A stretch of 64,000 nucleotides of DNA from Pseudanabaena sp. OTE_70b_metabat_355. Lineage in GTDB: Bacteria; Cyanobacteriota; Cyanobacteriia; Pseudanabaenales; Pseudanabaenaceae. The stretch covers positions 120-64,119 of the forward strand of contig JANMFC010000526.1 of NCBI GenBank assembly GCA_031377675.1, in the 5' to 3' direction. Shown piece after piece: positions 1-64,000 of this stretch. How positions within the stretch are numbered: the stretch's first letter is position 1; every line of letters begins with the position of its first letter. Below the pieces are notes generated by a model. The model had not been told where the DNA came from. It ran no database searches and was given only the letters and a program-made list of their open reading frames with translations. A program made the position numbers and the translations under genes.

Positions 1-953
1 TGAGCGATCGCTTAGTTCGAGCTACTGCTGCCAACGGTAGAGTCAGGGTTGTCGGTGTAAGTATCACCGATTCTTTAAATGAAGCCTATCGCCGCCATCG
101 CTTATCGCCAGTAGCGATCGCCGCATTAGGTAGAGCAATGAGTGCGAGTTTGTTGCTGACTTCAAACATGAAACAGCCACAAGCTAGGGTGAATGTGCGG
201 ATTGCTGGCGATGGTGGATTAGGGCTAGTTTATGCCGATGCTGGCTTTAATGGCACTGTACGCGGTTTTATCTCCAATCCCATGTTTGATGTGCCAACAC
301 TTGCCGACGGCAATCAAGATGTTGGCAAAGCGATCGGAGCCATAGGGCTAATGAAGGTTTTGCGTGATGTCGGTTATGGCGAACCCCATAGCAGCACTGT
401 TGAATTAATTTCAGGCAACATCGCCGATGATGTGTCTTGGTTTCTGGCGACATCTGAACAAACTTACTCCAAATTAATTCTTACAGAAATAATTACCCCT
501 GAGATTATTGATACTGAAAGCGATCAATTACCCGTGCAGTTTGCCGCAGGGCTGTTATTGCAAATCATGCCAAAAGCCACATTAAGAGCTGCCAAAACCG
601 CGAATCTATCCCAAGAAGATTTGCTCAAACAGTTGGAAGTTAAGAGCGACATCACTAAGTTTAAGGATCTGCTAGCAGAAGGCAAGGCGATCGAGGATGC
701 GATGCTTGAGCTTTTTGCGGACATGGAGATTGATATATTGCCCTTGAGCAAAGATGTGCGCTTTCACTGCCCATGCACACTCGATCGGATGTTAGCGGCG
801 ATCAAAATGTTTGGTGAAGAAGATCTGCGATCGATGATCAATGAGGATCATGGCGCTGAGGCTACTTGTCATTTTTGTGGCGAGGTTTATCACGCTACCA
901 CCGAGCAGTTAAATAATTTGTTGACAGAATTGCGCGTTGAAGCAAAAGCTTAG
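1..953 (+). CDS. hslO: Hsp33 redox-regulated chaperone (start codon apparently begins 1 nt before the window)
   Basis: C-terminal CPC...CHFC zinc-redox motifs. The frame is open upstream of the track ATG (138) and reads (M)SDRLVRATAANGRVRVVGV, an Hsp33-like N-terminus; the window starts with the 'tg' of the presumed ATG. Confidence 0.93.
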   Translation, partial: SDRLVRATAANGRVRVVGVSITDSLNEAYRRHRLSPVAIAALGRAMSASLLLTSNMKQPQARVNVRIAGDGGLGLVYADAGFNGTVRGFISNPMFDVPTLADGNQDVGKAIGAIGLMKVLRDVGYGEPHSSTVELISGNIADDVSWFLATSEQTYSKLILTEIITPEIIDTESDQLPVQFAAGLLLQIMPKATLRAAKTANLSQEDLLKQLEVKSDITKFKDLLAEGKAIEDAMLELFADMEIDILPLSKDVRFHCPCTLDRMLAAIKMFGEEDLRSMINEDHGAEATCHFCGEVYHATTEQLNNLLTELRVEAKA

Positions 954-983
954 ATTTATCCAAAAACCCCCCCTACAAAACCT

Positions 984-1859
984 ATGACAGTTAACGCACA
1001 GATCGGCATTATCGGTGGCAGTGGACTTTATAAAATGTCCGCCCTGACCGATATTCAAGAAATTAGCATCGATACACCTTTCGGTAAAACGTCAGATGTA
1101 TTTATCTACGGCAAATTATCAGGAACTCCCGTTGTCTTCTTAGCCAGACATGGGCGATCGCACCATCTTCTCCCTACCGAAGTTCCCTATCGCGCTAACG
1201 TCTATGCCATGAAAAGCTTGGGTGTGGAATATATCATCTCCGCTTCGGCAGTTGGCTCGTTACAAGAATATGCCAGACCACTCGATATCGTGCTTCCCGA
1301 TCAATTTATCGATCGCACCACCAGCCGCACATCCACTTTCTTTGGTGAAGGCATTGTCGCTCACGTTGCCTTTGCTGAGCCAATTTGCAAATCGTTGCTA
1401 TCAGTCCTAGCCGCATCTGCGGAAATGGTGGATTTGGGGCGCAGTAAGGTGCATAAAGGTGGGATTTATGTCTGTATGGAGGGACCCGCTTTCTCTACTA
1501 AGGCAGAATCGATACTGCATCGGAGTTGGGGCGCGAAGGTGATCGGCATGACCAATGTTACTGAAGCCAAGCTCGCCCGTGAAGCCGAAATTTCCTACGC
1601 GACTCTAGCGCTTGTCACCGACTACGACTGTTGGCATGAGGAGCATGAGAGCGTCACCGTGGAAATGATTGTCCAGAATTTACATAAAAATGCTACGAAT
1701 GCCCAAGCGGTAATTCAAAATGCGGTGGCAAAAATTGCTGCAAATCCTCCTAAATCGGAAGCACATCACGCTCTCAAAACTTCGATTTTGACTGACCTAA
1801 GTAAAGTGTCTGACTCAAGCCGCGATCGCTTAAAAGTTATTTTACAAAAATATCTTTAA
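984..1859 (+). CDS. mtnP: S-methyl-5'-thioadenosine phosphorylase
   Basis: [27 protein letters not shown] and VTDYDCW motifs of the MTAP/PNP family. Confidence 0.93.
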
Positions 1860-1864
1860 AAATC

Positions 1865-1943
1865 GCCCCCTAGCCCCCAATTCTGGGGGAACAAGAAAAT
1901 AAAATTCTTTCAAAGTCCCCCAGAATTGGGGGATTTAGGGGGC
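1865..1943. repeat. REP-like inverted-repeat doublet (CCCCCTAGCCCCCAATTCTGGGGG...CCCCCAGAATTGGGGGATTTAGGGGGC)
   Basis: Two C/G-run hairpins in inverted orientation immediately after the mtnP stop. Confidence 0.75.
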
Positions 1944-1971
1944 TTAGAGCAATCGAAACGTAGACAGTTAG

Positions 1972-2010
1972 ACTTGTGTGTACACGGCAGCTTGAAAAGG
2001 GGGGAGAATC
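1972..2010. mobile_element. Orphan right end of the MITE family seen at 45995-46180, with its target flank
   Basis: 1972-1991 ACTTGTGTGTACACGGCAGC is identical to the TIR at 46161-46180 and is followed by TTGAAAAGGGGGGAGAATC (TTAAAAAGGGGGGAGAATC at 46181). Confidence 0.75.
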
Positions 2011-2066
2011 AGCAATCAGCTAGAGTTAGTTGAGAGAGGTATAATTTTTGTGGGTGATTACTTTAG

Positions 2067-2480
2067 TTGGGTGTAACTATGACAAAAATAGGCGAGAAAG
2101 GACTAAACGCTCAAGACATCAAAGAAAGAGATAGCTTGAGCGATCAACTTGAAAAAGCTTTTAGTGAGGTTGAACAGTCCATCAACAAATACCAACAAAG
2201 GGTTGACGAGATTAATGGCTGGCTTATTGAGATGAGAGAAAAGTTTCAAGCTTACTATGATGATCGCTCAGGAAATTGGCAACAAAGCAAAGATGGCGGG
2301 TCTTCTGTGTATGATGAATCTTTTAAAAACGACTGGGATAACTTTAGGTATCTAGAAGGATTTGAAGATCAGGAAGAAATGCGTGATTTACTGGAAACTT
2401 GGGTGTCAGATTTAAAAAAATTGCCTAAGCGTCCTGATCGCCGAACAAAAGCAACCCCACTATTCACAAGAAAACTTTAG
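2067..2480 (+). CDS. Hypothetical protein (helical, charged); start uncertain
   Basis: 137-codon ORF with no family I can name with confidence. Confidence 0.55.
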   Translation: MGVTMTKIGEKGLNAQDIKERDSLSDQLEKAFSEVEQSINKYQQRVDEINGWLIEMREKFQAYYDDRSGNWQQSKDGGSSVYDESFKNDWDNFRYLEGFEDQEEMRDLLETWVSDLKKLPKRPDRRTKATPLFTRKL

Positions 2481-2671
2481 AAAAGCACAACTGGCAAGCT
2501 GTAACTTTTGTCGAGTCTGCGCTCACCCAAATCAAAACCTGCCAGAAATAAGCAGTTCAGAAATGTGATGATCGTGCTACTCCGCACTATAGCTTTTCAG
2601 GAGTAGCAAAATATTTAATTGGATCAGTGGTTAAATCCGAACAAATCAAAAAACATATTTGTGGTTAATAT

Positions 2672-3370
2672 ATGGTTCTCACAATTTCACCACCAGAAGC
2701 TAATGCATCCACTACGCAACCTAGTGATGTCGTTAAAGATGGCGAAAATCGAGTTGCTCTAACAGGAATTAGTTGGATAGCCTATCAACAAATTCTCCAT
2801 GCTCTCCCACAAAGTCGCGCTGCAAGGTTAACCTACGATCGCGGAATCCTAGAAATTACAAAGTCATCACAAACCCATGAGTTTTCAAGATGCCTAATCG
2901 AGCGTTTTATTAGAATTTTAGTGCTTGAAATGGGGATGAAACTAAAAACAATGGGTTCAACCACGATGAATTTTGAAAATTTGCAGCGTGGTGCTGAACC
3001 AGATTGTGCTTATTACATTCAAAATCAGCCTAATGTTGCAGGAAAAAACGTTGATTTTAGCCAAGATCCGCCACCAGATCTCGTTGTGGAAGTGGATATC
3101 ACTCATACAGACATTAATAAAAATAAGCTTTATGCGAGTATGGGTGTGCGTGAGTTTTGGCGTTATAACGGTCAAGAATTAAAGATTTATACATTGCAAG
3201 AGACGAATGAAGAAAAGAGTTATCGGGAATGCGATCGCAGTCCTACTTTTCCTTGGATGCAGAAGGAATATCTCTATAATTTTCTAGCAGAAGCTCGACA
3301 AGATGAAATTGCCGCCGAACTAAAATTTCGGGCTTTTGTGAAAGAGAAACTTGATGAAGGAAAAAAATAA
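2672..3370 (+). CDS. Uma2 (DUF820) family PD-(D/E)XK endonuclease-like protein
   Basis: ISW..Y, RLTYDRGILEI, EPDCAYY, PPDLVVEVDIT and GVREFWRY motifs. Confidence 0.88.
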   Translation: MVLTISPPEANASTTQPSDVVKDGENRVALTGISWIAYQQILHALPQSRAARLTYDRGILEITKSSQTHEFSRCLIERFIRILVLEMGMKLKTMGSTTMNFENLQRGAEPDCAYYIQNQPNVAGKNVDFSQDPPPDLVVEVDITHTDINKNKLYASMGVREFWRYNGQELKIYTLQETNEEKSYRECDRSPTFPWMQKEYLYNFLAEARQDEIAAELKFRAFVKEKLDEGKK

Positions 3371-3373
3371 AGC

Positions 3374-5464
3374 GTGACTCAAATATTTACCACGATCGCC
3401 TCTTTGCGTAATCACCTAAAATCAAAGCAAAATCTTGGACAGACCTCAGTGGGACTTGTGCCAACGATGGGAGCTTTGCATATTGGACATTTGAGCTTGA
3501 TTGATCGCGCTCGTGTGGAAAATACTTGCGTTGTTGTCAGCATATTTGTGAATCCGCTCCAATTTGGTAAGGGTGAAGATTTCGAGAAATATCCGCGTAC
3601 ACTAGAAAGCGATCGCCAGATTTGTGAGACTGCGAATATAGATGCAATTTTTGCGCCTAGTGCTGATGAAATTGGCGTAAATGATCCGAATGTGACGCAA
3701 GTAATCCCACCGCCCGAAATGATGAATATTATGTGTGGGCGATCGCGGCTTGGACATTTTCAAGGTGTAGCGACTATTGTGACTAAGCTTTTAAATATCG
3801 TCCAACCCGATCGCGCCTATTTCGGCGAAAAAGATGGTCAACAATTAGCGATTATTCGGCGATTAGTTAATGACTTGAATATGCCTGTCGAGATTATTGG
3901 CTGCCCTACATTGCGTGAACCCAGTGGATTAGCCTACAGTTCTCGCAATCAATATCTATCAGAAAGCGATCGCCTACTTGCACCGCATCTTTATCAGAGC
4001 TTATTAAAAGGGAAACAAGTATTTTCTCCAGATTGTACCGAAATTTCAGCAGCAGCAATCCTTGCAGCATCTAGTGATTATTTGTCTAAGCTACCCGCGA
4101 TCGCCCTAGAGTATATTCAGCTAGTTGATATCAAAACCATGCAACCATGCCATACAATTACCTCTAGTTCCGAGTTAATGTTGGCGATCGCCGCTCGCAT
4201 TGGCAATACACGTTTGATCGATAATATTTTGCTAAATCAAACTCTAAGCCAGACTATCCCCGCTAGAAAACCAATTATCGCCATCGATGGACCCGCAGGA
4301 GCAGGTAAATCCACGGTGACAAAACTGGTTGCTAATAAATTAGGTTTATTATTTTTAGATACTGGCGCAATGTATCGCAGCGTCACTCTGGCGGTCTTGA
4401 GAGAAGGAATTGACCTAAATGATCATCAAAAAGTCGAAGCGATCGCCACTAAATCGCAAATTCAACTTTTTGCCAATGCGATCGCAGGACAACCGATGCA
4501 AGTCTTACTTAATGGCGAAGATATTACTACCGCGATCCGTCAGCCCGAAGTTACCGCCAATGTATCGGCGATCGCCGCCCAATCGGCTGTGCGCGAAATT
4601 TTGGTTAAGCAGCAACAAATCATTGGTCAATCAGGCGGTGTGGTCATGGAGGGGCGCGACATTGGAACCCATGTATTTCCCAATGCGGAAGTGAAAATCT
4701 TTTTAACCGCATCAGCATCGGAACGCGCTAAACGTCGCCATGCCGATCTGACTGTCCAAGGTCAAGTTGCCCCCGATCTCGCCACCTTGGAAAAGGAAAT
4801 TAGCGAACGCGATCGGCAAGATTCTACCCGCACCCATGCTCCCTTAATCCAAGCAGAAGATGCAACTTTAGTGAATACCGACAGTCTAACCATAGAAGAA
4901 GTGGTAGATCTAATTTGTATGCAAGTAAAAAGTAAAAAAATGAAAAAAATATTCCCAATCACCAATCACCGATCACCAATTACCAAATTATTCCTAATTT
5001 CTATTTCACTCTTAGCGATCGCCGCTAGCTCTTTACCCGCGACTCAAGCTCAAAATGCAAATACGGCGCTCACAATTCGTGCTGATGTCCAAGAGGCAAA
5101 CTCAATTACGGGGGTGGTCACCGCTACGGGTAATGTCAAAATGACCTATCCTGCGCGACAAATTGACGCGATCGCTGAGCAAGCGCAATATTTCTCAAAA
5201 GAGCAGCGTGTAGTTTTAACGGGTAATGTTGTAGTTACACAAGAGGGCGTGAATAGCATTAAGGCGCAAACGATCACCTATCTTGTTAGCGAAGGGAAGT
5301 TTCTGGCGGCTCCCCAAAACAATCAACAAGTCGAAACAATTTACATTGTGCCAGATCGTGAACTGGCGACTACTCCCGCCACATCCGCCTCACCAATAGA
5401 ACAGATCAAGCCTGCATTCAAAAAACAGCGCGTCAGTCCTCCGACAACTCCAAGCATTCCTTAG
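3374..5464 (+). CDS. panC-cmk: Bifunctional pantoate--beta-alanine ligase / cytidylate kinase, in frame with a C-terminal LptA/OstA-like module as sequenced
   Basis: PTMGALHIGH, FGEKDGQQ and LAYSSRN (PanC); DGPAGAGKST, LDTGAMYR and EGRDIGT (Cmk). No stop before the LptA-like segment. Confidence 0.9.
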   Translation: MTQIFTTIASLRNHLKSKQNLGQTSVGLVPTMGALHIGHLSLIDRARVENTCVVVSIFVNPLQFGKGEDFEKYPRTLESDRQICETANIDAIFAPSADEIGVNDPNVTQVIPPPEMMNIMCGRSRLGHFQGVATIVTKLLNIVQPDRAYFGEKDGQQLAIIRRLVNDLNMPVEIIGCPTLREPSGLAYSSRNQYLSESDRLLAPHLYQSLLKGKQVFSPDCTEISAAAILAASSDYLSKLPAIALEYIQLVDIKTMQPCHTITSSSELMLAIAARIGNTRLIDNILLNQTLSQTIPARKPIIAIDGPAGAGKSTVTKLVANKLGLLFLDTGAMYRSVTLAVLREGIDLNDHQKVEAIATKSQIQLFANAIAGQPMQVLLNGEDITTAIRQPEVTANVSAIAAQSAVREILVKQQQIIGQSGGVVMEGRDIGTHVFPNAEVKIFLTASASERAKRRHADLTVQGQVAPDLATLEKEISERDRQDSTRTHAPLIQAEDATLVNTDSLTIEEVVDLICMQVKSKKMKKIFPITNHRSPITKLFLISISLLAIAASSLPATQAQNANTALTIRADVQEANSITGVVTATGNVKMTYPARQIDAIAEQAQYFSKEQRVVLTGNVVVTQEGVNSIKAQTITYLVSEGKFLAAPQNNQQVETIYIVPDRELATTPATSASPIEQIKPAFKKQRVSPPTTPSIP
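4940..5464 (+). CDS. LptA/OstA-like lipopolysaccharide transport periplasmic protein (own ATG and signal peptide; probably a separate gene)
   Basis: MKK...LFLISISLLAIAASSLPATQA signal peptide, then LTIRADVQEAN..TGVVTATGNV and VLTGNVVVTQ beta-jellyroll motifs. Confidence 0.75.
   Translation: MKKIFPITNHRSPITKLFLISISLLAIAASSLPATQAQNANTALTIRADVQEANSITGVVTATGNVKMTYPARQIDAIAEQAQYFSKEQRVVLTGNVVVTQEGVNSIKAQTITYLVSEGKFLAAPQNNQQVETIYIVPDRELATTPATSASPIEQIKPAFKKQRVSPPTTPSIP
4955..4986 (+). repeat. STRR-type heptamer tandem repeat (CCAATCA)n, about 4 degenerate copies
   Basis: ccaatca ccaatca ccgatca ccaatta ccaa inside the LptA signal-peptide N-region. Confidence 0.8.
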
Positions 5465-5526
5465 ATTTATGCGAAAAATATTGCAGTCTATTTAAGAAAT
5501 TCCATCGTACTGTCTTTGATTTAAAA

Positions 5527-6438
5527 ATGGATACACTTTCCCTTTTTCCTACAGACGATGGCTCTGTCACTTTTTGGTCAGAGACATTTCAAGAAACTTT
5601 CCATAGCTCCCACGGGGCAAAGCATGAAGCCGAAGCAAAGTTTGTGATCCCTGCCAAAATTGCTGAAAAAGCGCAAACTCAAACTCAACTGAATATTCTC
5701 GATGTTTGCTATGGCTTGGGCTATAACAGCGCCGCCACGATCGCTACAGTTTTTAATCTTGTTGAGTTGAACAGCGATCGCCTCGCAAATCCGATCGCAA
5801 AGTTAAACATCATTGCTCTTGAGAATAATCTCGAAGTTCCCCAAAAGGCGATCGCATTAGGTTTGGTAGATATCTGGGAACCTGCGATCACCCAAATCCT
5901 CGAAACCGCCGCCACTACTCAAACTGTAACTACCGAAAATCTATCTTTACAATTAATCATCGGTGATGCTAGGCAGACCATTGCTCAAGTAGCAACCGCA
6001 TGGGCGGATGCCATCTTTCTCGATCCCTTCTCGCCGCCCCATTGTCCGCAGCTTTGGACAGTAGAATTTATCCAACTTTTAGCAAATTGCTTGAAACCAA
6101 ACGGCTATCTCGTCACTTATTCAGCATCCCCCGCCGTTCGGAAAGCAATGCTCAATGCTGGTTTACAGATTGGCGCGATCGCCCCGATTGGACGCAAATC
6201 TCCCAGCACGATCGCCGCGTTTCCACCGACATCATTACCACCACTTTCTGAGACGGAAGTTGCCTTTTTAAATACTCGTGCGGCTATTCCCTATCGAGAT
6301 CGCCATCTCCAAGGGACAGCAGCCGAAATTATCGCCACCCGTCAAGCTGAACAAAATAACAGCGAACTGCCATCAAGTTCTCGCTTACGGAAAAATCTTT
6401 ATTTGCGACTCGATCGCACTAAGGAGCTTCTCCTGTGA
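5527..6438 (+). CDS. MnmC/MnmD-like SAM-dependent tRNA U34 methyltransferase
   Basis: ETFHSSHGA..EA, LDVCYGLGYN, IGDAR and DPFSPPHCPQLWT motifs. Confidence 0.8.
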   Translation: MDTLSLFPTDDGSVTFWSETFQETFHSSHGAKHEAEAKFVIPAKIAEKAQTQTQLNILDVCYGLGYNSAATIATVFNLVELNSDRLANPIAKLNIIALENNLEVPQKAIALGLVDIWEPAITQILETAATTQTVTTENLSLQLIIGDARQTIAQVATAWADAIFLDPFSPPHCPQLWTVEFIQLLANCLKPNGYLVTYSASPAVRKAMLNAGLQIGAIAPIGRKSPSTIAAFPPTSLPPLSETEVAFLNTRAAIPYRDRHLQGTAAEIIATRQAEQNNSELPSSSRLRKNLYLRLDRTKELLL

Positions 6439-7455
6439 CCAATTTTGATAAAGATGCGAGGCGATCGCTGCACCACCCGCACCAACTCCTTCTTTAACAA
6501 AGCCCTGTTCATAGGCTCGTAACTGCGAAAATTGGGATGTGGCAAAACTCAGGGTCGTAGCTAGTAATGGTACATCACTAACATCTAGAGCCAAATCCAC
6601 TGTATTACCTGTAGAATCTTCTGCAACCCAGCGCGTAGTCCCAACCACGATCGCATCAGAATTCCATGTTAGATTTTTATATTTAGCGATCGCTCTAGCA
6701 AGGGCATAAACCGCTAACATTTGCGTCCCTCCCGCTAGCAATACACCACCATGACGACTCGCGGCGATCGCCATTCCTGCTACGACAATTTGCATGGGAT
6801 CGCCTACCGCCGCGACAATTTTTAAGGGTGATGGATGTTGATCAAGTTTGGCTAATCCCTTTTGGACAATCTCCCATTTCTGCTCATGGTTACAAGTGGG
6901 ATGGGAACTATTGACGCGATCTTTTGCCTCAATTCCCAAGGCGGTGAGTACTGCTAACGCCGTAGTCGTCCCCCCCACCACACATTCACTCAAAATCACA
7001 TAAGCCCCTGATTTAGCTAATTTCTCGCCCCAGACTAAGCCTTGTACAAATAATTGCAATACAACTTCAATCGGTAATGCTTGCCCTGTACTCAGACATT
7101 TTGCAGGTTGTCCGCCAAGGGCGATCGCTTCTACGGTGGGGGCGATCGGTAAGCCAGCGTCAAAAATAAACAGTGGGAGCTTTTGGGCGGCGATAACTGC
7201 ACGGGAAATTAAGACAGGCGATGCACCTGCGACTAAGGGGGGCAAGGGAAAATTTGGATTTGCGCCTGTGGCAAGAAATTCAGCATCAGCGATCGCCGTA
7301 TATTTCCGATCTTCGGGTGTGGCTCCTGCTGCGGAAATATTTGGAATCAGCCCTGTTTCCGTAAATCCCAACACACAAGCAAATACTGGCTGTTTACTAG
7401 AATAGGTTGCGAGCCAAGCTTGGGCTTTTTGATGTTGTGTATAAATTTTGATCAT
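6385..7455 (-). CDS. cobT: Nicotinate-nucleotide--dimethylbenzimidazole phosphoribosyltransferase (archaeal/cyanobacterial CobT-like family)
   Basis: ISAAG, ECVVGGTTTAL, LAGGTQM and KEGVGAGG motifs. The start is placed at ATG 7455 because the track extension to 7521 runs through a hairpin. Confidence 0.82.
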   Translation of the reverse strand: MIKIYTQHQKAQAWLATYSSKQPVFACVLGFTETGLIPNISAAGATPEDRKYTAIADAEFLATGANPNFPLPPLVAGASPVLISRAVIAAQKLPLFIFDAGLPIAPTVEAIALGGQPAKCLSTGQALPIEVVLQLFVQGLVWGEKLAKSGAYVILSECVVGGTTTALAVLTALGIEAKDRVNSSHPTCNHEQKWEIVQKGLAKLDQHPSPLKIVAAVGDPMQIVVAGMAIAASRHGGVLLAGGTQMLAVYALARAIAKYKNLTWNSDAIVVGTTRWVAEDSTGNTVDLALDVSDVPLLATTLSFATSQFSQLRAYEQGFVKEGVGAGGAAIASHLYQNWSQEKLLSAIESQIKIFP

Positions 7456-7487
7456 CAAATTGCATCGCTCTGCGCTAAAAACAAATT

Positions 7488-7538
7488 TAGAAGGAAGTTT
7501 AAGAATGCCGCGAAGCGGCATTCTTAAACTTCCTTCTA
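7488..7538. terminator. Perfect 24-bp stem hairpin with GAA loop downstream of rnj
   Basis: TAGAAGGAAGTTTAAGAATGCCGC-GAA-GCGGCATTCTTAAACTTCCTTCTA. Confidence 0.7.
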
Positions 7539-7543
7539 GAGAT

Positions 7544-9472
7544 TTAGACAGTTGCCGCCGTCCGCTTGCGTCTACCAGCGCTAGCAGTCACCGCACCAGT
7601 TTTAGCAGGAGTTTCCACCGCGTTAACTACTGCGGCGCTATTTCCATTAGAACCATTGCCATTAGAAATCACAGCTTCAGGTTTAGGAATGACCTTCACA
7701 TTACCTGCTTTTAGAGTCACGCCTAACGCATTAGGTTTAGCCGCAGGAGCAGGAGCCGATTGTGTCGAATTTGGTGGTGTTTGTAATAGGAAGACAATCA
7801 CTGGCTTGCTTTGGATTTGTTGACGCAAGACGCGGGTGAGGTCACGCTCCAATTGACCGCGTAAACCAACCCAATCCACTTCCAGAGAACCAACGTTACG
7901 CGCAAAGTTACCCCAAGAATTAGCTAGGGAATTATCGATCGCCTTAGCAACCAGAGCAATAATCTGCGAATGTTCCATCGGCAAGACCACGCCGCTTAGT
8001 TGAATGTCTGGATTGGTGGAGAGCTTACCATCTAGCCCAACTGATACAGCGATCGTAAAGATACCTTCGCCAGAAATTTGTTGGCGATCGCGCAATACAT
8101 CACCCTTGACCATGCCATCGCGAGAAGAATCAACCAGTTCCACACCAGAAGGAACCTTATCCACAATCCGCATATAGTCTTGACAAACTTCGACAACATC
8201 ACCATTCTCGGCGATCACAATGTTCTCGTGAGGAATACCCATTGCTTCCGCCATTTTTGCGTGCTGTTTGAGCATTCTCAATTCACCGTGAGCAGGGAAG
8301 AAGAACTTCGGACGGACAAGAGCCAACATCATTTTATGTTCTTCTTGAGAACCATGTCCTGAAACGTGAATACCTTTGTCGCTACCATAAATTACATCCG
8401 CACCTAGAGCCATCAAGCGATCAATGGTACGCACTACAGGAATAGTATTACCTGGAATTGGATTAGCAGAGAAGATGATCGTGTCACCTTGACGCACTTC
8501 CAGTTGTTTGTGACTGCAATTTGACATCCGCGTAAGCGCCGACATTGATTCACCTTGGGAACCCGTAGTCAAAATCAAAATTTGATCATCGCGATAACGA
8601 CGCAGATTTTGCAAAGGTTGGAATAGATCATCGCGACATTTGATATAGCCAAGATTACGCGCATGGGCAATTACGTTCAGCATTGATCGCCCGACTACAC
8701 CGACTACGCGCCCTTGCTTATCGGCAATATCCAAAATCATATTTACGCGATGGACGGAAGAAGCAAAAGTGGTGATAATCACGCGACCTTTTGCCATCAT
8801 GATATATTTCTCAAGGTTGGGATATACTGCGCGTTCCGAAGGCGTAATTCCAGGCCGTTCAGCATTGGTGGAATCGCTAATCAAAGCCAATACGCCTTTT
8901 TCACCATGTTCAGCGAGACGAGCAAGGTCAAAGAATTCACCATCAACGGGGGTATGGTCAATCTTGAAGTCACCTGAGTGAATGACGATACCAGCAGGAG
9001 TATTGATGGCGATCGTGAAACTATCGGCGATCGAGTGGGTGTTGCGAATGAATTCGACAAAGAAGCTCGTACCGACACGGACAACATCACGGGGCATGAC
9101 GCGGCGGAGTTCGGTGCGATTTAGTACACCTGCTTCACGAAGTTTGTCTTCGAGCAAAGCCATCGCTAAGCGAGGCCCGTAAATAACAGGAATTTCAAAC
9201 TGCTTCAAATGGAAAGAAATCGCACCGATATGATCTTCATGTCCGTGGGTGACGATCATGCCTTTGATGCGATGCTTGTTTTCGCGCAAGTAAGTCATGT
9301 CTGGCAAGACTACGTTTACCCCTGGCATCATGTTGTCAGGGAAAGACAAGCCACCATCAAGGAGCATGATTTCATCGTTATATTCAAATACCCATGTATT
9401 TTTACCGATTTCATGGAGTCCGCCGAGGGCGATAATTTTAAGAGCAGGAGCGTTGGTTGTAGCTGTAGGCAT
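7544..9472 (-). CDS. rnj: Ribonuclease J
   Basis: LGGLHEIGKN, THGHEDHIG, HSGDFK, GSQGE and HVSGH metallo-beta-lactamase/beta-CASP motifs. Confidence 0.96.
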   Translation of the reverse strand: MPTATTNAPALKIIALGGLHEIGKNTWVFEYNDEIMLLDGGLSFPDNMMPGVNVVLPDMTYLRENKHRIKGMIVTHGHEDHIGAISFHLKQFEIPVIYGPRLAMALLEDKLREAGVLNRTELRRVMPRDVVRVGTSFFVEFIRNTHSIADSFTIAINTPAGIVIHSGDFKIDHTPVDGEFFDLARLAEHGEKGVLALISDSTNAERPGITPSERAVYPNLEKYIMMAKGRVIITTFASSVHRVNMILDIADKQGRVVGVVGRSMLNVIAHARNLGYIKCRDDLFQPLQNLRRYRDDQILILTTGSQGESMSALTRMSNCSHKQLEVRQGDTIIFSANPIPGNTIPVVRTIDRLMALGADVIYGSDKGIHVSGHGSQEEHKMMLALVRPKFFFPAHGELRMLKQHAKMAEAMGIPHENIVIAENGDVVEVCQDYMRIVDKVPSGVELVDSSRDGMVKGDVLRDRQQISGEGIFTIAVSVGLDGKLSTNPDIQLSGVVLPMEHSQIIALVAKAIDNSLANSWGNFARNVGSLEVDWVGLRGQLERDLTRVLRQQIQSKPVIVFLLQTPPNSTQSAPAPAAKPNALGVTLKAGNVKVIPKPEAVISNGNGSNGNSAAVVNAVETPAKTGAVTASAGRRKRTAATV

Positions 9473-9667
9473 ATTTTTGATAAGTAAAAAGGTAAAAGGA
9501 AAAATTGGGAAGTTGAATGTTTAATTCAACTCAATTTGGTGGTGATGGAAAACTTTGCGGTGATAAATACCTAGATAGAGTGACTAGAAAGGTTTAGACC
9601 CCCACGAGTTCATCATTATCAGCAGTAGTCGGTCTCTATGTCTCTGGATAGAAGCTAGCAAGTTAGG

Positions 9668-10561
9668 TTAGGGGAGAATTCCCACTTGTTGTAATACAAT
9701 CTTCAGTTTTGCTTCGAGTTCAGCATTGCCTGCAACTAAGGGCGATCGCACCACGCCTGTATCTAATCCCAACAATCGCAAAGCCACTTTCAGAGGAATT
9801 GGATTACTGGTTATAAATAAAGCCTTAAACAATGGGAAAAGCTGAATATGAATGCGCTGAGCTTCTTGCACGTTACCTGCGACAAAGGATTGCATCATGG
9901 TTTGCAGTTGATTGCCAACTAGATGGGAAGCTACGCTCACAACTCCCTTTGCACCGACCGCCATCAATGGCAATGTCAGAGAGTCATCGCCTGAATAGAT
10001 CGCAAACTCGGCAGGTGTGAGAGCGCGAATTTGGCTGGCTTGATCTAAATCACCTGTAGCTTCTTTAACGCCAATAATGCTAGGAATTTCGGCTAACTTC
10101 GCAATGGTTTCAGGTTCGAGCTTACAACCTGTCCGACTAGGCACATTATAGAGAAGAATCGGAAGCTCTGGTGCAGCCTCAGCGATCGCCCGAAAATGAG
10201 CATATAGTCCCTCTTGCGGAGGCTTGTTGTAGTACGGTGTTACCTGTAGTGTACCATCTAATCCCAGATGTGCGGCTTTTTCAGTCGCAGCGATCGCTTC
10301 GGAAGTGGAATTCGATCCCGTCCCAGCCATGATTTTGGCTTTACCCGCGATCGCCTGTTGCAACACCGTAAACAACTTATATTCTTCATCCCAGCTTAGG
10401 GTGGGTGATTCGCCTGTCGTCCCGCACACGACAATTGTATCTGTCCCATTCTCCACTAAATGAACAGCAAGCTGTTCGGCTCTAGCATAATCGACATTCC
10501 CTTCTCTATCAAAGGGAGTAATCATGGCTGTTAATAAACGTCCGAAATCAATGTCACTCAT
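9668..10561 (-). CDS. dapA: 4-hydroxy-tetrahydrodipicolinate synthase
   Basis: [26 protein letters not shown] and YSGDD motifs. Confidence 0.96.
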
Positions 10562-10602
10562 AGATACTCATATATAGAAGCTTGCCGAAAGCTTGTAAAC
10601 CT

Positions 10603-11619
10603 TTAGAGAAGAGACTTAGCAATTAGTAGTTCCGCGATCTGCACAGCATTTAATGCTGCGCCTTTACGGATTTGATCGCCGCATAGCCATAATTCCAAAC
10701 CATTGGGGTGAGAAATGTCTTGACGAATTCTTCCCACGAGAACATCATCTTTGCCGCTTGCATCAATGGGCATCGGGAAATAATTTTTAGAGAAATCTTC
10801 AACCAACATTACCCCCGCAGCTTCAGCGAGAATCTCTCTGGCTTTTGCAACAGGGAAAGGATGCAAAAACTCTAGGTTAATCGCTTCAGAATGCGCTCGC
10901 AATACGGGAACCCGTACACAAGTAGCACTAATGCGAATATCCGAATCGCCAAAGATTTTGCGCGTTTCGTTCACCATTTTCATCTCTTCCTCGCAATAGG
11001 AGTTGTCCGTCATCGGAGAATTATGGGGGAAAAGATTAAAGGCGAGGGGATAGGGCAGAATCTCAGGGATAGCAGGTTCGCCATTGAGAATAGCCTGTGA
11101 CTGCACCTTCACTTCTTCCATCGCTCTAGCACCCGCACCACTTGCCGATTGGTAAGTAGCGGCGATAATGCGTTGGATTGGCTGCACCTGATGCAATGGG
11201 TAAATTGCTACAGCCATCAAAATTGTCGTGCAGTTGGGATTGGCGATAATCCCTTTGTGGTTAGCGGCGGCTTCAGGATTGACCTCTGGCACGATCAACG
11301 GCACATCGGGATGCATCCGAAAAGCACTGGAGTTATCAATCGATATTGCCCCAGCTTTAGTGGCGATCGGCAGCCATTGTTTGGAGATACTGCCACCAGC
11401 CGAAGCCAGCAAAATATCCACTCCATCAAAGGAAGATTCGCTAACTGCTTCGATGATGATATCTTCACCTGCAAACTTAATCGACTTGCCCGCCGATCGC
11501 TCTGAAGCTAAAACCTTGAGTTTGCCTAAAGGAAAATTTCTCTCCTCTAGCAAAGCCAAAAGCTCTGTGCCAACAGCGCCTGTTGCTCCAAGAATGGCAA
11601 CGTTATATTTCCTACTCAA
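10603..11619 (-). CDS. asd: Aspartate-semialdehyde dehydrogenase
   Basis: GATGAVG, NPNCTT, TYQSASGAG, CVRVPV and DQIRKGAALN motifs. Confidence 0.96.
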   Translation of the reverse strand: MSRKYNVAILGATGAVGTELLALLEERNFPLGKLKVLASERSAGKSIKFAGEDIIIEAVSESSFDGVDILLASAGGSISKQWLPIATKAGAISIDNSSAFRMHPDVPLIVPEVNPEAAANHKGIIANPNCTTILMAVAIYPLHQVQPIQRIIAATYQSASGAGARAMEEVKVQSQAILNGEPAIPEILPYPLAFNLFPHNSPMTDNSYCEEEMKMVNETRKIFGDSDIRISATCVRVPVLRAHSEAINLEFLHPFPVAKAREILAEAAGVMLVEDFSKNYFPMPIDASGKDDVLVGRIRQDISHPNGLELWLCGDQIRKGAALNAVQIAELLIAKSLL

Positions 11620-11798
11620 TGAACCTCCAAAACAAAAACATCAATTAGGTGGGAAAACTTTTGCTGAGATTTGTGTAAATGACTTGTGTGTAGATTGGTC
11701 ATTTACGTCAGCTTTAACCATATATTAACAAACTTTAGCAAGATAACACCAAATATTCAAGAACAAGGTGCTTAAGCCCCTTGTTCTTGAATATTTCT

Positions 11799-12080
11799 CT
11801 AGGGTCCTGTAAAAATTGCATCTTCGACATCTTTGCGACTAAGGGAATAGGGAAATGCGCGTTGGATTTCTTTAGCGCCATAGACATCTTGAATATAACG
11901 AACCCGAATATCTTCGATGTCCATAATAATTTCGGCTTGCCAAGACGATCGCGTAACCCGCCAAACATTAGGATTTGATTGATCTTGATCGCAACCCTGT
12001 TCATTTAACCATGCTTCGAGGGCTGGTAAAGGATGATTGTAAAGTGGTGTAGCAGAGGAGGGAAGCGCCATAGGTGACAT
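11799..12080 (-). CDS. DUF3143 family protein
   Basis: TPLYNHPLPALEAWL and F.YSLSR.DVE.AI..GP motifs of this conserved cyanobacterial family. Confidence 0.8.
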   Translation of the reverse strand: MSPMALPSSATPLYNHPLPALEAWLNEQGCDQDQSNPNVWRVTRSSWQAEIIMDIEDIRVRYIQDVYGAKEIQRAFPYSLSRKDVEDAIFTGP

Positions 12081-12127
12081 TTATATGTGACAGGTTGGTG
12101 ATGCGCGACTTTGCCGAGCATCACCAA

Positions 12128-12583
12128 CTATTCAACTAGAAAGGAGTAGTTTGGGAAAATTGATATCGGTGCGATCGCTTCGGGAAAAAGGGGATCGCCG
12201 CGTAGCCATGCAATTAAAATCGCAAGCACTAAACAGGCAACTAGCGTAGCACCAATTAACAACAGTGAAAATAGTTCAGCGCCAGATAATGGTCTTTCGG
12301 TGGGTAAACCGTCATCGTCAATGGTCTGAAGATTTTTTGGAGCTTGAGATGTGTACTGAAATCGTGAAAATTGAATCAGGCGATCATAATCGCTGCGGCG
12401 TTCAGGGTTACTAAGCGCGGCATAAGCTTCGTTAATTTGCCGAAAAGTTTCTACGGCGGTATCTTTTGGTAGCTCGGTGGTGTCAGGATGATAAAGTTTG
12501 CTCAGATCGCGATAGGCGCGGCGGATATCAATTTCGCTTGCCCAAGGTGTAACACCTAAAATGGCATAGTAAGTTTTCGTCAT
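12128..12583 (-). CDS. J-domain protein with C-terminal transmembrane helix
   Basis: YYAILGV, HPD motif, INEAYAALSNPERR..YD, hydrophobic C-terminal helix. Confidence 0.88.
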   Translation of the reverse strand: MTKTYYAILGVTPWASEIDIRRAYRDLSKLYHPDTTELPKDTAVETFRQINEAYAALSNPERRSDYDRLIQFSRFQYTSQAPKNLQTIDDDGLPTERPLSGAELFSLLLIGATLVACLVLAILIAWLRGDPLFPEAIAPISIFPNYSFLVE

Positions 12584-12615
12584 AAAACATTTGATGGCAG
12601 TATGCTGAATATTGA

Positions 12616-12653
12616 TTAATTTTGTAAGTTAATTTTGTAAGTTAATTTTGTAG
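12616..12653. repeat. 13-nt tandem repeat x3 (TTAATTTTGTAAG) in a divergent promoter region
   Basis: Read directly from the sequence; the third copy is slightly degenerate. Confidence 0.8.
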
Positions 12654-12715
12654 CCTTTCCCGATCCACTTTTCCATACTTATTTTCCTGCTCACTTTTTT
12701 AGTTGTGCTATTTTC

Positions 12716-13618
12716 ATGCCTTGGACTCGCATTATTAGTGCCTTATTAGTCGTTCCACTGGTATTGGCGGCGATCGCGATCGGTGGTTGGGCGTTTACCG
12801 CAGCCTTTGCCCTGCTGGTGGTGTTTGGTCAGATGGAATATTTTGCGCTTGTACGAGCCAAGGAGATCGTACCTGCCAGCAAAATTACGATATTTGTCAG
12901 TTTAGCATTGCTACTAGTTTCACAATTGCGGGTAGAGCTTGCGGATGCGGTGATCCCGATCGCAGGTACTTTTATTTGCTTTTATTTGCTCTTCCAGCCC
13001 AGAATCGCCACGATTTCCGATATTTCCGCCTCGATTTTAGGTTTGTTTTATGGTGGTTATTTACCCAGCTTTTGGATTCGGATTAGAGGCTTGGGTGATG
13101 GGGCAGCCTTTGAAGTAAGCGATCGCCTTCAGCAGTTTGATTTTTTTAGTCATTTACGCCATCTTGATCAGCTTCAATATTTACGGATCACCTTTCCTGT
13201 ATCCAATGGCTGCATCTATATATTGATGGGTTTTTGTTGTATCTGGGCTTCCGATGTGGGGGCTTATATATTTGGTAAAATATTTGGGCGCACGCGACTT
13301 TCGGATATTAGTCCTAAGAAAACTGTGGAAGGTGCGATCGCGGGTTTACTTTGCTGTTGTGCGACGGCGGTTATTTGGGCTTTTAGTCTAGGTTGGGCGC
13401 AGTGGTGGCTATCAGGGTCAATTTTGGGCTTATTAATTGGCATCGCTGGTTTATTAGGCGATCTGACCGAATCGATGATGAAACGTGATGCAGGAGTCAA
13501 GGATTCGGGACAAATCATGCCAGGGCATGGCGGCATCCTCGATCGCGCCGATAGTTATGTGTTTACAGCGCCGTTGGTTTATTATTTTTTGACTTTGATT
13601 TTGCCTTTAGTCCATTGA
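12716..13618 (+). CDS. cdsA: Phosphatidate cytidylyltransferase
   Basis: Polytopic membrane protein with SDVGAY, ISPKKTVEG and KRDAGVKDSG...PGHGGILDR signature. Confidence 0.94.
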   Translation: MPWTRIISALLVVPLVLAAIAIGGWAFTAAFALLVVFGQMEYFALVRAKEIVPASKITIFVSLALLLVSQLRVELADAVIPIAGTFICFYLLFQPRIATISDISASILGLFYGGYLPSFWIRIRGLGDGAAFEVSDRLQQFDFFSHLRHLDQLQYLRITFPVSNGCIYILMGFCCIWASDVGAYIFGKIFGRTRLSDISPKKTVEGAIAGLLCCCATAVIWAFSLGWAQWWLSGSILGLLIGIAGLLGDLTESMMKRDAGVKDSGQIMPGHGGILDRADSYVFTAPLVYYFLTLILPLVH

Positions 13619-13664
13619 TCATATAACAAGACGCGGTGCGCCCTGTTATACCGTATTTGCCATT

Positions 13665-13820
13665 CTACCGTGTACGCACAACTAAGAAGTATTTTCAAAT
13701 CTCACCAATAACCCCTCCCTAACCCTCCCCTTGCAAAGGGGAGGGAACGAGATTTTCTAGTCTTCCCCCTTTGCAAGGGGGAATTAAAGGGGGTTTTTGA
13801 GACTTATGTGTACACTGTAG
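13665..13820. mobile_element. Degenerate MITE (TIR family of 45995-46180) enclosing a C/G-run REP doublet
   Basis: Left CTACCGTGTACGCACAACT and right ACTTATGTGTACACTGTAG form an imperfect inverted repeat (15/19). The interior, about 13712-13794, has CCCCTTGCAAAGGGG / CCCCCTTTGCAAGGGGG hairpins. Confidence 0.6.
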
Positions 13821-13868
13821 ATTTAGATTTAGAACATTAACTACATCTAGTGTCTGCTATGATAAATA

Positions 13869-14438
13869 ATGCAAACTAAAACGCTAAATCTGTTTATGGT
13901 GGCTCAAATTAAGACGGCTCAAGTTAAGACAAATCCTTCCAAAACTTTAACAATCGTGACTCCACTCAAAGGACAGATTCAGGTATTTATCGCACCCCAT
14001 CGCAACCTTTATGCTGACATTATCGCTCAGGGGTTGCGGACGGCTGGACAGGGAACAAAGGTATTATTGGTACAGCTTTTTCAGACGGGGATCAATCAAG
14101 GCTTGTCCAATCCACGTCGGCTAGTCGAAAATTTGGAATGGCTGCGTTGTGAAGCCGAGCGTGATCTATCCCAAAATGACATTGACCTCACGGAATCCGA
14201 AAAATCGGCGGTGCTAGAACTTTGGGACTATGCCAAGGTGGCGATCAAGTCGGCTAAGGCGGGATTAGTGATCCTTGATGAAGCGAATTTGCTCGTGGCC
14301 CGATCGCTAATTACCGAAGAAGAATTGCTACAAGTGCTAGAAACGCGATCGCCTAACGTCAACATCATATTAATGGGGGCTTCGATGCCAGCCCTGATTT
14401 CTGATTATGCCGATCAAGTCACACACCGCCGCCACTAA
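13869..14438 (+). CDS. CobO/BtuR-like (cob(I)alamin adenosyltransferase-like) P-loop family protein, divergent
   Basis: GQIQVF, LRTAGQG.KVLLVQ, LVILDE and .AD.VT motifs; the P-loop is degenerate. Confidence 0.7.
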   Translation: MQTKTLNLFMVAQIKTAQVKTNPSKTLTIVTPLKGQIQVFIAPHRNLYADIIAQGLRTAGQGTKVLLVQLFQTGINQGLSNPRRLVENLEWLRCEAERDLSQNDIDLTESEKSAVLELWDYAKVAIKSAKAGLVILDEANLLVARSLITEEELLQVLETRSPNVNIILMGASMPALISDYADQVTHRRH

Positions 14439-14464
14439 ATCCACAAAGCGCCTCAAAAAAGTGC

Positions 14465-14496
14465 GTCAAAAAAGCTCGCTTTCCGAGCTTTTTTGA
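14465..14496. terminator. Bidirectional-type hairpin between convergent genes
   Basis: GTCAAAAAGCTCG...CGAGCTTTTTTGAC flanked by A/T runs. Confidence 0.65.
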
Positions 14497-14850
14497 CTAA
14501 GAACCCAGCTTAAATGCTTCGAGAAATAGCCCGTAGGTTACGCCTAACTTGAGAGAATTTAACATATCCGTAGTTAATAGCCTTGGTGCTAAACTGCCAT
14601 CAGCAAGCGTAACCCTCCTAAGACCATAGACAAAACGGTTAATGATTTCTGTGACCGTGACAACAACCGCCGCCGCGATAATATCTAATTCGGATTTAGC
14701 TCCCGTCGAAGTCGAGATCACTGAGGCTAAAAAGAAACCCAGCAATAGACTAATCACGATCAACGATGTTCGCCGCCAAGGATTACGCGACCATTGCGAT
14801 AATCGTCCAACGCTGACATTTACAATAGTGTTAAGACGAGTATTTTGCAT
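14497..14850 (-). CDS. ycf20: DUF565 / Ycf20-like membrane protein
   Basis: MQNTRL, NPWRR and K.G..YGLFLEAFKLGS motifs. Confidence 0.88.
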   Translation of the reverse strand: MQNTRLNTIVNVSVGRLSQWSRNPWRRTSLIVISLLLGFFLASVISTSTGAKSELDIIAAAVVVTVTEIINRFVYGLRRVTLADGSLAPRLLTTDMLNSLKLGVTYGLFLEAFKLGS

Positions 14851-14875
14851 AATAGTTAGTTAAATTGCATACCCA

Positions 14876-16690
14876 ATGAATGCCAAATTATATAGGCTAC
14901 TATTAGTCGATCGCGATCGCATTTTTCGGATGGGATTGAGATCGTGGTTGGCGCAATTTCCAGATTTGGAAGTTGTCGCGGAAGCAGATTATGCCGAAGA
15001 TGCTTTGGTAATTTTGGGATTAGATTCTAAAGAAAATTCCGTAGCTGTCCTTGAGGTTGATTTAGTAATTCTTGATCTGAACTTGGGTCGCTCAAATTCG
15101 GAACTGGATAAATCTCAGCGCTTTTCAGGTTTAGAGCTATGTCAGAAATTAAAAGCAAAATATCCTGACTTACCAATTTTGTTATTGAGTGCGCTACAAG
15201 TTCCTGAATTAGTGGCGGCGGCGCTGCACTGTGGTGTTGAAGGCTATTGTCTCAAGGGAACTAGCCCTGAAGAATTAATTACCGCGATTCGTCAAGTTGT
15301 CATCGGTGAACCTTATCTGGGCGATCTAGATCGCGATATCAGCATTCCAAATTCGGCAAATCAATTAACTCCCAATTTCCCCGATCAGCCGATAAGTGTA
15401 ACGGAGATCGTTAGAAATAACTTCCATTTGTCGGGAATCAGACATATTGATCGAATGTTGAAGGAGGTAAAGGCAAATTTAGATCATTCAGATCAAGAAG
15501 AATTAGGCGATCGCCTTGCGAAGATGGTGTTAGCAGGGCAGGCGCGTGAATTGCAAGCAGCGCGGTGGTTATTGCATCAGTTATGGGGAACGCCCAAAAG
15601 ATCACGAGTGATTACTCAATCGATTCCAATTGCTAATGTCGAAGATGTGGTTAGTGTAAATGCAGAAATAAGCGATCGCTTCACGAATAATCCCAATCCT
15701 GATATTCTCGCTATACAGGCGAGTCTATGGGATATAACTGTCACCAAGCTGCAATCAAGTTTAACTAATTTGAGTAAAACTCCTTTAGAAATAGATATTT
15801 TAAAAGATGAAAAGAAGCGTGAACTGCTCTATATTGCCTTGCGACAAGTAGAACGTAGCTTGACAGAACTACGTTTTGCAGAAATTCAGCCCTCGCAACT
15901 AGGAGAAAGAATATCGATAATTTTACAAGATATTTGGCAAGAAACGGTGATTAATTTCTTTGGCAAGTACTATATTTTGAGTAGTACTAATTATAAATTA
16001 GATAATAAATCAGGTAATAATTTAGACATTAATATTGTTGATATTATTCTCAAAGATTTTCCAATTATCCAAACAGAATTTTTAAATCAAATTCCGCAGA
16101 TCGATAATTTATTTTCACATTTGTTATTTAAAACAGATTTGGTGATGAATAATGCGATCGCCACGTTAGGAACACCTGAAGCAATGCGGAGAGCCGAATT
16201 AATCTTAGATAATCTGATTATTCAAATAGCTAATGCCGCGATTCAGCCACTTTTAAACCACTTTGCCGACGTAGAAGAAATCAAACATAAATTCTATCGT
16301 TATAATCTGATGGCAACTCGCGAAATCGAGCGTTTTCGCAATGATTTATCTTGGAAATATCGCTTAAAAAAATATGTCACCGATCCGCAACTAATCTTTG
16401 AAAGCCGTCATATTTTATTTGCGCTCACCAATCCCAGTATCCGCAAAATAAGTATTTATGCACCACGCACTCAAGAATTAGAGCAATTGGAAGGAGTTCA
16501 GCTTGCCGTAACTTTGGTGTTGGAATTAAAAGATGCGATCGCCCCACGTTTAAAATCAGCGATTGCTCTTCTTGGCAATGGTTTTGTGTATGTATTAACC
16601 AATGTGATTGGGCGCGGAATTGGTTTGATTGGACGCGGTGTGGTACAGGGGATTGGCAATGCTTGGCAAGACAGGAATTCTAAAAATTAG
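14876..16690 (+). CDS. Response-regulator receiver + DUF3685 protein (Ycf55-like)
   Basis: N-terminal REC domain (LLVD..., VILDL, GYCLKG); C-terminal TREIERFRN.LSW, IYAPR..EL..L.G and IGRGIGLIGRG. Confidence 0.85.
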   Translation: MNAKLYRLLLVDRDRIFRMGLRSWLAQFPDLEVVAEADYAEDALVILGLDSKENSVAVLEVDLVILDLNLGRSNSELDKSQRFSGLELCQKLKAKYPDLPILLLSALQVPELVAAALHCGVEGYCLKGTSPEELITAIRQVVIGEPYLGDLDRDISIPNSANQLTPNFPDQPISVTEIVRNNFHLSGIRHIDRMLKEVKANLDHSDQEELGDRLAKMVLAGQARELQAARWLLHQLWGTPKRSRVITQSIPIANVEDVVSVNAEISDRFTNNPNPDILAIQASLWDITVTKLQSSLTNLSKTPLEIDILKDEKKRELLYIALRQVERSLTELRFAEIQPSQLGERISIILQDIWQETVINFFGKYYILSSTNYKLDNKSGNNLDINIVDIILKDFPIIQTEFLNQIPQIDNLFSHLLFKTDLVMNNAIATLGTPEAMRRAELILDNLIIQIANAAIQPLLNHFADVEEIKHKFYRYNLMATREIERFRNDLSWKYRLKKYVTDPQLIFESRHILFALTNPSIRKISIYAPRTQELEQLEGVQLAVTLVLELKDAIAPRLKSAIALLGNGFVYVLTNVIGRGIGLIGRGVVQGIGNAWQDRNSKN

Positions 16691-16789
16691 AAATCAAAGG
16701 CTATGATTGGAACTATTTGCAAGCTGAAGTGGAAGCGATGCAAGTTAAAATTTAGTAAATTAAAAAAACTTCTAGCAGAGGCTAAAATC

Positions 16790-17212
16790 ATGGAACCCAA
16801 ACCACCACTCCCACCATTTACCCTAGAAACTGCCAAAGCCAAAGTGCAAGCTGCCGAAAATGCTTGGAATACTCGCGACCCCGATCGCGTGGCGATCGCT
16901 TATACCGAAGATTCTGAATGGCGCAATCGTGACGAATTTGTAAATGGACGCGATCAGATTAGGGAATTTCTCAAACGCAAATGGGTGAGAGAACTAGATT
17001 ACCGATTGAGAAAGGAACTTTGGTGTTTTATGGACAATCGGATTGCAGTGCGATTTGAATATGAGTACCATGATCAATCTGGTAATTGGTATCGCGCCTA
17101 CGGCAATGAGAATTGGGAATTTGCGGAAAATGGGTTGATGATGCGGCGCTTTGCCAGTATTAATGATCTTGCTATCCAAGAAAGCGATCGCAAGTTCCGA
17201 TGGGAACGTTAA
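16790..17212 (+). CDS. DUF1348 / NTF2-like family protein
   Basis: PPLPPFT.ETA..KV..AE.AWN.RDP and [12 protein letters not shown] motifs; start placed at ATG 16790. Confidence 0.88.
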
Positions 17213-17242
17213 ATATAGTACTTCTTTCCCAATCAAGAAATA

Positions 17243-17259
17243 GCGGCGCAAAGCGCCGC
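17243..17259. repeat. Short GCGGCGC-AAA-GCGCCGC hairpin
   Basis: Same core as the hairpin at 52032-52068. Confidence 0.6.
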
Positions 17260-17339
17260 CACTCTGTCCTGAGTTTTGTGTCCCGTCTGGGCTGGTTACA
17301 GCTATACTTATTAAAAGCTGTACAGTTAGGAAGCCGATC

Positions 17340-17981
17340 ATGTGGATGAAAGCAGACTTTGACTATAAGGATTTAAAGATTGCGCTTGAGTCTAAAAACT
17401 GGCGAGAAGCGAATGAAGCTATTATTGATGTATTCGATCATGTGTCGATTGATAGATTACATGATTACATTAATTGCAGCGACCTGTTGATCATTGATCG
17501 GCTGTGGACGGATTATAGTGGTGGACATTTTGGGTTTACTAAGCAACTACAAATATGGAACGAACTAAATCACAACTTTCTGGCTTTTTCGATGAGAGTT
17601 GGTTGGAAAGTTGATGGTAAATGGATTGATAGACCAAAATATGACATTACGGCTTTATCAGGACACTTGCCACTAATTTTCCTCTATCATGGTGTATGTG
17701 AACAAATTTCCCCTGAATGGTGGGATGCTTTAGCGATTCTGTATAGTGAATGTACCAATCTCAAGCAAGGCAGTCAGGGAAAAAAAGTCCGTGAACTCCA
17801 ATCTCTACTCAAAGAAAAAAACTGTTACGGCGGTCCCATTGACGGTGACTTTGGTTTTCGGACTAGCAATGCAGTCAAACTTTTTCAAATAGCTCAAGAT
17901 CTTCAATCAAGCGGAGTTGCTGATCTAGAAACATGGAAAAAATTGCTAGGCGATCGCCTTAGTAGAGTCGAAGTAGGTTAG
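17340..17981 (+). CDS. GUN4-like domain fused to a peptidoglycan-binding (PG_binding_1) domain
   Basis: CSDLLIIDRLW..YSGGHFGF..Q..IW and RVGW...GHLP (GUN4); LKQGSQG..V..LQ..L, IDGDFG..T..AVK.FQ and GVAD..TW (PG-binding). Confidence 0.8.
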   Translation: MWMKADFDYKDLKIALESKNWREANEAIIDVFDHVSIDRLHDYINCSDLLIIDRLWTDYSGGHFGFTKQLQIWNELNHNFLAFSMRVGWKVDGKWIDRPKYDITALSGHLPLIFLYHGVCEQISPEWWDALAILYSECTNLKQGSQGKKVRELQSLLKEKNCYGGPIDGDFGFRTSNAVKLFQIAQDLQSSGVADLETWKKLLGDRLSRVEVG

Positions 17982-18030
17982 TCGTTGCCAATCAATCCAA
18001 TCACTAAATAAAATCAGCCATAACATCAGC

Positions 18031-18444
18031 CTATAAATTTACCCGACTCTTTAATTCGGTGATTGATTCGAGCCAAACATTGTACTCATCGCTTTCCTGC
18101 CATAATTCATTTAATTCTGAATTTTCACCAACAATCCGAGCGATCGCTTGATGCGCTTTCTGAACTAAATCTTTAGACGGCTGAAGCAATTTATGTTCCT
18201 CTACCCACATATCCGTGTTCAAAGAATAAGCACTACGTTCACCCCAATTACCCTGCAAACGCGCAATAACTTCGATCGCGGCGATCGCCTCAGTTGCTTC
18301 TGGTGCTTCTACATATTCATTGCCAAAAGCAATAACGGCATCGATCGCAGCTTCAACTAACGAGAGGTCACTGACTTCTTCGAGTCCATCAGCCCAGTCA
18401 CAAGCATCATCGTTTCCAAAAGAGTCAACGAGCCAAGTTCCCAT
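18031..18444 (-). CDS. DUF4259 family protein
   Basis: MGTW...FGND.ACDW, AIAA.EV and SEL.ELW.E motifs. Confidence 0.82.
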   Translation of the reverse strand: MGTWLVDSFGNDDACDWADGLEEVSDLSLVEAAIDAVIAFGNEYVEAPEATEAIAAIEVIARLQGNWGERSAYSLNTDMWVEEHKLLQPSKDLVQKAHQAIARIVGENSELNELWQESDEYNVWLESITELKSRVNL

Positions 18445-18581
18445 AAATTTCTTTTAAATACAAGATGCATTACAAAATGCATTAATTTTCGCAACCGTAA
18501 CCTACCTCAAATACTGATAGTAAGTCAATCGCGATCGCCCACCTGATAAAATACGATCTTGTACTTCTCCCATCCAAACCC

Positions 18582-19412
18582 ATGACCGATTGGCAAATCG
18601 CCGCCGAATTTGAAGATATCCTCTATCACAAAGCCGATGGCATGGCAAAAATTACGATCAATCGCCCCCAAGTGCGTAACGCTTTTCGTCCCAAGACTAT
18701 CACCGAAATGATCGCCGCCTTTACTGATGCGCGAGAAGATATTGCGATCGGTGTAGTTTTGCTAACGGGTGCGGGACCCGCCGAGGATGGTAAGTACGCC
18801 TTTTGCGCTGGCGGCGATCAGAAAGTTAGGGGAGATGGCGGATACATTTCCGAGTCAGGTGTGCCACGCTTGAATGTGCTGGATTTGCAGCGACTGATTC
18901 GGACTATGCCCCAACCTGTAATTGCTCTAGTTGCAGGTTATGCGATCGGTGGTGGTCACGTTCTGCACGTTGTCTGTGATCTAACGATCGCCGCCGATAA
19001 TGCCATCTTTGGGCAGACAGGTCCGATGGTGGGTAGCTTTGATGGTGGGTTTGGTGCTTCTTATTTAGCTAGATTGGTGGGTCAGAAAAAAGCAAGGGAG
19101 ATTTGGTATCTCTGTCGCCAATATGATGCTGAAGAGGCGCTAGAAATGGGTTTAGTTAACAAAATAGTACCCGTAGAGCAGTTGGAATTAGAGGGCATTC
19201 AATGGGCGCAAGAAATTTTAGATAAGAGTCCGCTTGCGATTCGTTGTCTGAAGTCGGCTTTTAATGCTGATTGTGATGGACAGGCGGGAATCCAAGAATT
19301 AGCGGGTAATGCAACTCTATTGTTTTACATGACTGAAGAAGCGCAAGAGGGTAAACAAGCATTTTTAGAAAAGCGAAAGCCAAACTTTCGCCAGTATCCT
19401 AAGCTACCTTGA
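18582..19412 (+). CDS. menB: 1,4-dihydroxy-2-naphthoyl-CoA synthase
   Basis: [26 protein letters not shown] and VGSFDGG crotonase-fold motifs. Confidence 0.96.
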
Positions 19413-19822
19413 TTGCTGGGTTTAATGCGATCGCAAACATAAAATAAATTCAGGATAGCCTCTAGCAGTGGCTTATAAGGAATTGATGATTATTTAAAAA
19501 ATCATGTTTGTCGATTTGAATTGATGGATACGATAAGAATTAACTCAGCATGAGTTTTTTTTTTCTGATTTTTTAAGGTTGAAAATATTTGTATTTGAAT
19601 AGGCTTCGCCCCTAGTCAGCATTTCCAAGGACTGTGATCAATTTTTGCAAATAGTTGTGAAGTCAATGATCAATTTCTACATCCAACAGGGTAGACTTAC
19701 AATTATGGTATTTGAGTCAGTCAGTTACTATGTTTTTGGTAATTGCATTGATTTTGCGAAATATAGTTAAAAACTGTTTCTTAAACAACAGTTAACCTTC
19801 AACAAAATTTAAAGCGAGGAGC

Positions 19823-22786
19823 ATGATGCATCATCCCGACCCGAACGAGAAGTCCCGTGAACAAAGAATGGTAAAGAAGGACGCGGTTATGCGTCGTCTT
19901 CTTGCGGCGACTTTGTCTGTCAGCAGCTTGTGGCAGCTCATGCCCCCCACCGCAGTAGCACAAGTTGCTACTCCTCTGACTGCGGCTGGTACAGCGATCG
20001 ATAACACCGCCACAGGTACTTACATTGATCCCAATACTGGCACAGTGATAAACGCCACATCTAACCCAGTCACGGCGACAGTGGCTGAGGTAGCTGGTGT
20101 AACTGTCGTTTCGTCAGGAACGATCGACGTAAACGGCGGTAGTGTCACTACTGGTGATTTTGTTAATTACAGCTTCTTGATTACCAATACTGGTAACGAT
20201 CGCACGGCTCTGCACATTCCTACTTCCGCGACTACTACAGCAGCTGGTACTCTTGGTACAACTACACTGCCTGCTGTTCCGAACGTATTGCCTGCTACTG
20301 GGAGCAGAAGTGTATATGTCACCGAAATTAATGGCGTAGTCTTAACCTCACCTGTACTACTGCCTGCGAGTGGTAATACGAATGATCCTTTATTTATTAC
20401 TGCCGTTAATGGTTTAGCCTCTGGGGCTCTTCTCCCACCAGTAGGCGATATTCCGTTAGGTGCTGGCAGTATTCCTATTGGTGGCACGATCAAGGTGGTT
20501 GTCCCTGTCACGATCGCCGCAACGACCGCAGGTACACTAATACCAGTAACTTTGGGTAATACAGGAACTTATGTTGGCGATGTTGGCACTAACACCCAAA
20601 ACCAACCTGATGCGGGAAATCCGACTGCTATCCCACCTACTCCAGTTGAAACTGGCACTGATCTCGGTGGAGCAGATGAAGTCTACACCATCAACGTGAC
20701 CACAGCTTTACGAGCTACAGCACCCGCTAATGGCGTTCGTGAAGCCAGTGCCAAAAACACACAGACTCTTGCGACCCAAATCAATAACCTCGCCCTAGCG
20801 ACCGTCCTCAAAAAGCGCATCGGCTATGATACCAAGGGTACTGCAAGCTTTGCCGATGACACGCTAACCTATCGACTAGACTTGAATGTCGAAACATCCG
20901 CACCTGCTGGCAGTACAGGTATTACACCTGGGGCATTGACTGGTACAGCTATCAGAACCAAAGCCAATTCAGGCGTACTTGTAGCAACAACGGAAAATAA
21001 GGTCTTAATTTCTGATGTCATTCCTGCCAACACGATCTTAGATGTATCAGCATTAACACCTGCCACGGTGACCATTAATGGTGTGGTTTGGACAAGGGTT
21101 TATAGCACTCAACCTACAACAATTTCCGCATTAGCGCCTACTCAAGAGTGGTTGCTTGACGTTCCAACTGGTACTCCTGTTGTAACCCGCATTGGTTACA
21201 TTGCCAATGGTCCGATCGCATCAGGTTACTCAACCACAGGTGCTAGTGATCTTCTTGCGTTGAGAGTTCAAGTCATCACAACTGGGCTTACCGCTGTAAG
21301 CTCACCTGTGACGATCGCCAACATTGCCCAAGTCTTTGGTCAAACAGCACCTACTAGCGGTCCAGTTCTTGCGATTAGTCCGACCAATCCTCTGGTTTAT
21401 GACGAATCAGGCGACCAAAATCCGAACAACTACGAAAGTGGTTCTCCATCCGTACCCTCGTTCACCGATCCTCTATTTCCTGCTGCTGGTGTACCTCCTC
21501 TGCCCACTGGTATTGCAAGTCCTACAGGTGCCAACGGCACTGACACCAATGGAGTTGGCAACAACAACACAGGTACTGGACCTGGTGGGGAAGATAACAC
21601 CTTCACGATTAACCCTCTTGGCTCGGTCTTAAATGGTCCTCCAGGACAAGCAGGCGCGGTCGGACCTAACGGAAATAACACCGACTTTGTTAACAAATCC
21701 TTAGCCCTTCCTGCTGGTTTAGCATCTGGTCTTGCTCTCAGTACTGCTACGCCTGCGATTACGCTTGCCCAGCGCACCGTTGTCTTTACCAATACAGTTC
21801 AGAACCCCTCCACCAACACAGCCCAGTTGGACAACGTAACTTTGGAGCCAATCACGGCTGCTCAAGCTGCGGCTGCACCTACACCTGCCTTAGCTCTAGC
21901 AGACTTTGTGCTTCCAACTACAAGCAATGGTGAACCTTTACCTAATGGCACTACGGTCACAATTGCCTATCCTGTTGGTTCTGTTGCTGGTGTATCGGGA
22001 AATACAGCCACTTACACATTAAGTGCGACTGGGTTTGATCTAACCCAAAGCACAATTGGTGCTGTAACTTCTACAACAGGTGTCGCAGTTAAGCCAGTCA
22101 GAATCAATTCTATTGCCATCGGTGATCCTCAGGACTACAACGTAATTGTGGTATTGCCAGTCTCCGCCCTTGCGACAAGAGCCTATTCTGTGCCGATCGT
22201 CGCTTATGTAGACAGTAACGTCAGTAACTCAGGTGTTCTTGGTACTGGTAGTGGCACTGTTGCTGATCCTTTCAGAGGTGGATTCAAGAGTTTTGATTCA
22301 GATGCACCATTCAACATCAAGATTGATCGCGTGTACACAGGCTACTTGGATCTCGATAAGAAATCTCGCGTCATTCAAGGAACTGGTCCCGCAGTAGCTG
22401 CTGGTGACGTAGCGTTTTCCAATAGTGCAAAGAGTCCAGCCCCTGGAAACATTCTTGAGTACCTTCTTACTTACAAAAACATTTCCACACTCGCAATTGG
22501 CACTGCCAATGTCGTTTTGAATGCGAACAACATCGTTATTACTGAAGATGGCGCGACTCTTCCTAACAACTGGGCTACGACAACTTTGAACGTGCCTAGT
22601 ACTGCCACTGTAGCCTTAGATGCTGCTGGCGTTGCGACCCCTACTTACAGCGCTGTGATCACCTTCTTCAACGGTGCGACAGCTGTGACGACAGTAGATC
22701 CCAACGTAACTAGGTATCTCGATAGCATCCCATCTCTAACCCCTGGTCAGACTGGATTCTTCAGATTCCAACGTCAGGTCAAATAG
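19823..22786 (+). CDS. Secreted beta-strand-rich DUF11-like surface protein, 987 aa (candidate major filament subunit)
   Basis: Signal peptide ending AVA|Q, N-terminal AAGTAIDNTATGTY motif, Ig/DUF11-like domains, and a C-terminal DUF11-like domain ending GFFRFQRQVK. Confidence 0.85.
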   Translation: MMHHPDPNEKSREQRMVKKDAVMRRLLAATLSVSSLWQLMPPTAVAQVATPLTAAGTAIDNTATGTYIDPNTGTVINATSNPVTATVAEVAGVTVVSSGTIDVNGGSVTTGDFVNYSFLITNTGNDRTALHIPTSATTTAAGTLGTTTLPAVPNVLPATGSRSVYVTEINGVVLTSPVLLPASGNTNDPLFITAVNGLASGALLPPVGDIPLGAGSIPIGGTIKVVVPVTIAATTAGTLIPVTLGNTGTYVGDVGTNTQNQPDAGNPTAIPPTPVETGTDLGGADEVYTINVTTALRATAPANGVREASAKNTQTLATQINNLALATVLKKRIGYDTKGTASFADDTLTYRLDLNVETSAPAGSTGITPGALTGTAIRTKANSGVLVATTENKVLISDVIPANTILDVSALTPATVTINGVVWTRVYSTQPTTISALAPTQEWLLDVPTGTPVVTRIGYIANGPIASGYSTTGASDLLALRVQVITTGLTAVSSPVTIANIAQVFGQTAPTSGPVLAISPTNPLVYDESGDQNPNNYESGSPSVPSFTDPLFPAAGVPPLPTGIASPTGANGTDTNGVGNNNTGTGPGGEDNTFTINPLGSVLNGPPGQAGAVGPNGNNTDFVNKSLALPAGLASGLALSTATPAITLAQRTVVFTNTVQNPSTNTAQLDNVTLEPITAAQAAAAPTPALALADFVLPTTSNGEPLPNGTTVTIAYPVGSVAGVSGNTATYTLSATGFDLTQSTIGAVTSTTGVAVKPVRINSIAIGDPQDYNVIVVLPVSALATRAYSVPIVAYVDSNVSNSGVLGTGSGTVADPFRGGFKSFDSDAPFNIKIDRVYTGYLDLDKKSRVIQGTGPAVAAGDVAFSNSAKSPAPGNILEYLLTYKNISTLAIGTANVVLNANNIVITEDGATLPNNWATTTLNVPSTATVALDAAGVATPTYSAVITFFNGATAVTTVDPNVTRYLDSIPSLTPGQTGFFRFQRQVK

Positions 22787-22798
22787 TAGTTGATCGGC

Positions 22799-22841
22799 AT
22801 GGAGTAACTAGGATTACATTTACTAATCCTAGTTACTCCAT
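22799..22841 (+). terminator. Perfect 18-bp stem hairpin just after the 987-aa gene
   Basis: ATGGAGTAACTAGGATTA-N7-TAATCCTAGTTACTCCAT. Confidence 0.7.
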
Positions 22842-22996
22842 TCTTAATTGAGATAGGGAACATTTGGGTTCCAATGTCAAGTCAAGTAGATAATTGATCT
22901 TTGAATTATTAACTAGGCTTAGCTAGGTAGCTTGCCTAGTTAGTACTTCCTTGCCCAAATACTATTCACACATTGTTCACAACTCAGACAAACCAA

Positions 22997-23563
22997 ATGA
23001 AACGTATAAACTTAATTGGCTTAGGCGCGATCGCCTTGATCGCCACGACTGCTTTTTCTGGAGTGATGCCAGGACTAGCCACCTTGCAGTCGCGTGACAC
23101 CGCGATCGCCCAGACCGCTAAACAAGATTCTCCCGTCAAATTAGTTCTCGCTGCCGAAAAAAGAGCATTACTTGATATTGTCTCTGGACAGAACAAATGG
23201 GTTCCACTTGCGCCTAACGCATCACTACAGCCTGGCGAAACAATTCGTTATGTCGTCACCGCCAGCAATACCAGCGATCGCGCCATCAAAAATCTAGTTG
23301 TGACTCAACCGATTCCCAAAGGTTCAGTTTATGTTCTAAACTCAGCAACCTTACCCAGTATTGACGGAGCAAAGGTAGAGTACAGCATCGATGGCGGCAA
23401 AAACTACAGCGCCAAACCCACAATTCGCGTCAAGAACGAAAACGGCGAAATTGTCACTAAGCCTGCACCTGAGACTATGTATACAAATGTCCGATGGACT
23501 TTTGGTGAGAGTCTTTCTCCAAAAACAGCTTCCAACGCAACTTATCAGGTTCGCATTCGCTAG
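22997..23563 (+). CDS. Secreted single DUF11-like domain protein (candidate periplasmic chaperone/cap)
   Basis: Signal peptide MKRINLIGLGAIALIATTA..., PGETIRYVVTASN, NLVVTQPIP, ends ATYQVRIR; ATG at 22997 preferred over TTG 22973. Confidence 0.85.
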   Translation: MKRINLIGLGAIALIATTAFSGVMPGLATLQSRDTAIAQTAKQDSPVKLVLAAEKRALLDIVSGQNKWVPLAPNASLQPGETIRYVVTASNTSDRAIKNLVVTQPIPKGSVYVLNSATLPSIDGAKVEYSIDGGKNYSAKPTIRVKNENGEIVTKPAPETMYTNVRWTFGESLSPKTASNATYQVRIR

Positions 23564-23642
23564 ACATTTTTCTTTGCGAAGCTTTTCATAACGTTGTTCT
23601 TTGTAAGGACGCAATTGATAAATCTCTTTCTGCTAGCGTGAC

Positions 23643-23716
23643 AGGGCAAGCACGGGGGCATTGCCCCTACCCGAATAATTCATGATCTGTAGGGGCTGCG
23701 CCCCCGTGCCAGCCCT
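23643..23716. repeat. GTAG-type REP doublet (REPIN-like)
   Basis: AGGGCAAGCACGGGGGCATTGCCCCTAC ... GTAGGGGCTGCGCCCCCGTGCCAGCCCT in inverted orientation. Confidence 0.75.
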
Positions 23717-23777
23717 CAATCATGAGGATCGCTAATTTTTAAAGATGCTTTAAGGCAATTTGAGGTTACTTGTTTCA

Positions 23778-25364
23778 ATGAAGATTAAAAGTTGCACAAC
23801 AAAACAAAAAATTCTGCGAAACAGCTTCAAGTTTGCCGCAACTATTCTGATGGCTGCATCTCAAATCTGCCAATCCGCCCTTGCACAAGGACAGTCTCAA
23901 CAAAGACGACCTGAACGAAGAGCAACATCAGCAGCCACGGTTGAAATTTTTAACACGGCTGCGTATCAATACAGCTTTCCCGATCCCAATGATCCTAAAA
24001 AAGAAATTACTATTAAGAGTGAGTCGGCACAACTTCAAGCGGAACTGATTGACCCGTTCGGTAGGGTGACAGCTTGTGATGGTGGGCTTCTGTCTGATTA
24101 CACAGGCTTTAGTGTCGGTTTGTATGAGCCTCTTAACGATCTTGGTGACTTTGGCTTGCCAATCGTTTTAACTGGGACAGTGCCGCCAAATCAAGTCTCA
24201 GCTAGTAATCGATTTGTGGGACTAGAGCCAAATTTTTATAATATTAATCCCTTTTTCTTAACCAACGGCGATCAAGGCAAATTTAACTTCCTGTATGACG
24301 ACAGTCGTGGTCAAGTTGATATCGGTCGTGTCAATATTCTTGTCGTAAAAACTGCTGCTAACTCATCTTTAGGTGGAAGAAGAATAAAGATTACGATCAC
24401 TTCACGGGTTGGAAACATTGTCGGCTATACAGCGACTTCGTTAGACGGAAAAGCAATTACCACAGATGGTGGAGGCACTTCGGTTAACGGTACGATTGAC
24501 GTTGCTAATGCCGCTACAGTTGGACTTGGCTTGGCGGTGTTTAATCTTGCCATTTCATCATGCGATGCCGTATCTCTACAAATTTTAAAGACAGGCGATC
24601 GCGCTGCTGCACAACCTGGCGATATCGTCATTTATCGCTTAAATATTCGCAACCTTTCTACATCCGCAATCAGAGATCCTGAAGTTCGCGATGATTTGCC
24701 GCTCGGATTTCAATATGCAGAAGGCTCCGTAAAAGCTGAATTTGGTGGAGTACAAGTTCCCGTCACCATCGAAAAGAACGGCAGAAGTCTGATCTTCCGT
24801 CCCAACATAGAACTCCCTAGTGCCAGAGACAATGTTGCGTTGACGGTCGTTTATGCCGCACAAGTTACCAATGATGCCATTCGTGGCACAGGCATCAATC
24901 GCGCCACAGTTCAAGGAACACTTAGTTCTAATAACTCGATCGTCCGTGACGGTCCCGCATTTCATAAGCTCAGAGTTAGCCCCGGAATTTTGTCTGATTG
25001 TGGAACTTTAGTCGGTCGAGTATTTGTCGATAAGAACTTTGATGGCGAGCAGCAACCAGGCGAACCAGGAGTTCCCAATGCTGTGCTTTATATGGACGAT
25101 GGTAATCGGATTGTCACCGATCCTAATGGTCTATATTCTCAAAGTTGCGTACTTTCTGGCAGTCGGACTTTAGCGATCGACCTAACTTCTGTGCCTGGCT
25201 ATACCCTCGCGCCAAATCTGTATTTTGCCGAACGCAATAGTCAATCTCGATTGGTACGCTTAGCCCCTGGCAGTTTAAATCGAGTTAACTTTGCGGTTAC
25301 TCCCGTTGCGCGTGGACTAAGTACCAACATTAACAGTAAGCCAGAACAAGGTGGAGCAAAATAA
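23778..25364 (+). CDS. Secreted DUF11 + SdrD-B-like domain protein (candidate base/anchor subunit)
   Basis: Signal peptide; EIFNTAAYQY motif; one complete DUF11 domain (LQILK...RDDLP...GINRATV); C-terminal GRVFVDKNFDGEQQPGEPG. The stop overlaps the next ATG (TAATG). Confidence 0.85.
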   Translation: MKIKSCTTKQKILRNSFKFAATILMAASQICQSALAQGQSQQRRPERRATSAATVEIFNTAAYQYSFPDPNDPKKEITIKSESAQLQAELIDPFGRVTACDGGLLSDYTGFSVGLYEPLNDLGDFGLPIVLTGTVPPNQVSASNRFVGLEPNFYNINPFFLTNGDQGKFNFLYDDSRGQVDIGRVNILVVKTAANSSLGGRRIKITITSRVGNIVGYTATSLDGKAITTDGGGTSVNGTIDVANAATVGLGLAVFNLAISSCDAVSLQILKTGDRAAAQPGDIVIYRLNIRNLSTSAIRDPEVRDDLPLGFQYAEGSVKAEFGGVQVPVTIEKNGRSLIFRPNIELPSARDNVALTVVYAAQVTNDAIRGTGINRATVQGTLSSNNSIVRDGPAFHKLRVSPGILSDCGTLVGRVFVDKNFDGEQQPGEPGVPNAVLYMDDGNRIVTDPNGLYSQSCVLSGSRTLAIDLTSVPGYTLAPNLYFAERNSQSRLVRLAPGSLNRVNFAVTPVARGLSTNINSKPEQGGAK

Positions 25365-28300
25365 TGAAAAACACTTCTGCTCCTCTTCTCAAGCTAGCAA
25401 TTTTCGCCTTCCCGCAAGTGATGTTGTTGCTGATTGCACCATCAGTAAGAGCGGATGTAGTCTCAGATGTAAGCACCGAAAGCAAAAAAACTGACATCAA
25501 ACAAAAAGACTCGTTAGCGAATCCAGTTAAAGTTTTACCTGTTAACGCTGAATCGGTAAAGGTTGAGCCTATATCGGTAAAAGTTGAGGCGATCGCTTCT
25601 CCAAAAGTCGATCCCCAAAACATTACCATCGAAAAGCCTGCCGAAAAGCCTACTGAAAAGGTAACAGGTCAAAACGAACCCGCAAACACTGCTAACCTGA
25701 CAACAAATCCTCCAAAAAATCCTCCAAAAAATCCAACAGTCTCTCAATCTCCCGTTGCCCCAGAAACTACTCCAAATCCCACTACACCAACCCCAGCTAC
25801 CGCTCCAACTAATTCCACTTCGCCACGCATAACCATCCTCTCGCCCACCGCTAACACGGTGATGGATGCTCCCGCCGCAACAGTGGTAATCCAAAGCCCT
25901 AGCAATACCAAAGTTGAACTTTTGGTAAATGGCAAACTCGTTGACTCTAATTCAATTGGGCGATCGGAATTAGATGAAGTCAATAAAACCATCACGCAGA
26001 CTTGGTATGGCGTACCCCTACAAGCAGGTGAAAACATCCTTTCCGCAAGGGTCGCAGGAACTGAGCAAACCCTGAGTTCAGTCACTGTCAAAGTCAGAGG
26101 CACACCCGTCAAACTGGCGATCAATACCCTAGAATCGCGCATTCCTGCGGATGGACGCTCGTATGCCACAGTTGATGGACAACTCGTTGATGAGAATGGC
26201 AATCGCTCCAATTGGGATGCGATCGTTACTTTACAGGCTAGCGATGGTGAGTTTATTGGTACTGATGCGTCACCAGAGCAGCCAGGGTTTCAGGTTCAAG
26301 CCAAGCAAGGTAAATTTACCGCGCAATTAAAATCGGGGCTGAAAGCAGGCACAATCATCATCCGAGCGCAAAATGCTCAGATGGAAACTTTTACGCAGGT
26401 TCAGTTTGAGACGGATTTGCGTCCATCCTTAGTCACGGGTGTAATCGATCTACGGGTTGGTGCTAGAGGTACGGATTTTTATCGTAGTTTGCGTGAGTTT
26501 TTACCTAGCGATCGCGATAATCGCACTCAAGTCGATCTCTATGGCGCTGTGTTCGGCACAGGTCGAGTGGGCGAATGGCTAGTCACAGGCGCATATAACA
26601 ATAGCCGCACCCTTAATCAAGATTGCAGTGGTAACAGTAGCCTATTTAGTGGCGAAAAATATTGCGGTACGCAATATCCCGTCTATGGCGATAGCTCGAC
26701 CGCGTCCCAAGCCGCCCGTTCCTACGACAGTTTATATTTGCGTTTTGAGCGGACTTCATCCGTAAAAGATGCCAGCCCCGACTACTTCATGTGGGGTAAC
26801 TTCAATACTGAGGAGTTTGCCTCGCGATCGCAGCAATATTCTTCCATTTCGCGTCAACTACATGGAGCCAAAGGTAATTTTAATCTTGGTGATGTGCAGC
26901 TCACGGGATTTTATAGCAATGTCGGCAAAGGCTTTCAACGCGATACGATCGCTCCCAATGGCACAAGTGGAACTTACTTTCTCTCGCGTCAGCTATTAAT
27001 TAGTGGCAGTGAGAATGTATTTGTCGAGCTAGTTGATTTCTTTAGTGCAGGAACAGTGGTTTCTCGTAAAGAAGCGGTGCGGGGCAAAGACTACGACATC
27101 AACTACGACAATGGCTCATTGCTATTTCGGCAGCCTCTTTATCAAACCGAACTAGGTGATAAGGGCGAACTCCTGCGCCGTCAGGTTGTGATTACCTATC
27201 AAAATGAACAAGCAGGCGGAGATAGTAGTATCTACGGCGGACAACTGCGCTATCACCTCAATCGCAGCCAATCTCAACCAAGTTCACTCGCTGTAAATTA
27301 TTTCAAAGAAAGTCAAGGGATTCGTAATTTTGTCCTGTATGGGGCAAATGCGCTAATTTCGTTTAGCGAAAAAACTCAACTAACAGCCGAATATGCCCGA
27401 TCAGAGAATGATTCGGAAGTTGTGGGATTTGTGAGTGGTTCGGCATATCGATTTGAATTAAATAGCGAGATTGCAGGTATCCTCGGCAAAATCTACTACA
27501 ACAAAGCTGAGACAGGTTTTGCGAATAATGCCACGATCAGTTTTGTGCCAGGGCAGACTAGGTTCGGCACACAGTTAAGTGCTAAGGTCGGCTCTACGAC
27601 AGATCTAAGATTTCAATACGAGCAGGAAAATAATAATGGCATCGCGCCCCGCCCTTTAACTGTTCTCACCGATTTGCTTACTCCCCGTCAGGAAGCAGTT
27701 CCAGGTACGGCGGTGGATAATTCCTTACGCACGATTAGCTTTGGATTGCAGCAAAATATTGGCGCGGCTCTGCTCAATCTCGATCTGCTCTATCGCGATC
27801 GCCAAGATCGCCAAACACCAAATGTACTATCGAGCAACTCAACCCAACTGCGATCGCGGGTATCAGTGCCGATCGCCGAGAACCTCAAATTTTCTGCTCA
27901 AAATGAAGTCAGTCTCTCCTCTAGCGCTGATGCCGTAATTCCCGATCGCAGTGTTGTCTCTCTAGATTGGACAATTGTTCAAGGCTTGACCGCAAGATTG
28001 GGTCAGCAATGGTTCCATTCAGGCGCTTTAGCAGGAAGTTCGATTACCAGTGCGGATTTGCTGGGAGAATATAGACTCGGCACTGATACTAGTTTGACGG
28101 GGCGTTATTCCGTTGTCGGTGGCGGCAACACCACCTCTACACAGGGTTCGGTAGGACTGAATCAGCGTTGGCAAATCATGCCAGGTTTGCGCTTAGGGTT
28201 TGGCTATGAAAAAGTATTTGGCACGTTTGCTTCCGCAACCACGACCGCGACAGGCACGCAGTTTCAGCAGCCTGTCGCGGTTGGGCAGTCCTCTAGCTCT

Positions 28301-31117
28301 TTGACTAGCCAGAGTGGTGATAGCTACAATATCGGACTGGAATATACCGACAACCCCGATCTGAAGGGCAGTATCAGGTTTGAGAATCGTAGTGGCAACA
28401 ACAGCAGCAACACGGTGCTTAGCGCTTCGGTTCTCGGTAAACTCACGCCTGCGATGAGCATGATGTTCAACTATCAGCAGTCTAGCGCCGCCAACCAAGG
28501 ACTGTCAGGTATGGGGACGATCGCTAATCTCAGGGTGGGGCTAGCCTATCGCGATCCCCAAGATGATAAATTTAATGCTCTACTTCGTTATGAATACCGC
28601 CAAAATCCGAGCATTATTCCCGAATCACTGTTGATTGGTGGCGGTAGTGGCTATGTTGATCACACTCTCGCCCTTGAAGCGCTTTATGCTCCTAACTGGC
28701 AATGGGAATTTTATGGCAAGCTCGCACTCCGCAACAGCACCACCACGATCGCTAAAGACTTTACGGGTGTATCCAATACCAACTTGACTCAGTTTCGAGC
28801 TACCTATCGTGCGGGTTATAACGTGGAGCTTGTGGGTGAAGCGAGAATGCTCAACCAGCCCACCGCAGGCTATAGCGAAATCGGATTAGTGGGAGAAGTT
28901 GGCTATTACCTGACCCCTGATTTACGCTTAGCTTTGGGCTATAGCAGTGGTTCGATTAATACCGATCGCGATTTTAGTGGTTCGCGCTCCGCAGGTGGAC
29001 TATATGCAGGGATCACGGTTAAGCTCAACGAATTGTTTGATGGCTTTGGTTTACAAAAGACTCCACCACGTCAGCAACAGGAGCCAATCGATCCGCAAAC
29101 ACCTGTATTGCAGGAGCCAAAACCCGCCCAAAAATTATCGGCGGCTTTAACGTCTGACGAAACTCAGATCATTAGCTTGAACGTAGCGCGATCGCTGACA
29201 TTCCAAGATAGCAAGCAAGGCGATAGTGCCGAGTTAGCCGCCTCAGACATTGCGATTCTGGAAAACCTTGCCTCAGTCTTAAAAGAATTTAACAATCTCT
29301 CCATTGATATCCAAGGACAAATTGGTTCTCTTGCCGATATGAATTCGGGTGAGAATGTGGCGGCGAATCGGATGATGGCGGCGAGAAAATATCTACTCAA
29401 TCGCGGTGTTGCTTCTAATCAAATGACTTTACGTTCATTGGGTGCTGTGGCGGCTACACCTAGCAATCCTGATAGTAAGATTGCATCAGCAAATTCTTCG
29501 GCAAACGCCATGCCGATCAGCTTTGCACTCACAGGTCGCGCCGATATCTTTAACGCGATCGCTACGAGACTGCAAACGATGGCAACGAGTACGCCAGCGA
29601 CTGAATTTTTACAAGCAATTTTACCGAAGGTTGAGCCGACTCTCCAAGCTAATGCTGCGATCGCGCCCACCAATGCTCCTAATCGACCCGTTGCGAATAC
29701 GACTGTGGGGGTCAACTTTAGTAATGACGGTAGAATTGCCGACTTGAGCTATGCCACCCTCGATCGCTTGATCGAGCGACTGAAGGCTAACCCCAACGCA
29801 ACTACCGAAATTCAATCTGGCTCAGCGCTAACGGCTTCAGCAACTCAAGATCTGGATATGTTTAGGCTGACCGCAATCAGAGAATACTTGCTGGATAAGG
29901 GAATTAGTTCCGATCGCATTTTACTCAGTACAAATAGCGCGACTAATAATCAGGCGGCTTCGGCACAGGTATTAATTTCGCTCAATGTCGATGATGCTAA
30001 CACCAACATCGCGGCAACGCCGACTACTCCAACCACACAAGCAAGTTCTCAAACTACTCCAACTACTCAAGCAAGTTCTCAAACTACTCCAACTCCACAG
30101 GCTAGCGCTACGACCGCGCCTGTTCCACTTGCTAGCGCTGACATCTTGAACTCGCCATTAGCAATGCTGCTAAACAATGGCGATCGCCGCCTCAATAGTT
30201 GGCTCGAAAGTTCGTTGCCCAACTTGCCATTTGTTGATGCGTTCAATCCTCAATTTAATGGTCAATTCAATCTCCAGTTTATTGACGCACTCCAAATTCC
30301 AAGCTCTGTTCCTAGCGTTGGACTCACCCAATTGTTAACTCAGTTACCCGTAACTACCGATTCGCTGTTATTAGCGATCGCCCCTGCTGAGAATAATAAT
30401 CCTAAGCCGACATCTAGTCTTTGGAGCTATGCCTTTGAGAACTCAACAACACAACTCATGAGCAAGTTGCTCGATCTGTCCACACCGCTTGCCACAGCCA
30501 ACACTACCCCCGCTACACAGGCTAGCGCCACAACTGAAGTTATACCCTTGGCAAGTGCAAATACTCTAGTCTCGCCATTGGCGCTGTTGTTAGATGGCAG
30601 CGATCGCCGCTTCAACAATTGGATCGAAAGCTCGTTACCAGACTTTATATTTAATAGTCAAGTTAATACTCTATTCACTGGTCAGTTTAGTGACTCGTTC
30701 CGAGTATCTAATACGGGAGCGACTCAACTGTTAACTCAATTGCCAATCACTCCTGAAGCATTGCTATTGGCGATCGCGCCTATTGATCGGTCAGTCGATA
30801 ACAAGCCCACATTACCAACAGCCGAATCTAGTCGCATCTTGAGTTACTACTTTGACAATTCGCCCACACAACTCGTAAGTTTATTATTGGGTAATGAACG
30901 GGCGGCTAATAGTCCATCGGCAATTAACAATAATGCTCAGGCTAACGCCAATAGCCCCGATGACAGCGCCAATCGTCGTCTTGCAAACGCCTTTAACTTC
31001 CTGTTAAGTAAGGATGGCGACACGGTGACAGCGTTCCTGCGATCGCTGGGAATTAGTAGTACCGAGAAAAGCGGCTTTGTGATTGACCCCGCTCAATTCA
31101 ATCAGATTAAGAATTAG
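25364..31117 (+). CDS. Very large predicted outer-membrane beta-barrel protein with N-terminal Ig-like domains and C-terminal OmpA-like domains, 1917 aa
   Basis: Signal peptide, P/T linker, Ig-like domains (PADGRSYATV), about 870 aa of amphipathic beta-strands ending GLYAGITVKLNELF, two degenerate OmpA-like segments, and a duplicated C-terminal repeat. Confidence 0.75.
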   Translation: MKNTSAPLLKLAIFAFPQVMLLLIAPSVRADVVSDVSTESKKTDIKQKDSLANPVKVLPVNAESVKVEPISVKVEAIASPKVDPQNITIEKPAEKPTEKVTGQNEPANTANLTTNPPKNPPKNPTVSQSPVAPETTPNPTTPTPATAPTNSTSPRITILSPTANTVMDAPAATVVIQSPSNTKVELLVNGKLVDSNSIGRSELDEVNKTITQTWYGVPLQAGENILSARVAGTEQTLSSVTVKVRGTPVKLAINTLESRIPADGRSYATVDGQLVDENGNRSNWDAIVTLQASDGEFIGTDASPEQPGFQVQAKQGKFTAQLKSGLKAGTIIIRAQNAQMETFTQVQFETDLRPSLVTGVIDLRVGARGTDFYRSLREFLPSDRDNRTQVDLYGAVFGTGRVGEWLVTGAYNNSRTLNQDCSGNSSLFSGEKYCGTQYPVYGDSSTASQAARSYDSLYLRFERTSSVKDASPDYFMWGNFNTEEFASRSQQYSSISRQLHGAKGNFNLGDVQLTGFYSNVGKGFQRDTIAPNGTSGTYFLSRQLLISGSENVFVELVDFFSAGTVVSRKEAVRGKDYDINYDNGSLLFRQPLYQTELGDKGELLRRQVVITYQNEQAGGDSSIYGGQLRYHLNRSQSQPSSLAVNYFKESQGIRNFVLYGANALISFSEKTQLTAEYARSENDSEVVGFVSGSAYRFELNSEIAGILGKIYYNKAETGFANNATISFVPGQTRFGTQLSAKVGSTTDLRFQYEQENNNGIAPRPLTVLTDLLTPRQEAVPGTAVDNSLRTISFGLQQNIGAALLNLDLLYRDRQDRQTPNVLSSNSTQLRSRVSVPIAENLKFSAQNEVSLSSSADAVIPDRSVVSLDWTIVQGLTARLGQQWFHSGALAGSSITSADLLGEYRLGTDTSLTGRYSVVGGGNTTSTQGSVGLNQRWQIMPGLRLGFGYEKVFGTFASATTTATGTQFQQPVAVGQSSSSLTSQSGDSYNIGLEYTDNPDLKGSIRFENRSGNNSSNTVLSASVLGKLTPAMSMMFNYQQSSAANQGLSGMGTIANLRVGLAYRDPQDDKFNALLRYEYRQNPSIIPESLLIGGGSGYVDHTLALEALYAPNWQWEFYGKLALRNSTTTIAKDFTGVSNTNLTQFRATYRAGYNVELVGEARMLNQPTAGYSEIGLVGEVGYYLTPDLRLALGYSSGSINTDRDFSGSRSAGGLYAGITVKLNELFDGFGLQKTPPRQQQEPIDPQTPVLQEPKPAQKLSAALTSDETQIISLNVARSLTFQDSKQGDSAELAASDIAILENLASVLKEFNNLSIDIQGQIGSLADMNSGENVAANRMMAARKYLLNRGVASNQMTLRSLGAVAATPSNPDSKIASANSSANAMPISFALTGRADIFNAIATRLQTMATSTPATEFLQAILPKVEPTLQANAAIAPTNAPNRPVANTTVGVNFSNDGRIADLSYATLDRLIERLKANPNATTEIQSGSALTASATQDLDMFRLTAIREYLLDKGISSDRILLSTNSATNNQAASAQVLISLNVDDANTNIAATPTTPTTQASSQTTPTTQASSQTTPTPQASATTAPVPLASADILNSPLAMLLNNGDRRLNSWLESSLPNLPFVDAFNPQFNGQFNLQFIDALQIPSSVPSVGLTQLLTQLPVTTDSLLLAIAPAENNNPKPTSSLWSYAFENSTTQLMSKLLDLSTPLATANTTPATQASATTEVIPLASANTLVSPLALLLDGSDRRFNNWIESSLPDFIFNSQVNTLFTGQFSDSFRVSNTGATQLLTQLPITPEALLLAIAPIDRSVDNKPTLPTAESSRILSYYFDNSPTQLVSLLLGNERAANSPSAINNNAQANANSPDDSANRRLANAFNFLLSKDGDTVTAFLRSLGISSTEKSGFVIDPAQFNQIKN
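30022..30110 (+). repeat. In-frame 30-nt tandem repeat (TTPTTQASSQ, about 3 copies)
   Basis: actactccaaccacacaagcaagttctcaa / actactccaactactcaagcaagttctcaa / actactccaactccacaggctagc. Confidence 0.85.
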
Positions 31118-31131
31118 AGGGAGATAAGATT

Positions 31132-33300
31132 ATGAAAACGTCAATTACGAATTACGAATTACGAATTATCAGAAAAAGTAGCCTATTAATCGGTTGCTTT
31201 GGTTTTATGGTTGTGGCTTCTCCCTATGCGATCGCCCAAACCACGCCTAAACCACTCTCTCCCGTAGTCCTTAATTATCAAATTACGGTTAACAGTAATG
31301 AGGATGGTGAAATCAAACCCGATCGCGAGTTGACCTTGCGTGAGGCGATCGCGATCGCTAATCGTACTCTTGCGGTTGAAAGTCTGAGTGAGACTGAACG
31401 CGCTCAAGTTAAACCGTTTTCCAATATTAAAAATTCAACAATTAGTTTTAACTTACCGCCTAACAGCACTACGATCCGATTAAATAAAGCTTTACCCAAT
31501 CTTAGTAGCGAGAACTTGCTGATTGATGGCACAAGCCAAGCGGGTTATGACGCTAATAAATCCTTTGCTCAAGAATTAAAAATTCCCCAACCAATTGTGG
31601 CGATCACCCCTGTGGATGGTGTCGAGATATTTCGTGGTTTGACGATTGTTGCTGATGGCGTGACGATTAGGGGATTGAGCATCTATGGTTTTAACTCTCG
31701 CGAGAGTGTACCGACAACTACGCCCACGGCTGATATTTTTATTTCGCACCAAGCGCCGCCGCCTGATACTTCACAGCAACAGCAACCTGCGCCTAATGCA
31801 CCTTTTTATGATAAGGATCGCCCCCCTATTGGTGTAGTACTGGAGGCAAACTGGCTGGGGATCACCCCTGCTGGCACTATGCCTAAGCAGCCATCTGGGT
31901 TTGGGGTATATCTATTTAATAGTAAGGATGCAAGCATCCGTAATAATCGCATTGCCTACCATGAGGGTAGTGGGATCGTGTCACTGGTAAGGTCAACGGG
32001 TAGCCAGATTATCGAAAATGCGATTACGGACAATGGTTTTGATGGTATGCCCCACGGAATTTATCTCGAAGGTGAGATTGATAAGTTGCGAATTAAGGGC
32101 AATACGATCTGTGCTAATGATGGCAGTGGCGTGTATTTGTTTAAACCGAATGGCGCGATCGCCATTGAGAACAATCGAATTTTGTTTAATGCGCGGAGTA
32201 CGCTTTATTCGGCGATTTATCTGATGGGGAACGATCATCAAGTCACTAATAACGAGATTCGCAATCAACGCGGCGGTGGTGTGGCGATCTCCTCTTACCC
32301 CAAAAGCGATCGCGCCTTAATTCGTAAAAACAACTTTACAGCGCTCAAGGGTTTGAGCATTGATTTGATTGGTTTACGTCATGTCGGTGTCAGGGATTAT
32401 GTCACGGGTGATGGCATCAATCTCCAGCGTGATTCTAATTTTCGGCGAGTCGATACCGCCAATGGCGCGATTAATTCACCAATATTTTTAGCCTCTGCTT
32501 TTCCGATGTTTAGTAGCGATCGCGTGAATATTGATGGCAAAGCCGATCCTGATACGGAAGTTGATCTCTATCGCGTTGTGGGCAAAATCGATGCGAATTT
32601 ACCTTATGGACCGCTCAGTGAATATTTAACTACGGTTAAGACTAATAGTGACGGTAAGTTTGCGGCAACTCTCAAAAACATTAAAGTCGGTGACACGATA
32701 AGCGCGATCGCGACTGATCCAACCTACGGCACATCCGAGCCAGCCTTCAATGCCAAAATCATCAATCCTGATCTCTCATCGCCTACGCCTACGCCTATAA
32801 CTGCATCCCCTCCCGCCTGTACTTCACCACCACAAATTGTCGAGATTCCACCTGCACCGCCCGATCCGCCTAAACCGCCCTCCCCAATCGTACTTTCTGT
32901 GCCAAGGCGCATTCACTTTGCCCTTGACAAGGACTTTATTAGCGACAGGAGCGCTCTGATTCTCGATCGCGTTGCGGTCGTGCTTAATCAATACCCGACG
33001 ATCATTATTGCCCTTGAGGGACATACCGACTCTAGAGCCAGTGATGCTTACAACATTGATCTTGGTTTTCGCCGCTCTAAGTCTGCGCGGAATTATCTGC
33101 TCCGCAAAGGGATTGCTTCAGAACGGATGACGGTGAGAACCTTTGGTGAGAGCAGGTTAACCTCTCCAAACCGAGAAATTATCGACTTTGCCCGCGATCG
33201 CCGTGTGGAGATTGAGTTTACCGATATCCGCGATGTCGAGATTCGCTTTGAAAATCAAGAATCAGACTTGCAACTAGAACAACCAGGAGATCAAAAGTAA
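31132..33300 (+). CDS. CSLREA-like / right-handed beta-helix protein with C-terminal OmpA-like peptidoglycan-binding domain
   Basis: ITVNSNEDG...LTLREAI, beta-helix repeats (I.NN.I..N...GI), P-rich linker, IHFALDK...LEGHTD..ASDAYN..LG.RR...RRVE. The stop overlaps the next ATG (TAATG). Confidence 0.85.
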   Translation: MKTSITNYELRIIRKSSLLIGCFGFMVVASPYAIAQTTPKPLSPVVLNYQITVNSNEDGEIKPDRELTLREAIAIANRTLAVESLSETERAQVKPFSNIKNSTISFNLPPNSTTIRLNKALPNLSSENLLIDGTSQAGYDANKSFAQELKIPQPIVAITPVDGVEIFRGLTIVADGVTIRGLSIYGFNSRESVPTTTPTADIFISHQAPPPDTSQQQQPAPNAPFYDKDRPPIGVVLEANWLGITPAGTMPKQPSGFGVYLFNSKDASIRNNRIAYHEGSGIVSLVRSTGSQIIENAITDNGFDGMPHGIYLEGEIDKLRIKGNTICANDGSGVYLFKPNGAIAIENNRILFNARSTLYSAIYLMGNDHQVTNNEIRNQRGGGVAISSYPKSDRALIRKNNFTALKGLSIDLIGLRHVGVRDYVTGDGINLQRDSNFRRVDTANGAINSPIFLASAFPMFSSDRVNIDGKADPDTEVDLYRVVGKIDANLPYGPLSEYLTTVKTNSDGKFAATLKNIKVGDTISAIATDPTYGTSEPAFNAKIINPDLSSPTPTPITASPPACTSPPQIVEIPPAPPDPPKPPSPIVLSVPRRIHFALDKDFISDRSALILDRVAVVLNQYPTIIIALEGHTDSRASDAYNIDLGFRRSKSARNYLLRKGIASERMTVRTFGESRLTSPNREIIDFARDRRVEIEFTDIRDVEIRFENQESDLQLEQPGDQK
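31143..31168 (+). repeat. STRR-type heptamer repeat (AATTACG)x3 in a signal-peptide N-region
   Basis: aattacg aattacg aattacg aatta encoding ITNYELRI. Confidence 0.8.
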
Positions 33301-36300
33301 TGTTTAGAGCATTGAAAAATTTTTTAAATTCAAATTCTATTGGTAACAAGCGACGGGCTGCATCACCGAAACCTGAAAATCAAACTAAAAATCGAATCGA
33401 CAATCAAATTGAGAATCAGAGCAAGCGATCGGGAAGGATTGCTAGCAAAAATAGAACTAATAAAAAAGCAAAAATATCTATCCAAAAGTCTCGTAAACAA
33501 AATCAACTAAAACGGGTTAGCCGCTTTTTAGGGATTGTATTTACGACTTTTGTGCTGATGTTACAGCTTTCAGGCTTAGGGCTATTATTTACACTACAGC
33601 CAGCTTATGCCGCCACAACCTTAGCGATCGAACCTATTACTTGGGATTTTGTGGGCTTAGATAGTAACAAACCTGAATCTCAAGGTCCAAACACCTATGT
33701 TGTCGGCGCAAGGGTCTGTAATTTAGGTATTGAAGATGCCCGCAATGTCAGCGTAAGATTTATTAAAGACGGCGTAGATAATGGTTATGCGTTTATTCGT
33801 CTTCAGTCGGGGGAAGTCTACACCTTTGATCGGGTTAAAGCGAATGTACCTGCCAATAATGCAGTTAGTGCAGATATTTATGGACGTATTAAATTAACAA
33901 CTGGAAGTATTGCTGGCGGTTATACATTTGACACTCCCGCAAATGGCAGTCTACTCAAAACTAAGTACAGAATCAATTACACTCCGACTAATTGCCAAGA
34001 TTTTTATTACAACTTTGAAGTAACCCGTACCGATGCCGCATGGAATACCTATCAGAAATATTATCTTAGAGCAACAGCCGACAATGCAGGCACAGTAGAA
34101 ACGGCTCGCCCTCGTCAAAGTTACATTGAGAAGTTAATCTCACAGGCTAGAAATGAAGTTTATTTCTTTGGTTGTGATGCCCTAGGAGGAGTAGCTTATG
34201 CTGGTCCGACTGTGAGTGTAGGCGTGGGAGATACATTTACCTGCCAAGCCCGCGCCCATACGGCGACCGCCTATCCGCAAATGAGTTTTACCTCGGATAT
34301 TCCCAATGTTATTTTCCAAGTTTTAGACGTTCAGAGTACTTATAGTGATCCCGTAGGTGGTGTCAATAGTACGGTTTATGCGGATGGTTGTGGTTGGGTT
34401 CAAGATCCGACCGATCCTCGTTATCACCTCAGTCCAGGCGCTTGTAGTAGTGAGACGGGTTTTGCCAATACATATTCTGACCAATATCCCTACACAGCAC
34501 CGCCAACAGAAGGTAAGGGTGCGGTGGGTAATGATATCACCACAATTTATAAAATCAAGGTAATCGCTTTCCCGAATGGTATTCCGAATCCGATTAAAGT
34601 TTCTAATGTAATTTTGGATTATTCGGGTTCAAGTTATCACTACAACGCTGATTATGGTATTGCTCCTAACGTTGTTAATATCAATGTGGTAACTCCTTCT
34701 GCGACTGATTTAAGCGTCGTTAAAAGTCACGTTGGCAACTTCAATTTTGGCAATAATACTTATACCCTCACTGTCAGTGATGACGTTAATAGTTCGAGCG
34801 CAAAGGCTCCTGTTATTTTAACGGATACTTTACCTGCGGGTTATACATTTGTAGATCAGAATGCTCTACTTTCAGGGACGCAACCTTTAAGTGGTCCGAG
34901 TGCAGTCAATTGGAATTGTGAAACATCAGGACAAGTCCTGACTTGCCTCTATGACACTGACGGAGATGGCGTGGGTGATAATTTCCCTGATGGCGGAACA
35001 AATGCTTTAACGTTGAATGTAAATATCGCTAATGGTGCTTTGCCCAGTGGAACAACTAGCACCAACTTTGTGAGGGTTGCTTTAAATACGGCTCAAACTG
35101 ACTCTAATCCTGCGAATAATACGTCGAGTGATCCAACTACTATATTACCTAATGCGGATTTGGCGATCGTCAAAACCCTTGCCGATGGTGACTTAACGGT
35201 TGGTGGTAATCAAGCTTCTTTTGTAACTGGAAGACAGGGTACTTATAATCTACAGGTCACTAATTTAGGGAATATCACAGCGACAACGCCCACAATTACG
35301 GATACATTACCCTCAGAGTTACAATTTGTTTCAGGAGTAGGGACTAACTGGACTTGTAGCGCGGTGGGTCAAAATGTTACCTGTACATCGAGTCAAAATA
35401 TAGCTCCTGCCGCAACAACTAATGTTACTTTGACAGTCCTAGTCAGAGATACTAGCAGCACAAGTACGATTAATACGGCCATTGTTTCGAGTCCTACTTA
35501 TGACGCGATTCTAACTAATAATACGAGTTCTGTAACCACTCCAATTACTCGACCGACTCCTGATTTAAGTATTACCAAAACTCCATCACCCGTAACTCTA
35601 ATTCTCAATAAAAATAGTAATTACACTATCAATGTAAGTAATGTTGGTTCGGATGCAACCAGTGGCACGATTAAGGTAGATGAGATATTTCCCACTGGTT
35701 TTGGGATGCAATATATCGCTCATGCTGGTTCGGGTTGGAGTTGTATTTACAGCGATAGCACCCCGACTACCCGCCCTTGTCAAAGTGGTGATACGACAAA
35801 TGGCACAGGCACAACTGTGGGAACTCAAAATATCACTTTCTATAATCCCGGTCCTTTGGCTGCGGGTGCGAGTAGTGCCATTACGTTAACGGTCAAAGCA
35901 ACTTTAGATCCAGGTTCTACTGTAAATAACACGGTTAAAGTCAGCACCCCAGGAGACGGTGGAACTGGTACAAAAACAGCGATCTCACCCACTAATATTG
36001 GTAAACCAGATTTAAGCATCATCAAAACCCATGCTGATCCGATGACATTGAGTACCAATAATGACTACACTATTACAGTTACAAATTCTAGTACAGCAGG
36101 AACGGCAACAACCACTGGACCAATTAGCGTCACAGAAACCTTTCCTAGCACAGGTAGCTTTGCCTACGTTTCTCATTCTGGTTCAGGGTGGAGTTGTATT
36201 TTTGAAGCTACAGGAACTTCCCCTGTATCGCCTCGCGCCTGTCTAAGTGGTGACACTACAGGAACGGCATCTGGAACCACTAGAACCATCACTTTCTACA

Positions 36301-39300
36301 ATACTGGCCCCTTATCAGCAGGACAAACTAGTTCCTTTACGCTGACGGTAAATCCTGGAGCAACAGTGATTACGGCAGTTCCCAATACGGTTGTGGTCTC
36401 TACCGAAGGAGAGGCAAGTACAACCTTAGCTAATAATACTTACCCTGATCCCACCAGTACCTTGGCAGCGGGTTCATCCACTCGTGATATCGCGGTAGAA
36501 AAACGGATAACGCGGGTTTCTGGTAGTCCGATCGCGCTCACAGATACTACTCCCACAGCTATTACCTACGTTGCTGCTGCTCCTACGGCAACTCAATGTA
36601 CAGGAGCATTACCAGCAGGAGCTGGGGTGACTCCATTTACTCCATCAGGAGGGACTAATCCCGCAGATGACTTTTCAGGAACTGGCACAAACGTTGCGGC
36701 AATTGATACGGCAACGCTTGCAGCATCTCGCAGGTACACCTGTCCCGCACTTACGGCTGGACAATATGTTCAGTACAAAATCGCTGTCGGCAGTAATCAG
36801 TCTTCTGGTAGTGGGAAGGACATTGGTATTAGTTTCAATGATGCTATTCCCTCAATCCTTCAAAATGTAAGCTGGTCTTGTTCTATTCCCGAACCTGGGA
36901 TTGGCGGCGGCGGCGGTCCTGCTGGCAATAATACCTGTGATACCAGTGTTCTAACTCCTCCCACTTATCCCACTCCTGAAATAACAGGAACTACTAATAC
37001 AATTAGTCTTCCTCGCATTGGACTTAGGAAACGAGGCACGGGTAATCCAGGTGAAATCCCCTATGCATTGATTACTGTAGTGGGGCGGGTTAATCCTAGT
37101 GCCACGGCAGCAGACTTAGCGAGAATTGATAATATTGCTAACTTAGGAACTGATGCAAACCTAAACAATAACTCTTGGACAGTTCAAAGTGGTAGTGGTG
37201 TTGTACCTACACCTCCTGACTTAACGATTACTAAAACGGGCATCGCTAGTATTAATAATTATGCTCAGGGAACTTATACTCTTGCCGTTGCTACTACTGC
37301 CGCATCTACCCCAGCTACTAATCGAATTACTGTCATTGATACTTTACCCACGGGTTTAGATTTTGTTTCTGCATCAGGCACAAACTGGACTTGCAGTTCC
37401 GCAGGCTCAATTATTACTTGTTATTCAGATACAGATATTCCTAGCAATACAACTAGCGCTGAAACCATCGCGGTGACTGTTAAAGCTAACTCTGTAGCTG
37501 TTTTACCCACTGTCGTGATAAACCGAGCTAGCGTTAGTACGGCCAGTGAAACGATTTTAAATAATAACAACGCCACCGCCAGCACAACTATTAATGCGCC
37601 TGTTTTACCGAATTTAACTGTTGGTAAAACTGATGGCGGGGCAACATTTACTCAAGGAGTTAACGGTACTTACACAATCACCGTCAATAATACGGGGACT
37701 GTAGCGACCAGCACTCCGATCACGGTTACTGATACCTTACCCACTGGATTAACTTACTTCTCAGCAACGGGTACAAACTGGACTTGTTCTAATTCGGGTC
37801 AGATTGTTATTTGTAACACCAGTCAAGTTATTAATAACGGTTCTAGTGCAACTCCTATTACGCTTATTGTGACTCCAACGATTGGTACAGGTACAGTCAC
37901 GAATAATGTGCGAGTTGACACTACTGCCAATGCCGAAACCACTACGGCAGATAACACGGGAAGTGACACGACACCCTTACAAACTAATATCACTGATATT
38001 TCCATTGCGAAAACTGCTCGTAGCTTTGATGGATTATCTGCTGTCACCAATTTCCAACAAGGACAGCAATATCGCTATCGTTTGGCGGTAACAAATATCA
38101 GTGCCACTGTGCCAGCCGTTGCGCCGATTACCGTTACTGACCTTTTACCCACAGGCTTAACTTATCTCTATAGTGCTAGCACAGATGGGTTTACCTGTTC
38201 CGCTACAGGGCAAACAGTAACCTGCGATCGCCCTACCAATTTAGCCCCAAGTAGCACTGTAAGCGTAGATTTAGTAGTCCAAGTTGGCGGTTCAGCCCCA
38301 GCAAGTGTGACTAACCAAGCACGGGTGACTAGTGTCAGCGATACTTGCCCTGACTTTACTTGCACAGGCGGTACAAAAGACAATAACCGCACCACTCTCA
38401 ATAATACGATCGGTGCTACGGTAGATCTTGCGATCGTTAAAACCGCAGTAGATCAAGATGCGGTCACTGCTGGCAATCAGTTCTATCAAGATGGTCCAGC
38501 CGTCTATAACATCACTGTTACTAATAATGGTCCATCTAACTATGCTGGTTCGGTGATTGTCAATGAGAATTTGAGTGCCATTACTCCTTCCGATCCTAAC
38601 TTTACTTATGTTTCCCATACCGACAACACCACTTGGACTTGTACCAGTGGCGGCGGCTCTTGTGTTGGCAATAAGAACTTGGTATTTACCAAAACTGGCG
38701 GTTTACTCGCTGGTGAAAGCTCCACGATCGCCCTAACGATCAATGTTCCTGATGGCGTAACTGGCTTGAAAACAAACGTCGCCAGCATTGATGCTGCAAC
38801 GATCACGGCTGCAAATGACACTGTGCCAGGTAACAATACCGAGAATGAAGTCGTAGATGTTTTGGATAACCTAACCACCTTGACTTTGGTGAAAGATGAC
38901 AACGATGGTACGGGTGAACCAATTAACGCCGATCTACAAACTAAATTCTTTAGAGGTGGTATCGGTAAATATACAATTGTGGCAACGAATACTGGAGGTT
39001 CCGCCGCTAAAGCCCCCGTTACGATTAGTGATACTTTACCCAGTGGCTTAACTTACGCGGGTAATAGTCTTACTTCCAATTGGCAATGTACTGCGGGGGG
39101 TGGTAATAGCTTCTCCTGTATTTACGGTAATTGGAATCCTACTTTTACTACCTTTACTCAAGCGAATATGCCCGTTGGCACAACCTCTGGGGTAGAGATT
39201 TTGGTTAATGTGTCTAACACAGCCACTCTATCAACCTTAGATACAACTCCTCCCGCTCCAGATGTTTATAACGCAGGTTTAACTACAAATACAGCCAGCA

Positions 39301-41825
39301 TCAGTGGTTCTAACTTTACGACTGTCAATGCTTCCGAACAAACAGTAATTATTGAACCTGCCGATTTAGCGGTGACTAAGGCGATCGCGCCTAGTCCTTT
39401 AGTCGCTAGTGGTACAGGAACCTACACCATTACGGTAACGAATGTAGCATCGGCTGCAAGTACAGGTGTATCTTATCCACAAATCTATCTGCAAGATTAT
39501 TTGCCCACAGGTTTAAGCTATACATTACCTTTACCCACTACAGGTGCAAGTGTCGGAGATGGTTGGGTATTTATTGGTTATAACGAGAGTGCAAAGGAAG
39601 TTACCTACAAACGCACAACCGCGTTAGCAAATGGTGCTTCAACTAATATCACCCTGCCTGTTACAGTGTCGGCATCACCGCCAGCCAGTGTCACTAACTT
39701 TGTGCGGGTCGGAGGTTTTACGCCTGAGCCTGATTACGATCTTGCGACTGCTGGATATCAAGATCCTCGATTAGCCACCTGTGATGCGTCCTTTGGGGCA
39801 AGTCAACCCGTTAACAACTGTTTTGCTCTCACAACACCAATTTCAGGTGGTGTGTCTACGGACTTAAAAGTAACCAAAATTGAGGGGACAGATAACGATA
39901 ATCCTCCCAATCCAGCAGTTGCTTTTAATACCAACTTTCCCTACACCATTAGGGTCGCTAACGTTGGTGGCAGTAATGCTGAGACTGTCACCTTAACCGA
40001 TGTTTTACCCGCTTCGTTAGAGTATGTTTCTCACAGCATTGATGCAGGTGACGTTACTATTACCAATCCCTTCAGTGTTTCACCTGCAAACCTAACTCGG
40101 ACTTGTAATTATGCGCCTGGTACTCGTACTTTTAGTTGTAATTTACTGCGAGTTTTGACAACAGAAAGTGATGCCGATCCCATTGATATTACCCTTACAG
40201 TTAGGGGCGTAGTATCAGGAATTGTCGATAACACTGCCACAGTAACTTCAGTTACGGCGGATACTGTCACTGCGAATAACACTGAATCCGAAAAAGTCTT
40301 GATTAGCCCAGGTGGTGCTAATAGGATAGAGGGTAAAGTCTTTAATGATTTAAGTGATAATGGTCTGTTTGATGGTCTTGAAACTGGCACTGCGAATGTC
40401 ACCGTGCGACTCTATCAAGATAACGGTACGACTAACGGCTCTTTTGATGCGGGTGACACTCTCATCGCTACAGGCACTACCAATGGCACGGGCGACTATA
40501 GTTTTACGACTTCATTAACAGGTAACTTTGTTCTGAATGTGAATACCGCCACCCTGCCATCTGGTCACGTTCTCACCCCAACTGCAACACCCGTAACTTT
40601 CCAAACTGCGGTGTTAGGAACTCTTGATCAAAATAATAACTTTGGTCATAAATCAACTGCCGTAGCGACCGATTTTGGTGATGCACCCGACACTTATGGC
40701 ACAAACCTTGTTAATAGCGGTTCAGAAGGGATTGGGGCATATCACACCGTCAACACCAATATTCACTTAGGTGCAACTGTGCCAGATGCGGAAGCCGATG
40801 CGGCGACCCCCTTAAATGGTACGGGTGATGATGTTACTGGTACTGATGATGAAGATGGAGTTACTACCTTCGCGGCTCTGACTACTAGTACTACGCCTTA
40901 TAGCGTTGGGGTGACAGTCAAAAATACTACGGGCGGCAATGCCAATTTAGTCGGTTGGATTGACTTTGACCGTGATGGCGTTTTTCAAGCTGATGAAGGT
41001 GCGTCTGCCATAGTAGCCAATAGCGCCACCACTGCAACCCTCACATGGAGCAACATCGGTACTACTGGACCAAATATTGTTGCTGGTAATACATACGCTC
41101 GTTTTCGGATTACGACAGATGCGATTACAACCAGTAGTACAGGTGGTGCAGCAACCAACGGCGAAGTTGAGGATTATCCCTTAACTATTGGTGCTGTTCC
41201 TCGTCTCAACCTTGTCAAGCGAATTACCGCGATCAATGGCACTAACATTACAGGATTCGCTGATGGTACGGATGTGCTGCCATCCAATGACAATGATGCG
41301 AAATGGCCCTCACCAAATACTCAATATTTACGCGGCGCGATCGCCTGTACGGCGGGATCACTTTGCAACACCACCATCGCTGGCGTTAAACGAGACGACA
41401 CTGTGGAATACACAATTTATTTCCTTGCTAATGGTACGGATGCTCTCAAGAATGTAAAAATCTGCGATCGCATCCCCGCCAATACCACCTTTGAGCAAAA
41501 CACCTATGCGACTGGGAAGGGTATCTTACTAGGCTGGGATAGCCAAGCGGTTCCAACGGCTTTACCCGATCCTATCAACTCGACACCAGAAGTACCCTCA
41601 ATTAAACAGTGGCTAACCAACGCCATTGCCGATCTACCAGACAAAGGTAATTTTGTACCTGCTGGCACTTCTCTACCCAATCCACCCTGCGGAACCGACC
41701 CAAATAACAACGGTGGTGTGGTTGTCGATGTTGTATCAGGCGCAACTACTATCCCGATCGCCACTGCATCAGGTGTTCCCATTAACTCCTATGGGTTTGT
41801 CAGATTTAATGTCAAAGTCAACTAG
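33300..41825 (+). CDS. Giant adhesin-like protein, 2841 aa: N-terminal domain, 12 DUF11 repeats, SdrD-B-like, GEVED and C-terminal truncated DUF11-like domain
   Basis: Long basic N-region plus signal peptide (QPAYA|). I count 12 D/N/T-L-x-x-x-K repeat starts (TDLSVVK through TDLKVTK). DFGDAP...GEVEDY; ends SYGFVRFNVKVN. Confidence 0.88.
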   Translation: MFRALKNFLNSNSIGNKRRAASPKPENQTKNRIDNQIENQSKRSGRIASKNRTNKKAKISIQKSRKQNQLKRVSRFLGIVFTTFVLMLQLSGLGLLFTLQPAYAATTLAIEPITWDFVGLDSNKPESQGPNTYVVGARVCNLGIEDARNVSVRFIKDGVDNGYAFIRLQSGEVYTFDRVKANVPANNAVSADIYGRIKLTTGSIAGGYTFDTPANGSLLKTKYRINYTPTNCQDFYYNFEVTRTDAAWNTYQKYYLRATADNAGTVETARPRQSYIEKLISQARNEVYFFGCDALGGVAYAGPTVSVGVGDTFTCQARAHTATAYPQMSFTSDIPNVIFQVLDVQSTYSDPVGGVNSTVYADGCGWVQDPTDPRYHLSPGACSSETGFANTYSDQYPYTAPPTEGKGAVGNDITTIYKIKVIAFPNGIPNPIKVSNVILDYSGSSYHYNADYGIAPNVVNINVVTPSATDLSVVKSHVGNFNFGNNTYTLTVSDDVNSSSAKAPVILTDTLPAGYTFVDQNALLSGTQPLSGPSAVNWNCETSGQVLTCLYDTDGDGVGDNFPDGGTNALTLNVNIANGALPSGTTSTNFVRVALNTAQTDSNPANNTSSDPTTILPNADLAIVKTLADGDLTVGGNQASFVTGRQGTYNLQVTNLGNITATTPTITDTLPSELQFVSGVGTNWTCSAVGQNVTCTSSQNIAPAATTNVTLTVLVRDTSSTSTINTAIVSSPTYDAILTNNTSSVTTPITRPTPDLSITKTPSPVTLILNKNSNYTINVSNVGSDATSGTIKVDEIFPTGFGMQYIAHAGSGWSCIYSDSTPTTRPCQSGDTTNGTGTTVGTQNITFYNPGPLAAGASSAITLTVKATLDPGSTVNNTVKVSTPGDGGTGTKTAISPTNIGKPDLSIIKTHADPMTLSTNNDYTITVTNSSTAGTATTTGPISVTETFPSTGSFAYVSHSGSGWSCIFEATGTSPVSPRACLSGDTTGTASGTTRTITFYNTGPLSAGQTSSFTLTVNPGATVITAVPNTVVVSTEGEASTTLANNTYPDPTSTLAAGSSTRDIAVEKRITRVSGSPIALTDTTPTAITYVAAAPTATQCTGALPAGAGVTPFTPSGGTNPADDFSGTGTNVAAIDTATLAASRRYTCPALTAGQYVQYKIAVGSNQSSGSGKDIGISFNDAIPSILQNVSWSCSIPEPGIGGGGGPAGNNTCDTSVLTPPTYPTPEITGTTNTISLPRIGLRKRGTGNPGEIPYALITVVGRVNPSATAADLARIDNIANLGTDANLNNNSWTVQSGSGVVPTPPDLTITKTGIASINNYAQGTYTLAVATTAASTPATNRITVIDTLPTGLDFVSASGTNWTCSSAGSIITCYSDTDIPSNTTSAETIAVTVKANSVAVLPTVVINRASVSTASETILNNNNATASTTINAPVLPNLTVGKTDGGATFTQGVNGTYTITVNNTGTVATSTPITVTDTLPTGLTYFSATGTNWTCSNSGQIVICNTSQVINNGSSATPITLIVTPTIGTGTVTNNVRVDTTANAETTTADNTGSDTTPLQTNITDISIAKTARSFDGLSAVTNFQQGQQYRYRLAVTNISATVPAVAPITVTDLLPTGLTYLYSASTDGFTCSATGQTVTCDRPTNLAPSSTVSVDLVVQVGGSAPASVTNQARVTSVSDTCPDFTCTGGTKDNNRTTLNNTIGATVDLAIVKTAVDQDAVTAGNQFYQDGPAVYNITVTNNGPSNYAGSVIVNENLSAITPSDPNFTYVSHTDNTTWTCTSGGGSCVGNKNLVFTKTGGLLAGESSTIALTINVPDGVTGLKTNVASIDAATITAANDTVPGNNTENEVVDVLDNLTTLTLVKDDNDGTGEPINADLQTKFFRGGIGKYTIVATNTGGSAAKAPVTISDTLPSGLTYAGNSLTSNWQCTAGGGNSFSCIYGNWNPTFTTFTQANMPVGTTSGVEILVNVSNTATLSTLDTTPPAPDVYNAGLTTNTASISGSNFTTVNASEQTVIIEPADLAVTKAIAPSPLVASGTGTYTITVTNVASAASTGVSYPQIYLQDYLPTGLSYTLPLPTTGASVGDGWVFIGYNESAKEVTYKRTTALANGASTNITLPVTVSASPPASVTNFVRVGGFTPEPDYDLATAGYQDPRLATCDASFGASQPVNNCFALTTPISGGVSTDLKVTKIEGTDNDNPPNPAVAFNTNFPYTIRVANVGGSNAETVTLTDVLPASLEYVSHSIDAGDVTITNPFSVSPANLTRTCNYAPGTRTFSCNLLRVLTTESDADPIDITLTVRGVVSGIVDNTATVTSVTADTVTANNTESEKVLISPGGANRIEGKVFNDLSDNGLFDGLETGTANVTVRLYQDNGTTNGSFDAGDTLIATGTTNGTGDYSFTTSLTGNFVLNVNTATLPSGHVLTPTATPVTFQTAVLGTLDQNNNFGHKSTAVATDFGDAPDTYGTNLVNSGSEGIGAYHTVNTNIHLGATVPDAEADAATPLNGTGDDVTGTDDEDGVTTFAALTTSTTPYSVGVTVKNTTGGNANLVGWIDFDRDGVFQADEGASAIVANSATTATLTWSNIGTTGPNIVAGNTYARFRITTDAITTSSTGGAATNGEVEDYPLTIGAVPRLNLVKRITAINGTNITGFADGTDVLPSNDNDAKWPSPNTQYLRGAIACTAGSLCNTTIAGVKRDDTVEYTIYFLANGTDALKNVKICDRIPANTTFEQNTYATGKGILLGWDSQAVPTALPDPINSTPEVPSIKQWLTNAIADLPDKGNFVPAGTSLPNPPCGTDPNNNGGVVVDVVSGATTIPIATASGVPINSYGFVRFNVKVN

Positions 41826-41988
41826 TAATTAAAAAACAAGGTCAAAAACATGAAATTCCCAGCTAGTCATTATTATCCCAGTCCACCTAGTTCTTTTCCC
41901 GAACCTATACCTAAAGCGATCGCGGGAAATCGTTAATATCCAAAGCTCAAGCAATCCGTTACCTAATCAACAGCTTTAAACAATAGCC

Positions 41989-44211
41989 ATGAAATTGAAG
42001 TCGCGCCCTCGTTTTTACACTAGTTTACTTCTGACATCAGCCTTGGCGATCGGGGGTAGCTTCTCACTCGCCAAGTCAGCCCTAGCACAAGCTCTAACTC
42101 CTGCGGGTACGCCGATCACCAACGAAGCCACAGGCAGCTTTGAGGGCAACACCACACCAGGAATACTCACAGTCACGTCTAACACTGTCACCTTATCAGT
42201 CCAAGAAATTGCGGGTATCTCGGTAGTCTCATCAGGTAACTCTCAGCCAACTAAGGCTTTACTTGCGACTGAGTTCCCGAGTATTACCCCAGGTCCATAT
42301 CAAGGTGTTGAAGGGATAAACAACAGTGATATCGTCTATTTCGACTTCACAATCACGAATACAGGCAACAGTCCTACCGCCTTCTATATTCCCAATACAG
42401 CAACAGTTACAGGTACAGGTGGTGGTACATTCCAAGGTATCGCAGTTACTGCTGTCGATCCCGATGGTACTGGAACTAGGCCAACAACAACTTTTACAGT
42501 GCCTAAAGCTGTGCCATCAGTAGAAGCCGATAAAATCACTACATCTACTAACTTTTTGGGCGCAACCGATGGCTATATTCCTATCGGTGGCACAGTTACG
42601 GTCAGAGTTGCCGTAAAAGTCACAGGAGTTGCCGTTACGGATATAACAAAAGTCGTTTTAGGTGGACAGAATACGGCGGGAATATCTGTCAATGGCGGCG
42701 CAGATTTTGTTGCTAATGGCTTGCTTGATGTCTATACATCCGATCTTGCGAATGGTACACCAGTTCCTAACACGGGTTATATCGCGAATACTGGTAATCT
42801 TGGTTATGCAGGTGTATCTGGTATTGACCAAACACTTGAAACCAACGGTAATCCTGTTAATGGCGATGCTGCCTTCTTTAGAAGAGAAGCTAGTGCAGAA
42901 GATACTACATCGATTACCGCAGGGACAGACTACGGCGATGCACCAGATACTTTCAAGACCTTATTGACAGTATCTGGAACTGGTTTTACTGCTTCATACG
43001 CTAACAGTGGCGCTAGCCAAATCATTGATGCTGCTCCCGTCAAAATCAGACTAGGTGCAAATGATCCCGATGCTGAAGCAACTGTTACGGCTGTGACCTC
43101 TCCAACTAGTGCAGATAGTCCTAACGGCGATGGCGCTGATGAAGATGGTGTCTCTTTTCTCACTGCGCTTACCACTAGCTCCACTACCTTCACAGCTACG
43201 GTTAACGTCACCAATAACACAAGCGCACCTGCCGTACCTGCTTACTTAGTTGGTTGGATTGACTTCAATGGCAATGGTGTTTTTGATAACGCAGAGCGAG
43301 TAGCTTATAGCTCGACCGCAGGGGAAATCAATGCTATCCCTACAGGCACATCGACTGTCACTTTGACATGGACTGGACTAACTGGTCTGACTTCAGGTGT
43401 TAAATATGCCAGATTCCGCTTGACTACTGATACTAGAGTACTCGGCGGTGCTGGTATTGATACTGCTGCTGGTACTGGTGCTGGTACTGCTCTACTTGGT
43501 GGTGGTACTGCTAATTCATTCACAGCCGCATCGGTTAATGTTGCGACTAACAATAATCCCTTCACTCCTTTAGGTAAGGGTGAAGTCGAAGACTATTCGA
43601 TTAATGTTGGCGCAGTCCCTAGTTTAAATGTCGTGAAGCGGATTACCAGTATCAATGGCGTAGACATCAATGATGAGATTCGTACTGCGACTACCCCTCC
43701 TTCTAACCCTGCCGATGCCAAATGGCCTACCGACGGTGTTATCAAGTATCTGCGAGGAGCGATCAACTGCACGATCCTTGCACCTTGCAATGGTTCCACG
43801 ATCACAGGGGCGAAAACTGGCGACTTGGTAGAATACACTATCTATTTCCTCGCTAATGGGACTGACGATCTTAAGAATGTCAAAATCTGCGATGCTATTC
43901 CTGCGAATACCACCTATTTAGCTGGTTCAATCGTTTTGGGCTGGGATAGTACTGGAGGAGTTTTACCTAACCCTAATGTAGCGATTACAGCAGGTGAAAC
44001 CGCACTAACTGATGCGACGGGTAAATTTTTGGCCATAAATACATCCGATGTAACGGCTCCTTCGGGTAGTGCTTGTGCAACCAACGCAGCCAATATAAAT
44101 GGCGCGATTTACATCAACTTTGGCGCAGCCCCTGTCATACCTTTTGCGACTAGTTCTGCTACCCCCAGGAGTTCTTACGGTTTTATTCGTTTTAAAGCGA
44201 CCCTTAAGTAA
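41989..44211 (+). CDS. Secreted DUF11-like + GEVED protein, 740 aa (candidate minor subunit)
   Basis: Signal peptide (ALA|Q), TPAGTPITNEATGSF, a domain similar to domain 1 of the 987-aa protein, DYGDAP...GEVEDY, and the same C-terminal module as the giant protein. Confidence 0.86.
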   Translation: MKLKSRPRFYTSLLLTSALAIGGSFSLAKSALAQALTPAGTPITNEATGSFEGNTTPGILTVTSNTVTLSVQEIAGISVVSSGNSQPTKALLATEFPSITPGPYQGVEGINNSDIVYFDFTITNTGNSPTAFYIPNTATVTGTGGGTFQGIAVTAVDPDGTGTRPTTTFTVPKAVPSVEADKITTSTNFLGATDGYIPIGGTVTVRVAVKVTGVAVTDITKVVLGGQNTAGISVNGGADFVANGLLDVYTSDLANGTPVPNTGYIANTGNLGYAGVSGIDQTLETNGNPVNGDAAFFRREASAEDTTSITAGTDYGDAPDTFKTLLTVSGTGFTASYANSGASQIIDAAPVKIRLGANDPDAEATVTAVTSPTSADSPNGDGADEDGVSFLTALTTSSTTFTATVNVTNNTSAPAVPAYLVGWIDFNGNGVFDNAERVAYSSTAGEINAIPTGTSTVTLTWTGLTGLTSGVKYARFRLTTDTRVLGGAGIDTAAGTGAGTALLGGGTANSFTAASVNVATNNNPFTPLGKGEVEDYSINVGAVPSLNVVKRITSINGVDINDEIRTATTPPSNPADAKWPTDGVIKYLRGAINCTILAPCNGSTITGAKTGDLVEYTIYFLANGTDDLKNVKICDAIPANTTYLAGSIVLGWDSTGGVLPNPNVAITAGETALTDATGKFLAINTSDVTAPSGSACATNAANINGAIYINFGAAPVIPFATSSATPRSSYGFIRFKATLK

Positions 44212-44220
44212 TCCTGCCTA

Positions 44221-44250
44221 AAAGGGCTAACTGCCTACAGCTAGCCCTTT
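44221..44250 (+). terminator. Hairpin between the 740-aa and 275-aa genes
   Basis: AAAGGGCTA...TAGCCCTTT. Confidence 0.5.
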
Positions 44251-44284
44251 CTAATGGAGTCATCCCACAGCCAAAACACCATTT

Positions 44285-45112
44285 ATGTCAAAATCATTCT
44301 TTCGAGAATCTACTCGCTTACTAGTAACCACCGCCCTACTTTTTGGCAGTCAATTTCCTTTGACTAAATCAGTTTTGGCTCAATCGACTCCTGCTGGCAC
44401 TATTATCCCCAATGCCGCGCTCGGCAGTTTTGAAGGAGTAATATCAGTTACAACGGTTCCTCTTAATTCTAATTCCGTAACTTTTGAGGTAACCGCGCCA
44501 ATTGCGTCTAACCCAAGACTATTGCTAGTCAAGCGCATCACCGCTATTAATGGTGTTGCGATTACAACTGTAGTTAATGATGGACTTGCCTCATCGGCTG
44601 ACGATAATGTGAACTGGATCTCTACGACTTCAACCACTCCAGTCCCCGCTTCGGCTCCTCCAAATGATTATTTAAAAGGAGACATTACTCGCAATGATGT
44701 CATCCCAGGCGATCGCCTAGAATATACAATTTATTTCCTATCTGCGGGTGATGTGAATATTAGTAATGTAACCATCTGCGACTTAATTCCGCCTAACACA
44801 ACATTTGAAAACAATGCTTATGGTAGTAATTTAGGTATAGTTTTTGCCAACAGTACACCGATCACTCCTCTAACGGGGCTGTTTGATGGCGATCGCGCTA
44901 ATTTTTATCCCGCAGGAAGTCTGCCACCCACCACTTGCAAAAAACCGACAACTAACGCAACTTTGACGGCTGCTGATAACACAGATGGATTAGTTGTAGT
45001 CGATGTGGTGAAAATATCTGATCCCCTACCCAATTTCTTGCCACCTGCCACAGGTGTAGGAGCGCCCGCAAATTCCTATGGTTTCGTTCGTTTTCAAGTT
45101 AAAGTTAAGTAG
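44285..45112 (+). CDS. Secreted 275-aa protein made only of the shared N-terminal motif and the shared C-terminal DUF11-like module
   Basis: Signal peptide (VLA|Q), TPAGTIIPNAALGSF...SNSV, PRLLLVKRIT...EYTIYFL...ICDLIP...SYGFVRFQVKVK. Confidence 0.86.
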   Translation: MSKSFFRESTRLLVTTALLFGSQFPLTKSVLAQSTPAGTIIPNAALGSFEGVISVTTVPLNSNSVTFEVTAPIASNPRLLLVKRITAINGVAITTVVNDGLASSADDNVNWISTTSTTPVPASAPPNDYLKGDITRNDVIPGDRLEYTIYFLSAGDVNISNVTICDLIPPNTTFENNAYGSNLGIVFANSTPITPLTGLFDGDRANFYPAGSLPPTTCKKPTTNATLTAADNTDGLVVVDVVKISDPLPNFLPPATGVGAPANSYGFVRFQVKVK

Positions 45113-45117
45113 AAAAA

Positions 45118-45170
45118 CCCAAGAAAAGATTAAAAGAGCCGCAAAGCGGCTCTTTTAATCTTTTCTTGGG
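45118..45170. terminator. Perfect 25-bp stem hairpin with AAA loop closing the surface-protein locus
   Basis: CCCAAGAAAAGATTAAAAGAGCCGC-AAA-GCGGCTCTTTTAATCTTTTCTTGGG. Confidence 0.75.
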
Positions 45171-45206
45171 CATATTCATGAAATTCTTTATGGAAAGGGA
45201 TAAACC

Positions 45207-45950
45207 ATGACTTTTACCTTAGAGCCATCAAGCGATCGCGTCACACTTCCCGATCATACGCAACTTCCCGAATCTGACGGTACGTTTGTGAAAAATTTTC
45301 AAGATCATCCCCAAAGTATTTTACTCACCGATTCGATTGAGCCGATTTTACAAAAATATCATCCTGATGGACAATACGCGATCGGGCAAGATTCGGGTAT
45401 CTATTGGCGCATGACTGAACCACCCGAAAAGGGAGCCAAAGCCCCTAATTGGTTTTATGTCCCGAATGTGCCGCCGACCATAGATGGTCAGCCTCGCCGC
45501 TCCTATGTGCTTTGGCAAGAATTTATTGCGCCGCTCATTATTTTAGAATTTGTCTCTGGTACTGGTAAAGAAGAACGCGATCGCACCCCTTGGACGGGTA
45601 AATTTTTCATTTATGAGCAGGTAATTCGTCCTGCTTTTTATGGTATCTACGAAGTCCAAAAAGCCAGCATCGAGCTATATCGCCATGTCACTAATCACTT
45701 TGAATTAGTAACTGCCAATGAAAGAGGACATTTTGCGATCGCCGAGTTGGGTGTGGAACTTGGCATTTGGCAAGGAGTTTACCAAAATTCCGACTTGCCT
45801 TGGCTGCGTTGGTGGGACGCTGATGGTAATTTGCTATTAACGGGCTGGGAAACCTCTGAACAAGAAAAGTTAATTGCTCAACAGGAACGTCAAAAAAATG
45901 AAATTTTGATCGCCCAACTCCGTGCCGCAGGGATTGAACCGCAGCTATAG
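45207..45950 (+). CDS. Uma2 (DUF820) family protein
   Basis: LPDHTQLPESDG.FVKNFQ.HPQS, GQDSGIYW, LEFVSG and WLRWWD motifs. Confidence 0.88.
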   Translation: MTFTLEPSSDRVTLPDHTQLPESDGTFVKNFQDHPQSILLTDSIEPILQKYHPDGQYAIGQDSGIYWRMTEPPEKGAKAPNWFYVPNVPPTIDGQPRRSYVLWQEFIAPLIILEFVSGTGKEERDRTPWTGKFFIYEQVIRPAFYGIYEVQKASIELYRHVTNHFELVTANERGHFAIAELGVELGIWQGVYQNSDLPWLRWWDADGNLLLTGWETSEQEKLIAQQERQKNEILIAQLRAAGIEPQL

Positions 45951-45970
45951 CTTGCGTTGTAGTTTGTAGA

Positions 45971-46247
45971 TCCCCCCCAGCCCCCCTTAAAAAGGCTGCC
46001 GTGTACACACAAGTTTAAATTGTGCGATCGCATCCTGAATACCCTGCAATAAATTGCGGGCTGAAAGCTAAAACCCGTTGAAACGGGTTACGAATCAGGA
46101 ATTAGTCAGTTTTAACTGACTTTAGCTTTTAGCCAAGAACTTTAGTTCTTGGTTCTCGCGACTTGTGTGTACACGGCAGCTTAAAAAGGGGGGAGAATCA
46201 ATTAAATTTTCTTCTTCCCCCTTTTCAAGGGGGATTGAGGGGGATCT
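45971..46247. repeat. C/G-run REP doublet interrupted by a MITE
   Basis: TCCCCCCCAGCCCCCCTTAAAAAG | MITE | (TTAAAAAG)GGGGGAGAATC...CCCCCTTTTCAAGGGGGATTGAGGGGGATCT. Confidence 0.8.
45995..46180. mobile_element. 186-bp MITE with perfect 20-bp TIRs and 8-bp target-site duplication
   Basis: TIR GCTGCCGTGTACACACAAGT (45995-46014) / ACTTGTGTGTACACGGCAGC (46161-46180); TTAAAAAG at 45987-45994 and 46181-46188. Confidence 0.88.
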
Positions 46248-46248
46248 C

Positions 46249-47259
46249 TTAGATCAAGCTAATGATTGTATCCACTAGGCGATCGTAAAAGAAATAATCA
46301 TGAGCGCCAATAGTTTTAATCACTTCACCGCCAAATTGTCGCTTAAACCGCGAAAAATTGTAGTAGGCATGATCGGGATCGGCGCTGTAGCCGTAAAAAT
46401 CATAAATCTTGCAGCCCCGTTGTTTAGCCCGTTGAATCGCCGCCCAATGCAGACTATATGCTGGCATTACCTGCCGATCGCGATCGCTGCGACCACCATA
46501 AAGATAGGTACAGCCATCGCCCCAATATATCAATAAAATTGCAACTAAAGTTTCGTTATTGTATTTTGCCAAGCCAATTTCCGCCATTCCTTCTCGAAAT
46601 AGGCTTTGACAAAGCTTGATAAAAAAACTATAAGGTTCGCTTAAAAAACCTTGTCTTTGAGCAGTTTCATAAAATAGATCAAAAAATATGGGAATCGCCG
46701 CATCATCGCTACGAAAAGAAGTCTCAACGCCATAGCGCCAACTCAATCGAAGGTTATAGCGCCCTTTGGGGTGCATATTTGCCAGTAGTTCTGTTTCGGT
46801 TTGGAGTAAATCAATCCAAAGTGTTTCCGATGGCATCAAATCCGCAGGCGATCGCCGAAAGTTGTGATCGATCCATGCAGGTTTAGTTGATAACAAAGGT
46901 TCAATGCGTAAAGCGATCGCGCCGCCAGATTGTGATGAACTTTGAGCAATTTTTTCTGCTTCTGATAGTAAAAGTTTAACTCCTTCTATTTGCGAATTGG
47001 GTGATGAATTTTGTGACAAGATGGGAGCGGCGGGAGCAAAAATTATATTTGCGGAACTAGGTTGGGGATAGAAGTAGAAAATACAACCACCAACTAACTC
47101 ATGGAATTGATCAAATAGTCCATAGCGAAAGGTTTGATAACCATCGAGTTCGCGAAAGTCAGCCCAGCCCCAAGACTGCATGAAACAACCGTGATGCGAT
47201 AACTTAGTAAGTCGATCCCATGCAAGGCGATCGCTATTTTCCAATCTTCTGACTATCAC
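46249..47259 (-). CDS. FemAB/FemX-like (lipid II:amino acid ligase-type GNAT) protein
   Basis: FMQS.GW..F, TL.IDL...E.ELLA.M.PK.RYN.R, YLYGG and YDFYG...FKRQFGG motifs. The GTG start overlaps the upstream stop. Confidence 0.82.
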   Translation of the reverse strand: MIVRRLENSDRLAWDRLTKLSHHGCFMQSWGWADFRELDGYQTFRYGLFDQFHELVGGCIFYFYPQPSSANIIFAPAAPILSQNSSPNSQIEGVKLLLSEAEKIAQSSSQSGGAIALRIEPLLSTKPAWIDHNFRRSPADLMPSETLWIDLLQTETELLANMHPKGRYNLRLSWRYGVETSFRSDDAAIPIFFDLFYETAQRQGFLSEPYSFFIKLCQSLFREGMAEIGLAKYNNETLVAILLIYWGDGCTYLYGGRSDRDRQVMPAYSLHWAAIQRAKQRGCKIYDFYGYSADPDHAYYNFSRFKRQFGGEVIKTIGAHDYFFYDRLVDTIISLI

Positions 47260-48773
47260 TTTTTCTTTTCGGTATTAGCAAGATGAATCAGCCAATAAAT
47301 ACCGCCCATAGTCATCATTAATCCAATCGATCCTAAACCAACATCCCCTCCACCCGTGCCACCAACGGAAGTCGATCCTTTGGCAAATACGGCATCGGGA
47401 GCCGCAAGATTGGCAACTAGTAAAGTTAAAGAGAGAATCGCAATTACTTTTGCTGTATTGAGATTGAAGGTAGGACGGGTTGTAGAATTTGCCGAATTTT
47501 CGTAAATTAGCTGCACCGAATCCCCCTCTGTAAGTTGCTTTTGGAAAACAATCAATTTAGTTTGTAATTCACGCAAATCATTAGCAATTTCTTGGGGAAG
47601 CTCTTGCGATCGCTCTAATAACTTGGTAATTAAGCGCGACAGATCAATTTGATTGAGTAACTGCTTGACTCTGGTTAGCCATTCTTGAGAAATTTCGGGC
47701 GTATGAGAGTGATGCTGAGCAGGAATTAAGAGGCTTTCGGGATTAGATTCTAACTGGTTGAGCCAAGCTTGAGCTAAGGATTCTAAGCTCATGGGATCAT
47801 TACTCACTACACTTTTGGGAGTTAGGGCGATCGCCTCATCTCGTTCCTGTAAATCTAGAAAATCAACTTTTTGTAGTTCTAATTGTGATGGTAATATTTG
47901 CAAATTATGATTATTGCCACGATTGAGTAAATAGAAAAATAGTTGAGAAGAATTATGTTGTTGGGGAATTACGGAATTTCGTAACGAGGCGATCGCTTGA
48001 TCAAATACAAATAACTGGGGCAGAGCCTCTAAGGTTAAGGCTTGTAATTTCGGTGGTAAATCCAGCTTGGCAAGTTGATCACGCATCACCTCTTGTTCCG
48101 AAGCTAGCAAAAATCCCCAACTCCCATAATCATGATTCGTAAAAGAAGGAATCTCTAGCTGCATCGGCTTCACATCAAAACCTGCGGCTTGGATGGTTTG
48201 ATCAATACACCAAAAAGCTAATGTATTGCGATCGGGAGAAACTGCATTAGTGGCGATCATCCCTGAAGGAACAAGAGCTTGCTTCAGCAGAAAGAACCAT
48301 TCTAAACTATAAATTTGAGTTTCGGCAACGGAATATGGATAGGTAAAATCACAGATAATCACATGATAGCGGTGCGCTAGATTCTCTTTGAGAATGAACT
48401 CTTGCGTGATTCTATTTAGATAGGCAAAGGCTTCATGAATATGAATCTTAACCTTGGGATTAGATAAACTGTCATGATTAAAAGCCGCAAAATCTTGCTT
48501 TCCTAAATCGATAACTTCTTGAGAATAATCCACTAAATCAATGTGACTAACTTGGGGATATCGCAAAATATCCCGCACCGCCAGTCCATCACCACCGCCA
48601 CAAACCAGCACCCGCAAATCTTGATCAGGAAATCGCTGCACTGCCAAAGCGATCGCAGGAATGGTCAAATACTCATGATAAATCGCTTCATCAGCGCTAT
48701 GAAATTGTAACTCTCCATTAATATAAAAAGCAGTTCCATTAGCTTGCTGCTCGACAAATAAAGAAGTTGTCAT
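47256..48773 (-). CDS. Spermidine-synthase-like aminopropyltransferase with C-terminal helical/transmembrane extension
   Basis: GELQF.S.DE.IYHE, VLVCGGGDG, IDLVD and VIICD motifs; C-terminal hydrophobic helices. Confidence 0.8.
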   Translation of the reverse strand: MTTSLFVEQQANGTAFYINGELQFHSADEAIYHEYLTIPAIALAVQRFPDQDLRVLVCGGGDGLAVRDILRYPQVSHIDLVDYSQEVIDLGKQDFAAFNHDSLSNPKVKIHIHEAFAYLNRITQEFILKENLAHRYHVIICDFTYPYSVAETQIYSLEWFFLLKQALVPSGMIATNAVSPDRNTLAFWCIDQTIQAAGFDVKPMQLEIPSFTNHDYGSWGFLLASEQEVMRDQLAKLDLPPKLQALTLEALPQLFVFDQAIASLRNSVIPQQHNSSQLFFYLLNRGNNHNLQILPSQLELQKVDFLDLQERDEAIALTPKSVVSNDPMSLESLAQAWLNQLESNPESLLIPAQHHSHTPEISQEWLTRVKQLLNQIDLSRLITKLLERSQELPQEIANDLRELQTKLIVFQKQLTEGDSVQLIYENSANSTTRPTFNLNTAKVIAILSLTLLVANLAAPDAVFAKGSTSVGGTGGGDVGLGSIGLMMTMGGIYWLIHLANTEKKK

Positions 48774-48776
48774 GAC

Positions 48777-49466
48777 TTACCAATCCCCCGTAACCATCAA
48801 AATAAAGCCAGCGATTACCAGTCCCCACGCACAGACCCATTGCCAAGTGCGATCAGGTTGGCTCTTTTGTGTGTAATTTGGAGAAGCCGCCGTTAATTTC
48901 TGGGGAGCAGCCGACTTCTCGTTCATTTCAAATTCATCAGGGCTAACTTTTTTGGTGGAATAGACGTGAAGTTCCCGACCTTGCCAAGCCTCGATCGCTA
49001 AATTCCAGAGATGCTCTTCATCCCAATAGTCCCATGTGGTGCGTGATTCGCGATTATCTTCACTTTTGTAAGTTCCTTCTGTTTCCGACTCAAAGTAATA
49101 CAGCCGTCCCATTGCCCGCAATTTGGGATATGGCTCACTATGATTATGCATTGCATCCCAAAGCCCAAAGCGAATATCGTCACCTACATGTTCTCCAGCA
49201 ATGCGATCGACGGAAATCTCTTCGGATATATACCAATTAATGTTCGTTTCTAGATCGTCAGGATCAACATCAGGATCGACTTCTCTCAATAGATAATAAT
49301 CGGAGTTATGAGAATGAAGTAACCACTCCATCATTTCATATCCATTAGCATCATCATAGGTACTGAAGTCTTCAATCGTCCATTGTTTACCGCCATAGGC
49401 AACGCGATCGCCTGTTCTCAGTCGTGGCAGAAAACTGATGTAGTCAGTGTCAAGTGATTTTTTCAC
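48777..49466 (-). CDS. DUF4178 family protein with C-terminal TM helix
   Basis: L..GD.V.Y.G..W.IE, W/MEWLL and WDYWD motifs; typical neighbour of SpeE-like genes. Confidence 0.72.
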   Translation of the reverse strand: MKKSLDTDYISFLPRLRTGDRVAYGGKQWTIEDFSTYDDANGYEMMEWLLHSHNSDYYLLREVDPDVDPDDLETNINWYISEEISVDRIAGEHVGDDIRFGLWDAMHNHSEPYPKLRAMGRLYYFESETEGTYKSEDNRESRTTWDYWDEEHLWNLAIEAWQGRELHVYSTKKVSPDEFEMNEKSAAPQKLTAASPNYTQKSQPDRTWQWVCAWGLVIAGFILMVTGDW

Positions 49467-49677
49467 GATTTTACTGCAAATCTGTCAGATCGTATAACTT
49501 AATTTTACAACGCTAAGCGATCACCTGATTTTCAATTTCATAGGCGATCGCAACAAAGTTATCAATATTGCTGAAAACCCTGAAGAATTTCGATATACTT
49601 AAAAGCTATAGCGATCGCCAAATCATAAAATCACAGATGTAAACTAACCAATACTTCAAAAAACATTAAAAATACTT

Positions 49678-50895
49678 ATGCAAATTCATCGATTAGCTCT
49701 AAAAAACTTTAAGTGCTTTAAAGAAGTAGATGTTTCCTTCTCAAAAATAACTCTGCTTACAGGTGAAAATAGCAGCGGTAAAAGCTCTCTAATATATGGA
49801 ATATTATCACCATTACAAAGCCTTAATTTATATGGAAACTCTTTCCCATTGTATTTATCATTTAACGGTGATTATGTAAACATGGGAGGATTTGAAGAGG
49901 TGTCATTTAATCATAATTTAAAAAACAATTTAATGATTGACTTAAGTATGTCTTTTAAAAACAATAGTTACAACTTTAAAACATTTTGGTATTTTGATAA
50001 AATAAGTAACTCTCCAAAATTTAGTAGCTTAAGTATTCCAACAATAGGTGACATAGAAAAGAGGACTGATTCACCATCATATATTGTTGACTTTCAAATG
50101 CCAAATAGATTGAAATATTCTAATAGTGACAATATAGATTATGATAGCATTCTGTATGATCTTGAGATATCTACTTACTTTGAATATACTAGCGAGCTTT
50201 CAGACGATTTAAATAGAGATTTGATTAACAATTTTAATTTCATTAGTGCATTTAGATCTCAGCCTGAGCGTACTTATTATCAATCTCTAACTAGTAATAA
50301 AGTAGACAAATTTGGTGGTGGTTACATATACCAAATTTTGGATTGGGGAGATAATCAATCAGAAGAATTATTTGATTTGATTTCTATTCTTAAAGATTTA
50401 AATATAACTCATGATCTCAAACCCCATAAATTATCAGGTGGAAGATTTGATATAAAGGTTAAAGTAAAAAATAAAAGCAAGTGGGAATCTCTGCCTGATG
50501 TTGGTTTTGGTATTAGTCAGTTTTTACCGATTATTGTTGCCGATTTACAATTGTCAGATAATTCAACATTAATAATGTCTCAGCCAGAAATTCATTTACA
50601 TCCATCTATTCAAGCTAATTTAGGCGACTATTTAGTTAAGCAAGTTAAAGAGAGAAATAAAAATTATATTGTTGAAACTCATAGTGAATATTTGCTTAAT
50701 AGAATGAGATTGCTAATTGTTAAAGGAGAAATCCAGCCAGAAGATGTGGCGGTTTATTATTTTGAAAACTCGATTAAAGATGGTAGTGTTGCTCATCGAA
50801 TTGAATTTACCAAAGATGGACAAATCTTAAATGCTCCCAAAGGATTCTTTGAGACATATATGATTGACACAATGGATATTGCTCTTAATGCTTGA
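49678..50895 (+). CDS. ABC/AAA_21-type ATPase with DUF3696-like C-terminus
   Basis: Walker A TGENSSGKS, signature DVGFGISQ, QPEIHLHP, VETHSE H-loop; AT-rich. Confidence 0.88.
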   Translation: MQIHRLALKNFKCFKEVDVSFSKITLLTGENSSGKSSLIYGILSPLQSLNLYGNSFPLYLSFNGDYVNMGGFEEVSFNHNLKNNLMIDLSMSFKNNSYNFKTFWYFDKISNSPKFSSLSIPTIGDIEKRTDSPSYIVDFQMPNRLKYSNSDNIDYDSILYDLEISTYFEYTSELSDDLNRDLINNFNFISAFRSQPERTYYQSLTSNKVDKFGGGYIYQILDWGDNQSEELFDLISILKDLNITHDLKPHKLSGGRFDIKVKVKNKSKWESLPDVGFGISQFLPIIVADLQLSDNSTLIMSQPEIHLHPSIQANLGDYLVKQVKERNKNYIVETHSEYLLNRMRLLIVKGEIQPEDVAVYYFENSIKDGSVAHRIEFTKDGQILNAPKGFFETYMIDTMDIALNA

Positions 50896-50932
50896 TAGAT
50901 TTGACTTTTAAAGTTTAATTAAAAAATTTCTA

Positions 50933-51415
50933 ATGACTAGAAAAGATATATTTATCGATAATAATATAGCCAAAAACTTCTCTCATCCCCTCGATCCTGA
51001 GTATAAGCAACTTATTAAATGGCTAATAGAATATAACTCTAATCCCAAAAAACATGATGACAACGCTCACCTAGTTATTTCTCAAAAACTGATAGCCGAA
51101 TATTACCGAACGATGGGTCATGCCGCATCGGGAAATAACATCGCTGTGATTATTAACCTATTAACCGCTCAAGGTCGATTAAATCGAATCAGTAACGAGC
51201 AAATTAAAGAATTTAAGCAAAAGTACTTTACAAATAAAGTAAAACGACGATTAACCTCCAATGAAGAAGATCGAGAGCATATTCCCGTAGTTTTGTTATC
51301 CGATCGCAAATATGCTCTGACCTTAGACGAAAAGTTTACCGATGACCTGCTAAACTTTCCGAGCTTTACCGCGACAGTGGGCAAAAAACCATCAGATATT
51401 CCCTATGATAAATAA
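50933..51415 (+). CDS. PIN-like fold protein (putative nuclease)
   Basis: IFIDNN strand-Asp, IAEY, EDREH and LTLDEKF acidic pattern resembles PIN domains; recognised by eye only. Confidence 0.55.
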   Translation: MTRKDIFIDNNIAKNFSHPLDPEYKQLIKWLIEYNSNPKKHDDNAHLVISQKLIAEYYRTMGHAASGNNIAVIINLLTAQGRLNRISNEQIKEFKQKYFTNKVKRRLTSNEEDREHIPVVLLSDRKYALTLDEKFTDDLLNFPSFTATVGKKPSDIPYDK

Positions 51416-51508
51416 TGTAAATACTCAGATCGTGTAGTTTTTGACTTAAACCTAGGGCAGTTGCGTTAAACTAAAAAGCTTAGTCTCTTAATATGTAGTT
51501 GCTTTCCG

Positions 51509-52027
51509 ATGGAGTCACTGTTTTCTACTCAAGGCATCATGGTTATGCTGCTTGGTGCATACGCTGTTGCCATGTGGATGTTCCTCACCAGCGCACCTAA
51601 AGTACATACGATTATGGTGTCCAATCTCGATCAAGCGCGATACTTCTACGAAGGCGAGCTAAAACTGCCGATCGCCGATGTGCCGCTACATTATTACTAT
51701 GGCTATGAATATGGCATGGGCGCACCAGCCGATCCAATTTATATCCCCGCTACCGCTCGAACTGCTAAATCTAAGTATTCGGCAGAGATGGAGGGCGCTT
51801 GGTATCAGCTAAAGAAAAACGTGCAACTGCACATTGTTCCTGGAGCCAATGCTACCGATCACGATCGCGGACGACATATTTGCTTTAATCGTGACTGTGT
51901 GGAGCAGTTATTGCTACAAATTCAAGTGCGCGGGATCAAGCACAAAGTTCGGAGTGAAAAGCCATTAAATTTTTTGGTTAAAGATCCCGATGGTCAAGTT
52001 ATCGAAATAGCTGAAGTTCTTAGCTAA
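51509..52027 (+). CDS. Glyoxalase/VOC-like protein with N-terminal TM helix
   Basis: VHTIMVSNLDQAR.FY, W..L..N.QLHI, RHICF and VKDPDG..IEI motifs. Confidence 0.78.
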   Translation: MESLFSTQGIMVMLLGAYAVAMWMFLTSAPKVHTIMVSNLDQARYFYEGELKLPIADVPLHYYYGYEYGMGAPADPIYIPATARTAKSKYSAEMEGAWYQLKKNVQLHIVPGANATDHDRGRHICFNRDCVEQLLLQIQVRGIKHKVRSEKPLNFLVKDPDGQVIEIAEVLS

Positions 52028-52031
52028 AAAT

Positions 52032-52068
52032 GTAAGGATAGGCGGCGCAAAGCGCCGCCTATCCTTAC
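52032..52068. terminator. Perfect 17-bp stem hairpin with AAA loop
   Basis: GTAAGGATAGGCGGCGC-AAA-GCGCCGCCTATCCTTAC. Confidence 0.72.
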
Positions 52069-52112
52069 TTATTATATGGGTGTGGTTCTGATTAGAACTT
52101 GTAGGCTAAAAA

Positions 52113-52736
52113 ATGTCTGATATGTCGATGCAATTACAAAAAACACAACTACAAAAATTAGTGATCGCCAGTGGTAATGCTGGCAAAATCAAAGAATTTC
52201 GCGATTACTTAGCAGATTTAGGCGTAACCCTAGTTGCTAAGCCAGACGAAATTGATGTCGAAGAGACAGGCGTTACTTTCATTGAGAATGCCCATCTTAA
52301 GGCTTCTCAAGTAGCGATCGCCACTAATGAATGGGCGATCGCCGATGACTCTGGACTAGAAGTAACCGCCCTCAATCGCGCACCAGGAGTTTTATCGGCA
52401 CGATATGCAGACACAGATAGCGATCGCATTAATCGAGTTTTGCAAGAATTAGCGGAATATGAAATAAATAATCAGCCCAATCGTGAAGCTCAATTTGTTT
52501 GCGCGATCGCGATCGCCTCACCTGATGGCGCGATCGCTGCCGATGCAATTGGGATTTGTAAAGGCGCGATCGCGGATAATTCACGCGGTAATGGGGGATT
52601 TGGTTATGATCCTATTTTCCTAGTCACCGAACTTAATCAAACCTTCGGTGAGATCCCACCTGAAGTCAAAGCGAAAATCAGTCATCGAGCCGAAGCTCTG
52701 GCGATATTACGTTCTAAGCTAAAATCTTTAGCCTAG
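52113..52736 (+). CDS. rdgB: RdgB/HAM1 non-canonical purine NTP pyrophosphatase
   Basis: ASGNAGKIKE, EETG.TF.ENA..KA, ADDSGL, PGV.SAR, GFGYDPIF and K..ISHR motifs. Confidence 0.94.
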   Translation: MSDMSMQLQKTQLQKLVIASGNAGKIKEFRDYLADLGVTLVAKPDEIDVEETGVTFIENAHLKASQVAIATNEWAIADDSGLEVTALNRAPGVLSARYADTDSDRINRVLQELAEYEINNQPNREAQFVCAIAIASPDGAIAADAIGICKGAIADNSRGNGGFGYDPIFLVTELNQTFGEIPPEVKAKISHRAEALAILRSKLKSLA

Positions 52737-53341
52737 GTTTGGTTGCATTGGGAATCTGAAGCTACGCGCATTGAACCTAATATTGTTGAAATAATTACGC
52801 ATTTTCGGCGATCGCCTGAATTAGTCTTGAACGTGATCTTCCCGATTTGCCCGTTGGGACTGCCATTAGTCTTAAACTGAATTCGATACACATCTGGGTT
52901 TGAAACTATGGATAGTTTTGTGAAGGTTGTCTTTGGTTGTGGTTCAGTATTCTCAACAATTGTCACCTCTGCATCAAAATTTTGCCAAGGTAGGCTATCC
53001 CAATATGGCTGGGTGGGGTTAACGGGAGGAGCTTTATGGAGAGCATATTGAAAGGAAGTGGCGGTGTTCCTAAAAGACGCTTGCCACACAGTTTGAGTCC
53101 GCTTGGCATTGCTTTGAGCTAAACGTAAAGTACTAAAAGCCTGACTCTGTGCCGAGTTCAATCTTTGGTTGTTCACAAAAGCGTTCCAAGATGGTGCGGC
53201 GATCGCGGCGAGTATGCCCACCATTATCGTTACGACTAAAAGTTCTATAAGTGTGAATCCCAAGGATTTCGTATTGCGACGGTGTATCGGCTTAAATAAC
53301 CTTGCCAAGATTCTCTTAACGAAAGAATAAAATTTAAACAT
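52733..53341 (-). CDS. FimT/FimU-like minor type IV pilin
   Basis: Prepilin motif SLG|FTLIELLVV..MVGILAAIAAPSW. Confidence 0.85.
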   Translation of the reverse strand: MFKFYSFVKRILARLFKPIHRRNTKSLGFTLIELLVVTIMVGILAAIAAPSWNAFVNNQRLNSAQSQAFSTLRLAQSNAKRTQTVWQASFRNTATSFQYALHKAPPVNPTQPYWDSLPWQNFDAEVTIVENTEPQPKTTFTKLSIVSNPDVYRIQFKTNGSPNGQIGKITFKTNSGDRRKCVIISTILGSMRVASDSQCNQT

Positions 53342-53360
53342 GATTTACCTTACCGATTTA

Positions 53361-54746
53361 TTACTTGATCCCGATCGCACTACGTCCAAAGCTACGCATA
53401 TTGGCAGTCGGGAAAAAAGATGTGTTGCCTTCATTGGGCTTTCGGGAATTGCGTTGGGGTGTAGTGGTTCCCATTCTCGCTAGGGCATTGCCCCTCATAA
53501 ATAATCGCACAGTCACATTTTTAGGTGCAACACAAGCATAAAAGCTACTTAGTCCAGCAGGGTTGGCAGTGGCGCTAGTAAAATCCGCAGGTACTCGTTG
53601 TGTCACTGTGCCTGTGGCGTTAGTCGTGGTTACGGGGTTAGGATTGCCCACGCCGATCGAAGGATCATCACAGTCTGGGTTGGTAACTACCCCTGAAATC
53701 GTGACGTTTTTGCCAACAGGAATGCGTAGTGCAGCAGTGGCGGTTGATGGTGAGCCTGCATCATTGTTGCCGCCTTGAGTTGCGTCATAGGCTGTGTCAT
53801 CCATGAAATCGACAAGAGTAAGAAATTTATTTGTGTTTAGATTATAGTCAGTAAATTTTTTCCAACTGAGAATGCTGGTCGCACTAGAAAAATCTGGACG
53901 GTTGAAGCCTTGATCTGGCTCAATGAAGTAATAGTTTTTGTCTTCTAAAATTACAGGTGTAGTGATTACGCTTGAAGACGTGGCATCCCTTTGATCAGCT
54001 AAATTTGTTGGACAGTTAGCGGTGTCGGTGATAGTGCCGCCAGTGCTGCAATACCAAGGGTAGCCGTCACTAATTTCCCATCGCAGGATACGGGCTGTAT
54101 TTGACCAGACAGAGCTACCGAGACTTACATCATTTTTGAGATAGTAGGCCACTAGCGAATAGGCATAAACCTCGCGTCCAAAAGCTGACTCATAAGGATT
54201 CTTAGATACACTGGTGGATCTACAGTCGCTAGGATCTTTATAAGGCATACAACCAAGTTTTTCACTTTTAGGATCTGCCCCAGACTTTGAGTATTTTTCA
54301 ACTGTATCGGGGGGGAAAGATATTCTTTTCCAGAAGACTAGAATTGGTGTGCAGTTGGTAGAATCGCAAGTCTGACTATCATTAGTAGGGGCGGTCTGTT
54401 TGTGGGGTAATTGATCATTGATACCCATAAGCCCTTCAGCGCCGTAGATATACATTGCTTCTTGCAGGTCATCAGCAATATAGGCAATCGCTGCTTGTAG
54501 TTCTTCTTGAGCATTAGACTTAGCGGTTTCTCGGCGATCGCTATCTAGTACGCCTACCAAAAAGCTCAACATCACTACCACCATAAAGGTGGCAATTAGT
54601 GCGGCTACTATTAGCTCTATTAGGGTGAAACCATCTGTTAGACCAACAACTAGTCGGCGATCGCGGTGTAATTTAGAGCGCCGCTTCGATGGATTATTAG
54701 CGATCGCTGTTATTTTGAGAAACAATCTGCGAAACCAGATTTTCAT
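53361..54746 (-). CDS. hpsC: HpsC / PilW-like minor (pseudo)pilin
   Basis: TDG|FTLIELIVA, DRRETAKS.AQEELQAA..YI..DL.EA and PILVFWK; position in an hpsA cluster. Confidence 0.75.
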   Translation of the reverse strand: MKIWFRRLFLKITAIANNPSKRRSKLHRDRRLVVGLTDGFTLIELIVAALIATFMVVVMLSFLVGVLDSDRRETAKSNAQEELQAAIAYIADDLQEAMYIYGAEGLMGINDQLPHKQTAPTNDSQTCDSTNCTPILVFWKRISFPPDTVEKYSKSGADPKSEKLGCMPYKDPSDCRSTSVSKNPYESAFGREVYAYSLVAYYLKNDVSLGSSVWSNTARILRWEISDGYPWYCSTGGTITDTANCPTNLADQRDATSSSVITTPVILEDKNYYFIEPDQGFNRPDFSSATSILSWKKFTDYNLNTNKFLTLVDFMDDTAYDATQGGNNDAGSPSTATAALRIPVGKNVTISGVVTNPDCDDPSIGVGNPNPVTTTNATGTVTQRVPADFTSATANPAGLSSFYACVAPKNVTVRLFMRGNALARMGTTTPQRNSRKPNEGNTSFFPTANMRSFGRSAIGIK

Positions 54747-54781
54747 TGACTTCTAGACCATTCATTCTAATTTCTGATGGA

Positions 54782-55507
54782 TTAATTTCTGGAACCGATG
54801 CCTGTCTTAATGTGATCAAGGTTATTAGCATTGACCGTTGGCACTACCTGCGATCGCATCGTCACCAAGGGACAGAGGATCGAAGTTGTGCTAGAAAAAG
54901 CGATTTTGCTTAAAGCACATTCTGATTCGGTGCCTTTTTTGAGAGTATTTGTACCACTTAGAGCATCAGCACGATAGACCCGTACCGCCAACCAAAAGCC
55001 CTGACGTTGCAGATCCTTTGCTGCTGTTAGTGAAGAACTCAAAGGTCCACTTCTCATCGGTTGAATTACTAGATCTTGCGGATCATTAATATTAAACCCA
55101 TTACCATCGGCATCAATTCTAATACCGCGTACTCGGTTAGTCGCTGTAGTACTGTCGAGAGCCAACAAAGTGGCTGTAGGCGGGGCGATGCCCTCAAAGG
55201 TGTACTGCCCTTGAGCATTTTGGCTACTCGCTGTAGGCGGTAGCACGATATTGTCAGGAAAGGTCGTCACATCAATTACGCCGCCGCGCACAGCATCTAT
55301 GTAAGAACGGGCGGCTTGGGTGGCTTGGTCGATACGTCTAGCATTGATCCGCGCCGAAGTGGATAGAGCCACCATCGGCGCGATCGCCACAATCAAAATG
55401 CCCACCACCGCCGCCGCCACTAGTGACTCAATCAATGAAAATCCTGCTTCGGTACTAGTGTTTTTAGCAGTTTTACATTTCATGGGTTTCAAATTTAGAC
55501 TTGACAT
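54782..55507 (-). CDS. hpsB: HpsB / PilV-like minor (pseudo)pilin
   Basis: EAG|FSLIESLVA, AR.I..A.Q.ARSYID.VR; start placed at ATG 55507 (track start 55543). Confidence 0.72.
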   Translation of the reverse strand: MSSLNLKPMKCKTAKNTSTEAGFSLIESLVAAAVVGILIVAIAPMVALSTSARINARRIDQATQAARSYIDAVRGGVIDVTTFPDNIVLPPTASSQNAQGQYTFEGIAPPTATLLALDSTTATNRVRGIRIDADGNGFNINDPQDLVIQPMRSGPLSSSLTAAKDLQRQGFWLAVRVYRADALSGTNTLKKGTESECALSKIAFSSTTSILCPLVTMRSQVVPTVNANNLDHIKTGIGSRN

Positions 55508-55543
55508 AAACCACCTTGAACAAAGAAAAGTTGCAAAGCTCAT

Positions 55544-55648
55544 CTATAGCAATCCGAAATCATTCGTGGCTTCGACTTCGCTCAGCCATCAGTCCACGCT
55601 GGCTGAGCGAAGTCGAAGCCTGTTTCAACTCATTTCGCATTGCTATAG
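55544..55648. repeat. Nested small repeat elements: outer 17-bp IR enclosing a perfect 21-bp IR
   Basis: CTATAGCAATCCGAAAT (55544-55560) / ATTTCGCATTGCTATAG (55632-55648); inner GGCTTCGACTTCGCTCAGCCA (55568-55588) / TGGCTGAGCGAAGTCGAAGCC (55600-55620). Confidence 0.82.
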
Positions 55649-55650
55649 TA

Positions 55651-58600
55651 CTAGTAACTGATCGCGGGATTGTCTCCTGAACCACCATACTTAAATTTAC
55701 CGTTGATTTTAGAGTTACAAGCAGAACGTAGATCTTTACCTCGTAAAGCTCTATTTGTGTAGTTGCTAGGAATAGTGCCTGTTCTATCTGCTACTGCATC
55801 ATTTGGTTCTAAAGCACATAGCAAAGCCTCTACCCAAGGATCATCAGCACTCACTTCTCTAAAGAACTCATTTGATCCTGCGATCGGTGAAGCAAAACGT
55901 TCTGAAAAGCGATCGGGTTGCTGTTTCAACAGCCCTACATCATAGCCCCATAGTCGAATTGGTGGCGTGTAGTAGGGAATTCGATTAGTGGTTGCGGACA
56001 TATATTGCAGGTTATAGCCTGTCAAAACACGTCCAGTATCTGTAGTTACATTTGCCCTTGGCAGCACAGGGTTTAAGAATATGGATGTGAGATCGCTCAC
56101 GCCAGCGATCGCTGGTGCTACAGTCCAAGGTGCTGTGGCATAGCGACTTCTTGTATTTTGAATGAATCCACCCGATATCTTAATAGGTACATTTTCCCAG
56201 TTTTCTAAGAACCGCACAAAGTTAGCCAAGCCTCCACCTGTTTCACCAGTAGTAGTAACGGTACTACTAGTATCAGCCGCTTGTTTAAAAATAGAGCTGG
56301 ACTTCCTAAATGTTCTGTCACTGCGTGATGGTGAGTTGCCAGCCACGAAATAAACATTTACTTCTGTCTTGGTTGGTCGAATTGTCCATTGTCCAGTACC
56401 TGATGTCGGTAATCCATTCAGCGCACTAGTTGTTGAAGGATCAGGCTGTTGAATATTATCGCTATCGGCAGCGATCGCATTTGGTACATGAAGTTGAAGT
56501 ACGGGTATGACAGCAGGTTGGTCAACGCTTGCGATCGCGGCAAATAAAGTGCGATCGGCAATTTTCTTACTATCACCAAATAGCCCTAAGAATCGGACAC
56601 CTCTAAATGATGTAAAGTTGCCTTTAACGTTAAATACAGAAGTATTATCTTCGGTTAGAGTTGTTCCAGTTGTATTGGAATAGCCTAAAAAGTTGCCAGT
56701 GATGATATTGGGTGTTGTTGCCCCAGTTCTTATGTTTGGCTGGGTGGGTGCGCCACCAGAAAAGATAAAACTAGGTTCAGAAGCAAGCCTAGTATCCCAA
56801 CCAGCATTAAGCCCCCCAGGTAATGTGAAATTGACGCGACTACCGCCAGGAGTCAGAGATAACTGAAACGTAGCGCCACTACGTTCAACAACATAAAAAG
56901 TTGTATTGTCAGCAAACTCAGGAGGCAATTTATTCCCTGAAAGAATAATCCGCTTGCCGTTGGATAATCTTGGATCTTCATCGTTAGTTGATGGATCTTG
57001 TTTACCGCATGGATCGTTAATATTAGAGCCATTGGAAAGAAGTTTGTTAGGGTTACCTTGGTTAAAGCTGAGACACAATCTTGCGTCTGCTCTAGCAGCT
57101 ACCCAGAAAATATTATTAGGATCAACTCCATCTAATACGATTTTTAAACCGCTAAATTCTATACTTTCACTTGGTGCGCCACGCATTATAAACACAGGAC
57201 TAGTTCCTCTCCTAATACTATTGGGAGTGCAAGCAGTGCCAGTACTTGGGGTTTGAGGATCAGCGCAATTTGCCCTAAATGTCAAAGTCCCATTGAGAAC
57301 TCGCACACCGCCATCTAGCTTGCCTAGACTCGCGATATTGTAGACATGAACTTTATTGTTGCTGTATGTATTAGTCGCCCTAATCACTGGACTAATCGCT
57401 GGCGGAGTCGCAGTGCTAGTCAATATGCCAGAAGTTGAAGGAACTAAACCAACAAAAATATCAGTACCAGTATTCCCTGGATTCAATTTGGCACTTAGAA
57501 TACCTGTACCACCTGACAAGCTTGTTCCTGTAACTGTGGGCAACGTACCCACAAAGCTTCTAATCGCTCCTATTGGAGCAGTTGGACAAGGGGTAGTATT
57601 CGCAATATCAGTTTTACCAATAAACGAATTCTGAAGTGCTTGATATAGTTGTGAGCTACCTGATGGACCACATACTGTATAAGTAGATGCAGGAATAACA
57701 TTGCTAGTGTTGGCAGTGCTGGCGTTGTCAGACGGAAAATGGGGATTATGGGGTAAATTCAGATTGAGTAACGTTGTTGAAGCATCTGTAGGCGCACTAG
57801 TGCCAAAAGTATAAGACTTGCTAGAACAACGCTCATCGACAGTCCCGTCAGCGAGGCTAATACAGGGAACATCTGGCAAAATCAATCGCCCCATACTGCT
57901 CAAATTTCCCCTGCTATCTGCGATCGCAGGAAAACTGAGGTTATTGATAAATAGATTGCCGTTGTTGTTGTACTTAAGGCGATCGCTACGTCCGATCCGA
58001 TCTGAATCGCTTTCGGCAGTGCGATACCAAAGCGTTCTTGCTTGAGCCGCAGGAAGGCGATTAGTCATCTGGTCATCATTAGTATTGTCAATGGCTTTGG
58101 CAAGATTACCTGGCAACATCGGAATTTCACCTAATCGCCCAGAACTAGGCGGAATATCAGGAAAAACATCGTCTCTTTCGCCCGTATCCTTAAGCCCGTT
58201 GCCATTAACATCGTTACCCCAAACATAGCGCCCACCCTCATTACCTAAAGTTCCATCAAGACGGGAAGGGGAATCAAATCGGCGGAATTTAATGTCACTG
58301 GATGGGTTGGCAGTATGGTAAAACGGATAAGCCGCCGCAGGGGGGATGACCATCGCCATAGGCGATCGCCCTGATGTCGGCAAACTGGCAAAAACTGACC
58401 AAGGTACAGCCTCATTGTTTTTATCTATATCTACGTTAGAATCTGCGTCAGGTTGTTTTTGTCTAGATTCTATATAAGCCCTTGGTCGGTCATGATTATT
58501 GCTAGCTACATTGCCAATTACATTGCTAGTCACTGATGTTCCGCCAACTGCAATAGCTGATTCTGGACAAGGAACTACGCCGTAACTATTATTGCGCTGA

Positions 58601-61600
58601 GTATCAAAGGGAGTTCCCAAACTACCCATCGCTTGAGGATATGTAAAGCCCGTATCAAGGTTCCCATTAGTTACACCAATCGGCATCGGCGAATATGAAC
58701 CACCCGAACAAGCCCCAGCAAAAATGAGTTGTTGATTGCCATCTTTGTAAATGTCATCAAATCTCAGAAATGATAAGCGCCGAGCATAGCGGGAGTCGTC
58801 GTTAGAAATAAATCTGGGCGCATTTAGAGATGTCGAAACTGTACCATTGGCGGCAAAATCTGGCATTGTTGTTGTCCCTGCGCCAGCTTTTACCCAATCA
58901 GAAAAAGTACATTCACCAACAGGAAACTTGCGGCATAACTCCATACCATATTCACTAAAATCAAGCCTCCGTTGGATAGGCGTAACGCCGTTGGCGTTGT
59001 AGCTAACTAGATTGCCATTGGCGGGTGAGGCATTATGAGGTTCGCCAGCCCATAGATTGGTACTAGCGCCCACTCCACCATCTGAGTTAACTGGGCTTAG
59101 CCATCTCGCATTGGTGACAAAATCATTATTCAGAAATCCATTGCGTCTTCTATCCAAAACATAACTACTGTCTTTAACTTTCTCTGCGCTAGGATTCAGT
59201 TGAGACTGCCAATTGAGACTAGTTGATGTATTAGCATTGTTGCGTAAGTCGTAGTCGCCATCAGTGCGATAGCCATCTCGATAGTTTGCCGATAGCACCG
59301 TCACCGCATCTGCTAAAACTGTCGCAGGTTTCCATTCATCACCGTCTTGACAGTTAGTATTTTGCTTTGGACGACAGGCAAAATTAGGATCAAGTTTGTC
59401 ACCATTACCATTATCAGCATGGCGCTTATAAAAGTTATCCCAAATTGTTGTAGGACTGGCGACATTCTCATTGAGAAGTAGTGTAAATTCTTCCTTAGTG
59501 TGCTTGTTGAATGAGGGAGTCGCTGAAGCGTTGACAGGATCATACTGAGCTTTGACGTATACGGGTAGATTGGATACTAATGTTAGTCCTTTCTCTCCTT
59601 TGGTCGCGTCATTCCAAGGATAACTCGCGTAGACTGGATCTGAAATAGGCAGGCTTCCATTAGTATTAGTTAAATTTGCAGTTGTGAGAGTACTTCGCCA
59701 GAGCCGATAACCATTGATTAGGCGAATAGAACTTGGTTTGCGGGTAGGATCTACCAAGAAGTCGGTAGAACTGAGAGCTTTACGTTTGTTATCATCTGTT
59801 AGATTTGGGTCATTACTTGTTTTGTCAAAGTAGCTAAGATCTTGGAGAGCATCTTCACGAGTTGCATAGATCAAACCACTATATGGCAATAGATAATCGG
59901 TATTCAGTGCATTCTTATTATTGCCACCAGAGATTTTGGAACCTCTTAATCGATCCATGTCAATGTCCGTAGCACGAATTTCTAAGGGTTGGCGCTGTTC
60001 TATTTCCAAATCATAGATATCTGCACGTCCTTTCTCTGCTATCGCCAGTCCATTATCAGCAACAGCAGTACCAATGGCATTATTGCCATTAGCACTTTCA
60101 GTCAGTGATTCATTACGGTTGAATGACTTCAATTCGCGTCCATCCAAGAAAGCGCTTTCACGAAAAGTCCCATGAGGTATTTCTGGATTCCCAGTCAAGC
60201 CAGCATTATCTGCCAAAGTTACGGCGGCTGTAGTTGATGACTCGTTAGCCAATTTGATAGAACCATCAAGAATTTGCAACGCACAAAGATTAGAATCAAT
60301 CGTTGATTGTTGTGGCAGAGTTAGCTTGGCAACTTTGGGAGTGGCGGCATTATTAGTTTTAATCTTGATTAGAACTTCGCGTAGTGGCTCATTCACAAAT
60401 CGCCCATTTGGTAAGATCAGATTGGCTTGATATGCTAGGCGATCGCTGTAGTTAATAGTCTTATCGCTAGGATTGTTTGCTGCTGCATTAAAACCGCTAA
60501 ACAATCCTGTTCCGCTATCGTAACTAATAGAACCGAAGGCAAGTTTATCAGTGTCCGAGGCAGTCGTCCCCACCTGATAAACTAGACCATTATTAGAGCG
60601 TCCATTAGCATCAAAGTTCCAAGGGGCATCAATTAGAGAAGTGCCATTGGCAACCTTCCCGTTCTTAGCCGTGATCGGTGTCGATGGATCATAATAGCTA
60701 CTTACACAGGCAATTGGCTTTTGATAATTTTCTGGGTCGCCAATGGGATTGAAAGCATCATATTTGTAATGGTAAATAGCCGTAGCCCGCATTTGCAAGT
60801 CGCCTTTGCGCGTGTCGGCAGTCCCATCTAGTTTTAGTCCGCCTGTCATCGGCATTGAGTCTGACCAGACTACATAATTATTAGTAGTAGTGGCAAATTT
60901 TCTCTCGTCAAGTTTGGTGATATTGTTGCCGCTCTTGCTGCCATTCCAGAAAGGCATTCTTGATTCATCATACGCAGATGTAGAAGTATCGTCAGCAGAA
61001 CCAGTCCGAAAACGTTGCAAAAATGTATCTTCACTACGACTACTGTAAATACCAGCATTGGTAACAACTCTCAGTCCTCCCGTTTTGGGGAATATATCGT
61101 CGGTGAGAGGTTTAGTGGTATCCGCTAAATCGAATACCGCAGGATTAAGTGCTGCGGAAATTTCCCAGAATCCGCCACGCTCAGTCCCACCGAGATTGCT
61201 AAGGGGGACAGATCGGGTATTGCGATAGCGATCGCCTGCATTGGTTGGGTTATCCCAATTAAAACCACTAGATCCAGTAGCGATCACCACATAATTAGGT
61301 TCAGATTCTCCCACAAAATCTAATGGTCCTGTAGCGTCACTCTTCTTGAGCCATCTTGCAGGTAAGCCATTACCAACTAGCAGGCGATCGCCTAATAATG
61401 ATTCGTTAGATACCTTGACAGTTGCAGGCTCCGAAGCTTGTGGCTTGAGTCGATTAGAAGCTGTAGCCAGCGTGACACCTTTAGTACCATCCAAGTATCC
61501 ACCTCGACCTTGAAAATCGTCAATGGATGATACATTTAGCACTTTTCCAAAACTAGCATCTTTGTAAAGGGGAAATATCCAACTGGCTGGAGGAGCAAAT

Positions 61601-63273
61601 TCTGTGTTGGACTTAATCCGCGTTAGTAGAGGCGATGGAAAGGTATCAGTCCCGCCAAATGGAACTTCTGCAAACGTCACCCTACGAGTTCTTTCTCTAA
61701 AATAGACCTCAAATGCAGACCTTCTTGCTACATCAATTTCTGCTAGTGAAGATAGGGCTTCGTCTTGGATACGTTTGATTAAGTCCTCTTGCACAGAGGT
61801 AGGATCTTTAGTGGAAGCATTAGTATATTGGAGACTAGTCTTACTAAAACCTGACAATGTACCGTTATCGATAATAGCCTGATTCACCAAAGCCGCAATT
61901 CTATTGTTATATGCGAAGTCATTAAGTGCAACTTTTGAACTTACATCGGTAACGCTCTGATTTGTATCATCAATTTGAACTCTCCCACCCGCCACTGTAT
62001 CAGGCGGCACTCCCTCCCCTGCGCCATAGAATAAATCAACATTGACTCTCCCTGAATTGCCAACAGATAGTTTGCTAGGGTCAGTGTCAACCGTGTCACC
62101 TTCGACTACTTGTCCAGCGACAATAATTTCGCTATTCATTTTCTCGTAATAGCAAGAGCCGAAAAGTTTTGAGTCGGTAGTCGCTGTACCATTAAGCGCC
62201 CCACCAGAGCTACTAACTTGATAAAAGGAAATAGGTGCATCGGTGTTCGCGCCGATCATCAAACTTCCAGCAGTATAAATTCTCCCGTTGATCCGAAATG
62301 TGGGTACTTTGACCAGTTCTAAATCACCCTCAAAAAATACGGCATTATTATTTTGTGGCAATCTTGCTCGATCCTGTTGTAATTCCACGGCACTAATGGA
62401 AGTTACGCCCTTGTAAGGCTCGTAGTTTGTTGCCTTGGTGGGAAAACTAGCCTCATCAGTAATCGGCAAAGTTACAGCATAGACAAAGAAAGACTTGCGG
62501 ATACGATTATCGCTTGAGAAAGTCCACCCTTTATTACTAGATCCTCTATTACCAGATCCATTGACGCTATCAGAAGCATGGACACAGGAACTAGCTAGGG
62601 TAGTCTCGTCCATTGGCAAGGCTCTTGCCTCTATAGGCACGAGCGGACGATTAGTGATTTCTGGGGGGCGCGTACGGAAGAGAATACTATAGAGTCCATA
62701 GGAGTCAAACTTCCCATTGTTGTCTGTATCAATAGGAAACTTCCACGCGGTTGATACATATTCTCTTTTATCAATTGAACCAGATATATTGATCTTGGGA
62801 TCTGTGTCAGGAAAGTTATAAACCAGTTGTAGCCGAGTTTCATCAGGAAAGGTGTATTTACCAGAATCGCTAGTGATTACGCTGTCTAGTTCACTTTCAG
62901 CAGGAGTCTTTCCAGCTAAAAGTTCTTCATTAAGTAAAGCATCGATTTTCGCTCTAGCGCGATCAACTAGTGGTGTGGCGGCACTCCTAAAAACTTGTTC
63001 TTGTCTAGCATTAGCCGCACTCTGCGCTCGTTCTGAAGATCTAGCTATTGTCGTGACCACGAGCAAAGTAACCACAAGCGTAACGAGGGTCACGGTCGGT
63101 AACACAAAGCCAGCGACTCTCTTACCGCGCCCCCGCGATGAGCCTAGCATCTGCCGCGATGAGCGCCTACTAATTCGCACAGGACTACCGATTTTATTTA
63201 GCCATTTTCTCAGTCTGGTAATAAACTCAGCGAAAAAACGCTTAATTTTGCGACTTTGATTGAAATCAGTCAT
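55651..63273 (-). CDS. hpsA: HpsA-like giant PilX-type minor pilin/adhesin, 2540 aa
   Basis: VAG|FVLPTVTLVTLVV (no E+5), AATP.VDRARAK, DETRL, GGL.NFVRFLENW and YYTPP.R.WGYDVGLL motifs of cyanobacterial HpsA. Confidence 0.85.
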   Translation of the reverse strand: MTDFNQSRKIKRFFAEFITRLRKWLNKIGSPVRISRRSSRQMLGSSRGRGKRVAGFVLPTVTLVTLVVTLLVVTTIARSSERAQSAANARQEQVFRSAATPLVDRARAKIDALLNEELLAGKTPAESELDSVITSDSGKYTFPDETRLQLVYNFPDTDPKINISGSIDKREYVSTAWKFPIDTDNNGKFDSYGLYSILFRTRPPEITNRPLVPIEARALPMDETTLASSCVHASDSVNGSGNRGSSNKGWTFSSDNRIRKSFFVYAVTLPITDEASFPTKATNYEPYKGVTSISAVELQQDRARLPQNNNAVFFEGDLELVKVPTFRINGRIYTAGSLMIGANTDAPISFYQVSSSGGALNGTATTDSKLFGSCYYEKMNSEIIVAGQVVEGDTVDTDPSKLSVGNSGRVNVDLFYGAGEGVPPDTVAGGRVQIDDTNQSVTDVSSKVALNDFAYNNRIAALVNQAIIDNGTLSGFSKTSLQYTNASTKDPTSVQEDLIKRIQDEALSSLAEIDVARRSAFEVYFRERTRRVTFAEVPFGGTDTFPSPLLTRIKSNTEFAPPASWIFPLYKDASFGKVLNVSSIDDFQGRGGYLDGTKGVTLATASNRLKPQASEPATVKVSNESLLGDRLLVGNGLPARWLKKSDATGPLDFVGESEPNYVVIATGSSGFNWDNPTNAGDRYRNTRSVPLSNLGGTERGGFWEISAALNPAVFDLADTTKPLTDDIFPKTGGLRVVTNAGIYSSRSEDTFLQRFRTGSADDTSTSAYDESRMPFWNGSKSGNNITKLDERKFATTTNNYVVWSDSMPMTGGLKLDGTADTRKGDLQMRATAIYHYKYDAFNPIGDPENYQKPIACVSSYYDPSTPITAKNGKVANGTSLIDAPWNFDANGRSNNGLVYQVGTTASDTDKLAFGSISYDSGTGLFSGFNAAANNPSDKTINYSDRLAYQANLILPNGRFVNEPLREVLIKIKTNNAATPKVAKLTLPQQSTIDSNLCALQILDGSIKLANESSTTAAVTLADNAGLTGNPEIPHGTFRESAFLDGRELKSFNRNESLTESANGNNAIGTAVADNGLAIAEKGRADIYDLEIEQRQPLEIRATDIDMDRLRGSKISGGNNKNALNTDYLLPYSGLIYATREDALQDLSYFDKTSNDPNLTDDNKRKALSSTDFLVDPTRKPSSIRLINGYRLWRSTLTTANLTNTNGSLPISDPVYASYPWNDATKGEKGLTLVSNLPVYVKAQYDPVNASATPSFNKHTKEEFTLLLNENVASPTTIWDNFYKRHADNGNGDKLDPNFACRPKQNTNCQDGDEWKPATVLADAVTVLSANYRDGYRTDGDYDLRNNANTSTSLNWQSQLNPSAEKVKDSSYVLDRRRNGFLNNDFVTNARWLSPVNSDGGVGASTNLWAGEPHNASPANGNLVSYNANGVTPIQRRLDFSEYGMELCRKFPVGECTFSDWVKAGAGTTTMPDFAANGTVSTSLNAPRFISNDDSRYARRLSFLRFDDIYKDGNQQLIFAGACSGGSYSPMPIGVTNGNLDTGFTYPQAMGSLGTPFDTQRNNSYGVVPCPESAIAVGGTSVTSNVIGNVASNNHDRPRAYIESRQKQPDADSNVDIDKNNEAVPWSVFASLPTSGRSPMAMVIPPAAAYPFYHTANPSSDIKFRRFDSPSRLDGTLGNEGGRYVWGNDVNGNGLKDTGERDDVFPDIPPSSGRLGEIPMLPGNLAKAIDNTNDDQMTNRLPAAQARTLWYRTAESDSDRIGRSDRLKYNNNGNLFINNLSFPAIADSRGNLSSMGRLILPDVPCISLADGTVDERCSSKSYTFGTSAPTDASTTLLNLNLPHNPHFPSDNASTANTSNVIPASTYTVCGPSGSSQLYQALQNSFIGKTDIANTTPCPTAPIGAIRSFVGTLPTVTGTSLSGGTGILSAKLNPGNTGTDIFVGLVPSTSGILTSTATPPAISPVIRATNTYSNNKVHVYNIASLGKLDGGVRVLNGTLTFRANCADPQTPSTGTACTPNSIRRGTSPVFIMRGAPSESIEFSGLKIVLDGVDPNNIFWVAARADARLCLSFNQGNPNKLLSNGSNINDPCGKQDPSTNDEDPRLSNGKRIILSGNKLPPEFADNTTFYVVERSGATFQLSLTPGGSRVNFTLPGGLNAGWDTRLASEPSFIFSGGAPTQPNIRTGATTPNIITGNFLGYSNTTGTTLTEDNTSVFNVKGNFTSFRGVRFLGLFGDSKKIADRTLFAAIASVDQPAVIPVLQLHVPNAIAADSDNIQQPDPSTTSALNGLPTSGTGQWTIRPTKTEVNVYFVAGNSPSRSDRTFRKSSSIFKQAADTSSTVTTTGETGGGLANFVRFLENWENVPIKISGGFIQNTRSRYATAPWTVAPAIAGVSDLTSIFLNPVLPRANVTTDTGRVLTGYNLQYMSATTNRIPYYTPPIRLWGYDVGLLKQQPDRFSERFASPIAGSNEFFREVSADDPWVEALLCALEPNDAVADRTGTIPSNYTNRALRGKDLRSACNSKINGKFKYGGSGDNPAISY

Positions 63274-63397
63274 AAATTTTTACTAATCTGACTGTGCAAT
63301 ATACTACCCAAGCAAGATGCAAAAATCGCAAGTAGTTTAATGAAATTTATCTGGAATTTTATGCAGTCAAAATCGATTAGCGTTTAGCAAAAAGCCA

Positions 63398-63443
63398 GAA
63401 AAAAAAGCTTTGTTGTTGTCTAGACAGCAGCAAAGCTTTTTTC
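63398..63443. terminator. Intrinsic terminator-like hairpin with A/T tracts
   Basis: AAAAAAGCTTTG...CAAAGCTTTTTT downstream of the 73-aa gene. Confidence 0.6.
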
Positions 63444-63461
63444 AGTTATCTCATTCAATTT

Positions 63462-63683
63462 TTAGTAGCTATCGGTTTTGCTAACTGTCGTGTTGGTTAG
63501 TTGTTGATTGGCTTGGTTGAGGCGATCAGCGATCGCTTCACGCACATCACAATTAACTTTAGGATCAGCAAGAACATCCTGCGCCATTTCGCGATATTCA
63601 GCGCTAGTCGTGAGATCTACGCGATCGAGTTGATCGAGATTTTCATAGACAGTCTGAGGAGAAACCGAAACATTGTTTGTCAT
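63462..63683 (-). CDS. Small conserved-looking cyanobacterial hypothetical protein
   Basis: 73-codon ORF with YRE.AQ..LADP.V...REAIADRL.QAN pattern; sits between gltD and a terminator. Confidence 0.65.
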   Translation of the reverse strand: MTNNVSVSPQTVYENLDQLDRVDLTTSAEYREMAQDVLADPKVNCDVREAIADRLNQANQQLTNTTVSKTDSY

Positions 63684-63761
63684 AATTTATGCCTTATATA
63701 CACTTTCTATTTGAACTTAATAATTTTTAGAAGCTTGGCAAAGCCAAGCTTCTAAAAATTA

Positions 63762-64000
63762 TTATGGTAAATCGGTATCGCCCATGAGATAGCGATCGCA
63801 TTCACGAGCAGCACCACGACCTTCGTTAATTGCCCAAACGATTAGGCTTTGACCACGACGGCAATCTCCCGCAGCGAATACTTTAGGAATACTGGTGGTG
63901 AACTGACCATGATTTGCTTTGATATTGCTGCGAGGATCGCGCTCAACTCCTAGTGAATCGAGCAAAGGTTGTTCAGGACCGAGAAAGCCCATCGCCAACA
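63762..64000 (-). CDS. gltD: NADH-glutamate synthase small subunit, 3' end (gene continues beyond the window)
   Basis: [30 protein letters not shown] motif. Confidence 0.92.

Follow-up and report, generated by a model that had tools for sequence, protein, structure and literature searches.

The isopeptide bonds of CLIPPER domains have been proven by crystallography (PMC12617251; PDB 9IFR). In Clostridium perfringens, the TasA-family protein BsaA combines donor-strand exchange with an intermolecular Asn35-Lys74 isopeptide bond and Glu56, as supported by mutants (10.1101/2024.11.04.621531), and in the thread of Sulfolobus acidocaldarius (Saci_0406) the N-terminal alpha-amine of Asp24 is bonded to Asn57 of subunit n+2 (PMC9715654). 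Here we describe a locus of Pseudanabaena sp. OTE_70b_metabat_355 which we think, with moderate confidence, encodes a surface-fibre system whose building block is a CLIPPER (DUF11/DUF7619-type) isopeptide domain in split form. Our literature searches brought up no account of a pilus system like this.

The locus occupies positions 19823-45112 of the window, that is, of the whole stretch of DNA analysed (64,000 nt; GCA_031377675.1 JANMFC010000526.1:120-64119). Its open reading frames and translations match the account given in a first-pass annotation of the same DNA, and every residue named there was found in its place. The lengths of 196 aa for gene B and 534 aa for gene C are counted from TTG codons at 22973 and 23760, respectively, and the ATG codons at which the genes begin in Table 1 are the probable starts. 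The stop codon of gene C overlaps the start of gene D. The signal peptides of the locus proteins, read by eye, have an A-x-A-like site, lack a lipobox Cys and are of the Sec type.

Table 1. Features of the locus, with coordinates counted from the first nucleotide of the window.
Feature	Coordinates	Strand	Description
Gene A, 987 aa	19823..22786	+	Signal peptide, N-terminal donor, DUF7925 and other Ig-like domains, C-terminal class-II truncated acceptor
Donor of A	19961..20083	+	~residues 47-87, AAGTAIDNTATGTY...SNPVTATV, Asn61
Class-II acceptor domain of A	22328..22783	+	~residues 836-987, ending FFRFQRQVK
Perfect 18-bp stem-loop, 13 nt 3' of gene A stop	22799..22841	+	-28.5 kcal/mol, z = -5.5
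Gene B, 196 aa	22997..23563	+	Signal peptide and single truncated DUF11 domain, Gln replacing the catalytic Asp
Gene C, 534 aa	23778..25364	+	Donor variant VEIFNTAAYQY (Asn65), one complete DUF11, SdrD_B-like domain, no truncated acceptor
Gene D, 1917 aa	25364..31117	+	N-terminal Ig-like (invasin/Big_1-type), ~900-aa conserved region, two OmpA-like domains, low-complexity tail
Accessory gene, 722 aa	31132..33300	+	Beta-helix (NosD-like) and C-terminal OmpA peptidoglycan-binding domain
Gene E1, 2841 aa	33300..41825	+	No donor; ten-plus complete DUF11 repeats, SdrD_B-like domain, GEVED, then class-I acceptor
Class-I acceptor domain of E1	41181..41822	+	K2640, D2723, ending FVRFNVKVN
Gene E2, 740 aa	41989..44211	+	Donor (Asn45), Ig-like domain in common with A, GEVED, class-I acceptor (K550, D635)
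Gene E3, 275 aa	44285..45112	+	Minimal subunit: donor (residues 34-75, Asn43), 8-residue linker, class-I acceptor (K83, D166)

As had been claimed, five of the encoded proteins end in a domain that stops at an F/Y-x-V-x-V strand (the acceptor), and four carry a two-strand motif directly after the signal peptide (the donor), the 534-aa protein having a variant form of it. The terminal domains keep a Lys and an acid (K846/D909 in the 987-aa protein, others in Table 1), or in the 196-aa protein a Lys with Gln at the acid position (K63/Q112), and end before the Asn strand, and the Asn sits in N-terminal segments, mostly those of other proteins. Complete DUF11-type copies, with the triad within one domain, are present inside the 2841- and 534-aa proteins, and TIGR01451 scored above its cut-off in the 196-, 534-, 2841-, 740- and 275-aa proteins. 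One shared truncated DUF11/CLIPPER-like domain (class I) terminates the 2841-, 740- and 275-aa proteins, and the C-termini of the 987-aa protein (class II) and the 196-aa protein represent two further truncated types, giving three acceptor classes in all. By profile alignment, classes I and II are related (hhalign of the class-I last strand plus donor against class II: 92% probability, E = 6.6e-7).

Within this genome, the class-I acceptor domain is confined to the locus, and the strict donor motif behind a signal peptide occurs only in its 987-, 740- and 275-aa proteins. The donor pattern exceeds chance, its regex matching 1.7% of the N-termini of other ORFs in this genome versus 62/62 homologues of the 987-aa protein. 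In the 275-aa family, where the linker is only ~4-8 residues long, the last donor strand lies 16-20 residues from the acceptor Lys, the corresponding distance at the ordinary tandem DUF11 junctions of the 2841-aa protein being ~18-22 residues. One representative, P0172, contains the same donor/acceptor junction unsplit.

A gene-neighbourhood survey, suggested as a check in the first-pass annotation and conducted here in cyanobacteria, identified the same core order in 80 loci, with donors and acceptors mostly orphaned. This order consists of a donor+acceptor protein (A), a small Gln-variant acceptor (B), a donor-only protein (C), an outer-membrane protein of about 1200-1900 aa (D) and an acceptor-only protein whose head varies. 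The accessory 722-aa gene is found in only some loci, with 28 homologues among the 80. Donors are present in all homologues of A and, with the Asn, in 68/68 homologues of C (58 matched by the regex and 10 variants recognised by eye), and were found in neither B (0/65) nor D (0/74). None of the 68 C proteins contains an acceptor, and 66 of the 71 class-I acceptor proteins contain no donor, indicating that completion within one chain cannot be the rule. These sequences strongly support the view that the domains are split and that the pieces must pair between chains. The locus extends to at least 575 cyanobacterial genome loci. Many Nostoc symbionts of lichens and plants carry it.

The class-I Lys (K83) and Asp (D166) are invariant across the 71 proteins, all of which finish within one residue of the domain end. 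In class II, K846 is likewise conserved in 62/62. The acid first named for this class, D909, is present in the 987-aa protein but is Asp in only 52/62 homologues, whereas position 908 is acidic in all 62 (59 E, 3 D), and E908 is more likely to be the catalytic acid. The homologues of B retain K63 in 56/65 and always end at the F-like strand, and they have Gln at position 112 in 65/65; thus the 196-aa protein, previously listed among the acceptors, does contain the truncated domain but would not be an ordinary covalent acceptor. A second Asn (DNTDG) is kept in 69/71 class-I acceptors, making an internal partner for the acceptor Lys formally possible. More broadly, 7531 cluster representatives match the acceptor module at an E-value limit of 0.001, with multi-repeat DUF11 proteins of the ordinary kind counted among them; in the 50%-identity representatives listed, all 81 genuine full-length matches reach to within 5 residues of the protein end, and the cargo proteins bearing them are very diverse.

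Pairing between chains might occur with no polymer being built. An acceptor-ended adhesin could be clicked, covalently or not, onto the 534-aa protein in or under the outer-membrane protein, forming a two-piece display anchor in which the 987-aa protein is a second cargo or self-closing. Most loci have a single class-I acceptor protein and a single donor-only protein adjoining D, which would suffice for a 1:1 pairing, and gene C is translationally coupled to D. However, A has both donor and acceptor in 62/62 loci, with an invariant Lys and acid, as a repeating subunit needs, and the 275-aa protein cannot self-close, owing to its short linker and disordered donor. In an exploratory distance-matrix comparison, the donor of C co-varied most with the acceptor of A (partial r 0.45), far above class I (0.13), and the strong hairpin 3' of gene A recalls those behind major-pilin genes. 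We therefore consider an anchor of this kind unlikely.

The association with D is close. Among the sampled genomes of the class, 32 encode the conserved region of D; the acceptor domain occurs in 31 of these and in 0 of the class genomes without D, and in the loci examined the acceptor gene lies a few kb from D. There is strong support for a link between the donor/acceptor set as a whole and the outer-membrane protein encoded with it. The ~900-aa core of D, which is presumed to be a beta-barrel, gave no Pfam match even with the E-value limit raised to 10. With Pfam and NCBIfam, neither an Usher (PF00577) nor a PapD-like chaperone (PF00345/PF02753) was matched in any locus protein, and D would be a candidate usher-like translocon.

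The donor had been likened to the strands that the truncated domains lack. We joined the donor of each of five proteins after its own acceptor C-terminus and scored the permuted constructs against Pfam DUF7619, for which the gathering score is 27. Four constructs gained 9-13 bits (14.5-20.4 to 27.5-32.5; for E2, 20.4 without its own donor and 29.8 with it), reaching the gathering score solely with the donor appended, and the fifth, P0017, was not raised. The gain arises from a second matched stretch, which spans the junction in three of the four (those in which that stretch is reported as best) and is absent with reversed or shuffled donors, so that the resemblance, restored in four of five cases, depends on donor sequence order. 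If the stretches contain no gaps, model position 113 is occupied by the donor Asn and position 44 by the acceptor Asp, both offset by the same one residue from the predicted DUF7619 triad, which lies at ~112 and ~43 when counted from the start of the published domain. The donors were not retrieved by a tail HMM made with the complete DUF11 repeats of the 2841-aa protein, indicating that the similarity is visible only at the level of the family profile.

In the AlphaFold2 model of the 275-aa protein, the donor is disordered (pLDDT below 50) next to a confident acceptor, agreeing with the expectation that it does not fold back within its chain. The acceptor by itself is modelled at pLDDT above 90, and is thus perhaps stable without the donor. 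In a natural read-through fusion (acceptor, linker, donor), the donor forms two short strands at pLDDT of only about 50-55, which may pair mutually rather than with the acceptor. Fold searches returned no significant match, the TasA fibre 8aur appearing among the non-significant ones (E = 0.025-0.075).

These models could also suit an acceptor that is autonomous and complete and serves as a sorting or docking domain recognised by the outer-membrane protein, like the type IX C-terminal domain, in which case the N-terminal motif would be a separate recognition signal and the DUF11 likeness a general beta-strand character. The acceptor is modelled confidently alone, AlphaFold2 did not confidently dock the donor, and the domain stands at the extreme C-terminus of diverse cargo in strict co-occurrence with D. 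Such a domain would not explain why the DUF7619 match crosses an artificial junction and needs the order of the donor sequence, why the Asn and Asp fall on the DUF7619 isopeptide positions, or why donor-acceptor spacing equals that of tandem-domain junctions; moreover, the invariant Lys and Asp would be roleless with no same-chain partner, and the 196-aa paralogue swaps exactly the acid for Gln, in 65/65. We accordingly regard a sorting domain as rather improbable. A circular permutation, in which a protein's own N-terminal strands complete its own C-terminal domain as a closed loop with no inter-subunit contact, was already disfavoured and is very improbable: the 987-, 740- and 275-aa proteins each hold both parts, and Gram-positive pilins do contain isopeptide domains that are nested or discontinuous (GBS104-like_Ig, GramPos_pilinBB, listed as two-segment in a survey of such domains), but most acceptors and all C donors are orphans, the Asn strands come before the Lys strand, opposite to the arrangement in nested domains, the linkers of the 275-aa family are too short, and the donor is undocked within the chain in AlphaFold2.

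We thus favour a fibre in which the split isopeptide domain is rebuilt between subunits. Acceptor proteins have a C-terminal domain with the first-strand Lys and catalytic Asp/Glu, ending one strand short of the Asn strand, and donor proteins bear the two missing strands, including the Asn, in a ~40-residue extension directly behind the signal peptide. Once the subunits have been exported by Sec, the donor of one would enter the open C-terminal domain of another, so that a tandem-domain junction of the normal kind is rebuilt; the Lys and Asn would then probably react with each other unaided, locking both chains. The acceptor-only protein with its variable head (2841 aa here), a candidate adhesin, would form the tip; the 740- and 275-aa donor+acceptor proteins would serve as adaptors and the 987-aa donor+acceptor protein as the shaft; and the donor-only 534-aa protein would be the base or terminator, ending the chain at the cell beside the 1917-aa outer-membrane protein. 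The latter, translationally coupled to the 534-aa gene, would export and hold the fibre, and the 196-aa Gln variant may hold donors non-reactively, in a chaperone-like manner; both roles are putative. The first-pass annotation had proposed a donor-strand fibre with a covalent lock between subunits: its domain split and inter-chain pairing have stood, homology and conservation are what support the putative Lys-Asn lock, and we infer the fibre product, its polymerisation and the tip-shaft-base order.

If this is true, two-membrane bacteria would have a further route of fibre assembly that is covalent, enzyme-free and modular, in a phylum where little is understood of the molecular basis of adhesion, mat formation and symbiosis. 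A function would thereby be given to a C-terminal module that is very common but unexplained, and to a large family of outer-membrane proteins that no Pfam model covers, and protein engineering would gain natural, mutually related tag/catcher pairs together with a natural non-reactive catcher. More tentatively, the locus may represent an unrecognised diderm pilus class, possibly extending beyond cyanobacteria, in which natural CLIPPER "tag/catcher" halves, free of sortase and chaperone-usher, are combined with a Gln catcher chaperone, a donor-only terminator and a new outer-membrane assembly family.

Among known systems, the SpyTag/SpyCatcher, SnoopTag/SnoopCatcher and isopeptag pairs similarly use a peptide with one reactive residue to complete a truncated Ig-like domain, which contributes the other reactive residue and the catalytic acid, and the bond then forms spontaneously. 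Pairs of the SpyTag/SpyCatcher type are laboratory-made from intact Gram-positive domains; their split is engineered, whereas that of the locus would be natural and would serve assembly. Of sortase pili, we found neither the LPXTG signal and membrane anchor, the locus proteins ending in F-x-V-x-V-K/N, nor a sortase domain in the locus or its flanks. Type V pili (Bacteroidota Fim/Mfa) start as lipoprotein precursors, which an Arg-specific protease cleaves before the strands are exchanged. Chaperone-usher pili (type 1, P) share with the proposed system an acceptor-only tip adhesin, shaft subunits with an N-terminal extension and an incomplete domain, a donor-only terminator, a small periplasmic Ig-like partner and a large outer-membrane protein in the operon. 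However, they lack one strand and are non-covalent, whereas two strands are missing here, and a strand is supplied by their chaperone, unlike the 196-aa protein, which resembles an acceptor.

The domains of the locus belong to the same superfamily as CLIPPER/DUF11 (PF01345), DUF7619 (PF24595) and DUF7925 (PF25546), as judged by Pfam and NCBIfam, and CLIPPER fibrillar adhesins have their Lys, Asp or Glu, and Asn triad at equal positions. The 2841-aa protein resembles these adhesins in its complete copies and the 987-aa protein in its DUF7925. The CLIPPER triad is intramolecular and staples one domain; in the locus, the terminal domain breaks off behind its F strand, with the Asn strands lying on the N-termini of other proteins, so that an isopeptide bond would link two chains. 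The nearest known mechanisms are those of the archaeal threads and of Clostridium BsaA. The threads similarly combine head-to-tail donor-strand complementation with an inter-subunit isopeptide bond, and have no known assembly enzyme, but differ in their unrelated fold, archaeal host and absence of an outer-membrane component. BsaA similarly has a disordered N-terminal donor with an Asn, an acceptor with a Lys and an acid, and a sortase-free "exchange and lock", but it is of another fold and family (no TasA-family or camelysin match was found in the locus proteins with Pfam), and comes from a Gram-positive bacterium with no outer membrane and one main subunit, in contrast to the three acceptor classes, proposed tip, shaft and base division, and dedicated outer-membrane protein of the locus.

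The locus comprises eight co-directional genes on the + strand, from 19823 to 45112, encoding proteins A to D (D being an outer-membrane protein), a beta-helix/OmpA protein, and E1, E2 and E3. Its flanks hold unrelated genes: a response regulator, GUN4-like, enoyl-CoA hydratase and Uma2 genes, and a FemAB/spermine-synthase-like operon, which is compact and consists of DUF4178, spermine/spermidine-synthase-like and FemAB-family genes. The Uma2-family gene (putative restriction endonuclease-like) comes next after the candidate fibre locus here and also in a related metagenome contig (L001, 11048-11812). C overlaps the start of D, whose barrel-like core shares 92% identity with its counterpart in a Pseudanabaena MAG, placing the window in Pseudanabaena. 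Sortase and LPXTG signals are absent from the locus.

Gene products of the locus and associated features (window coordinates)
Feature	Coordinates	Strand	Length	Domains or content
A		+	987 aa	DUF7925
B		+	196 aa	single partial DUF11
C		+	534 aa	DUF11 + SdrD_B
D		+	1917 aa	Ig-like domains, 900-aa core without Pfam match, two OmpA domains
Beta-helix/OmpA protein	31132-33300	+	722 aa	beta-helix (NosD-like) + OmpA
E1		+	2841 aa	at least 10 DUF11 repeats, GEVED
E1 N-terminal extension	33300-33600			basic, Lys/Asn/Gln-rich
E1 internal domain	36525-37220			residues ~1076-1306
E2		+	740 aa	GEVED
E3		+	275 aa	
Uma2-family gene	45207-45950			
Three-gene operon	46249-49466	-		DUF4178, spermine/spermidine-synthase-like, FemAB-family

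Every residue named in the first-pass annotation was found at its position, and the C-terminal domains of A, B, E1, E2 and E3 do stop, as claimed there, at the F/Y-x-V-x-V strand. Where DUF11 is complete, as in copies within E1 and C, it extends further, into an x-N-x-A strand and then a final N-N-T...V strand. E1, E2 and E3 share one type of truncated C-terminal domain, or acceptor (class I), confined to this locus within the 4.6-Mb assembly; the domain of A is a second type (class II) and that of B a third. The strict N-terminal motif directly after the signal peptide, an Asn-bearing extension of ~40 residues termed here the donor, occurs in this genome only in A, E2 and E3, with a variant in C, and the donors of E2 and E3 resemble that of A.

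E1 additionally contains an internal domain that opens VEKRITRV (compare LVKRITAI in the acceptor). Having both an Asn strand (ARIDNIANLG) and a last strand of its own, this domain is complete and may be an unsplit relative of the acceptor. At its N-terminus, E1 carries a basic extension of ~75-90 residues ahead of a hydrophobic signal segment, as do its homologues in a related locus (L005, 1526-1830) and a sampled genome (G174), reminiscent of the extended signal peptides found on certain secreted adhesins of very large size.

Relatives of D were identified in at least 575 loci (scanning one genome per species), in Pseudanabaena, Nostoc, Fischerella, Tolypothrix, Calothrix, Leptolyngbya, Chlorogloeopsis and others. 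Nine of the sampled cyanobacterial genomes together contain ten loci with the core A-B-C-D-(accessory)-E in common, and three near relatives keep the order of beta-helix/OmpA, giant acceptor-only, ~720-aa donor-plus-acceptor and ~275-aa donor-plus-acceptor proteins, E2 and E3 being Pseudanabaena-specific extras. We counted donors and acceptors over the 80 best of these loci, with a background rate of 1.7% for the donor regular expression. The donor was present in every A (62/62) and every C (68/68, 58 by regular expression and 10 as clear variants by eye), and in none of 65 B or 74 D proteins. In all 71 class-I acceptor proteins the chain stops no more than one residue from the end of the domain, and Lys83 and Asp166 (E3 numbering) are retained; only five of these proteins carry a donor. 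Five loci (L059, L066, L069, L093 and L099) possess A-B-C-D, with no class-I acceptor protein found within the fetched flank; in these, E either lies further away or has diverged beyond the HMM. The beta-helix/OmpA gene is an optional member, with 28 homologues counted in the 80 loci, mostly of Pseudanabaena type and some in Nostocales; peptidoglycan tether and polysaccharide-active enzyme are candidate roles for its product.

Searched against 1.84 billion cluster representatives, the acceptor profile gave 7531 matches at E <= 0.001, many of them generic DUF11 repeat proteins. Among those listed, all 81 full-length genuine acceptor matches were C-terminal; four apparent non-C-terminal matches were rejected as stretches of ordinary DUF11 repeats.

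We joined each protein's own mature N-terminus after its C-terminus and repeated the Pfam scan. With the donor appended, the DUF7619 score of E3 went up from 14.5 to 27.5 bits and that of E2 from 20.4 to 29.8; the homologous proteins P0012 and P0014 reached 32.5 (from 20.4) and 31.8 (from 19.3). The source of the gain is a second matched stretch, which is reported for E3, P0012 and P0014 and there crosses the artificial junction (model positions ~85-126 of 133). No such stretch appeared with reversed or shuffled donors, the score of a divergent homologue (P0017) was unchanged, and the class-II acceptor with its own donor had no Pfam match. Assuming ungapped stretches, the donor Asn falls at DUF7619 model position 113 and the acceptor Asp at 44. 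Both are offset by one residue from the triad predicted in the survey that defined DUF7619 (Lys657, Asp695 and Asn764, with the domain starting at 653; PMC12617251), which lies at ~5, 43 and 112 when counted from the published domain start.

Profile comparison by hhalign aligned the class I last strand plus donor with class II at 92% probability. A whole-repeat HMM placed the donors at the right model positions with non-significant scores, and an HMM built from the two final strands of E1's own complete DUF11 repeats did not retrieve them, indicating a likeness at the family level and not close sequence identity. A profile of the permuted sequences found no relevant match among PDB sequences. 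In L005, the gene for a 733-aa protein is in frame with the gene after it, so that a natural read-through fusion could be folded, consisting of the acceptor of the 733-aa protein, 24 intergenic codons, and the following gene's signal peptide and donor. In the AlphaFold2 model of this fusion the donor gains two short strands at a pLDDT of only ~50-55, with the Asn strand below 50. A larger design with a second acceptor was dropped, as MAFFT assigned all homologues to one of the two domains. Foldseek searches of the PDB with the E3 and fusion models returned nothing significant, only generic beta-sandwiches, and 9IFR was not among the matches.

With 66 of the 71 class-I acceptors lacking a donor, and donors present in A and C, the usual state is an acceptor whose chain contains the Lys and Asp but lacks an Asn strand. 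Both Asn-strand proteins neighbour the acceptor protein, and C is without any open domain. In the 275-aa family, which has both elements in one chain, ~4-8 linker residues separate the last strand of the donor from the Lys strand of the acceptor, and the last-strand Asn lies 16-20 residues from the acceptor Lys; the same span is ~18-22 residues at tandem DUF11 junctions in E1, and the representative protein P0172 has the same junction with the preceding domain intact. E3 thus resembles an array of tandem domains truncated one and a half strands too soon, its donor belonging to a preceding domain that has to be supplied by another chain. Completion within E3's own chain is disfavoured by the AlphaFold2 model of the mature protein, in which the donor is disordered (pLDDT 37-49) and the acceptor confident (pLDDT mostly >90), although the model does not reveal a groove. 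The proposal that the domain is split, with its partner strands in other chains, is well supported by the comparative evidence, both for the split itself and for pairing between chains.

A Lys-Asn isopeptide lock between subunits is plausible on sequence grounds, given the homology to a family with proven bonds, the placement of Asp and Asn at predicted triad positions, the invariance of Lys and acid in both acceptor classes, and the Gln of B. In CLIPPER-type relatives, such bonds have been proven by crystallography (PMC12617251). For class II, the first-pass annotation had paired K846 with D909: K846 is invariant (62/62), and the consistently acidic position is instead E908 (62/62), D909 being Asp in only 52/62. 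The paralogue B keeps the fold and has Gln at the acid position in all 65 homologues, the change expected for a domain that would bind without reacting. Counting against the lock, a second acceptor Asn (DNTDG) is conserved in 69/71, and profile alignment places it well ahead of the Asn-strand position; an internal acceptor bond through this residue is possible.

From these features we infer an order of subunits. The E proteins, with highly variable heads and no donor, would form the tip. A would form the shaft, since it has donor and acceptor in every locus and is followed here by a perfect 18-bp hairpin (z = -5.5); hairpins often follow major-subunit genes. C, a donor-only protein whose gene overlaps the start of D, would act as terminator at the base. 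In an exploratory distance-matrix comparison controlling for D, the strongest co-variation of the C donor was with the A acceptor (partial r 0.45), the weakest with the class-I acceptor (0.13).

Of the sampled genomes of the class, 32 contain the 900-aa core of D, and 31 of these also hold the acceptor domain, which in the loci inspected sits a few kb away from D; no sampled genome of the class without D has it. The D core was also matched weakly in 4 genomes of a sister lineage. Distant homologues of D (~28% identity) occur in five genomes of non-photosynthetic relatives from another class of the phylum (G052, G076, G094, G130 and G016), with weak acceptor-domain matches in two of the five (G130 and G016). 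The system may be older than Cyanobacteriia.

A full-text literature search did not turn up any account of a fibre built from split DUF11 domains. The operon logic is like that of chaperone-usher pili, although neither an usher nor a PapD-like domain is present among the locus proteins. The closest mechanisms are those of archaeal threads, in which donor-strand complementation goes together with an N-terminal isopeptide of an unusual kind, and of BsaA of Clostridium perfringens, in which Asn35 of the donor strand is locked to Lys74 with Glu56, a bond supported by mutants.

Follow-up and report, generated by a model that had tools for sequence, protein, structure and literature searches.

A small exported DUF11/CLIPPER-like protein lacking cross-linking residues, a candidate non-covalent acceptor in a cyanobacterial fibre cassette

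In a 64,000-nucleotide stretch of Pseudanabaena sp. OTE_70b_metabat_355 DNA (contig JANMFC010000526.1, positions 120 to 64,119; hereafter the window), the second gene of an A-B-C-D cassette encodes a small exported protein, B, that by alignment is without both reactive residues of its CLIPPER/DUF11 relatives, the catalytic acid and the canonical Lys. We regard it as plausible, with a little less than even confidence, that B is an acceptor-shaped member of this group which has lost the cross-linking chemistry and would hold the N-terminal hairpin of protein A non-covalently, a role as cap being favoured. The cassette is laid out in the window as follows.

19823-22786, forward strand: gene A, encoding a DUF7925 protein of 987 aa; N-terminal motif AGTAIDNTATGTY...SNPVTATV, C-terminal DUF11-like domain carrying Lys and Glu (Pfam, synteny, co-occurrence)
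22799-22841, forward strand: perfect 18-bp hairpin, terminator-like, between genes A and B
22997-23563, forward strand: gene B, encoding a 188-aa exported single-domain DUF11/CLIPPER-like protein (ORF, translation, TIGR01451, PF01345, homologues)
23643-23716, forward strand: imperfect 28-nt inverted repeat (82%) between genes B and C
23760-25364, forward strand: gene C, encoding a DUF11 + SdrD_B protein with an N-terminal donor-like motif (ORF list, Pfam, synteny)
25364-31117, forward strand: gene D, encoding a 1917-aa giant outer-membrane barrel with an OmpA domain, All3289 family (domain matches; PMC9705863)

The stop of gene C overlaps the start of gene D. The A-B-C-D order was seen in about 70 cyanobacterial loci, and the module spans three phyla: in Blastocatellia (Acidobacteriota) the order is B-A-[C fused to D], and in Gemmatimonadota there is a gene order related to A-B-C-D. 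Among 301 cyanobacterial genomes, DUF7925 (A) was present in 33, all 33 of which also carried B, and in one genome (G127) A and B were both duplicated, as adjacent pairs. Between distant cyanobacteria, B proteins are 43-48% identical, C and D 48-65%, and A 30-38%. B belongs to the core of the module and is in most cases present once; its constant partner A is a multi-domain fibre protein whose N-terminal motif comprises two strands. Divergent homologues of B were also found on metagenome contigs that are too short to hold neighbour genes. The literature searched yielded no published study of B or of its cassette, and the only related reports were the CLIPPER survey taken up below, a remark on All3289 as an atypical 'OmpA-like' outer-membrane protein (PMC9705863), and a FurC site predicted to lie upstream of all3292.

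The open reading frame of gene B runs from an ATG at 22997 to a stop at 23561-23563 (window ORF list and translation), a start preferred over the upstream TTG at 22973 because aligned orthologues begin MK[RKN]. The features of B to which we refer are these.

22997-23110, forward strand: predicted Sec signal peptide, residues 1-38 (MKR, hydrophobic core, AIA|Q), from sequence reading and the A-x-A-Q of the orthologue alignment
23141-23161, forward strand: first strand, L49-V-L-A-A53-E-K55, with Ala53 in the Lys slot of the L-x-L-x-K register and K55 two residues off (hhalign of the B family against the A C-terminal domain)
23213-23353, forward strand: DUF11 core motif, residues 73-119 (PGETIRYVVTASNTSDRAIKNLVVTQPIPKGSVY), from the TIGR01451 match and hhalign (95.4% / 85.7%)
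23306-23308, forward strand: codon CAA, Gln104, at the DUF11 catalytic Asp position (profile alignments and homologue counts)
23381-23494, forward strand: most conserved region, residues 129-166, with an Asp-box-like YSIDGGK, a beta-hairpin, P-A-P, Y162 and R166; candidate binding surface (invariant or near-invariant columns and AF2 strands)
23528-23560, forward strand: last strand, ATYQVRIR, at the protein end, matching the terminal strand F-x-F-Q-R-x-V-[KN] of A (hhalign to both C-termini)

The N-terminus, read by eye and against the orthologues, consists of MKR, a long hydrophobic stretch and a conserved A-x-A-Q (AIA|Q, residues 36-39). No Cys occurs in the N-terminal 45 residues of B or of its aligned orthologues, so that there is no lipobox there and a lipoprotein anchor was dropped from consideration. 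Two family profiles were compared: the TIGR01451 score over residues 73-119 is 34.2 bits (cut-off 24), while Pfam PF01345, with a match limited to profile positions 9-69 of 114, reaches 24.5 bits, 0.1 below its gathering threshold of 24.6. The core motif follows the DUF11 pattern G-x-x-[IV]-x-Y-x-[IV]-x-[IV]-x-N ... [IV]-x-[IV]-x-D-x-[IL]-P. At the other end, Y183 of the last strand is nearly invariant in the homologue alignments, and nearly all of the 172 aligned homologues finish in V/I-R/K. The original prediction of a signal peptide followed by a single truncated DUF11-like domain is thus borne out by the Sec-like N-terminus, the TIGR01451 score and the coincidence of the last strand with the protein end. 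The homologues used were 82 close proteins and more than 170 small ones, of which 172 were aligned for residue counts.

The position of the catalytic acid could be placed by profile. Gln104 lies opposite the Asp of the module type found in a 275-aa protein of the window (hhalign probability 95.4%, E 1.7e-8) and opposite the Asp of canonical DUF11 repeats (probability 85.7%), both alignments being confined to a core motif of 43-55 columns. The proposed equivalence of NLVVTQPIP with the NVKICD[RAL]IP motifs at 41451, 43876 and 44765 therefore holds at profile level; BLASTP of B against the 275-aa protein gave no match, and the likeness is detectable by profile only. Gln occupies position 104 in 155 of the 172 small homologues, Glu in five and Asp in three. 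Orthologues bearing mostly Asp or Glu, which would have told against the idea, are therefore not what cyanobacteria show (8 of 172). Conservation of the Gln does not reach beyond them, as the Gemmatimonadota orthologues have Asp and those of Acidobacteriota Gly or Thr.

The first strand differs from what had been expected. It had been claimed that the Lys of this strand (LAAEK) is kept, but K55 is two residues out of register, being Lys in 85 and Arg in 64 of the 172 homologues, whereas the residue in the Lys slot is Ala53, a position taken by Ala (127), Val (26) or Gly (10) and by Lys in none of the 172. The Gemmatimonadota orthologues have the Asp and not the Lys, which indicates that loss of the Lys is the older and more general change. 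No B homologue among the 172, including the few with Asp or Glu at position 104, has the Lys-acid-Asn set of an isopeptide triad. As regards the third residue, we dropped the idea that SNATYQV is a canonical Asn strand and B a complete domain, Asn180 being present in only 46 of the 172; the L-x-P loop ahead of it and its alignment with the A domain from end to end put the last strand of B one position earlier than the Asn strand. An ester bond between Thr and Gln (T103-Q104), as in Ig domains of the Cpe0147 type with Thr in the first strand, Gln in the last and a His/acid pair, was likewise discarded, since there is no conserved His and the Gln stands in mid-domain, not in the last strand.

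The partners of B, in contrast, keep the reactive residues. The C-terminal domain of A has the Lys in 58 of 58 and the Glu in 59 of 59 sequences, and the end domains of neighbouring fibre proteins retain Lys plus Glu or Asp almost without exception. For comparison we used the following protein of the window.

44285-45112, forward strand: 275-aa comparison acceptor, with an N-terminal motif and a C-terminal module bearing invariant K83 and D166 (alignment, AF2)

In this type of module, K83 and D166 are invariant (n=31 sequences); in its AF2 model the module is folded and the N-terminal motif is disordered and not folded onto it. B shares with the acceptor end domains a DUF11-like domain in last place and an end strand of the form [FY]-x-[FV]-x-[RV]-x-V-[KNR], and lacks what marks the reactive ones, a Lys in the first-strand L-x-L-x-K and an acid in x-[IV]-x-[DE]-x-[IL]-P. 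These reactive acceptor end domains of the cassette make up an undescribed class. The B family aligns end to end with the A C-terminal domain over 125 columns, with a shared C-terminal end (E 5e-5); the probability is only 67%, a value that counts against whole-length acceptor status of B. The prediction of an acceptor-type domain incapable of cross-linking agrees with these counts, Lys being found in none and Asp or Glu in eight of the 172 B homologues, and both residues being kept in the partner domains. The donor motif, I-x-N-x-A...Y, is present in 58 of 58 full-length A proteins and 55 of 60 C proteins, and in only 3 of 82 B proteins, the B of the window having none; the donor Asn of A appeared invariant in the sequences inspected. 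By inspection only, the motif resembles the last two DUF11 strands; hhalign did not align the donor motif of A with canonical DUF11 repeats. We infer a split-domain model of fibre assembly, in whose minimal module A and C are the donors and A and B the acceptors.

The AF2 model of B is a confident, compact sandwich of ten beta-strands (residues 47-188) formed with no partner, which counts against the acceptor reading; pLDDT exceeds 90 for 118 residues and falls below 50 for residues 1-42. Its first strand is the least confident of the sandwich (pLDDT 76-80 vs >93 elsewhere). Conservation is strongest outside the DUF11 half, in the Asp-box-like loop and the hairpin, where the model has strands at 125-130, 142-146, 152-156 and 164-169 (pLDDT >93), and not around position 104. 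A self-plugging role of the hairpin 142-156 was considered and found unsupported, a comparable variable segment occurring at the same place in the A domain. Foldseek matched B to CLIPPER 9ifr with probability 1.00, a target TM-score of 0.53 and an rmsd of 3.8 A, the lowest among the matches, at an E-value of only 1e-2; RrgB D2 was also among the matches, and the top of the list was taken by weak hits to carbohydrate-binding modules with rmsd 7-14 A. The E-values are weak throughout because the disordered leader was included in the query. A profile search of PDB sequences with B gave nothing meaningful, the matches being to the Asp-box of invertases at E ~0.7. By its predicted model, B belongs to the CnaA-like Ig beta-sandwiches.

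Some features of B recur in known systems. The core sequence motif and the CnaA-like beta-sandwich are those of CLIPPER/DUF11 domains, whose crystal structure 9IFR has the triad Lys715, Asp748 and Asn806, and a survey of which notes that bond-forming residues are missing from some DUF11 domains (Protein Sci 2025, PMC12617251). B differs in having Ala and Gln for the Lys and Asp and no Asn strand, the protein ending earlier; in being a free-standing single domain and not a stalk repeat; and in its conserved Asp-box-like loop and hairpin, which are absent from canonical repeats. Donor-strand complementation together with inter-subunit isopeptide bonds is described in the abstracts on Sulfolobus acidocaldarius threads (PMC9715654) and a Clostridium perfringens matrix protein (PMC11580942); the folds and export routes are unlike those of the B system, and neither title nor abstract mentions a dedicated non-reactive acceptor.

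The cassette resembles chaperone-usher systems in its strand-complementation logic and in its layout of a subunit, a small periplasmic protein, a large outer-membrane protein and further subunits. In chaperone-usher pili, a subunit without donor strand stands at the distal tip, as with the socket-only pilin domains of FimH and PapG (the terminator PapH was also compared), and the chaperones, built of two Ig domains, place a strand of their own in the groove of the subunit. With its one domain of about 140 residues, B would be the recipient of a strand, so that the likeness to such a chaperone that had been drawn fails on polarity; moreover, all links in those pili are non-covalent, whereas the partner domains here, with Lys and acid, probably lock covalently. 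Neither a PapD-family match (Pfam, at E up to 0.1) nor an usher match was found for B, and the fibre-protein genes scanned gave none either. Analogues of the chemistry are SpyCatcher E77Q and SpyDock, engineered non-reactive partners of SpyTag derived from the split CnaB2 domain of FbaB, which dock the tag without forming a bond. What is proposed for B shares with SpyCatcher E77Q a split isopeptide domain in which the catalytic acid has become Gln; the differences are that SpyCatcher E77Q and SpyDock are engineered, of CnaB type and built on Glu, while B is natural, of CnaA/DUF11 type, has also lost the Lys, and binds only putatively. CsgC of the curli system, a single Ig-like periplasmic protein, blocks premature polymerisation of CsgA non-covalently and is not strictly conserved with curli operons. 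It resembles B in being small, exported by Sec, folded as one beta-sandwich and encoded alongside a fibre system, but it has no sequence match to B, it serves an amyloid fibre chemistry, and B is a core gene.

As the sequences stand, non-covalent binding of a donor hairpin by B appears somewhat more probable than the contrary. The invariant N-terminal hairpin of A would be taken up by B through strand complementation and held without an isopeptide bond; the Gln104 amide may pair with the invariant Asn of the hairpin, and, with so small a residue at position 53, the space that the Lys would fill would be free. B could then sit at the distal end of a B.A(n)-C/D fibre as a non-covalent cap, which taken by itself is a tentative proposal, or an escort that is later displaced, which by itself is rather doubtful. 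We slightly favour the cap over a periplasmic escort, because the core module contains two donors (A and C) and two acceptors (A and B). The cap is weakened by the apparently invariant donor Asn of A, better explained if the hairpin enters a reactive acceptor and not B. That same Asn suggests that the A hairpin probably ends in a reactive acceptor and so speaks for B as a transient periplasmic holdase, a decoy acceptor that, following export by Sec, would bind donor hairpins (those of A and perhaps those of C), block premature irreversible polymerisation, be displaced by the reactive acceptor at the C/D barrel and be absent from the finished fibre. A reversible binder needs such a loss of the full cross-linking set as B displays in three phyla (the Gemmatimonadota proteins with Asp and without Lys) and the other acceptor-type domains do not; in degree of conservation B comes closer to C and D, the machinery, than to A, the variable fibre protein, it pairs one-to-one with A as a dedicated chaperone does with its client, and the hairpins on either side of its gene would permit separate dosage. 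Yet disorder is predicted for the donor segment, and a disordered peptide has little need of shielding, the known pilus chaperones PapD and FimC protect an incomplete fold, that is, an acceptor and not a donor strand, B is a single domain with no PapD-like match, and the tally of donors and acceptors is more simply explained by a permanent cap. We accordingly consider the holdase unlikely.

On a further reading, which we judge distinctly unlikely, B would represent a DUF11 variant that is complete and closed, has no isopeptide bond, accepts no strand and plays an accessory role through its conserved YSIDGGK / P-A-P / Y-T-x-V-R-W surface. The compact and confident AF2 sandwich argues for it, as do the strongest conservation lying away from position 104, the DUF11 domains without bond residues already on record (PMC12617251) and the carbohydrate-binding modules that, as weak matches, head the Foldseek list; in addition, B-like domains occur in tandem with a linker of only 8 residues (P0171), from which B might be self-sufficient and accept nothing. 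Such a reading leaves unexplained the end point shared by B and the end domain of A, the one-to-one tracking of A by B, duplications included, and the 90% Gln at the catalytic position in cyanobacteria, and the carbohydrate-module matches are geometrically poor. The accessory roles possible for a closed domain are those of an adaptor or plug of the C/D barrel or of a module binding peptidoglycan, glycan or another envelope component. A polymerising shaft subunit, forming non-covalent filaments by swapping its first strand (residues 47-56) with A as tip adhesin, is very improbable: mature B, at about 150 aa, has the size of a typical major pilin, its first strand combines the lowest model confidence with a conserved alternating L-x-L-x-A pattern, and the hairpin after gene A is reminiscent of the attenuators behind major pilin genes, but the N-terminal extension before the first strand has only some 8 residues, a partner present in single copy is what the A-B-C-D stoichiometry and the one-to-one pairing with A suggest, and self-association is unsupported by the present data.

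If B were a closed accessory domain, it would be one more DUF11 variant without isopeptide bond, a category already known. If, on the other hand, the cassette makes a fibre in which subunits complete the CLIPPER-like domains of one another and so become covalently locked, B is the sole conserved part apparently built not to lock. It is conceivable, though we hold it with some doubt, that B is a natural 'dead catcher' derived from a split isopeptide domain, which reversibly holds the A hairpin and thereby times and places the irreversible, sortase-independent covalent assembly of an outer-membrane fibre not described so far. Mature B and the 40-residue N-terminal hairpin of A form a minimal pair for the split-domain model. 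If the proposal is true, B is a natural template for reversible tag-and-dock reagents and, to our knowledge, the first chaperone or cap to act by mimicry of a self-ligating domain stripped of its chemistry. It would reveal a means by which cells control self-ligating assembly, a control step for which we know of no counterpart described in sortase pili or chaperone-usher pili, and the dead-catcher mechanism would be common to Cyanobacteriota, Acidobacteriota and Gemmatimonadota.

B lies in a cluster in which all genes are on the same strand (19823-45112).

Features of the cluster and its borders (window coordinates)
19823-22786: gene A, fibre protein of 987 aa with a DUF7925 domain
22799-22841: perfect 18-bp hairpin with a T-rich tail, just 3' of A and 5' of B
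22997-23563, + strand: gene B, 188-codon open frame with an ATG start
23643-23716: 28-nt inverted repeat (82%) between B and C
23760-25364: gene C, 534 aa, DUF11 and SdrD_B; its stop overlaps the start of D at 25364
25364-31117: gene D, giant barrel of 1917 aa with an OmpA domain
cluster member: beta-helix/OmpA protein, 722 aa
cluster member: 2841-aa protein with ten DUF11 repeats (motif at 41451)
cluster member: 740-aa protein (motif at 43876)
44285-45112: 275-aa protein (motif at 44765)
45207-45950: Uma2-family (putative restriction endonuclease-like) gene, directly after the last fibre gene and marking the cluster end

The motif NVKICD[RAL]IP belongs to a C-terminal module of ~200 residues common to the 2841-, 740- and 275-aa proteins. 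The repeats on either side of B may be attenuators or RNA-stability elements giving A, B and C/D different dosage.

The ATG start of B agrees with the N-termini of all its aligned orthologues. It opens with MKR, a long hydrophobic run and a conserved A-x-A-Q site (AIA followed by Q, residues 36-39), and we read the N-terminal ~38 residues, by eye from the sequence and the alignment of close orthologues, as a predicted Sec signal peptide. The mature protein matched the DUF11 repeat model TIGR01451 with 34.2 bits (cut-off 24) over residues 73-119, and scored 24.5 against a threshold of 24.6 with Pfam PF01345 (profile positions 9-69 of 114). All E-values of a Foldseek search of the PDB were weak; the CLIPPER domain 9ifr gave the best geometry, with an rmsd of 3.8 A and a target TM-score of 0.53. 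Sequence and fold place B in the DUF11/CLIPPER superfamily, although the defining chemistry of the family is absent; the describers of DUF11/CLIPPER report that some members are without the bond residues (PMC12617251).

It had been proposed that B carries Gln in place of the catalytic Asp while keeping the first-strand Lys. A BLASTP comparison of B with the 275-aa protein gave no match. Profile comparison aligned the region of NLVVTQPIP with NVKICDRIP, at a probability of 41% with 35 B sequences and of 95.4% (E 1.7e-8) with 172 B-type against 31 module sequences. In the profile alignment with canonical repeats from the 2841-aa protein (85.7% probability), the Gln faces the Asp of V-T-D-T-L-P, and Asp also stands at this position in giant DUF11 proteins matching most of B's length. 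Since this residue corresponds to the catalytic one of the CLIPPER intramolecular isopeptide triad (Asp748, with Lys715 and Asn806, in structure 9IFR; PMC12617251), the central observation is correct. Among 172 small homologues (140-230 aa, from a word-index search plus a full HMMER search), 155 carry Gln at position 104, five Glu, three Asp and two Asn; this conservation does not hold outside the cyanobacteria, where the residue is Asp in four proteins from Gemmatimonadota and Gly or Thr in three from Acidobacteriota.

The Lys part of the proposal did not stand. Of the 172 homologues, 85 share the Lys at residue 55 (K55 of LAAEK) and 64 have Arg instead, as do most of the other Pseudanabaena-type sequences aligned. 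Moreover, in the profile alignment with the C-terminal domain of A the invariant partner Lys (L-x-L-x-K) faces Ala53, not K55, and by inspection the register is the same in canonical repeats (D-L-x-I-x-K) and in the module of the 275-aa type (L-L-L-V-K). Position 53 is Ala in 127 homologues, Val in 26, Gly in 10 and never Lys. Asn180 is present in only 46 of the 172, and no homologue of this set combined Lys, acid and Asn. With Ala53, Gln104 and a patchy Asn180, B is therefore without the whole triad, and the absence of Lys predates the Asp-to-Gln change and is more widespread. The Gemmatimonadota orthologues (L087, L088, L093, L095), with Asp at the Gln104 site and no first-strand Lys, have a short extra C-terminal tail, A-A-P-G-E-A-K, past the last strand.

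The C-terminal DUF11-like domain of A has Lys in 58 of 58 aligned sequences and Glu in 59 of 59 (59 proteins from cyanobacteria and Acidobacteriota), and the 275-aa-type module keeps K83, D166, C165 and C218 without exception across 31 homologues; no conserved Asn was found downstream in either. Past the signal peptide, A and C begin with G-T-x-I-x-N-x-A-x-x-x-Y ... S-N-x-V-x-x-x-V. This donor-like motif is present in 58/58 A and 55/60 C sequences, those of C that miss it being mostly start-codon artefacts of ORF picking, and in 3/82 of B. AF2 models the 275-aa protein with motif residues 35-70 disordered (pLDDT below 50) and the C-terminal module (79-275) folded with confidence. These facts are consistent with the split-domain idea of the original prediction, by which the N-terminal hairpin of one chain would supply the Asn strand missing from the end domain of another; no alignment was obtained between A's donor motif and the last strands of canonical DUF11 repeats.

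The gene order A-B-C-D was found in Crinalium and Nostoc piscinale and in ~70 of 80 fetched cyanobacterial loci. In Gemmatimonadota B comes first, with DUF11 proteins, a C-like protein and a barrel behind it. Blastocatellia have B-A-[C fused to D], an example being one 1887-aa ORF with DUF11, SdrD_B and barrel (L091:12767-18430). Such Acidobacteriota fusions of a C-type protein (two DUF11 plus SdrD_B) with the giant barrel (1863-2131 aa; also L089:3669-9260 and L094:3776-10171) suggest that the window's C and D work as one unit. The last two open with the donor-like motif of A (I-x-N-x-A...Y).

The minimal module has donor motifs in A and C/D, and acceptor-type domains in A (reactive) and B (non-reactive). 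In the simplest arrangement, C's hairpin would be locked, at the barrel, into the end domain of A, and A's own hairpin would then go to another A or adhesin (reactive) or to B (non-reactive). From this tally we read B as a non-covalent acceptor of A's hairpin, either a distal cap or a transient escort displaced later, in which Gln104 might hydrogen-bond the hairpin Asn. An acceptor role is supported by a profile alignment that pairs B and the end domain of A from end to end (125 columns, C-termini coinciding; 67% probability, E 5e-5), by the final strand A-T-Y-Q-V-R-I-R, which resembles A's terminal F-x-F-Q-R-x-V-[KN], and by the first strand being the lowest-confidence element of the AF2 model. 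It is opposed by the fact that B alone is modelled as a compact ten-strand sandwich (pLDDT above 90 for 118 residues), and by P0171, a protein of 319 aa in which two B-like domains follow each other with 8 linker residues between them. Both domains are without Lys at the canonical site, and the acid position is Val in one and Asp in the other; the locus (L097:772-11033, JGI metagenome 3300017989), in which P0171 lies between two CLIPPER proteins and a C-D fusion of 1951 aa, is a variant of the cassette. A closed accessory domain accepting no strand is unlikely, and a self-polymerising subunit most improbable.

As to what an acceptor would do, the distal cap is possible and is tentatively favoured on the Acidobacterial gene order and the donor/acceptor count. 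The transient escort, which we regard as only a little less likely, would agree with the universal loss of reactivity in B, a donor Asn that seems invariant in A, and a machinery-like conservation of B. These functional readings draw on sequence, single-chain models and gene context. A PapD-like chaperone was ruled out, since B has a single domain and no Pfam match to that family and the strand polarity would be opposite. In function, the curli factor CsgC and non-reactive SpyCatcher variants made by engineering would be the nearest known likenesses. The literature library searched contained no description of B or its cassette; it mentions the Anabaena PCC 7120 barrel, All3289, solely as an atypical 'OmpA-like' outer-membrane protein, and all3292 solely as a predicted FurC target.

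Two further contigs with cyanobacterial-level identity (38-50%; B 40-44%), one with A, B, C and D (L080, Sphingobacterium thalpophilum MAG) and one with B and C (L049, Tatlockia sp. MAG), are probably mis-binned cyanobacterial ones rather than a sign that either genus has the cassette. A single fetched locus, L077:10001-10558 (Cyanobacteria bacterium FACHB-63), had a B homologue but lacked A, C and D in the 10 kb on each side, and the gene may be an orphan copy. Of 301 cyanobacterial genomes sampled, 36 have B, mostly as a single copy, as in the window's own genome; DUF7925 is present in 33, all of them within those 36. The Nostocales-type genome G127 has two separate adjacent A-B pairs (C1:4708670-4711241 and C1:2593886-2596319), so A and B duplicate together. 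Between distant cyanobacteria D shows 54-65% identity, C 48-56%, B 43-48% and A 30-38%. Co-occurrence, synteny and these figures thus make B a core, dedicated partner of A, with a conservation intermediate between the machinery and the fibre protein.

What the first reader, a model, noticed from the sequence alone, without database searches (positions are those of the whole stretch)
23778..25364. Donor-only subunit translationally coupled to the barrel: candidate base/initiator
Seen: an N-terminal donor-like motif, one complete DUF11 domain (K, D and N all present) and a C-terminal SdrD-B-like domain, with no truncated acceptor. The TAATG overlap couples it to the barrel gene. Inference: it ends the chain at the cell-proximal side and docks on the barrel; homologues fused to the barrel protein are predicted.
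Basis: partly seen in the sequence, partly recalled or inferred. Interest (0 to 1): 0.58.

Follow-up and report, generated by a model that had tools for sequence, protein, structure and literature searches.

The report
Barrel-bound root subunit of surface fibre
This exported cyanobacterial protein is the obligatory partner of a giant outer-membrane barrel (in other bacteria the two are one protein) and most likely roots a click-together surface fibre, of a kind I found described in no paper, to that barrel.

Summary
Observation confirmed. The gene at 23778-25364 encodes a 528-aa protein: signal peptide, short N-terminal hairpin motif with a conserved Asn, a CnaB-like domain, one complete DUF11/CLIPPER domain and a very conserved SdrD-B-like domain. 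No domain is truncated. Its TAA overlaps the ATG of the 1917-aa barrel gene.

- In 78 of 78 testable cyanobacterial loci the barrel gene follows directly, with a stop/start overlap in at least 71.
- Outside cyanobacteria the two proteins are one polypeptide: 31 protein clusters and 78 of 78 metagenome loci. The order is always this module, then two Ig domains, then the barrel.
- These fusions keep the same N-terminal motif as the neighbouring shaft subunit.

Best reading (about 0.55): a donor-only basal subunit. Its C-terminal body sits on or in a roughly 40-strand barrel at 1:1. Its N-terminal hairpin plugs into the half-domain of the last fibre subunit, probably locked by a Lys-Asn isopeptide. 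This works like PapH, Mfa2/FimB or a basal pilin, but it belongs to none of those families. Terminator is likelier than initiator.

The strand donation and the bond are inferred, not shown. The scan has noted this gene kit in many other genomes. I found no paper describing it.

The parts
23778..25364 (+). Gene of the 528-aa protein (P0001): basal, donor-only subunit and partner of the barrel
   Evidence: ORF and translation. The family has more than 2000 relatives of about 500 aa at 48-57% identity across cyanobacterial orders, and was found in 578 species genomes.
23778..23885 (+). Signal peptide (residues 1-36, ending ALA|QG). There is no lipobox and no LPXTG anywhere in the protein.
   Evidence: Read from the translation; aligned N-termini.
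23931..24041 (+). N-terminal donor-like hairpin (residues 52-88). The first strand is I-x-N59-x-A-x-Y-x-Y; a second strand ends just before L-I-D-P.
   Evidence: Asn kept in 72/75. Loose hairpin in the model. Same motif at the mature N-terminus of P0003, P0006 and P0308 and of the fused anchors, with Asn in 53 of 59 motifs found. Similarity to the same-locus shaft motif is 0.23 against 0.08 for controls in cyanobacteria and 0.42 against 0.10 in fused loci.
24048..24563 (+). CnaB/transthyretin-like N-domain (residues 91-262) with an invariant Cys100-Cys262 pair
   Evidence: Alignment A1; model with moderate confidence; pilin-like fold matches.
24570..24977 (+). Complete DUF11/CLIPPER domain (residues 265-400) with K271, D305 and N374
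   Evidence: Pfam and NCBIfam hits. Triad kept in 75/75. pLDDT 85-92. Profile match to the solved CLIPPER structure 9IFR.
24990..25307 (+). SdrD-B-like C-terminal domain (residues 405-510) with a D-x-N-x-D-G...E calcium-type loop. It is the most conserved part and the candidate docking surface.
   Evidence: Identity 0.74-0.81 here against 0.30-0.56 in the other parts. Complete nine-strand sandwich. Pfam SdrD_B is sub-threshold.
25353..25366 (+). Translational coupling: GGAG, a 7-nt spacer, then TAATG, where stop and start share one base
   Evidence: Sequence. An overlap (ATGA 53 times, TAATG/TAGTG 18 times) is conserved in at least 71 of 78 loci.
25364..31117 (+). Gene of the 1917-aa outer-membrane protein (P0002). 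It has a Pro/Thr-rich linker, two invasin/intimin-like Ig domains (25829-26413), a barrel of roughly 40 strands (about 26429-29023), and an OmpA-like C-terminal extension seen in Pseudanabaena.
   Evidence: Pfam OmpA and Invasin_D3 hits. AlphaFold model of residues 156-1260: pLDDT 79.6, pTM 0.67. Fold neighbours are SlpA, FimD/PapC, LptD, MtrB and SprA. It lies directly downstream of P0001 homologues in 78/78 loci.
19823..22786 (+). Gene of the 987-aa shaft-type subunit (P0003, DUF7925). It has the donor motif at its N-terminus and a C-terminal half-domain with an invariant Lys and Glu but no Asn-bearing strand. It is the likely receiver of P0001's hairpin.
   Evidence: Pfam. Family consensus. 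hhalign covers only columns 5-105 of 139 of a full CLIPPER. It is conserved upstream of P0001 in most loci and upstream of the fused anchors in 50/50.
22973..23563 (+). Gene of the 196-aa single-DUF11 protein (P0007), a conserved member of the kit. Its role is open.

Best explanation
P0001 is the basal, donor-only subunit of a strand-complemented surface fibre and the stoichiometric partner of the giant barrel P0002.

Proposed steps:
1. P0001 is exported by Sec. Its three complete domains fold in the periplasm: a CnaB-like domain with a disulfide, a CLIPPER domain with its own Lys-Asp-Asn triad, and a calcium-type SdrD-B-like domain.
2. The highly conserved C-terminal body binds the barrel protein, on its periplasmic face or inside its lumen, one copy per barrel. 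Translational coupling ensures this ratio.
3. The free N-terminal two-strand hairpin supplies the two strands missing from the C-terminal half-domain of the last fibre subunit (the 987-aa type). Asn59 is placed to form an isopeptide with that half-domain's Lys.
4. P0001 has no half-domain of its own, so nothing can be added below it. It ends the chain at the cell-proximal end and ties it to the barrel.

Shown here: the anatomy, the conservation, the coupling, and the natural fusions and their polarity. Inferred: strand donation, the covalent bond, the docking site and the order of assembly.
For: Partnership with the barrel:
- The barrel gene is directly downstream in 78/78 loci, with overlapping stop/start in at least 71.
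- 31 fused protein clusters, from Thermodesulfobacteriota, Desulfatibacillum, Opitutales and soil metagenomes, always have the order P0001 module, Ig pair, barrel.
- 78/78 metagenome loci encode both in a single open frame.

Polarity:
- In the fusions the motif is at the mature N-terminus and the barrel at the C-terminus.
- Variable stalks of 0 to about 1600 aa are inserted between the motif and the conserved body. The body always ends the protein, and in the loci examined its gene lies just before the barrel gene.

Donor reading:
- Asn is kept in 72/75 split anchors and 53/59 fused anchors.
- The hairpin is not used by its own chain in the model. Its geometry mirrors strands 373-382 and 388-397 of the protein's own CLIPPER domain, with the Asn at the start of the first strand.
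- In fused loci the anchor's motif matches the neighbouring shaft's motif over both strands: 0.42 against 0.10 +/- 0.04 for controls.
- The shaft family's last domain keeps Lys and Glu but has no Asn strand.
- The same gene kit lies beside the fusions in 50/50 loci.
- The one cyanobacterial fusion without the motif sits in a genome where no shaft gene was found.

Docking part:
- The SdrD-B-like domain is far more conserved than the rest of the protein.

Fold:
- The three-domain architecture resembles Gram-positive pilins, basal pilin EbpB among them.
Against: - No profile method links the short motif to DUF11 strands 8-9.
- In cyanobacteria only the first strand of the anchor's motif resembles the shaft's. 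The motif search itself forces a few matches.
- No complex could be modelled, so neither the donor-acceptor fit nor the docking was tested.
- In the fusions the two parts are joined by a flexible 50-110-aa linker. That proves co-function but not a rigid interface.
- Some fused anchors have Ser, Ala or Val in place of the Asn, so a covalent lock is not universal.
- Locus L014 has the motif but no shaft gene within 10 kb upstream.
- There are no experimental data.
Confidence: 0.55

Rival explanations
1. Same complex, opposite order of assembly. P0001 is the initiator. It docks on the barrel first and exposes its hairpin at the surface, and secreted subunits are then added outward, acceptor onto free donor, until an acceptor-only protein (the 2841-aa adhesin) caps the chain.
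For: In the fused forms the base is a permanent part of the barrel, so it exists before any fibre does. Some loci have an anchor plus acceptor-bearing adhesins but no shaft gene nearby, which fits a short 'anchor plus adhesin' product.
Against: Growth at the distal end needs subunits to find the tip outside the cell with no energy source or guide. In chaperone-usher and type V pili, donor-only or anchor subunits act last (established knowledge; PMC8512630). A tethered base can still insert last if the fibre is threaded through the same barrel.
Confidence: 0.2
2. P0001 is a plug or adaptor subunit of the translocon, in the way LptE sits in LptD or MtrA in MtrB, and is not part of the fibre. Its N-terminal motif binds incoming subunits only transiently, as a priming or chaperone-like strand.
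For: The coupling is 1:1, fusions exist, and the body is highly conserved. A barrel of about 40 strands needs something to close it, and its structural neighbours include LptD, MtrB and SprA, which all hold a partner protein.
Against: A conserved Asn at the bond-forming position argues for a permanent link. The fused forms carry long DUF11 stalks between the motif and the body, as surface stalks do. The two roles do not exclude each other.
Confidence: 0.12
3. P0001 is simply the detached passenger of an autotransporter-like protein: a short stalk displayed by its barrel. The N-terminal motif is part of a fold or an adhesive tip, and no polymer is formed.
For: The fused architecture, N-terminal Ig-like passenger and C-terminal barrel, recalls type V secretion. 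The Ig pair next to the barrel resembles intimin/invasin domains.
Against: The motif is shared with proteins that end in a Lys/Glu half-domain lacking the Asn strand. The same multi-gene kit travels with the pair in cyanobacteria and with the fusions. No autotransporter beta-domain family matches P0002.
Confidence: 0.1
4. The N-terminal motif is an export or targeting signal read by the barrel, not a structural strand.
For: It sits right after the signal peptide in most proteins of the kit.
Against: The 2841-aa and 196-aa proteins of the same cluster lack it although they are exported. It is also kept in anchors that are already fused to the barrel.
Confidence: 0.03

Closest known systems
PapH, the terminator and anchor subunit of chaperone-usher P pili
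   Same: It gives an N-terminal strand to the last rod subunit but cannot receive one, so it ends growth and holds the fibre at the outer-membrane assembly barrel. The genes lie in one operon with the barrel.
   Different: There is no sequence or family relation. Here the hairpin has two strands and not one, and it carries an Asn placed for a covalent bond. No PapD-type chaperone or PapC/FimD-family usher was detected. The barrel has about 40 strands, not 24. The subunit has three complete pilin-like domains.
Mfa2 and FimB, anchor and length-regulator subunits of type V pili (PMC8512630)
   Same: They are basal subunits that stop elongation and tie a strand-exchanged fibre to the outer membrane.
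   Different: Those are lipoproteins anchored by lipid and matured by a protease. P0001 has no lipobox and is tied to a barrel protein instead.
Gram-positive basal and backbone pilins (EbpB 9LR7, BcpA 3KPT, SpaA, SpaD)
   Same: These are the best structural matches: a CnaB-CnaA-CnaB string of domains with an internal Lys-Asp-Asn isopeptide site. A basal pilin roots the fibre.
   Different: There is no LPXTG motif, and no sortase-family match in the six cluster proteins scanned. The link would be self-catalysed through strand complementation, and the root is an outer-membrane barrel, not peptidoglycan.
Archaeal thread (Saci_0406) and its putative cap Saci_0405 (PMC9715654)
   Same: The fibre is held by donor-strand complementation plus intermolecular isopeptide bonds. 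A co-transcribed protein has the donor strand but no acceptor site and is proposed as a cap.
   Different: The fold and the bond chemistry differ (alpha-amino group of Asp24 to Asn57). It is archaeal, with no outer membrane or barrel, and the position of the cap is unknown.
CLIPPER/DUF11 domains of single-chain fibrillar adhesins (PDB 9IFR; PMC12617251)
   Same: The middle domain of P0001 is a member, with the Lys, Asp and Asn that form the internal bond.
   Different: That work describes only bonds within one chain. A CLIPPER-type domain split between two proteins, and a barrel partner, are not described there.
Plug-and-barrel pairs LptE-LptD and MtrA-MtrB
   Same: A large outer-membrane barrel works with one copy of a separate soluble partner that sits in or under it. 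The barrel model lists LptD and MtrB among its neighbours.
   Different: The similarity is of general fold only. Those systems move lipopolysaccharide or electrons, not fibres.

Membership tests
CLIPPER / DUF11 (PF01345, TIGR01451) | Profile match above the curated cut-off | tested here: met
   PF01345 scores 30.6 bits against 24.6 at residues 267-386. TIGR01451 scores 41.4 bits against 24.
CLIPPER / DUF11 (PF01345, TIGR01451) | Lys on the first strand, catalytic Asp, and Asn on the penultimate strand | tested here: met
   K271, D305 and N374 are present in 75/75 family members.
CLIPPER / DUF11 (PF01345, TIGR01451) | The isopeptide bond actually forms | not testable with these tools
   This needs mass spectrometry or a structure.
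SdrD_B (PF17210) | Profile match above the curated cut-off | tested here: inconclusive
   P0001 scores 21.5 bits against 29.7. Many homologues carry the precomputed hit. The model gives a complete sandwich with a D-x-N-x-D-G loop.
Chaperone-usher pilus subunit (PapH-like) | Assembly by a PapC/FimD-family usher and a PapD-family chaperone encoded alongside | tested here: not met
   No usher or chaperone family was found in P0001-P0004, P0006 or P0007. The barrel resembles FimD/PapC only at middling fold level (Z 11.5-11.7, rmsd 7.2-7.4 A, 300-319 residues aligned).
Chaperone-usher pilus subunit (PapH-like) | Incomplete Ig fold completed by a single N-terminal strand | tested here: not met
   All three domains of P0001 are complete, and the N-terminal element is a two-strand hairpin.
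Sortase-dependent pilin | C-terminal LPXTG sorting signal with a membrane anchor | tested here: not met
   The protein ends ...NFAVTPVARGLSTNINSKPEQGGAK. It has no LPXTG and no hydrophobic tail.
Type V pilus anchor (Mfa2/FimB) | Lipoprotein signal peptide with a lipobox Cys | tested here: not met
   The signal peptide ends ALA|QG, and the Cys at residue 31 is not in a lipobox context.
Autotransporter (type V secretion), considered for the fused forms | Autotransporter or intimin/invasin beta-domain family in the barrel | tested here: not met
   P0002 has no such Pfam or NCBIfam hit. Only its Ig pair resembles intimin/invasin domains.
Split-CLIPPER fibre kit (undescribed in papers; defined here and in earlier notes of this scan) | Anchor component: N-terminal Asn hairpin, no C-terminal half-domain, and a gene directly before or fused to the giant barrel | tested here: met
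Split-CLIPPER fibre kit (undescribed in papers; defined here and in earlier notes of this scan) | The hairpin completes a partner's half-domain and is locked covalently | not testable with these tools

The most novel reading that the evidence does not exclude
P0001 and P0002 together are the root of a new class of Gram-negative surface fibre. The barrel is a single-use assembly platform of about 40 strands. Its partner, detached in cyanobacteria and fused elsewhere, carries a natural SpyTag-like hairpin that covalently clicks the fibre to the outer membrane with no sortase, chaperone or ATP. Gene fission at a flexible linker turned one anchor-barrel protein into a translationally coupled pair.
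Probability: 0.4. Interest if true: 0.85.

Novelty: new variant of a known kind. Interest (0 to 1): 0.66.

Why it matters
If this is right, it identifies the piece that ties an undescribed, widespread fibre to the cell. The kit was found in at least 578 cyanobacterial species genomes and, in fused form, in Verrucomicrobiota, Thermodesulfobacteriota and soil bacteria.

It also gives clean handles for experiments: one Asn to mutate, one gene to delete, and one pair of proteins to pull down.

It would add a sortase-free, chaperone-free way of rooting covalent fibres in an outer membrane. It would be a natural example of a split isopeptide domain used for assembly, and a clear case of gene fission or fusion marking a protein-protein interface.

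Such fibres probably bear on adhesion, mat formation and biofilms of cyanobacteria.

Tried and rejected
Tried without result:
- Pfam on the isolated N-terminal fragments of three subunits gave no DUF11 hit.
- hhalign of the motif alignments against a full CLIPPER alignment was not significant. The anchor alignment was also disturbed by long-insert variants.
- A family-specific HMM was too narrow to delimit the repeats of the 2841-aa protein.
- A sequence search of solved structures with P0002 found only its OmpA-like parts.
- The protein atlas gave only unnamed outer-membrane protein clusters for the barrel.
Context of the fusions was taken from a metagenome scan instead.
- Six literature searches found no description of the system.

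Considered and rejected:
- The motif as a general export signal, because two exported cluster proteins lack it.
- A sortase pilin, because there is no LPXTG.
- A type V anchor, because there is no lipobox.
- A chaperone-usher member, because no usher or chaperone family was found.
- That the Acinetobacter protein behind 9IFR is a fused form of this kind. The paper describes a different architecture.
- A co-fold of a natural fusion. The tool returns no coordinates or inter-domain errors, so docking could not have been read from it.
Full report
**What is there**

The + strand ORF from ATG 23778 to TAA 25362-25364 encodes 528 residues. Its TAA shares one base with the ATG (25364) of the next gene, which encodes 1917 residues. 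A GGAG lies 7 nt before that ATG.

The protein begins with a signal peptide ending ALA|QG. It has no lipobox and no LPXTG.

- Pfam finds DUF11 at 267-386, above its cut-off. It finds SdrD_B at 414-479, below its cut-off.
- NCBIfam finds the DUF11-type repeat and, below cut-off, the fimbrial isopeptide domain.

The AlphaFold model built on 28 homologues has three features:
- a disordered N-terminus (1-62) running into a loose hairpin (62-69, 72-82; pLDDT 63-71);
- a moderately confident beta domain at 95-241;
- two confident sandwiches, at 267-397 and 409-509.

Foldseek's best matches are three-domain Gram-positive pilins (BcpA, the basal pilin EbpB, SpaA/SpaD) and SdrD/UafA.

**Conservation**

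The family is large: more than 2000 hits of about 500 aa, at 48-57% identity between cyanobacterial orders. It was found in 578 species genomes and in 54 of 401 evenly sampled Cyanobacteriota genomes, so its distribution is patchy.

- K271, D305 and N374 are present in 75 of 75 members.
- The Asn of the N-terminal motif (N59) is present in 72 of 75.

Mean identity to distant members by part:

| Part | Identity |
|---|---|
| N-terminal motif | 0.30 |
| N-domain | 0.47 |
| CLIPPER domain | 0.49 |
| SdrD-B-like domain | 0.74 |

The SdrD-B-like domain also carries a D-x-N-x-D-G...E loop of the calcium-binding type. The C-terminal domain is therefore under the strongest constraint.

**Partnership with the barrel**

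- In all 78 cyanobacterial loci with enough downstream DNA, the homologue of the 1917-aa protein follows directly on the same strand.
- Stop and start overlap in at least 71 of the 78: ATGA 53 times, TAATG or TAGTG 18 times, and three more ambiguous.
- Searching longer proteins, and every cluster representative, gave 31 distinct proteins of about 900-2300 aa. In each, a P0001-like module lies N-terminal of a P0002-like region covering residues 156 to about 1230.
  - In some of these the module covers residues 90 to about 507; in others only about 260-507.
  - Named sources are Thermodesulfobacteriota, Desulfatibacillum and Opitutales.
- A metagenome scan with an alignment of such proteins returned 80 loci. 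In 78 of the 78 with both parts, the two lie in one open frame of about 1850-1950 aa.

The join falls between the end of the SdrD-B-like domain and the Ig pair. In the window, that spot holds P0001's short tail and P0002's Pro/Thr-rich linker.

**The kit and the polarity**

The cyanobacterial loci share the gene order: 987-aa DUF7925 protein, 196-aa DUF11 protein, P0001, barrel. A beta-helix/OmpA protein and proteins ending in the shared C-terminal module often follow.

Beside the fused genes the same partners appear. Homologues of the 196-aa and 987-aa proteins lie just upstream in 50 of 50 loci with enough DNA.

Most fused proteins begin, right after the signal peptide, with (P)AGTxIxNxAxAxY...SxxVTVTV. 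That is the motif that opens the 987-, 740- and 275-aa proteins of the window.
- Asn fills the key position in 53 of 59 motifs found.
- In 40 fused loci the anchor's motif matches the neighbouring shaft's motif over both strands: score per residue 0.42, against 0.10 +/- 0.04 and a maximum of 0.26 for random pieces of the same shaft protein.
- In cyanobacteria the figure is 0.23 against 0.08 (48 loci). It rests mostly on the first strand, and the motif search itself forces a few matches.

Longer cyanobacterial anchors insert 200 to about 1600 residues between the motif and the conserved body. The body (residues 87 to about 510) always ends the protein.

The polarity is therefore fixed: hairpin outermost, body next to the barrel.

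**Is the motif a donor?**

Evidence in favour:
- It is an orphan hairpin with the Asn at the start of its first strand. This matches strands 373-382 and 388-397 of the protein's own CLIPPER domain.
- The last domain of the shaft family keeps an invariant Lys and Glu but has no Asn strand. It aligns only to columns 5-105 of 139 of a complete CLIPPER.
- The motif is absent from the two cluster proteins that would cap a chain.
- The single cyanobacterial fusion (G128) lacks the hairpin's second strand (only a short L-T-N remnant remains). It sits between housekeeping genes in a 99% complete genome in which the DUF7925 family was not found.

Evidence against, or missing:
- Pfam and hhalign give no significant link to DUF11 strands 8-9.
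- No complex could be modelled.
- A few anchors have Ser, Ala or Val instead of Asn.

**The barrel**

The model of residues 156-1260, built on 49 sequences, has pLDDT 79.6 and pTM 0.67. It shows two Ig domains, then about 40 long strands with a small beta insertion at model residues 382-442.

- The Ig pair resembles intimin/invasin domains (Z about 12).
- The barrel's neighbours are Deinococcus SlpA, FimD/PapC (Z 11.5-11.7, rmsd 7.2-7.4 A, 300-319 residues aligned), LptD, MtrB and SprA. All of these are at the level of general fold.
- No pilus-usher, secretin, autotransporter or Omp85 family matches by sequence.
- The stretch best conserved between split and fused forms is P0002 residues 436-555, containing YP[VL][YF]GDSS.
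- The OmpA-like extension after residue 1260 is seen in Pseudanabaena. Most cyanobacterial homologues end near residue 1240.

**Mechanism proposed**

One P0001 is made per barrel. Its body docks on or in the barrel, and its hairpin completes, and probably locks by Lys-Asn, the half-domain of the last fibre subunit.

It cannot itself accept a strand, so it closes the chain at the base. This is what PapH does in P pili and Mfa2/FimB do in type V pili. The archaeal thread has a comparable donor-only putative cap.

I favour terminator over initiator, but the fused forms leave base-first, outward growth possible. A plug-only role and a stand-alone passenger role are less likely rivals.

**Novelty**

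The library holds the paper that named CLIPPER and DUF7925 (PMC12617251). It treats only bonds within one chain and describes no barrel partner. No paper found describes this kit.

Earlier notes of this scan describe the same kit in many other genomes, including fused forms. I reached the fusions before reading those notes.

Noticed in passing
window 23634-23724: The gap between the 196-aa gene and P0001 holds a roughly 90-nt palindromic element. Its RNA fold is -54 kcal/mol (z -5). It recurs at 88-98% identity in at least 8 near-full copies on other contigs of the genome, so it is a dispersed REP/MITE-like repeat and not a signal specific to this operon.
   Followed up: partly
L082 (G128:C47:8656-12558) with flanks L168 and L169: One cyanobacterial genome encodes a 1301-aa direct fusion of the P0001 body to the barrel. 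It lacks the complete N-terminal hairpin motif and the two Ig domains. It lies next to cysS and a Rubisco accumulation factor (Raf1) gene, with no other gene of the kit within about 9 kb. DUF7925 was not found in that 99% complete genome.
   Followed up: partly
L016, L017 (proteins P0128, P0129): The Pseudanabaena frigida-type anchors are about 1000 aa. After the signal peptide they open with C-A-T-P-G-K-D-G...N-T-Y-Y-P-G, not the usual motif. No 987-aa or 196-aa homologue lies within 10 kb upstream.
   Followed up: no
window 29144-31117 (P0002 residues 1261-1917): The C-terminal third of the barrel protein holds two OmpA-like segments and twice-repeated Thr/Pro-rich modules of about 190 aa. 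It was seen in the Pseudanabaena homologues; most other cyanobacterial homologues stop near residue 1240.
   Followed up: partly
window about 26669-27028 (P0002 residues 436-555): The segment with YP[VL][YF]GDSS and L-Y-x-R-x-E/D-R is the part of the barrel protein best conserved between the split cyanobacterial and the fused non-cyanobacterial forms. It lies next to a small beta insertion in the barrel model and could be a plug or gate.
   Followed up: no
window 22799-22841: A perfect 18-bp stem lies right after the 987-aa gene. It is followed by only a weak T-run. It could lower read-through into the anchor and barrel genes.
   Followed up: no
genomes G144, G080, G278, G268, G346, G038, G180, G284: Several cyanobacterial genomes carry two copies of the barrel gene at different places in the genome.
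   Followed up: no
L104 17910-22052: Downstream of a fused anchor-barrel gene in a soil metagenome lies a 1380-aa protein with a G8-like start and a weak DUF7619-type match near its end. It is a possible acceptor-bearing adhesin of that system.
   Followed up: no

Follow-up and report, generated by a model that had tools for sequence, protein, structure and literature searches.

A predicted 38-strand outer-membrane barrel as candidate conduit and root of a DUF11 surface fibre in Pseudanabaena

The paper that defined the CLIPPER domain left the surface delivery of DUF11 fibrillar adhesins in Gram-negative bacteria unexplained (PMC12617251). The same question is raised by a DUF11 gene cluster of Pseudanabaena sp. 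OTE_70b_metabat_355, which lies in the 64,000-nt stretch of contig JANMFC010000526.1 analysed here (the window) and surrounds a gene for a giant predicted beta-barrel. An initial annotation had placed this 1917-aa open reading frame (ORF) at 25364-31117 on the forward strand, exactly as we find it, and had proposed that it is an usher-like outer-membrane pore and assembly platform of an unrecognised family, dedicated to the DUF11 genes and tethered to peptidoglycan. The parts of the protein are as follows.

25364-31117, + strand: barrel-protein ORF, 1917 aa, the only copy in this genome
25364-25453, + strand: putative Sec-type signal peptide (aa 1-30), read from the sequence, with cleavage at ...APSVRA/DV before 25454
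25454-25819, + strand: low-complexity P/T/K/E-rich linker (aa 31-152), from sequence
25829-26407, + strand: two Ig-like beta-sandwich domains (aa 156-245 and 250-348), from AF2, Pfam and Foldseek
26429-29026, + strand: predicted beta-barrel region (aa 356-1221) of 38 wall strands, 7 before the insert and 31 after it, from AF2, DSSP, amphipathicity, Foldseek and co-evolution
26600-26731, + strand: long loop between wall strands 3 and 4 (aa 413-456), from conservation and strand parity
26921-27211, + strand: hallmark inserted domain (aa ~520-616), from AF2, co-evolution and motifs
29027-29053, + strand: conserved post-barrel motif NELFDGFG (KFDExLF in distant relatives), from conservation among homologues
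29171-29506, + strand: OmpA-like domain 1 (aa 1270-1381), degenerate, from Pfam, jackhmmer and alignment
29690-29983, + strand: OmpA-like domain 2 (aa 1443-1540), more degenerate, from jackhmmer and PDB/NCBIfam matches
30131-31114, + strand: two copies of a C-terminal module (aa 1590-1729 and 1730-1917), ~140-190 aa each, from self-duplication

The barrel gene starts at an ATG that shares one nucleotide with the stop codon of the gene before it (TAATG). The low-complexity linker (~120 aa) directly follows the signal peptide, and our AF2 model of the protein begins at aa 150. The Ig-like domains already suspected at the N-terminus are modelled as two beta-sandwiches, and Foldseek matched this region to the Ig domains of GH2 proteins. 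The second domain is Invasin_D3/Big_1-like, with weak Pfam matches to Invasin_D3 and GH2_C5 at aa 253-342.

The strand-rich run that had been placed at about 26415-29040 corresponds to the wall strands at 26429-29026. Within these ~865 residues we counted 41 DSSP strands of at least 7 aa with the dyad hydrophobicity of amphipathic strands. Modelling with AF2 and comparison with Foldseek, the route suggested in the initial annotation, returned an all-beta chain (pLDDT 73, whole-model pTM only 0.50) whose nearest structures are giant outer-membrane barrels at low TM-scores. The matches of the barrel were confined to outer-membrane barrels, and the top PDB entries (SlpA, LptD, MtrB, SprA and FimD) each had a probability of 1.0 and a low TM-score. 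Those to SprA, LptD and SlpA were significant, yet TM-scores of 0.1-0.3 and identities of 7-13% indicate no specific fold similarity. Co-evolution was analysed in 268 homologues (Meff 156), for which single-pair DCA scores were too noisy and ladder sums over strand pairs were informative. By this measure, 27 of the 38 wall pairs exceeded the 95th percentile of non-neighbour pairs; the first (356-366) and last (1209-1221) strands were reciprocal best non-neighbour partners, and strands 511-518 and 621-633 formed the top non-neighbour pair. Prediction and co-evolution thus support a closed wall of ~38 strands in which the first strand pairs with the last, with a count that could be 36-40 because wall pairs w3-w4, w4-w5 and w6-w7 had weak co-evolution support. 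The mean length was 3.6 residues for even-to-odd turns and 17.5 for odd-to-even loops (p=5e-4). This loop-length parity, together with the positions of peptidoglycan-binding domains in relatives, places both termini in the periplasm and, by the same evidence, probably the Ig-like domains as well. The predicted even strand number, amphipathic strands, short periplasmic turns and long external loops agree with the general rules of outer-membrane beta-barrels and support the assignment of the modelled protein as a giant BAM-type barrel of a family that has no curated model.

Profile searches agree with the description of the family as unrecognised, with no PapC/FimD, TpsB/POTRA, secretin or TolC motifs. 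At a threshold of E<=0.01, Pfam and NCBIfam models of ushers, POTRA domains, secretins, TolC and TonB receptors all failed to match the whole protein, and the barrel region matched nothing in either collection even at E<=10. Searching the PDB by sequence, using both the protein itself and a profile of 93 sequences, recovered the OmpA-like domains alone and nothing on the barrel. The barrel is 57% identical to Nostoc-type members over its full length, and the motifs YPxYGDSS, GTSGxY, RDR, DYxIDY and VTYE are kept in 81 sequences from many phyla. The combination of Ig domains, a ~860-aa barrel and these motifs assigns the protein to the 38-strand Ig-barrel family typified by All3289 and D. radiodurans AAF11946, the Deinococcus proteins being likened by description. 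Three such predicted proteins of D. radiodurans are listed in SI Table S3 of von Kugelgen et al. (2022; PMC9388160), with no proposed function or partners. As described, they too carry an N-terminal invasin-D3 Ig followed by a 38-strand barrel, a count reached independently here; the Pseudanabaena protein additionally has the two OmpA-like domains and the duplicated tail. Our literature search found All3289 mentioned in passing and no functional study of the family. Its members are widely mislabelled "TonB-dependent receptor" or "OmpA family protein", names that the present analysis corrects.

The inserted domain (~95 aa) carries the motifs GTSGxYFLS, SExVxxE, DYxIxYxxGxxxF and VVITYQ and, modelled alone, reached a pLDDT of 86.6 and a pTM of 0.76. 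The model and the co-evolution between strands 511-518 and 621-633 support an autonomous domain excised from the wall between these two strands. Its position between wall strands 7 and 8 is an odd-to-even connection of extracellular parity, and the domain is a candidate plug, gate or fibre-docking element. The isolated insert had no Foldseek match at E<=1e-3 in either structure library; its best matches, to phage tail, neck and tail-fibre N-terminal-like sandwiches (TM 0.4-0.6), are a weak lead only. We saw no likeness to usher plugs, none of which is among its top 50 PDB structure matches. The initial annotation did not mention this domain. The loop between strands 3 and 4, also of extracellular parity, contains a Cys pair (C421 and C434) and a family-wide YP[VI]YGDSS motif (aa 438-445); its pLDDT in the AF2 model is low, and it is possibly folded into the lumen.

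Both of the degenerate OmpA-like segments reported earlier were recovered, the first with a Pfam OmpA match (PF00691; E=1.4e-10, 41.8 bits against a gathering cut-off of 27.2) at aa 1287-1371. In OmpA/Pal domains, the Asp of the GHTD motif and an Arg contact meso-DAP. Alignment to the canonical OmpA domain of the neighbouring 722-aa protein shows GQIG (domain 1) and S--G (domain 2) in place of GHTD; the Arg is still present and the NRRVE strand is missing. The proposed tethering to peptidoglycan is doubtful for the protein's own OmpA-like domains because the DAP-binding Asp is missing, and the canonical OmpA domain belongs to the downstream protein. The C-terminal tail (~330 aa), a duplication that had gone unremarked, has a T/P/Q/S-rich linker before each module copy. 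Most Pseudanabaena homologues have one copy, and the tail had no Pfam or NCBIfam match even at E<=10.

The gene cluster around the barrel is composed largely of DUF11-related genes on the same strand.

19823-22786, + strand: DUF7925 protein, 987 aa, with an N-terminal donor-like motif, candidate fibre subunit (profile match, sequence)
22973-23563, + strand: small single-domain DUF11-like protein, 196 aa, likely ATG at 22997 (profile match)
23760-25364, + strand: partner gene, 534 aa from TTG, likely ATG at 23778, stop overlapping the barrel start (profile match)
31132-33300, + strand: secreted right-handed beta-helix protein, 722 aa, with a canonical OmpA/Pal-like peptidoglycan-binding domain (profile matches)
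33300-45112, + strand: three further DUF11/GEVED proteins of 2841, 740 and 275 aa, candidate fibre or tip subunits (profile matches)

The partner protein has a donor-like strand at its N-terminus, a single complete DUF11/CLIPPER domain and an SdrD_B domain, and the 2841-aa protein has 12 DUF11 repeats. The N-termini AGTAIDNTATGTY, AGTPITNEATGSF, AGTIIPNAALGSF and ATVEIFNTAAYQY look like the V.N.A.V strand that ends a complete DUF11 repeat. Searches of the cluster proteins against Pfam and NCBIfam found no second outer-membrane component. PapD_N and PapD_C matches were also absent; conserved instead is the small DUF11-like protein, which recurs in Nostoc, Leptolyngbya and Acinetobacter clusters. 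Nor did we see T9SS CTD signals or Por genes in the cluster.

In a sample of 201 cyanobacterial genomes from 96 genera, the barrel has a patchy distribution (30 genomes, 24 genera). Its dedication to the DUF11 genes, as first proposed, and the co-occurrence expected from it are borne out by this sample: a DUF11+SdrD_B partner lies directly upstream of 31/31 barrel copies in all 26 Cyanobacteriia-class genomes with the barrel (Fisher p=1e-29), and in one genome of the sample (G128) partner and barrel share one open frame. Further, DUF7925 occurs only beside the barrel (20 genomes, p=2e-20), which in every case follows 4-5.5 kb downstream on the same strand. A related-locus search with a 5-sequence alignment extended the family to 80 loci in Desulfobacterota, Nitrospirota, Proteobacteria (Acinetobacter, Moraxella, Polaromonas), Gemmatimonadota, Verrucomicrobiota, Acidobacteriota and Aquificota. 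DUF11 domains lie within the barrel ORF (stop-to-stop frame) in 66 of them; of the 50 loci that exceed 20 kb, 48 contain additional DUF11 ORFs, almost always on the same strand as the barrel. A small protein of ~175 aa is encoded in 47 of these loci and, like it, ~900-aa and giant DUF11 genes recur in barrel clusters across phyla. A peptidoglycan-binding domain follows the barrel in 57 relatives and precedes it in 18, and 238 of 313 family members have none. An OmpA or SLH domain separates the DUF11/SdrD_B modules from the barrel in 18 relatives, so at least part of the passenger would be periplasmic and the whole chain could be.

Because the family is adjacent or fused to DUF11/CLIPPER genes, the barrel is probably the outer-membrane passage and root of a fibre system. 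Our main reading, to which we give a probability of roughly 0.55, is that it serves as the outer-membrane conduit and anchor of a donor-strand, isopeptide-type DUF11 fibre. In this reading, the N-terminal Ig-like domains and the C-terminal OmpA-like tail of the ~38-strand, BAM-type barrel reside in the periplasm. The barrel and its obligatory DUF11+SdrD_B partner, fused to it in most other phyla, would form the base of a fibre built of the cluster's Sec-exported DUF11, DUF7925 and GEVED proteins. The first strand of each subunit, resembling the last, Asn-bearing strand of DUF11, would complete the C-terminal acceptor domain of another subunit and may then be locked by an intermolecular isopeptide bond. 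The partner is the putative cell-proximal end of the chain, since it has a donor-like strand and, as read in the initial annotation, no acceptor. The size of the barrel, its genomic context and the lack of another outer-membrane component in the cluster make the barrel the candidate pore through which the DUF11 subunits would pass. A folded Ig-like stalk might cross the membrane through the wide lumen and be held there, with the inserted domain and the YPVYGDSS loop acting as plug, gate or collar.

The label "usher-like" stands by analogy only. PapC and FimD are also outer-membrane barrels that carry a beta-domain as an insert and are flanked on either side by periplasmic domains; their operons also encode Ig-like subunits that bear N-terminal donor-type strands (look-alike motifs here), and the proposed platform anchored by a terminal subunit would follow a PapH-like logic. 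Sequence and fold do not extend the likeness: the Usher, PapC_N and PapC_C profiles are unmatched, and Foldseek TM-scores are 0.18-0.35. Ushers have 24 strands and a plug in the periplasmic beta6-beta7 turn, whereas the present protein has ~38 and carries its insert in a loop of extracellular parity. Chaperone-usher systems also use a PapD-like chaperone, which this cluster lacks; here the basal subunit is translationally coupled to the barrel, or in most other phyla encoded in the same open frame, and the subunits are CnaA-type isopeptide domains. Type V systems (Va, Vb, Ve) resemble the family in joining passenger and barrel in one polypeptide (most relatives) or two coupled genes (here), in their Invasin_D3/Big_1-type Ig domains and in a BAM-type C-terminal strand. 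The barrel-adjacent Ig domains here are, however, probably periplasmic. SprA, the 36-strand translocon of type IX secretion, is likewise a giant single-chain barrel wide enough for folded Ig-like cargo, and two SprA entries (8gl6_A and 6h3j_A) are among the Foldseek matches (TM ~0.1-0.2); it differs in its ~2400 aa with large caps and has no sequence similarity. Deinococcus SlpA, which connects outer membrane and peptidoglycan, shares the combination of large barrel and cell-wall-binding module and gave the best Foldseek match (8ae1_A, E=2e-9, TM 0.2), but is an abundant trimer of 30 strands with an N-terminal SLH and coiled coil and no DUF11 context.

Readings other than a conduit and anchor rank low. 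The barrel could display only its own partner, the 534-aa protein or a fused N-terminal passenger, like an autotransporter or two-partner system, with the other DUF11 proteins surfaced otherwise or merely bound. The type Va order of the fused relatives (passenger N-terminal, barrel C-terminal) and the translational coupling seen here fit such self-display. We consider it unlikely, given a strand number far above the 12-16 that suffice for type V barrels, the lack of Autotransporter, ShlB, POTRA or IAT_beta matches, the peptidoglycan-binding modules between passenger and barrel in 18 relatives, the small, ~900-aa and giant DUF11 genes conserved in clusters across phyla, and donor-like N-termini that suggest a polymer. 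Alternatively, no protein might cross the barrel, and a periplasmic DUF11 chain would link the outer membrane to peptidoglycan. Chlamydial OmcB is a DUF11-repeat protein for which periplasmic models exist, and OmpA or SLH modules embedded in or appended to the chain, periplasmic barrel termini and the canonical OmpA protein encoded next door are all consistent with this arrangement. A plain anchor needs neither 38 strands nor a conserved insert, however, and the patchy distribution of the barrel is unlike that of a core envelope element. The cluster proteins also carry adhesin-type modules (GEVED, SdrD_B and the 12 DUF11 repeats), and in published CLIPPER fibrillar adhesins these serve extracellularly (PMC12617251). 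A purely periplasmic scaffold is, on this evidence, quite unlikely.

An envelope staple like SlpA, or a general wall-tethered porin with functionally unrelated DUF11 neighbours, could draw on the top Foldseek match and on the OmpA-like domains after the barrel. It is made improbable by TM-scores of only 0.2, the many family members with no peptidoglycan-binding domain, the loss of the binding Asp here, a near-absolute synteny or fusion with DUF11 genes and the restriction to 24 of 96 cyanobacterial genera. Export of exopolysaccharide together with the downstream beta-helix (NosD/pectate-lyase-like) protein is very improbable: the beta-helix gene lies directly 3' of the barrel here and in Leptolyngbya FACHB-261, but the clusters examined in Nostoc PCC 7524 and Acinetobacter lack it, glycosyltransferase, Wza and Wzc genes are missing from the cluster, and the invariant partner is a DUF11 protein. 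The name "TonB-dependent receptor", given by PGAP to many homologues, has the database entries alone in its favour. The absence of TonB_dep_Rec, Plug or NCBIfam receptor matches even at E<=10, a barrel of 38 rather than 22 strands and an AF2 N-terminus of Ig domains in place of a plug effectively refute it.

More tentatively, and at somewhat under even odds, the barrel family may be the core of an undescribed fibre-assembly pathway, in which Sec-exported CnaA-type (DUF11/CLIPPER) subunits polymerise by donor strands and intermolecular isopeptide bonds, exit folded through the 38-strand barrel and are covalently rooted by the coupled or fused basal subunit. If so, the barrel would be the largest single-chain outer-membrane barrel proposed so far and a new size class of BAM substrate, and the fibre would be the Gram-negative analogue of a sortase pilus, made with no sortase and no chaperone-usher system. 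Such a route of outer-membrane protein export and fibre assembly would be new and would operate in hundreds of species of diderms, among them Cyanobacteria, Proteobacteria, Desulfobacterota, Nitrospirota, Gemmatimonadota, Verrucomicrobiota, Acidobacteriota, Aquificota and probably Deinococcota. Anabaena PCC 7120 (all3289) and environmental Acinetobacter are tractable carriers, and the donor/acceptor pairs could become covalent protein-ligation tags. For the cyanobacteria themselves, the proposed fibre would be relevant to adhesion, aggregation and biofilm formation.

The open reading frame at 25364-31117 (forward strand; 1917 open codons) is present in a single copy in the 4.63-Mb source genome (566 contigs), and the nearest named homologues of its product, the barrel protein, are from Pseudanabaena spp. 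(91-92% identity). Its ATG and the stop of the preceding gene have one base in common (TAATG). The initial annotation had correctly located the Ig-like N-terminus, the strand-rich run and two OmpA-like segments; a linker, an insert in the barrel (aa ~520-616) and a duplicated C-terminal module were absent from its list.

Domains of the barrel protein
aa 1-30: Sec-type signal peptide
after the signal peptide: 120-aa linker rich in P, T, K and E
aa 156-245 and 250-348: two Ig-like domains
aa 356-1221: strand-rich (barrel) region
directly after the barrel strands, before the OmpA-like segments: conserved NELFDGFG motif
aa 1270-1381 and 1443-1540: two OmpA-like segments
aa 1590-1729 and 1730-1917 (window 30131-31114, forward strand): C-terminal module, two copies

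OmpA was the sole Pfam family above gathering score (E=1.4e-10); Invasin_D3 and GH2_C5 Ig matches fell below the Pfam threshold and NCBIfam returned OmpA-like models only. The 891-aa barrel region had no Pfam or NCBIfam match even at E<=10, which bears out the earlier description of the family as unrecognized, and sequence and profile searches of the PDB found the OmpA-like domains and nothing on the barrel. The C-terminal module (consensus ASA[DN][IT]L.SPLA.LL...DRR.N.W.ESSLP...) belongs to no matched family and is present once in most Pseudanabaena but twice here and in the nearest relatives.

The AlphaFold2 model of residues 150-1240, computed from a 93-sequence alignment, is all-beta (mean pLDDT 73.2, pTM 0.50); after two sandwiches come 41 strands of at least 7 residues and alternating hydrophobicity. 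Foldseek searches of the PDB matched the strand-rich part exclusively to large outer-membrane barrels (SlpA, 8ae1_A, E=2e-9; LptD; MtrB; SprA; FimD), with TM scores of just 0.1-0.35 and 7-13% identity. Thus, the predicted fold class is clearly the outer-membrane barrel of the initial annotation, with no specific structural relative among these matches. We analyzed barrel closure by mean-field DCA of 268 aligned full-length barrels (Meff 156), summing scores over 601 strand columns along antiparallel ladders. Sequence-neighbor strands averaged 4.06 versus 1.99 +/- 0.70 for non-neighbors, and 27 of the 38 proposed wall pairs exceeded the 95th percentile of non-neighbor pairs. The first (356-366) and last (1209-1221) strands were reciprocal best non-neighbor partners (score 3.9; 13 of 780 non-neighbor pairs were higher). 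Because the top non-neighbor pair was 511-518 with 621-633 (score 5.8), residues ~520-616 are excised from the wall, for which we propose 7 + 31 = 38 strands (w1-w38). The true number could differ by about two, since the w3-w4, w4-w5 and w6-w7 pairs are weakly supported. Connections are short from even to odd strands (mean 3.6 residues, maximum 9) and long from odd to even strands (mean 17.5; Mann-Whitney p=5e-4). This is the canonical barrel layout, in which the periplasmic side has short turns and the outside long loops, and it supports a periplasmic location of both termini. Peptidoglycan-domain positions in 313 hallmark-bearing relatives lend this predicted topology independent support: OmpA-like domains lie C-terminal of the barrel in 57, and the N-terminal side carries an OmpA-like domain in 16 and SLH domains in 2.

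Neither type of domain is found in 238 of the 313 family members, and the OmpA1-OmpA2-tail layout is particular to Pseudanabaenaceae and Leptolyngbyaceae. Alignment to the 722-aa neighbor, whose OmpA domain is canonical (LEGHTD...FRRS...RRVEI), showed both OmpA-like domains to be degenerate, as previously noted: they keep the Arg but lack the GHTD Asp and the RRVE strand. Peptidoglycan binding is doubtful because of these losses, and so is the tethering through these domains that the initial annotation had proposed.

Modeled alone (residues 512-622; 81-sequence multi-phylum alignment), the insert is confidently predicted as a compact beta domain (pLDDT 86.6, pTM 0.76). It harbors the most conserved motifs of the family (GTSGxY, SExVxIE, RDR, DYxIDYxxGxIxF and VTYE), with DFF in place of RDR in the Pseudanabaena protein. 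No PDB or BFVD structure matched it at E<=1e-3; the best sub-threshold neighbors were phage tail, neck and tail-fiber N-terminal-like sandwiches (TM 0.4-0.6), and the usher plug was not among them. Phage tail-fiber N-terminal and tail-neck adaptor sandwiches (TM 0.5-0.6) dock fibers onto rings, a possible analogy of function only. Strand parity places the insert and a 44-residue loop with the YPVYGDSS motif and a Cys pair on the external side, and both are strongly conserved, which is unusual among external loops. Our inference is that both fold inside the lumen or over it, forming a putative plug, gate or collar.

The barrel gene is the fourth of a cluster whose order is the same in Nostoc PCC 7524 and Leptolyngbya FACHB-261.

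Gene cluster, in order
DUF7925 protein, 987 aa
small DUF11-like protein, 196 aa
DUF11+SdrD_B protein (the partner), 534 aa
25364-31117, forward strand: barrel protein, 1917 aa
beta-helix protein with canonical OmpA domain, 722 aa
protein with 12 DUF11 repeats and GEVED, 2841 aa
740-aa and 275-aa proteins, at the end

Directly 3' of the DUF7925 gene is a perfect 18-bp stem-loop without a clear T-tract (22799-22841, forward strand), which could be a transcription attenuator that sets the ratio of the DUF7925 subunit to those encoded after it. Just downstream of the cluster are a FemAB-like/spermidine-synthase-like/third-gene operon (46249-49466, reverse strand) and a defense-like AAA_15/AAA_21-DUF3696 ATPase with a small downstream gene (49678-51415, forward strand). 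Elsewhere in the window, a 2540-aa S/T/N/G-rich ORF (55651-63273, reverse strand; no Pfam match at E<=1e-3) begins with a basic region and a pseudopilin-like hydrophobic segment (GFVLPTVTLVTLVV...); its product may be a giant surface protein of the HpsA or minor-pilin type. At 3374-5464 (forward strand), a PanC-Cmk (pantoate ligase/cytidylate kinase) ORF stays open, in the same frame, into the coding sequence of an LptA/LptD_N-like protein, which has a Met and a signal peptide of its own (MKKIFPITNH...LPATQAQ); the two are either truly fused or joined through loss of a stop codon or an assembly error.

In an even sample of 201 cyanobacterial genomes (96 genera), the barrel was present in 30 genomes and 24 genera. 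As the initial annotation had anticipated, it tracks DUF11 genes: the partner is likewise present in 30 genomes and shares 28 with the barrel (Fisher p=1.3e-29), and it lies directly upstream on the same strand for 31/31 barrel copies in the 26 Cyanobacteriia-class genomes. In one sampled genome (G128) the two share one open frame. DUF7925 was found in 20 genomes, all with the barrel (p=1.7e-20), and within the class sits 4.1-5.5 kb upstream on the same strand. In a wider search, of 1.84 billion cluster representatives, phmmer retrieved 1561 clusters; the distant relatives (1000-2800 aa) have a C-terminal barrel preceded by DUF11, SdrD_B and Big_1/Invasin_D3 domains and, in one lineage, also by SLH. 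A genome scan yielded at least 582 loci from Desulfobulbaceae, Nitrospira, Geobacter/Geomonas, Acinetobacter, Moraxella, Psychrobacter, Polaromonas, Gemmatimonadota, Verrucomicrobiota, Acidobacteriota, Persephonella and others. Among the 80 examined in detail, with barrel ORFs taken as stop-to-stop frames, 66 encode DUF11 domains in the barrel ORF and 47 a small DUF11-like ORF (~165-210 aa) upstream; of the 50 loci that exceed 20 kb, 48 have additional DUF11 ORFs, almost all of them on the strand of the barrel. Therefore, [DUF11-SdrD_B]-[Ig]-[barrel], together with a small protein and the long DUF11 proteins, forms a mobile module conserved in multiple phyla. The Acinetobacter small protein (176 aa) matches the 196-aa protein of the window (E=5e-8). 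In an Acinetobacter johnsonii locus (L016), a gene at 15458-16144 separates the fused barrel gene from the DUF11 gene that follows; it encodes a secreted, apparently helical 228-aa protein with no Pfam match and no counterpart in the cyanobacterial cluster.

In the 2841-aa protein, the first strand of complete DUF11 repeats bears a Lys (DL.I.KT) and the final one reads V.N.A.V. The 987-aa (AGTAIDNTATGTY), 740-aa (AGTPITNEATGSF), 275-aa (AGTIIPNAALGSF) and 534-aa (ATVEIFNTAAYQY) proteins have mature N-termini that resemble this final strand, including the Asn, and would fit the donor/acceptor scheme of the initial annotation. On that reading the partner would offer a donor strand and presumably lack an acceptor. 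Because of this, and because it alone is coupled or fused to the barrel in every case, the partner is best read as the putative cell-proximal, chain-ending subunit (PapH-like logic). That constant coupling would also suit an autotransporter-like barrel displaying the partner only, which we regard as unlikely. The cluster encodes no further outer-membrane component and its subunits are Sec substrates, which leaves the barrel as the sole candidate for their passage through the outer membrane. SprA, a 36-strand barrel, accommodates folded Ig-like domains, and a lumen of 38 strands would likewise have room for them.

Anatomy and context thus favor, with a probability of roughly 55%, a barrel that is both conduit and anchor for DUF11 fiber subunits. 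An anchor for a periplasmic scaffold seems slightly less probable than the display of the partner only. Profile tests, strand number and plug position led us to reject membership in the usher, type V, TonB-receptor, LptD, SprA and SlpA families; an SlpA-like staple or porin is improbable despite the Foldseek match, a polysaccharide porin very improbable, and a TonB-dependent receptor the least credible of all.

The barrel gene belongs to a real, widespread and functionally uncharacterized family, the sole mentions of which we found were All3289 of Anabaena (1289 aa), set aside as an atypical 'OmpA-like' protein (PMC9705863), and the three predicted 38-stranded Ig-barrel proteins listed for D. 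radiodurans (PMC9388160, SI Table S3), whose strand number equals our independent count. The paper renaming DUF11 as CLIPPER describes Gram-negative fibrillar adhesins and gives no export route (PMC12617251). To these the present analysis adds evidence from co-evolution that the barrel closes, an insert domain excised from the wall, the topology from loop parity, statistics on where peptidoglycan domains lie and the degenerate state of the OmpA-like domains in this protein. The usher-like label holds for the proposed platform for donor-strand Ig-like subunits but not for family membership, and the base module coupled or fused to the barrel recalls autotransporters. We propose that the barrel would work most like an usher and an autotransporter combined, and the proposed system has no described counterpart.
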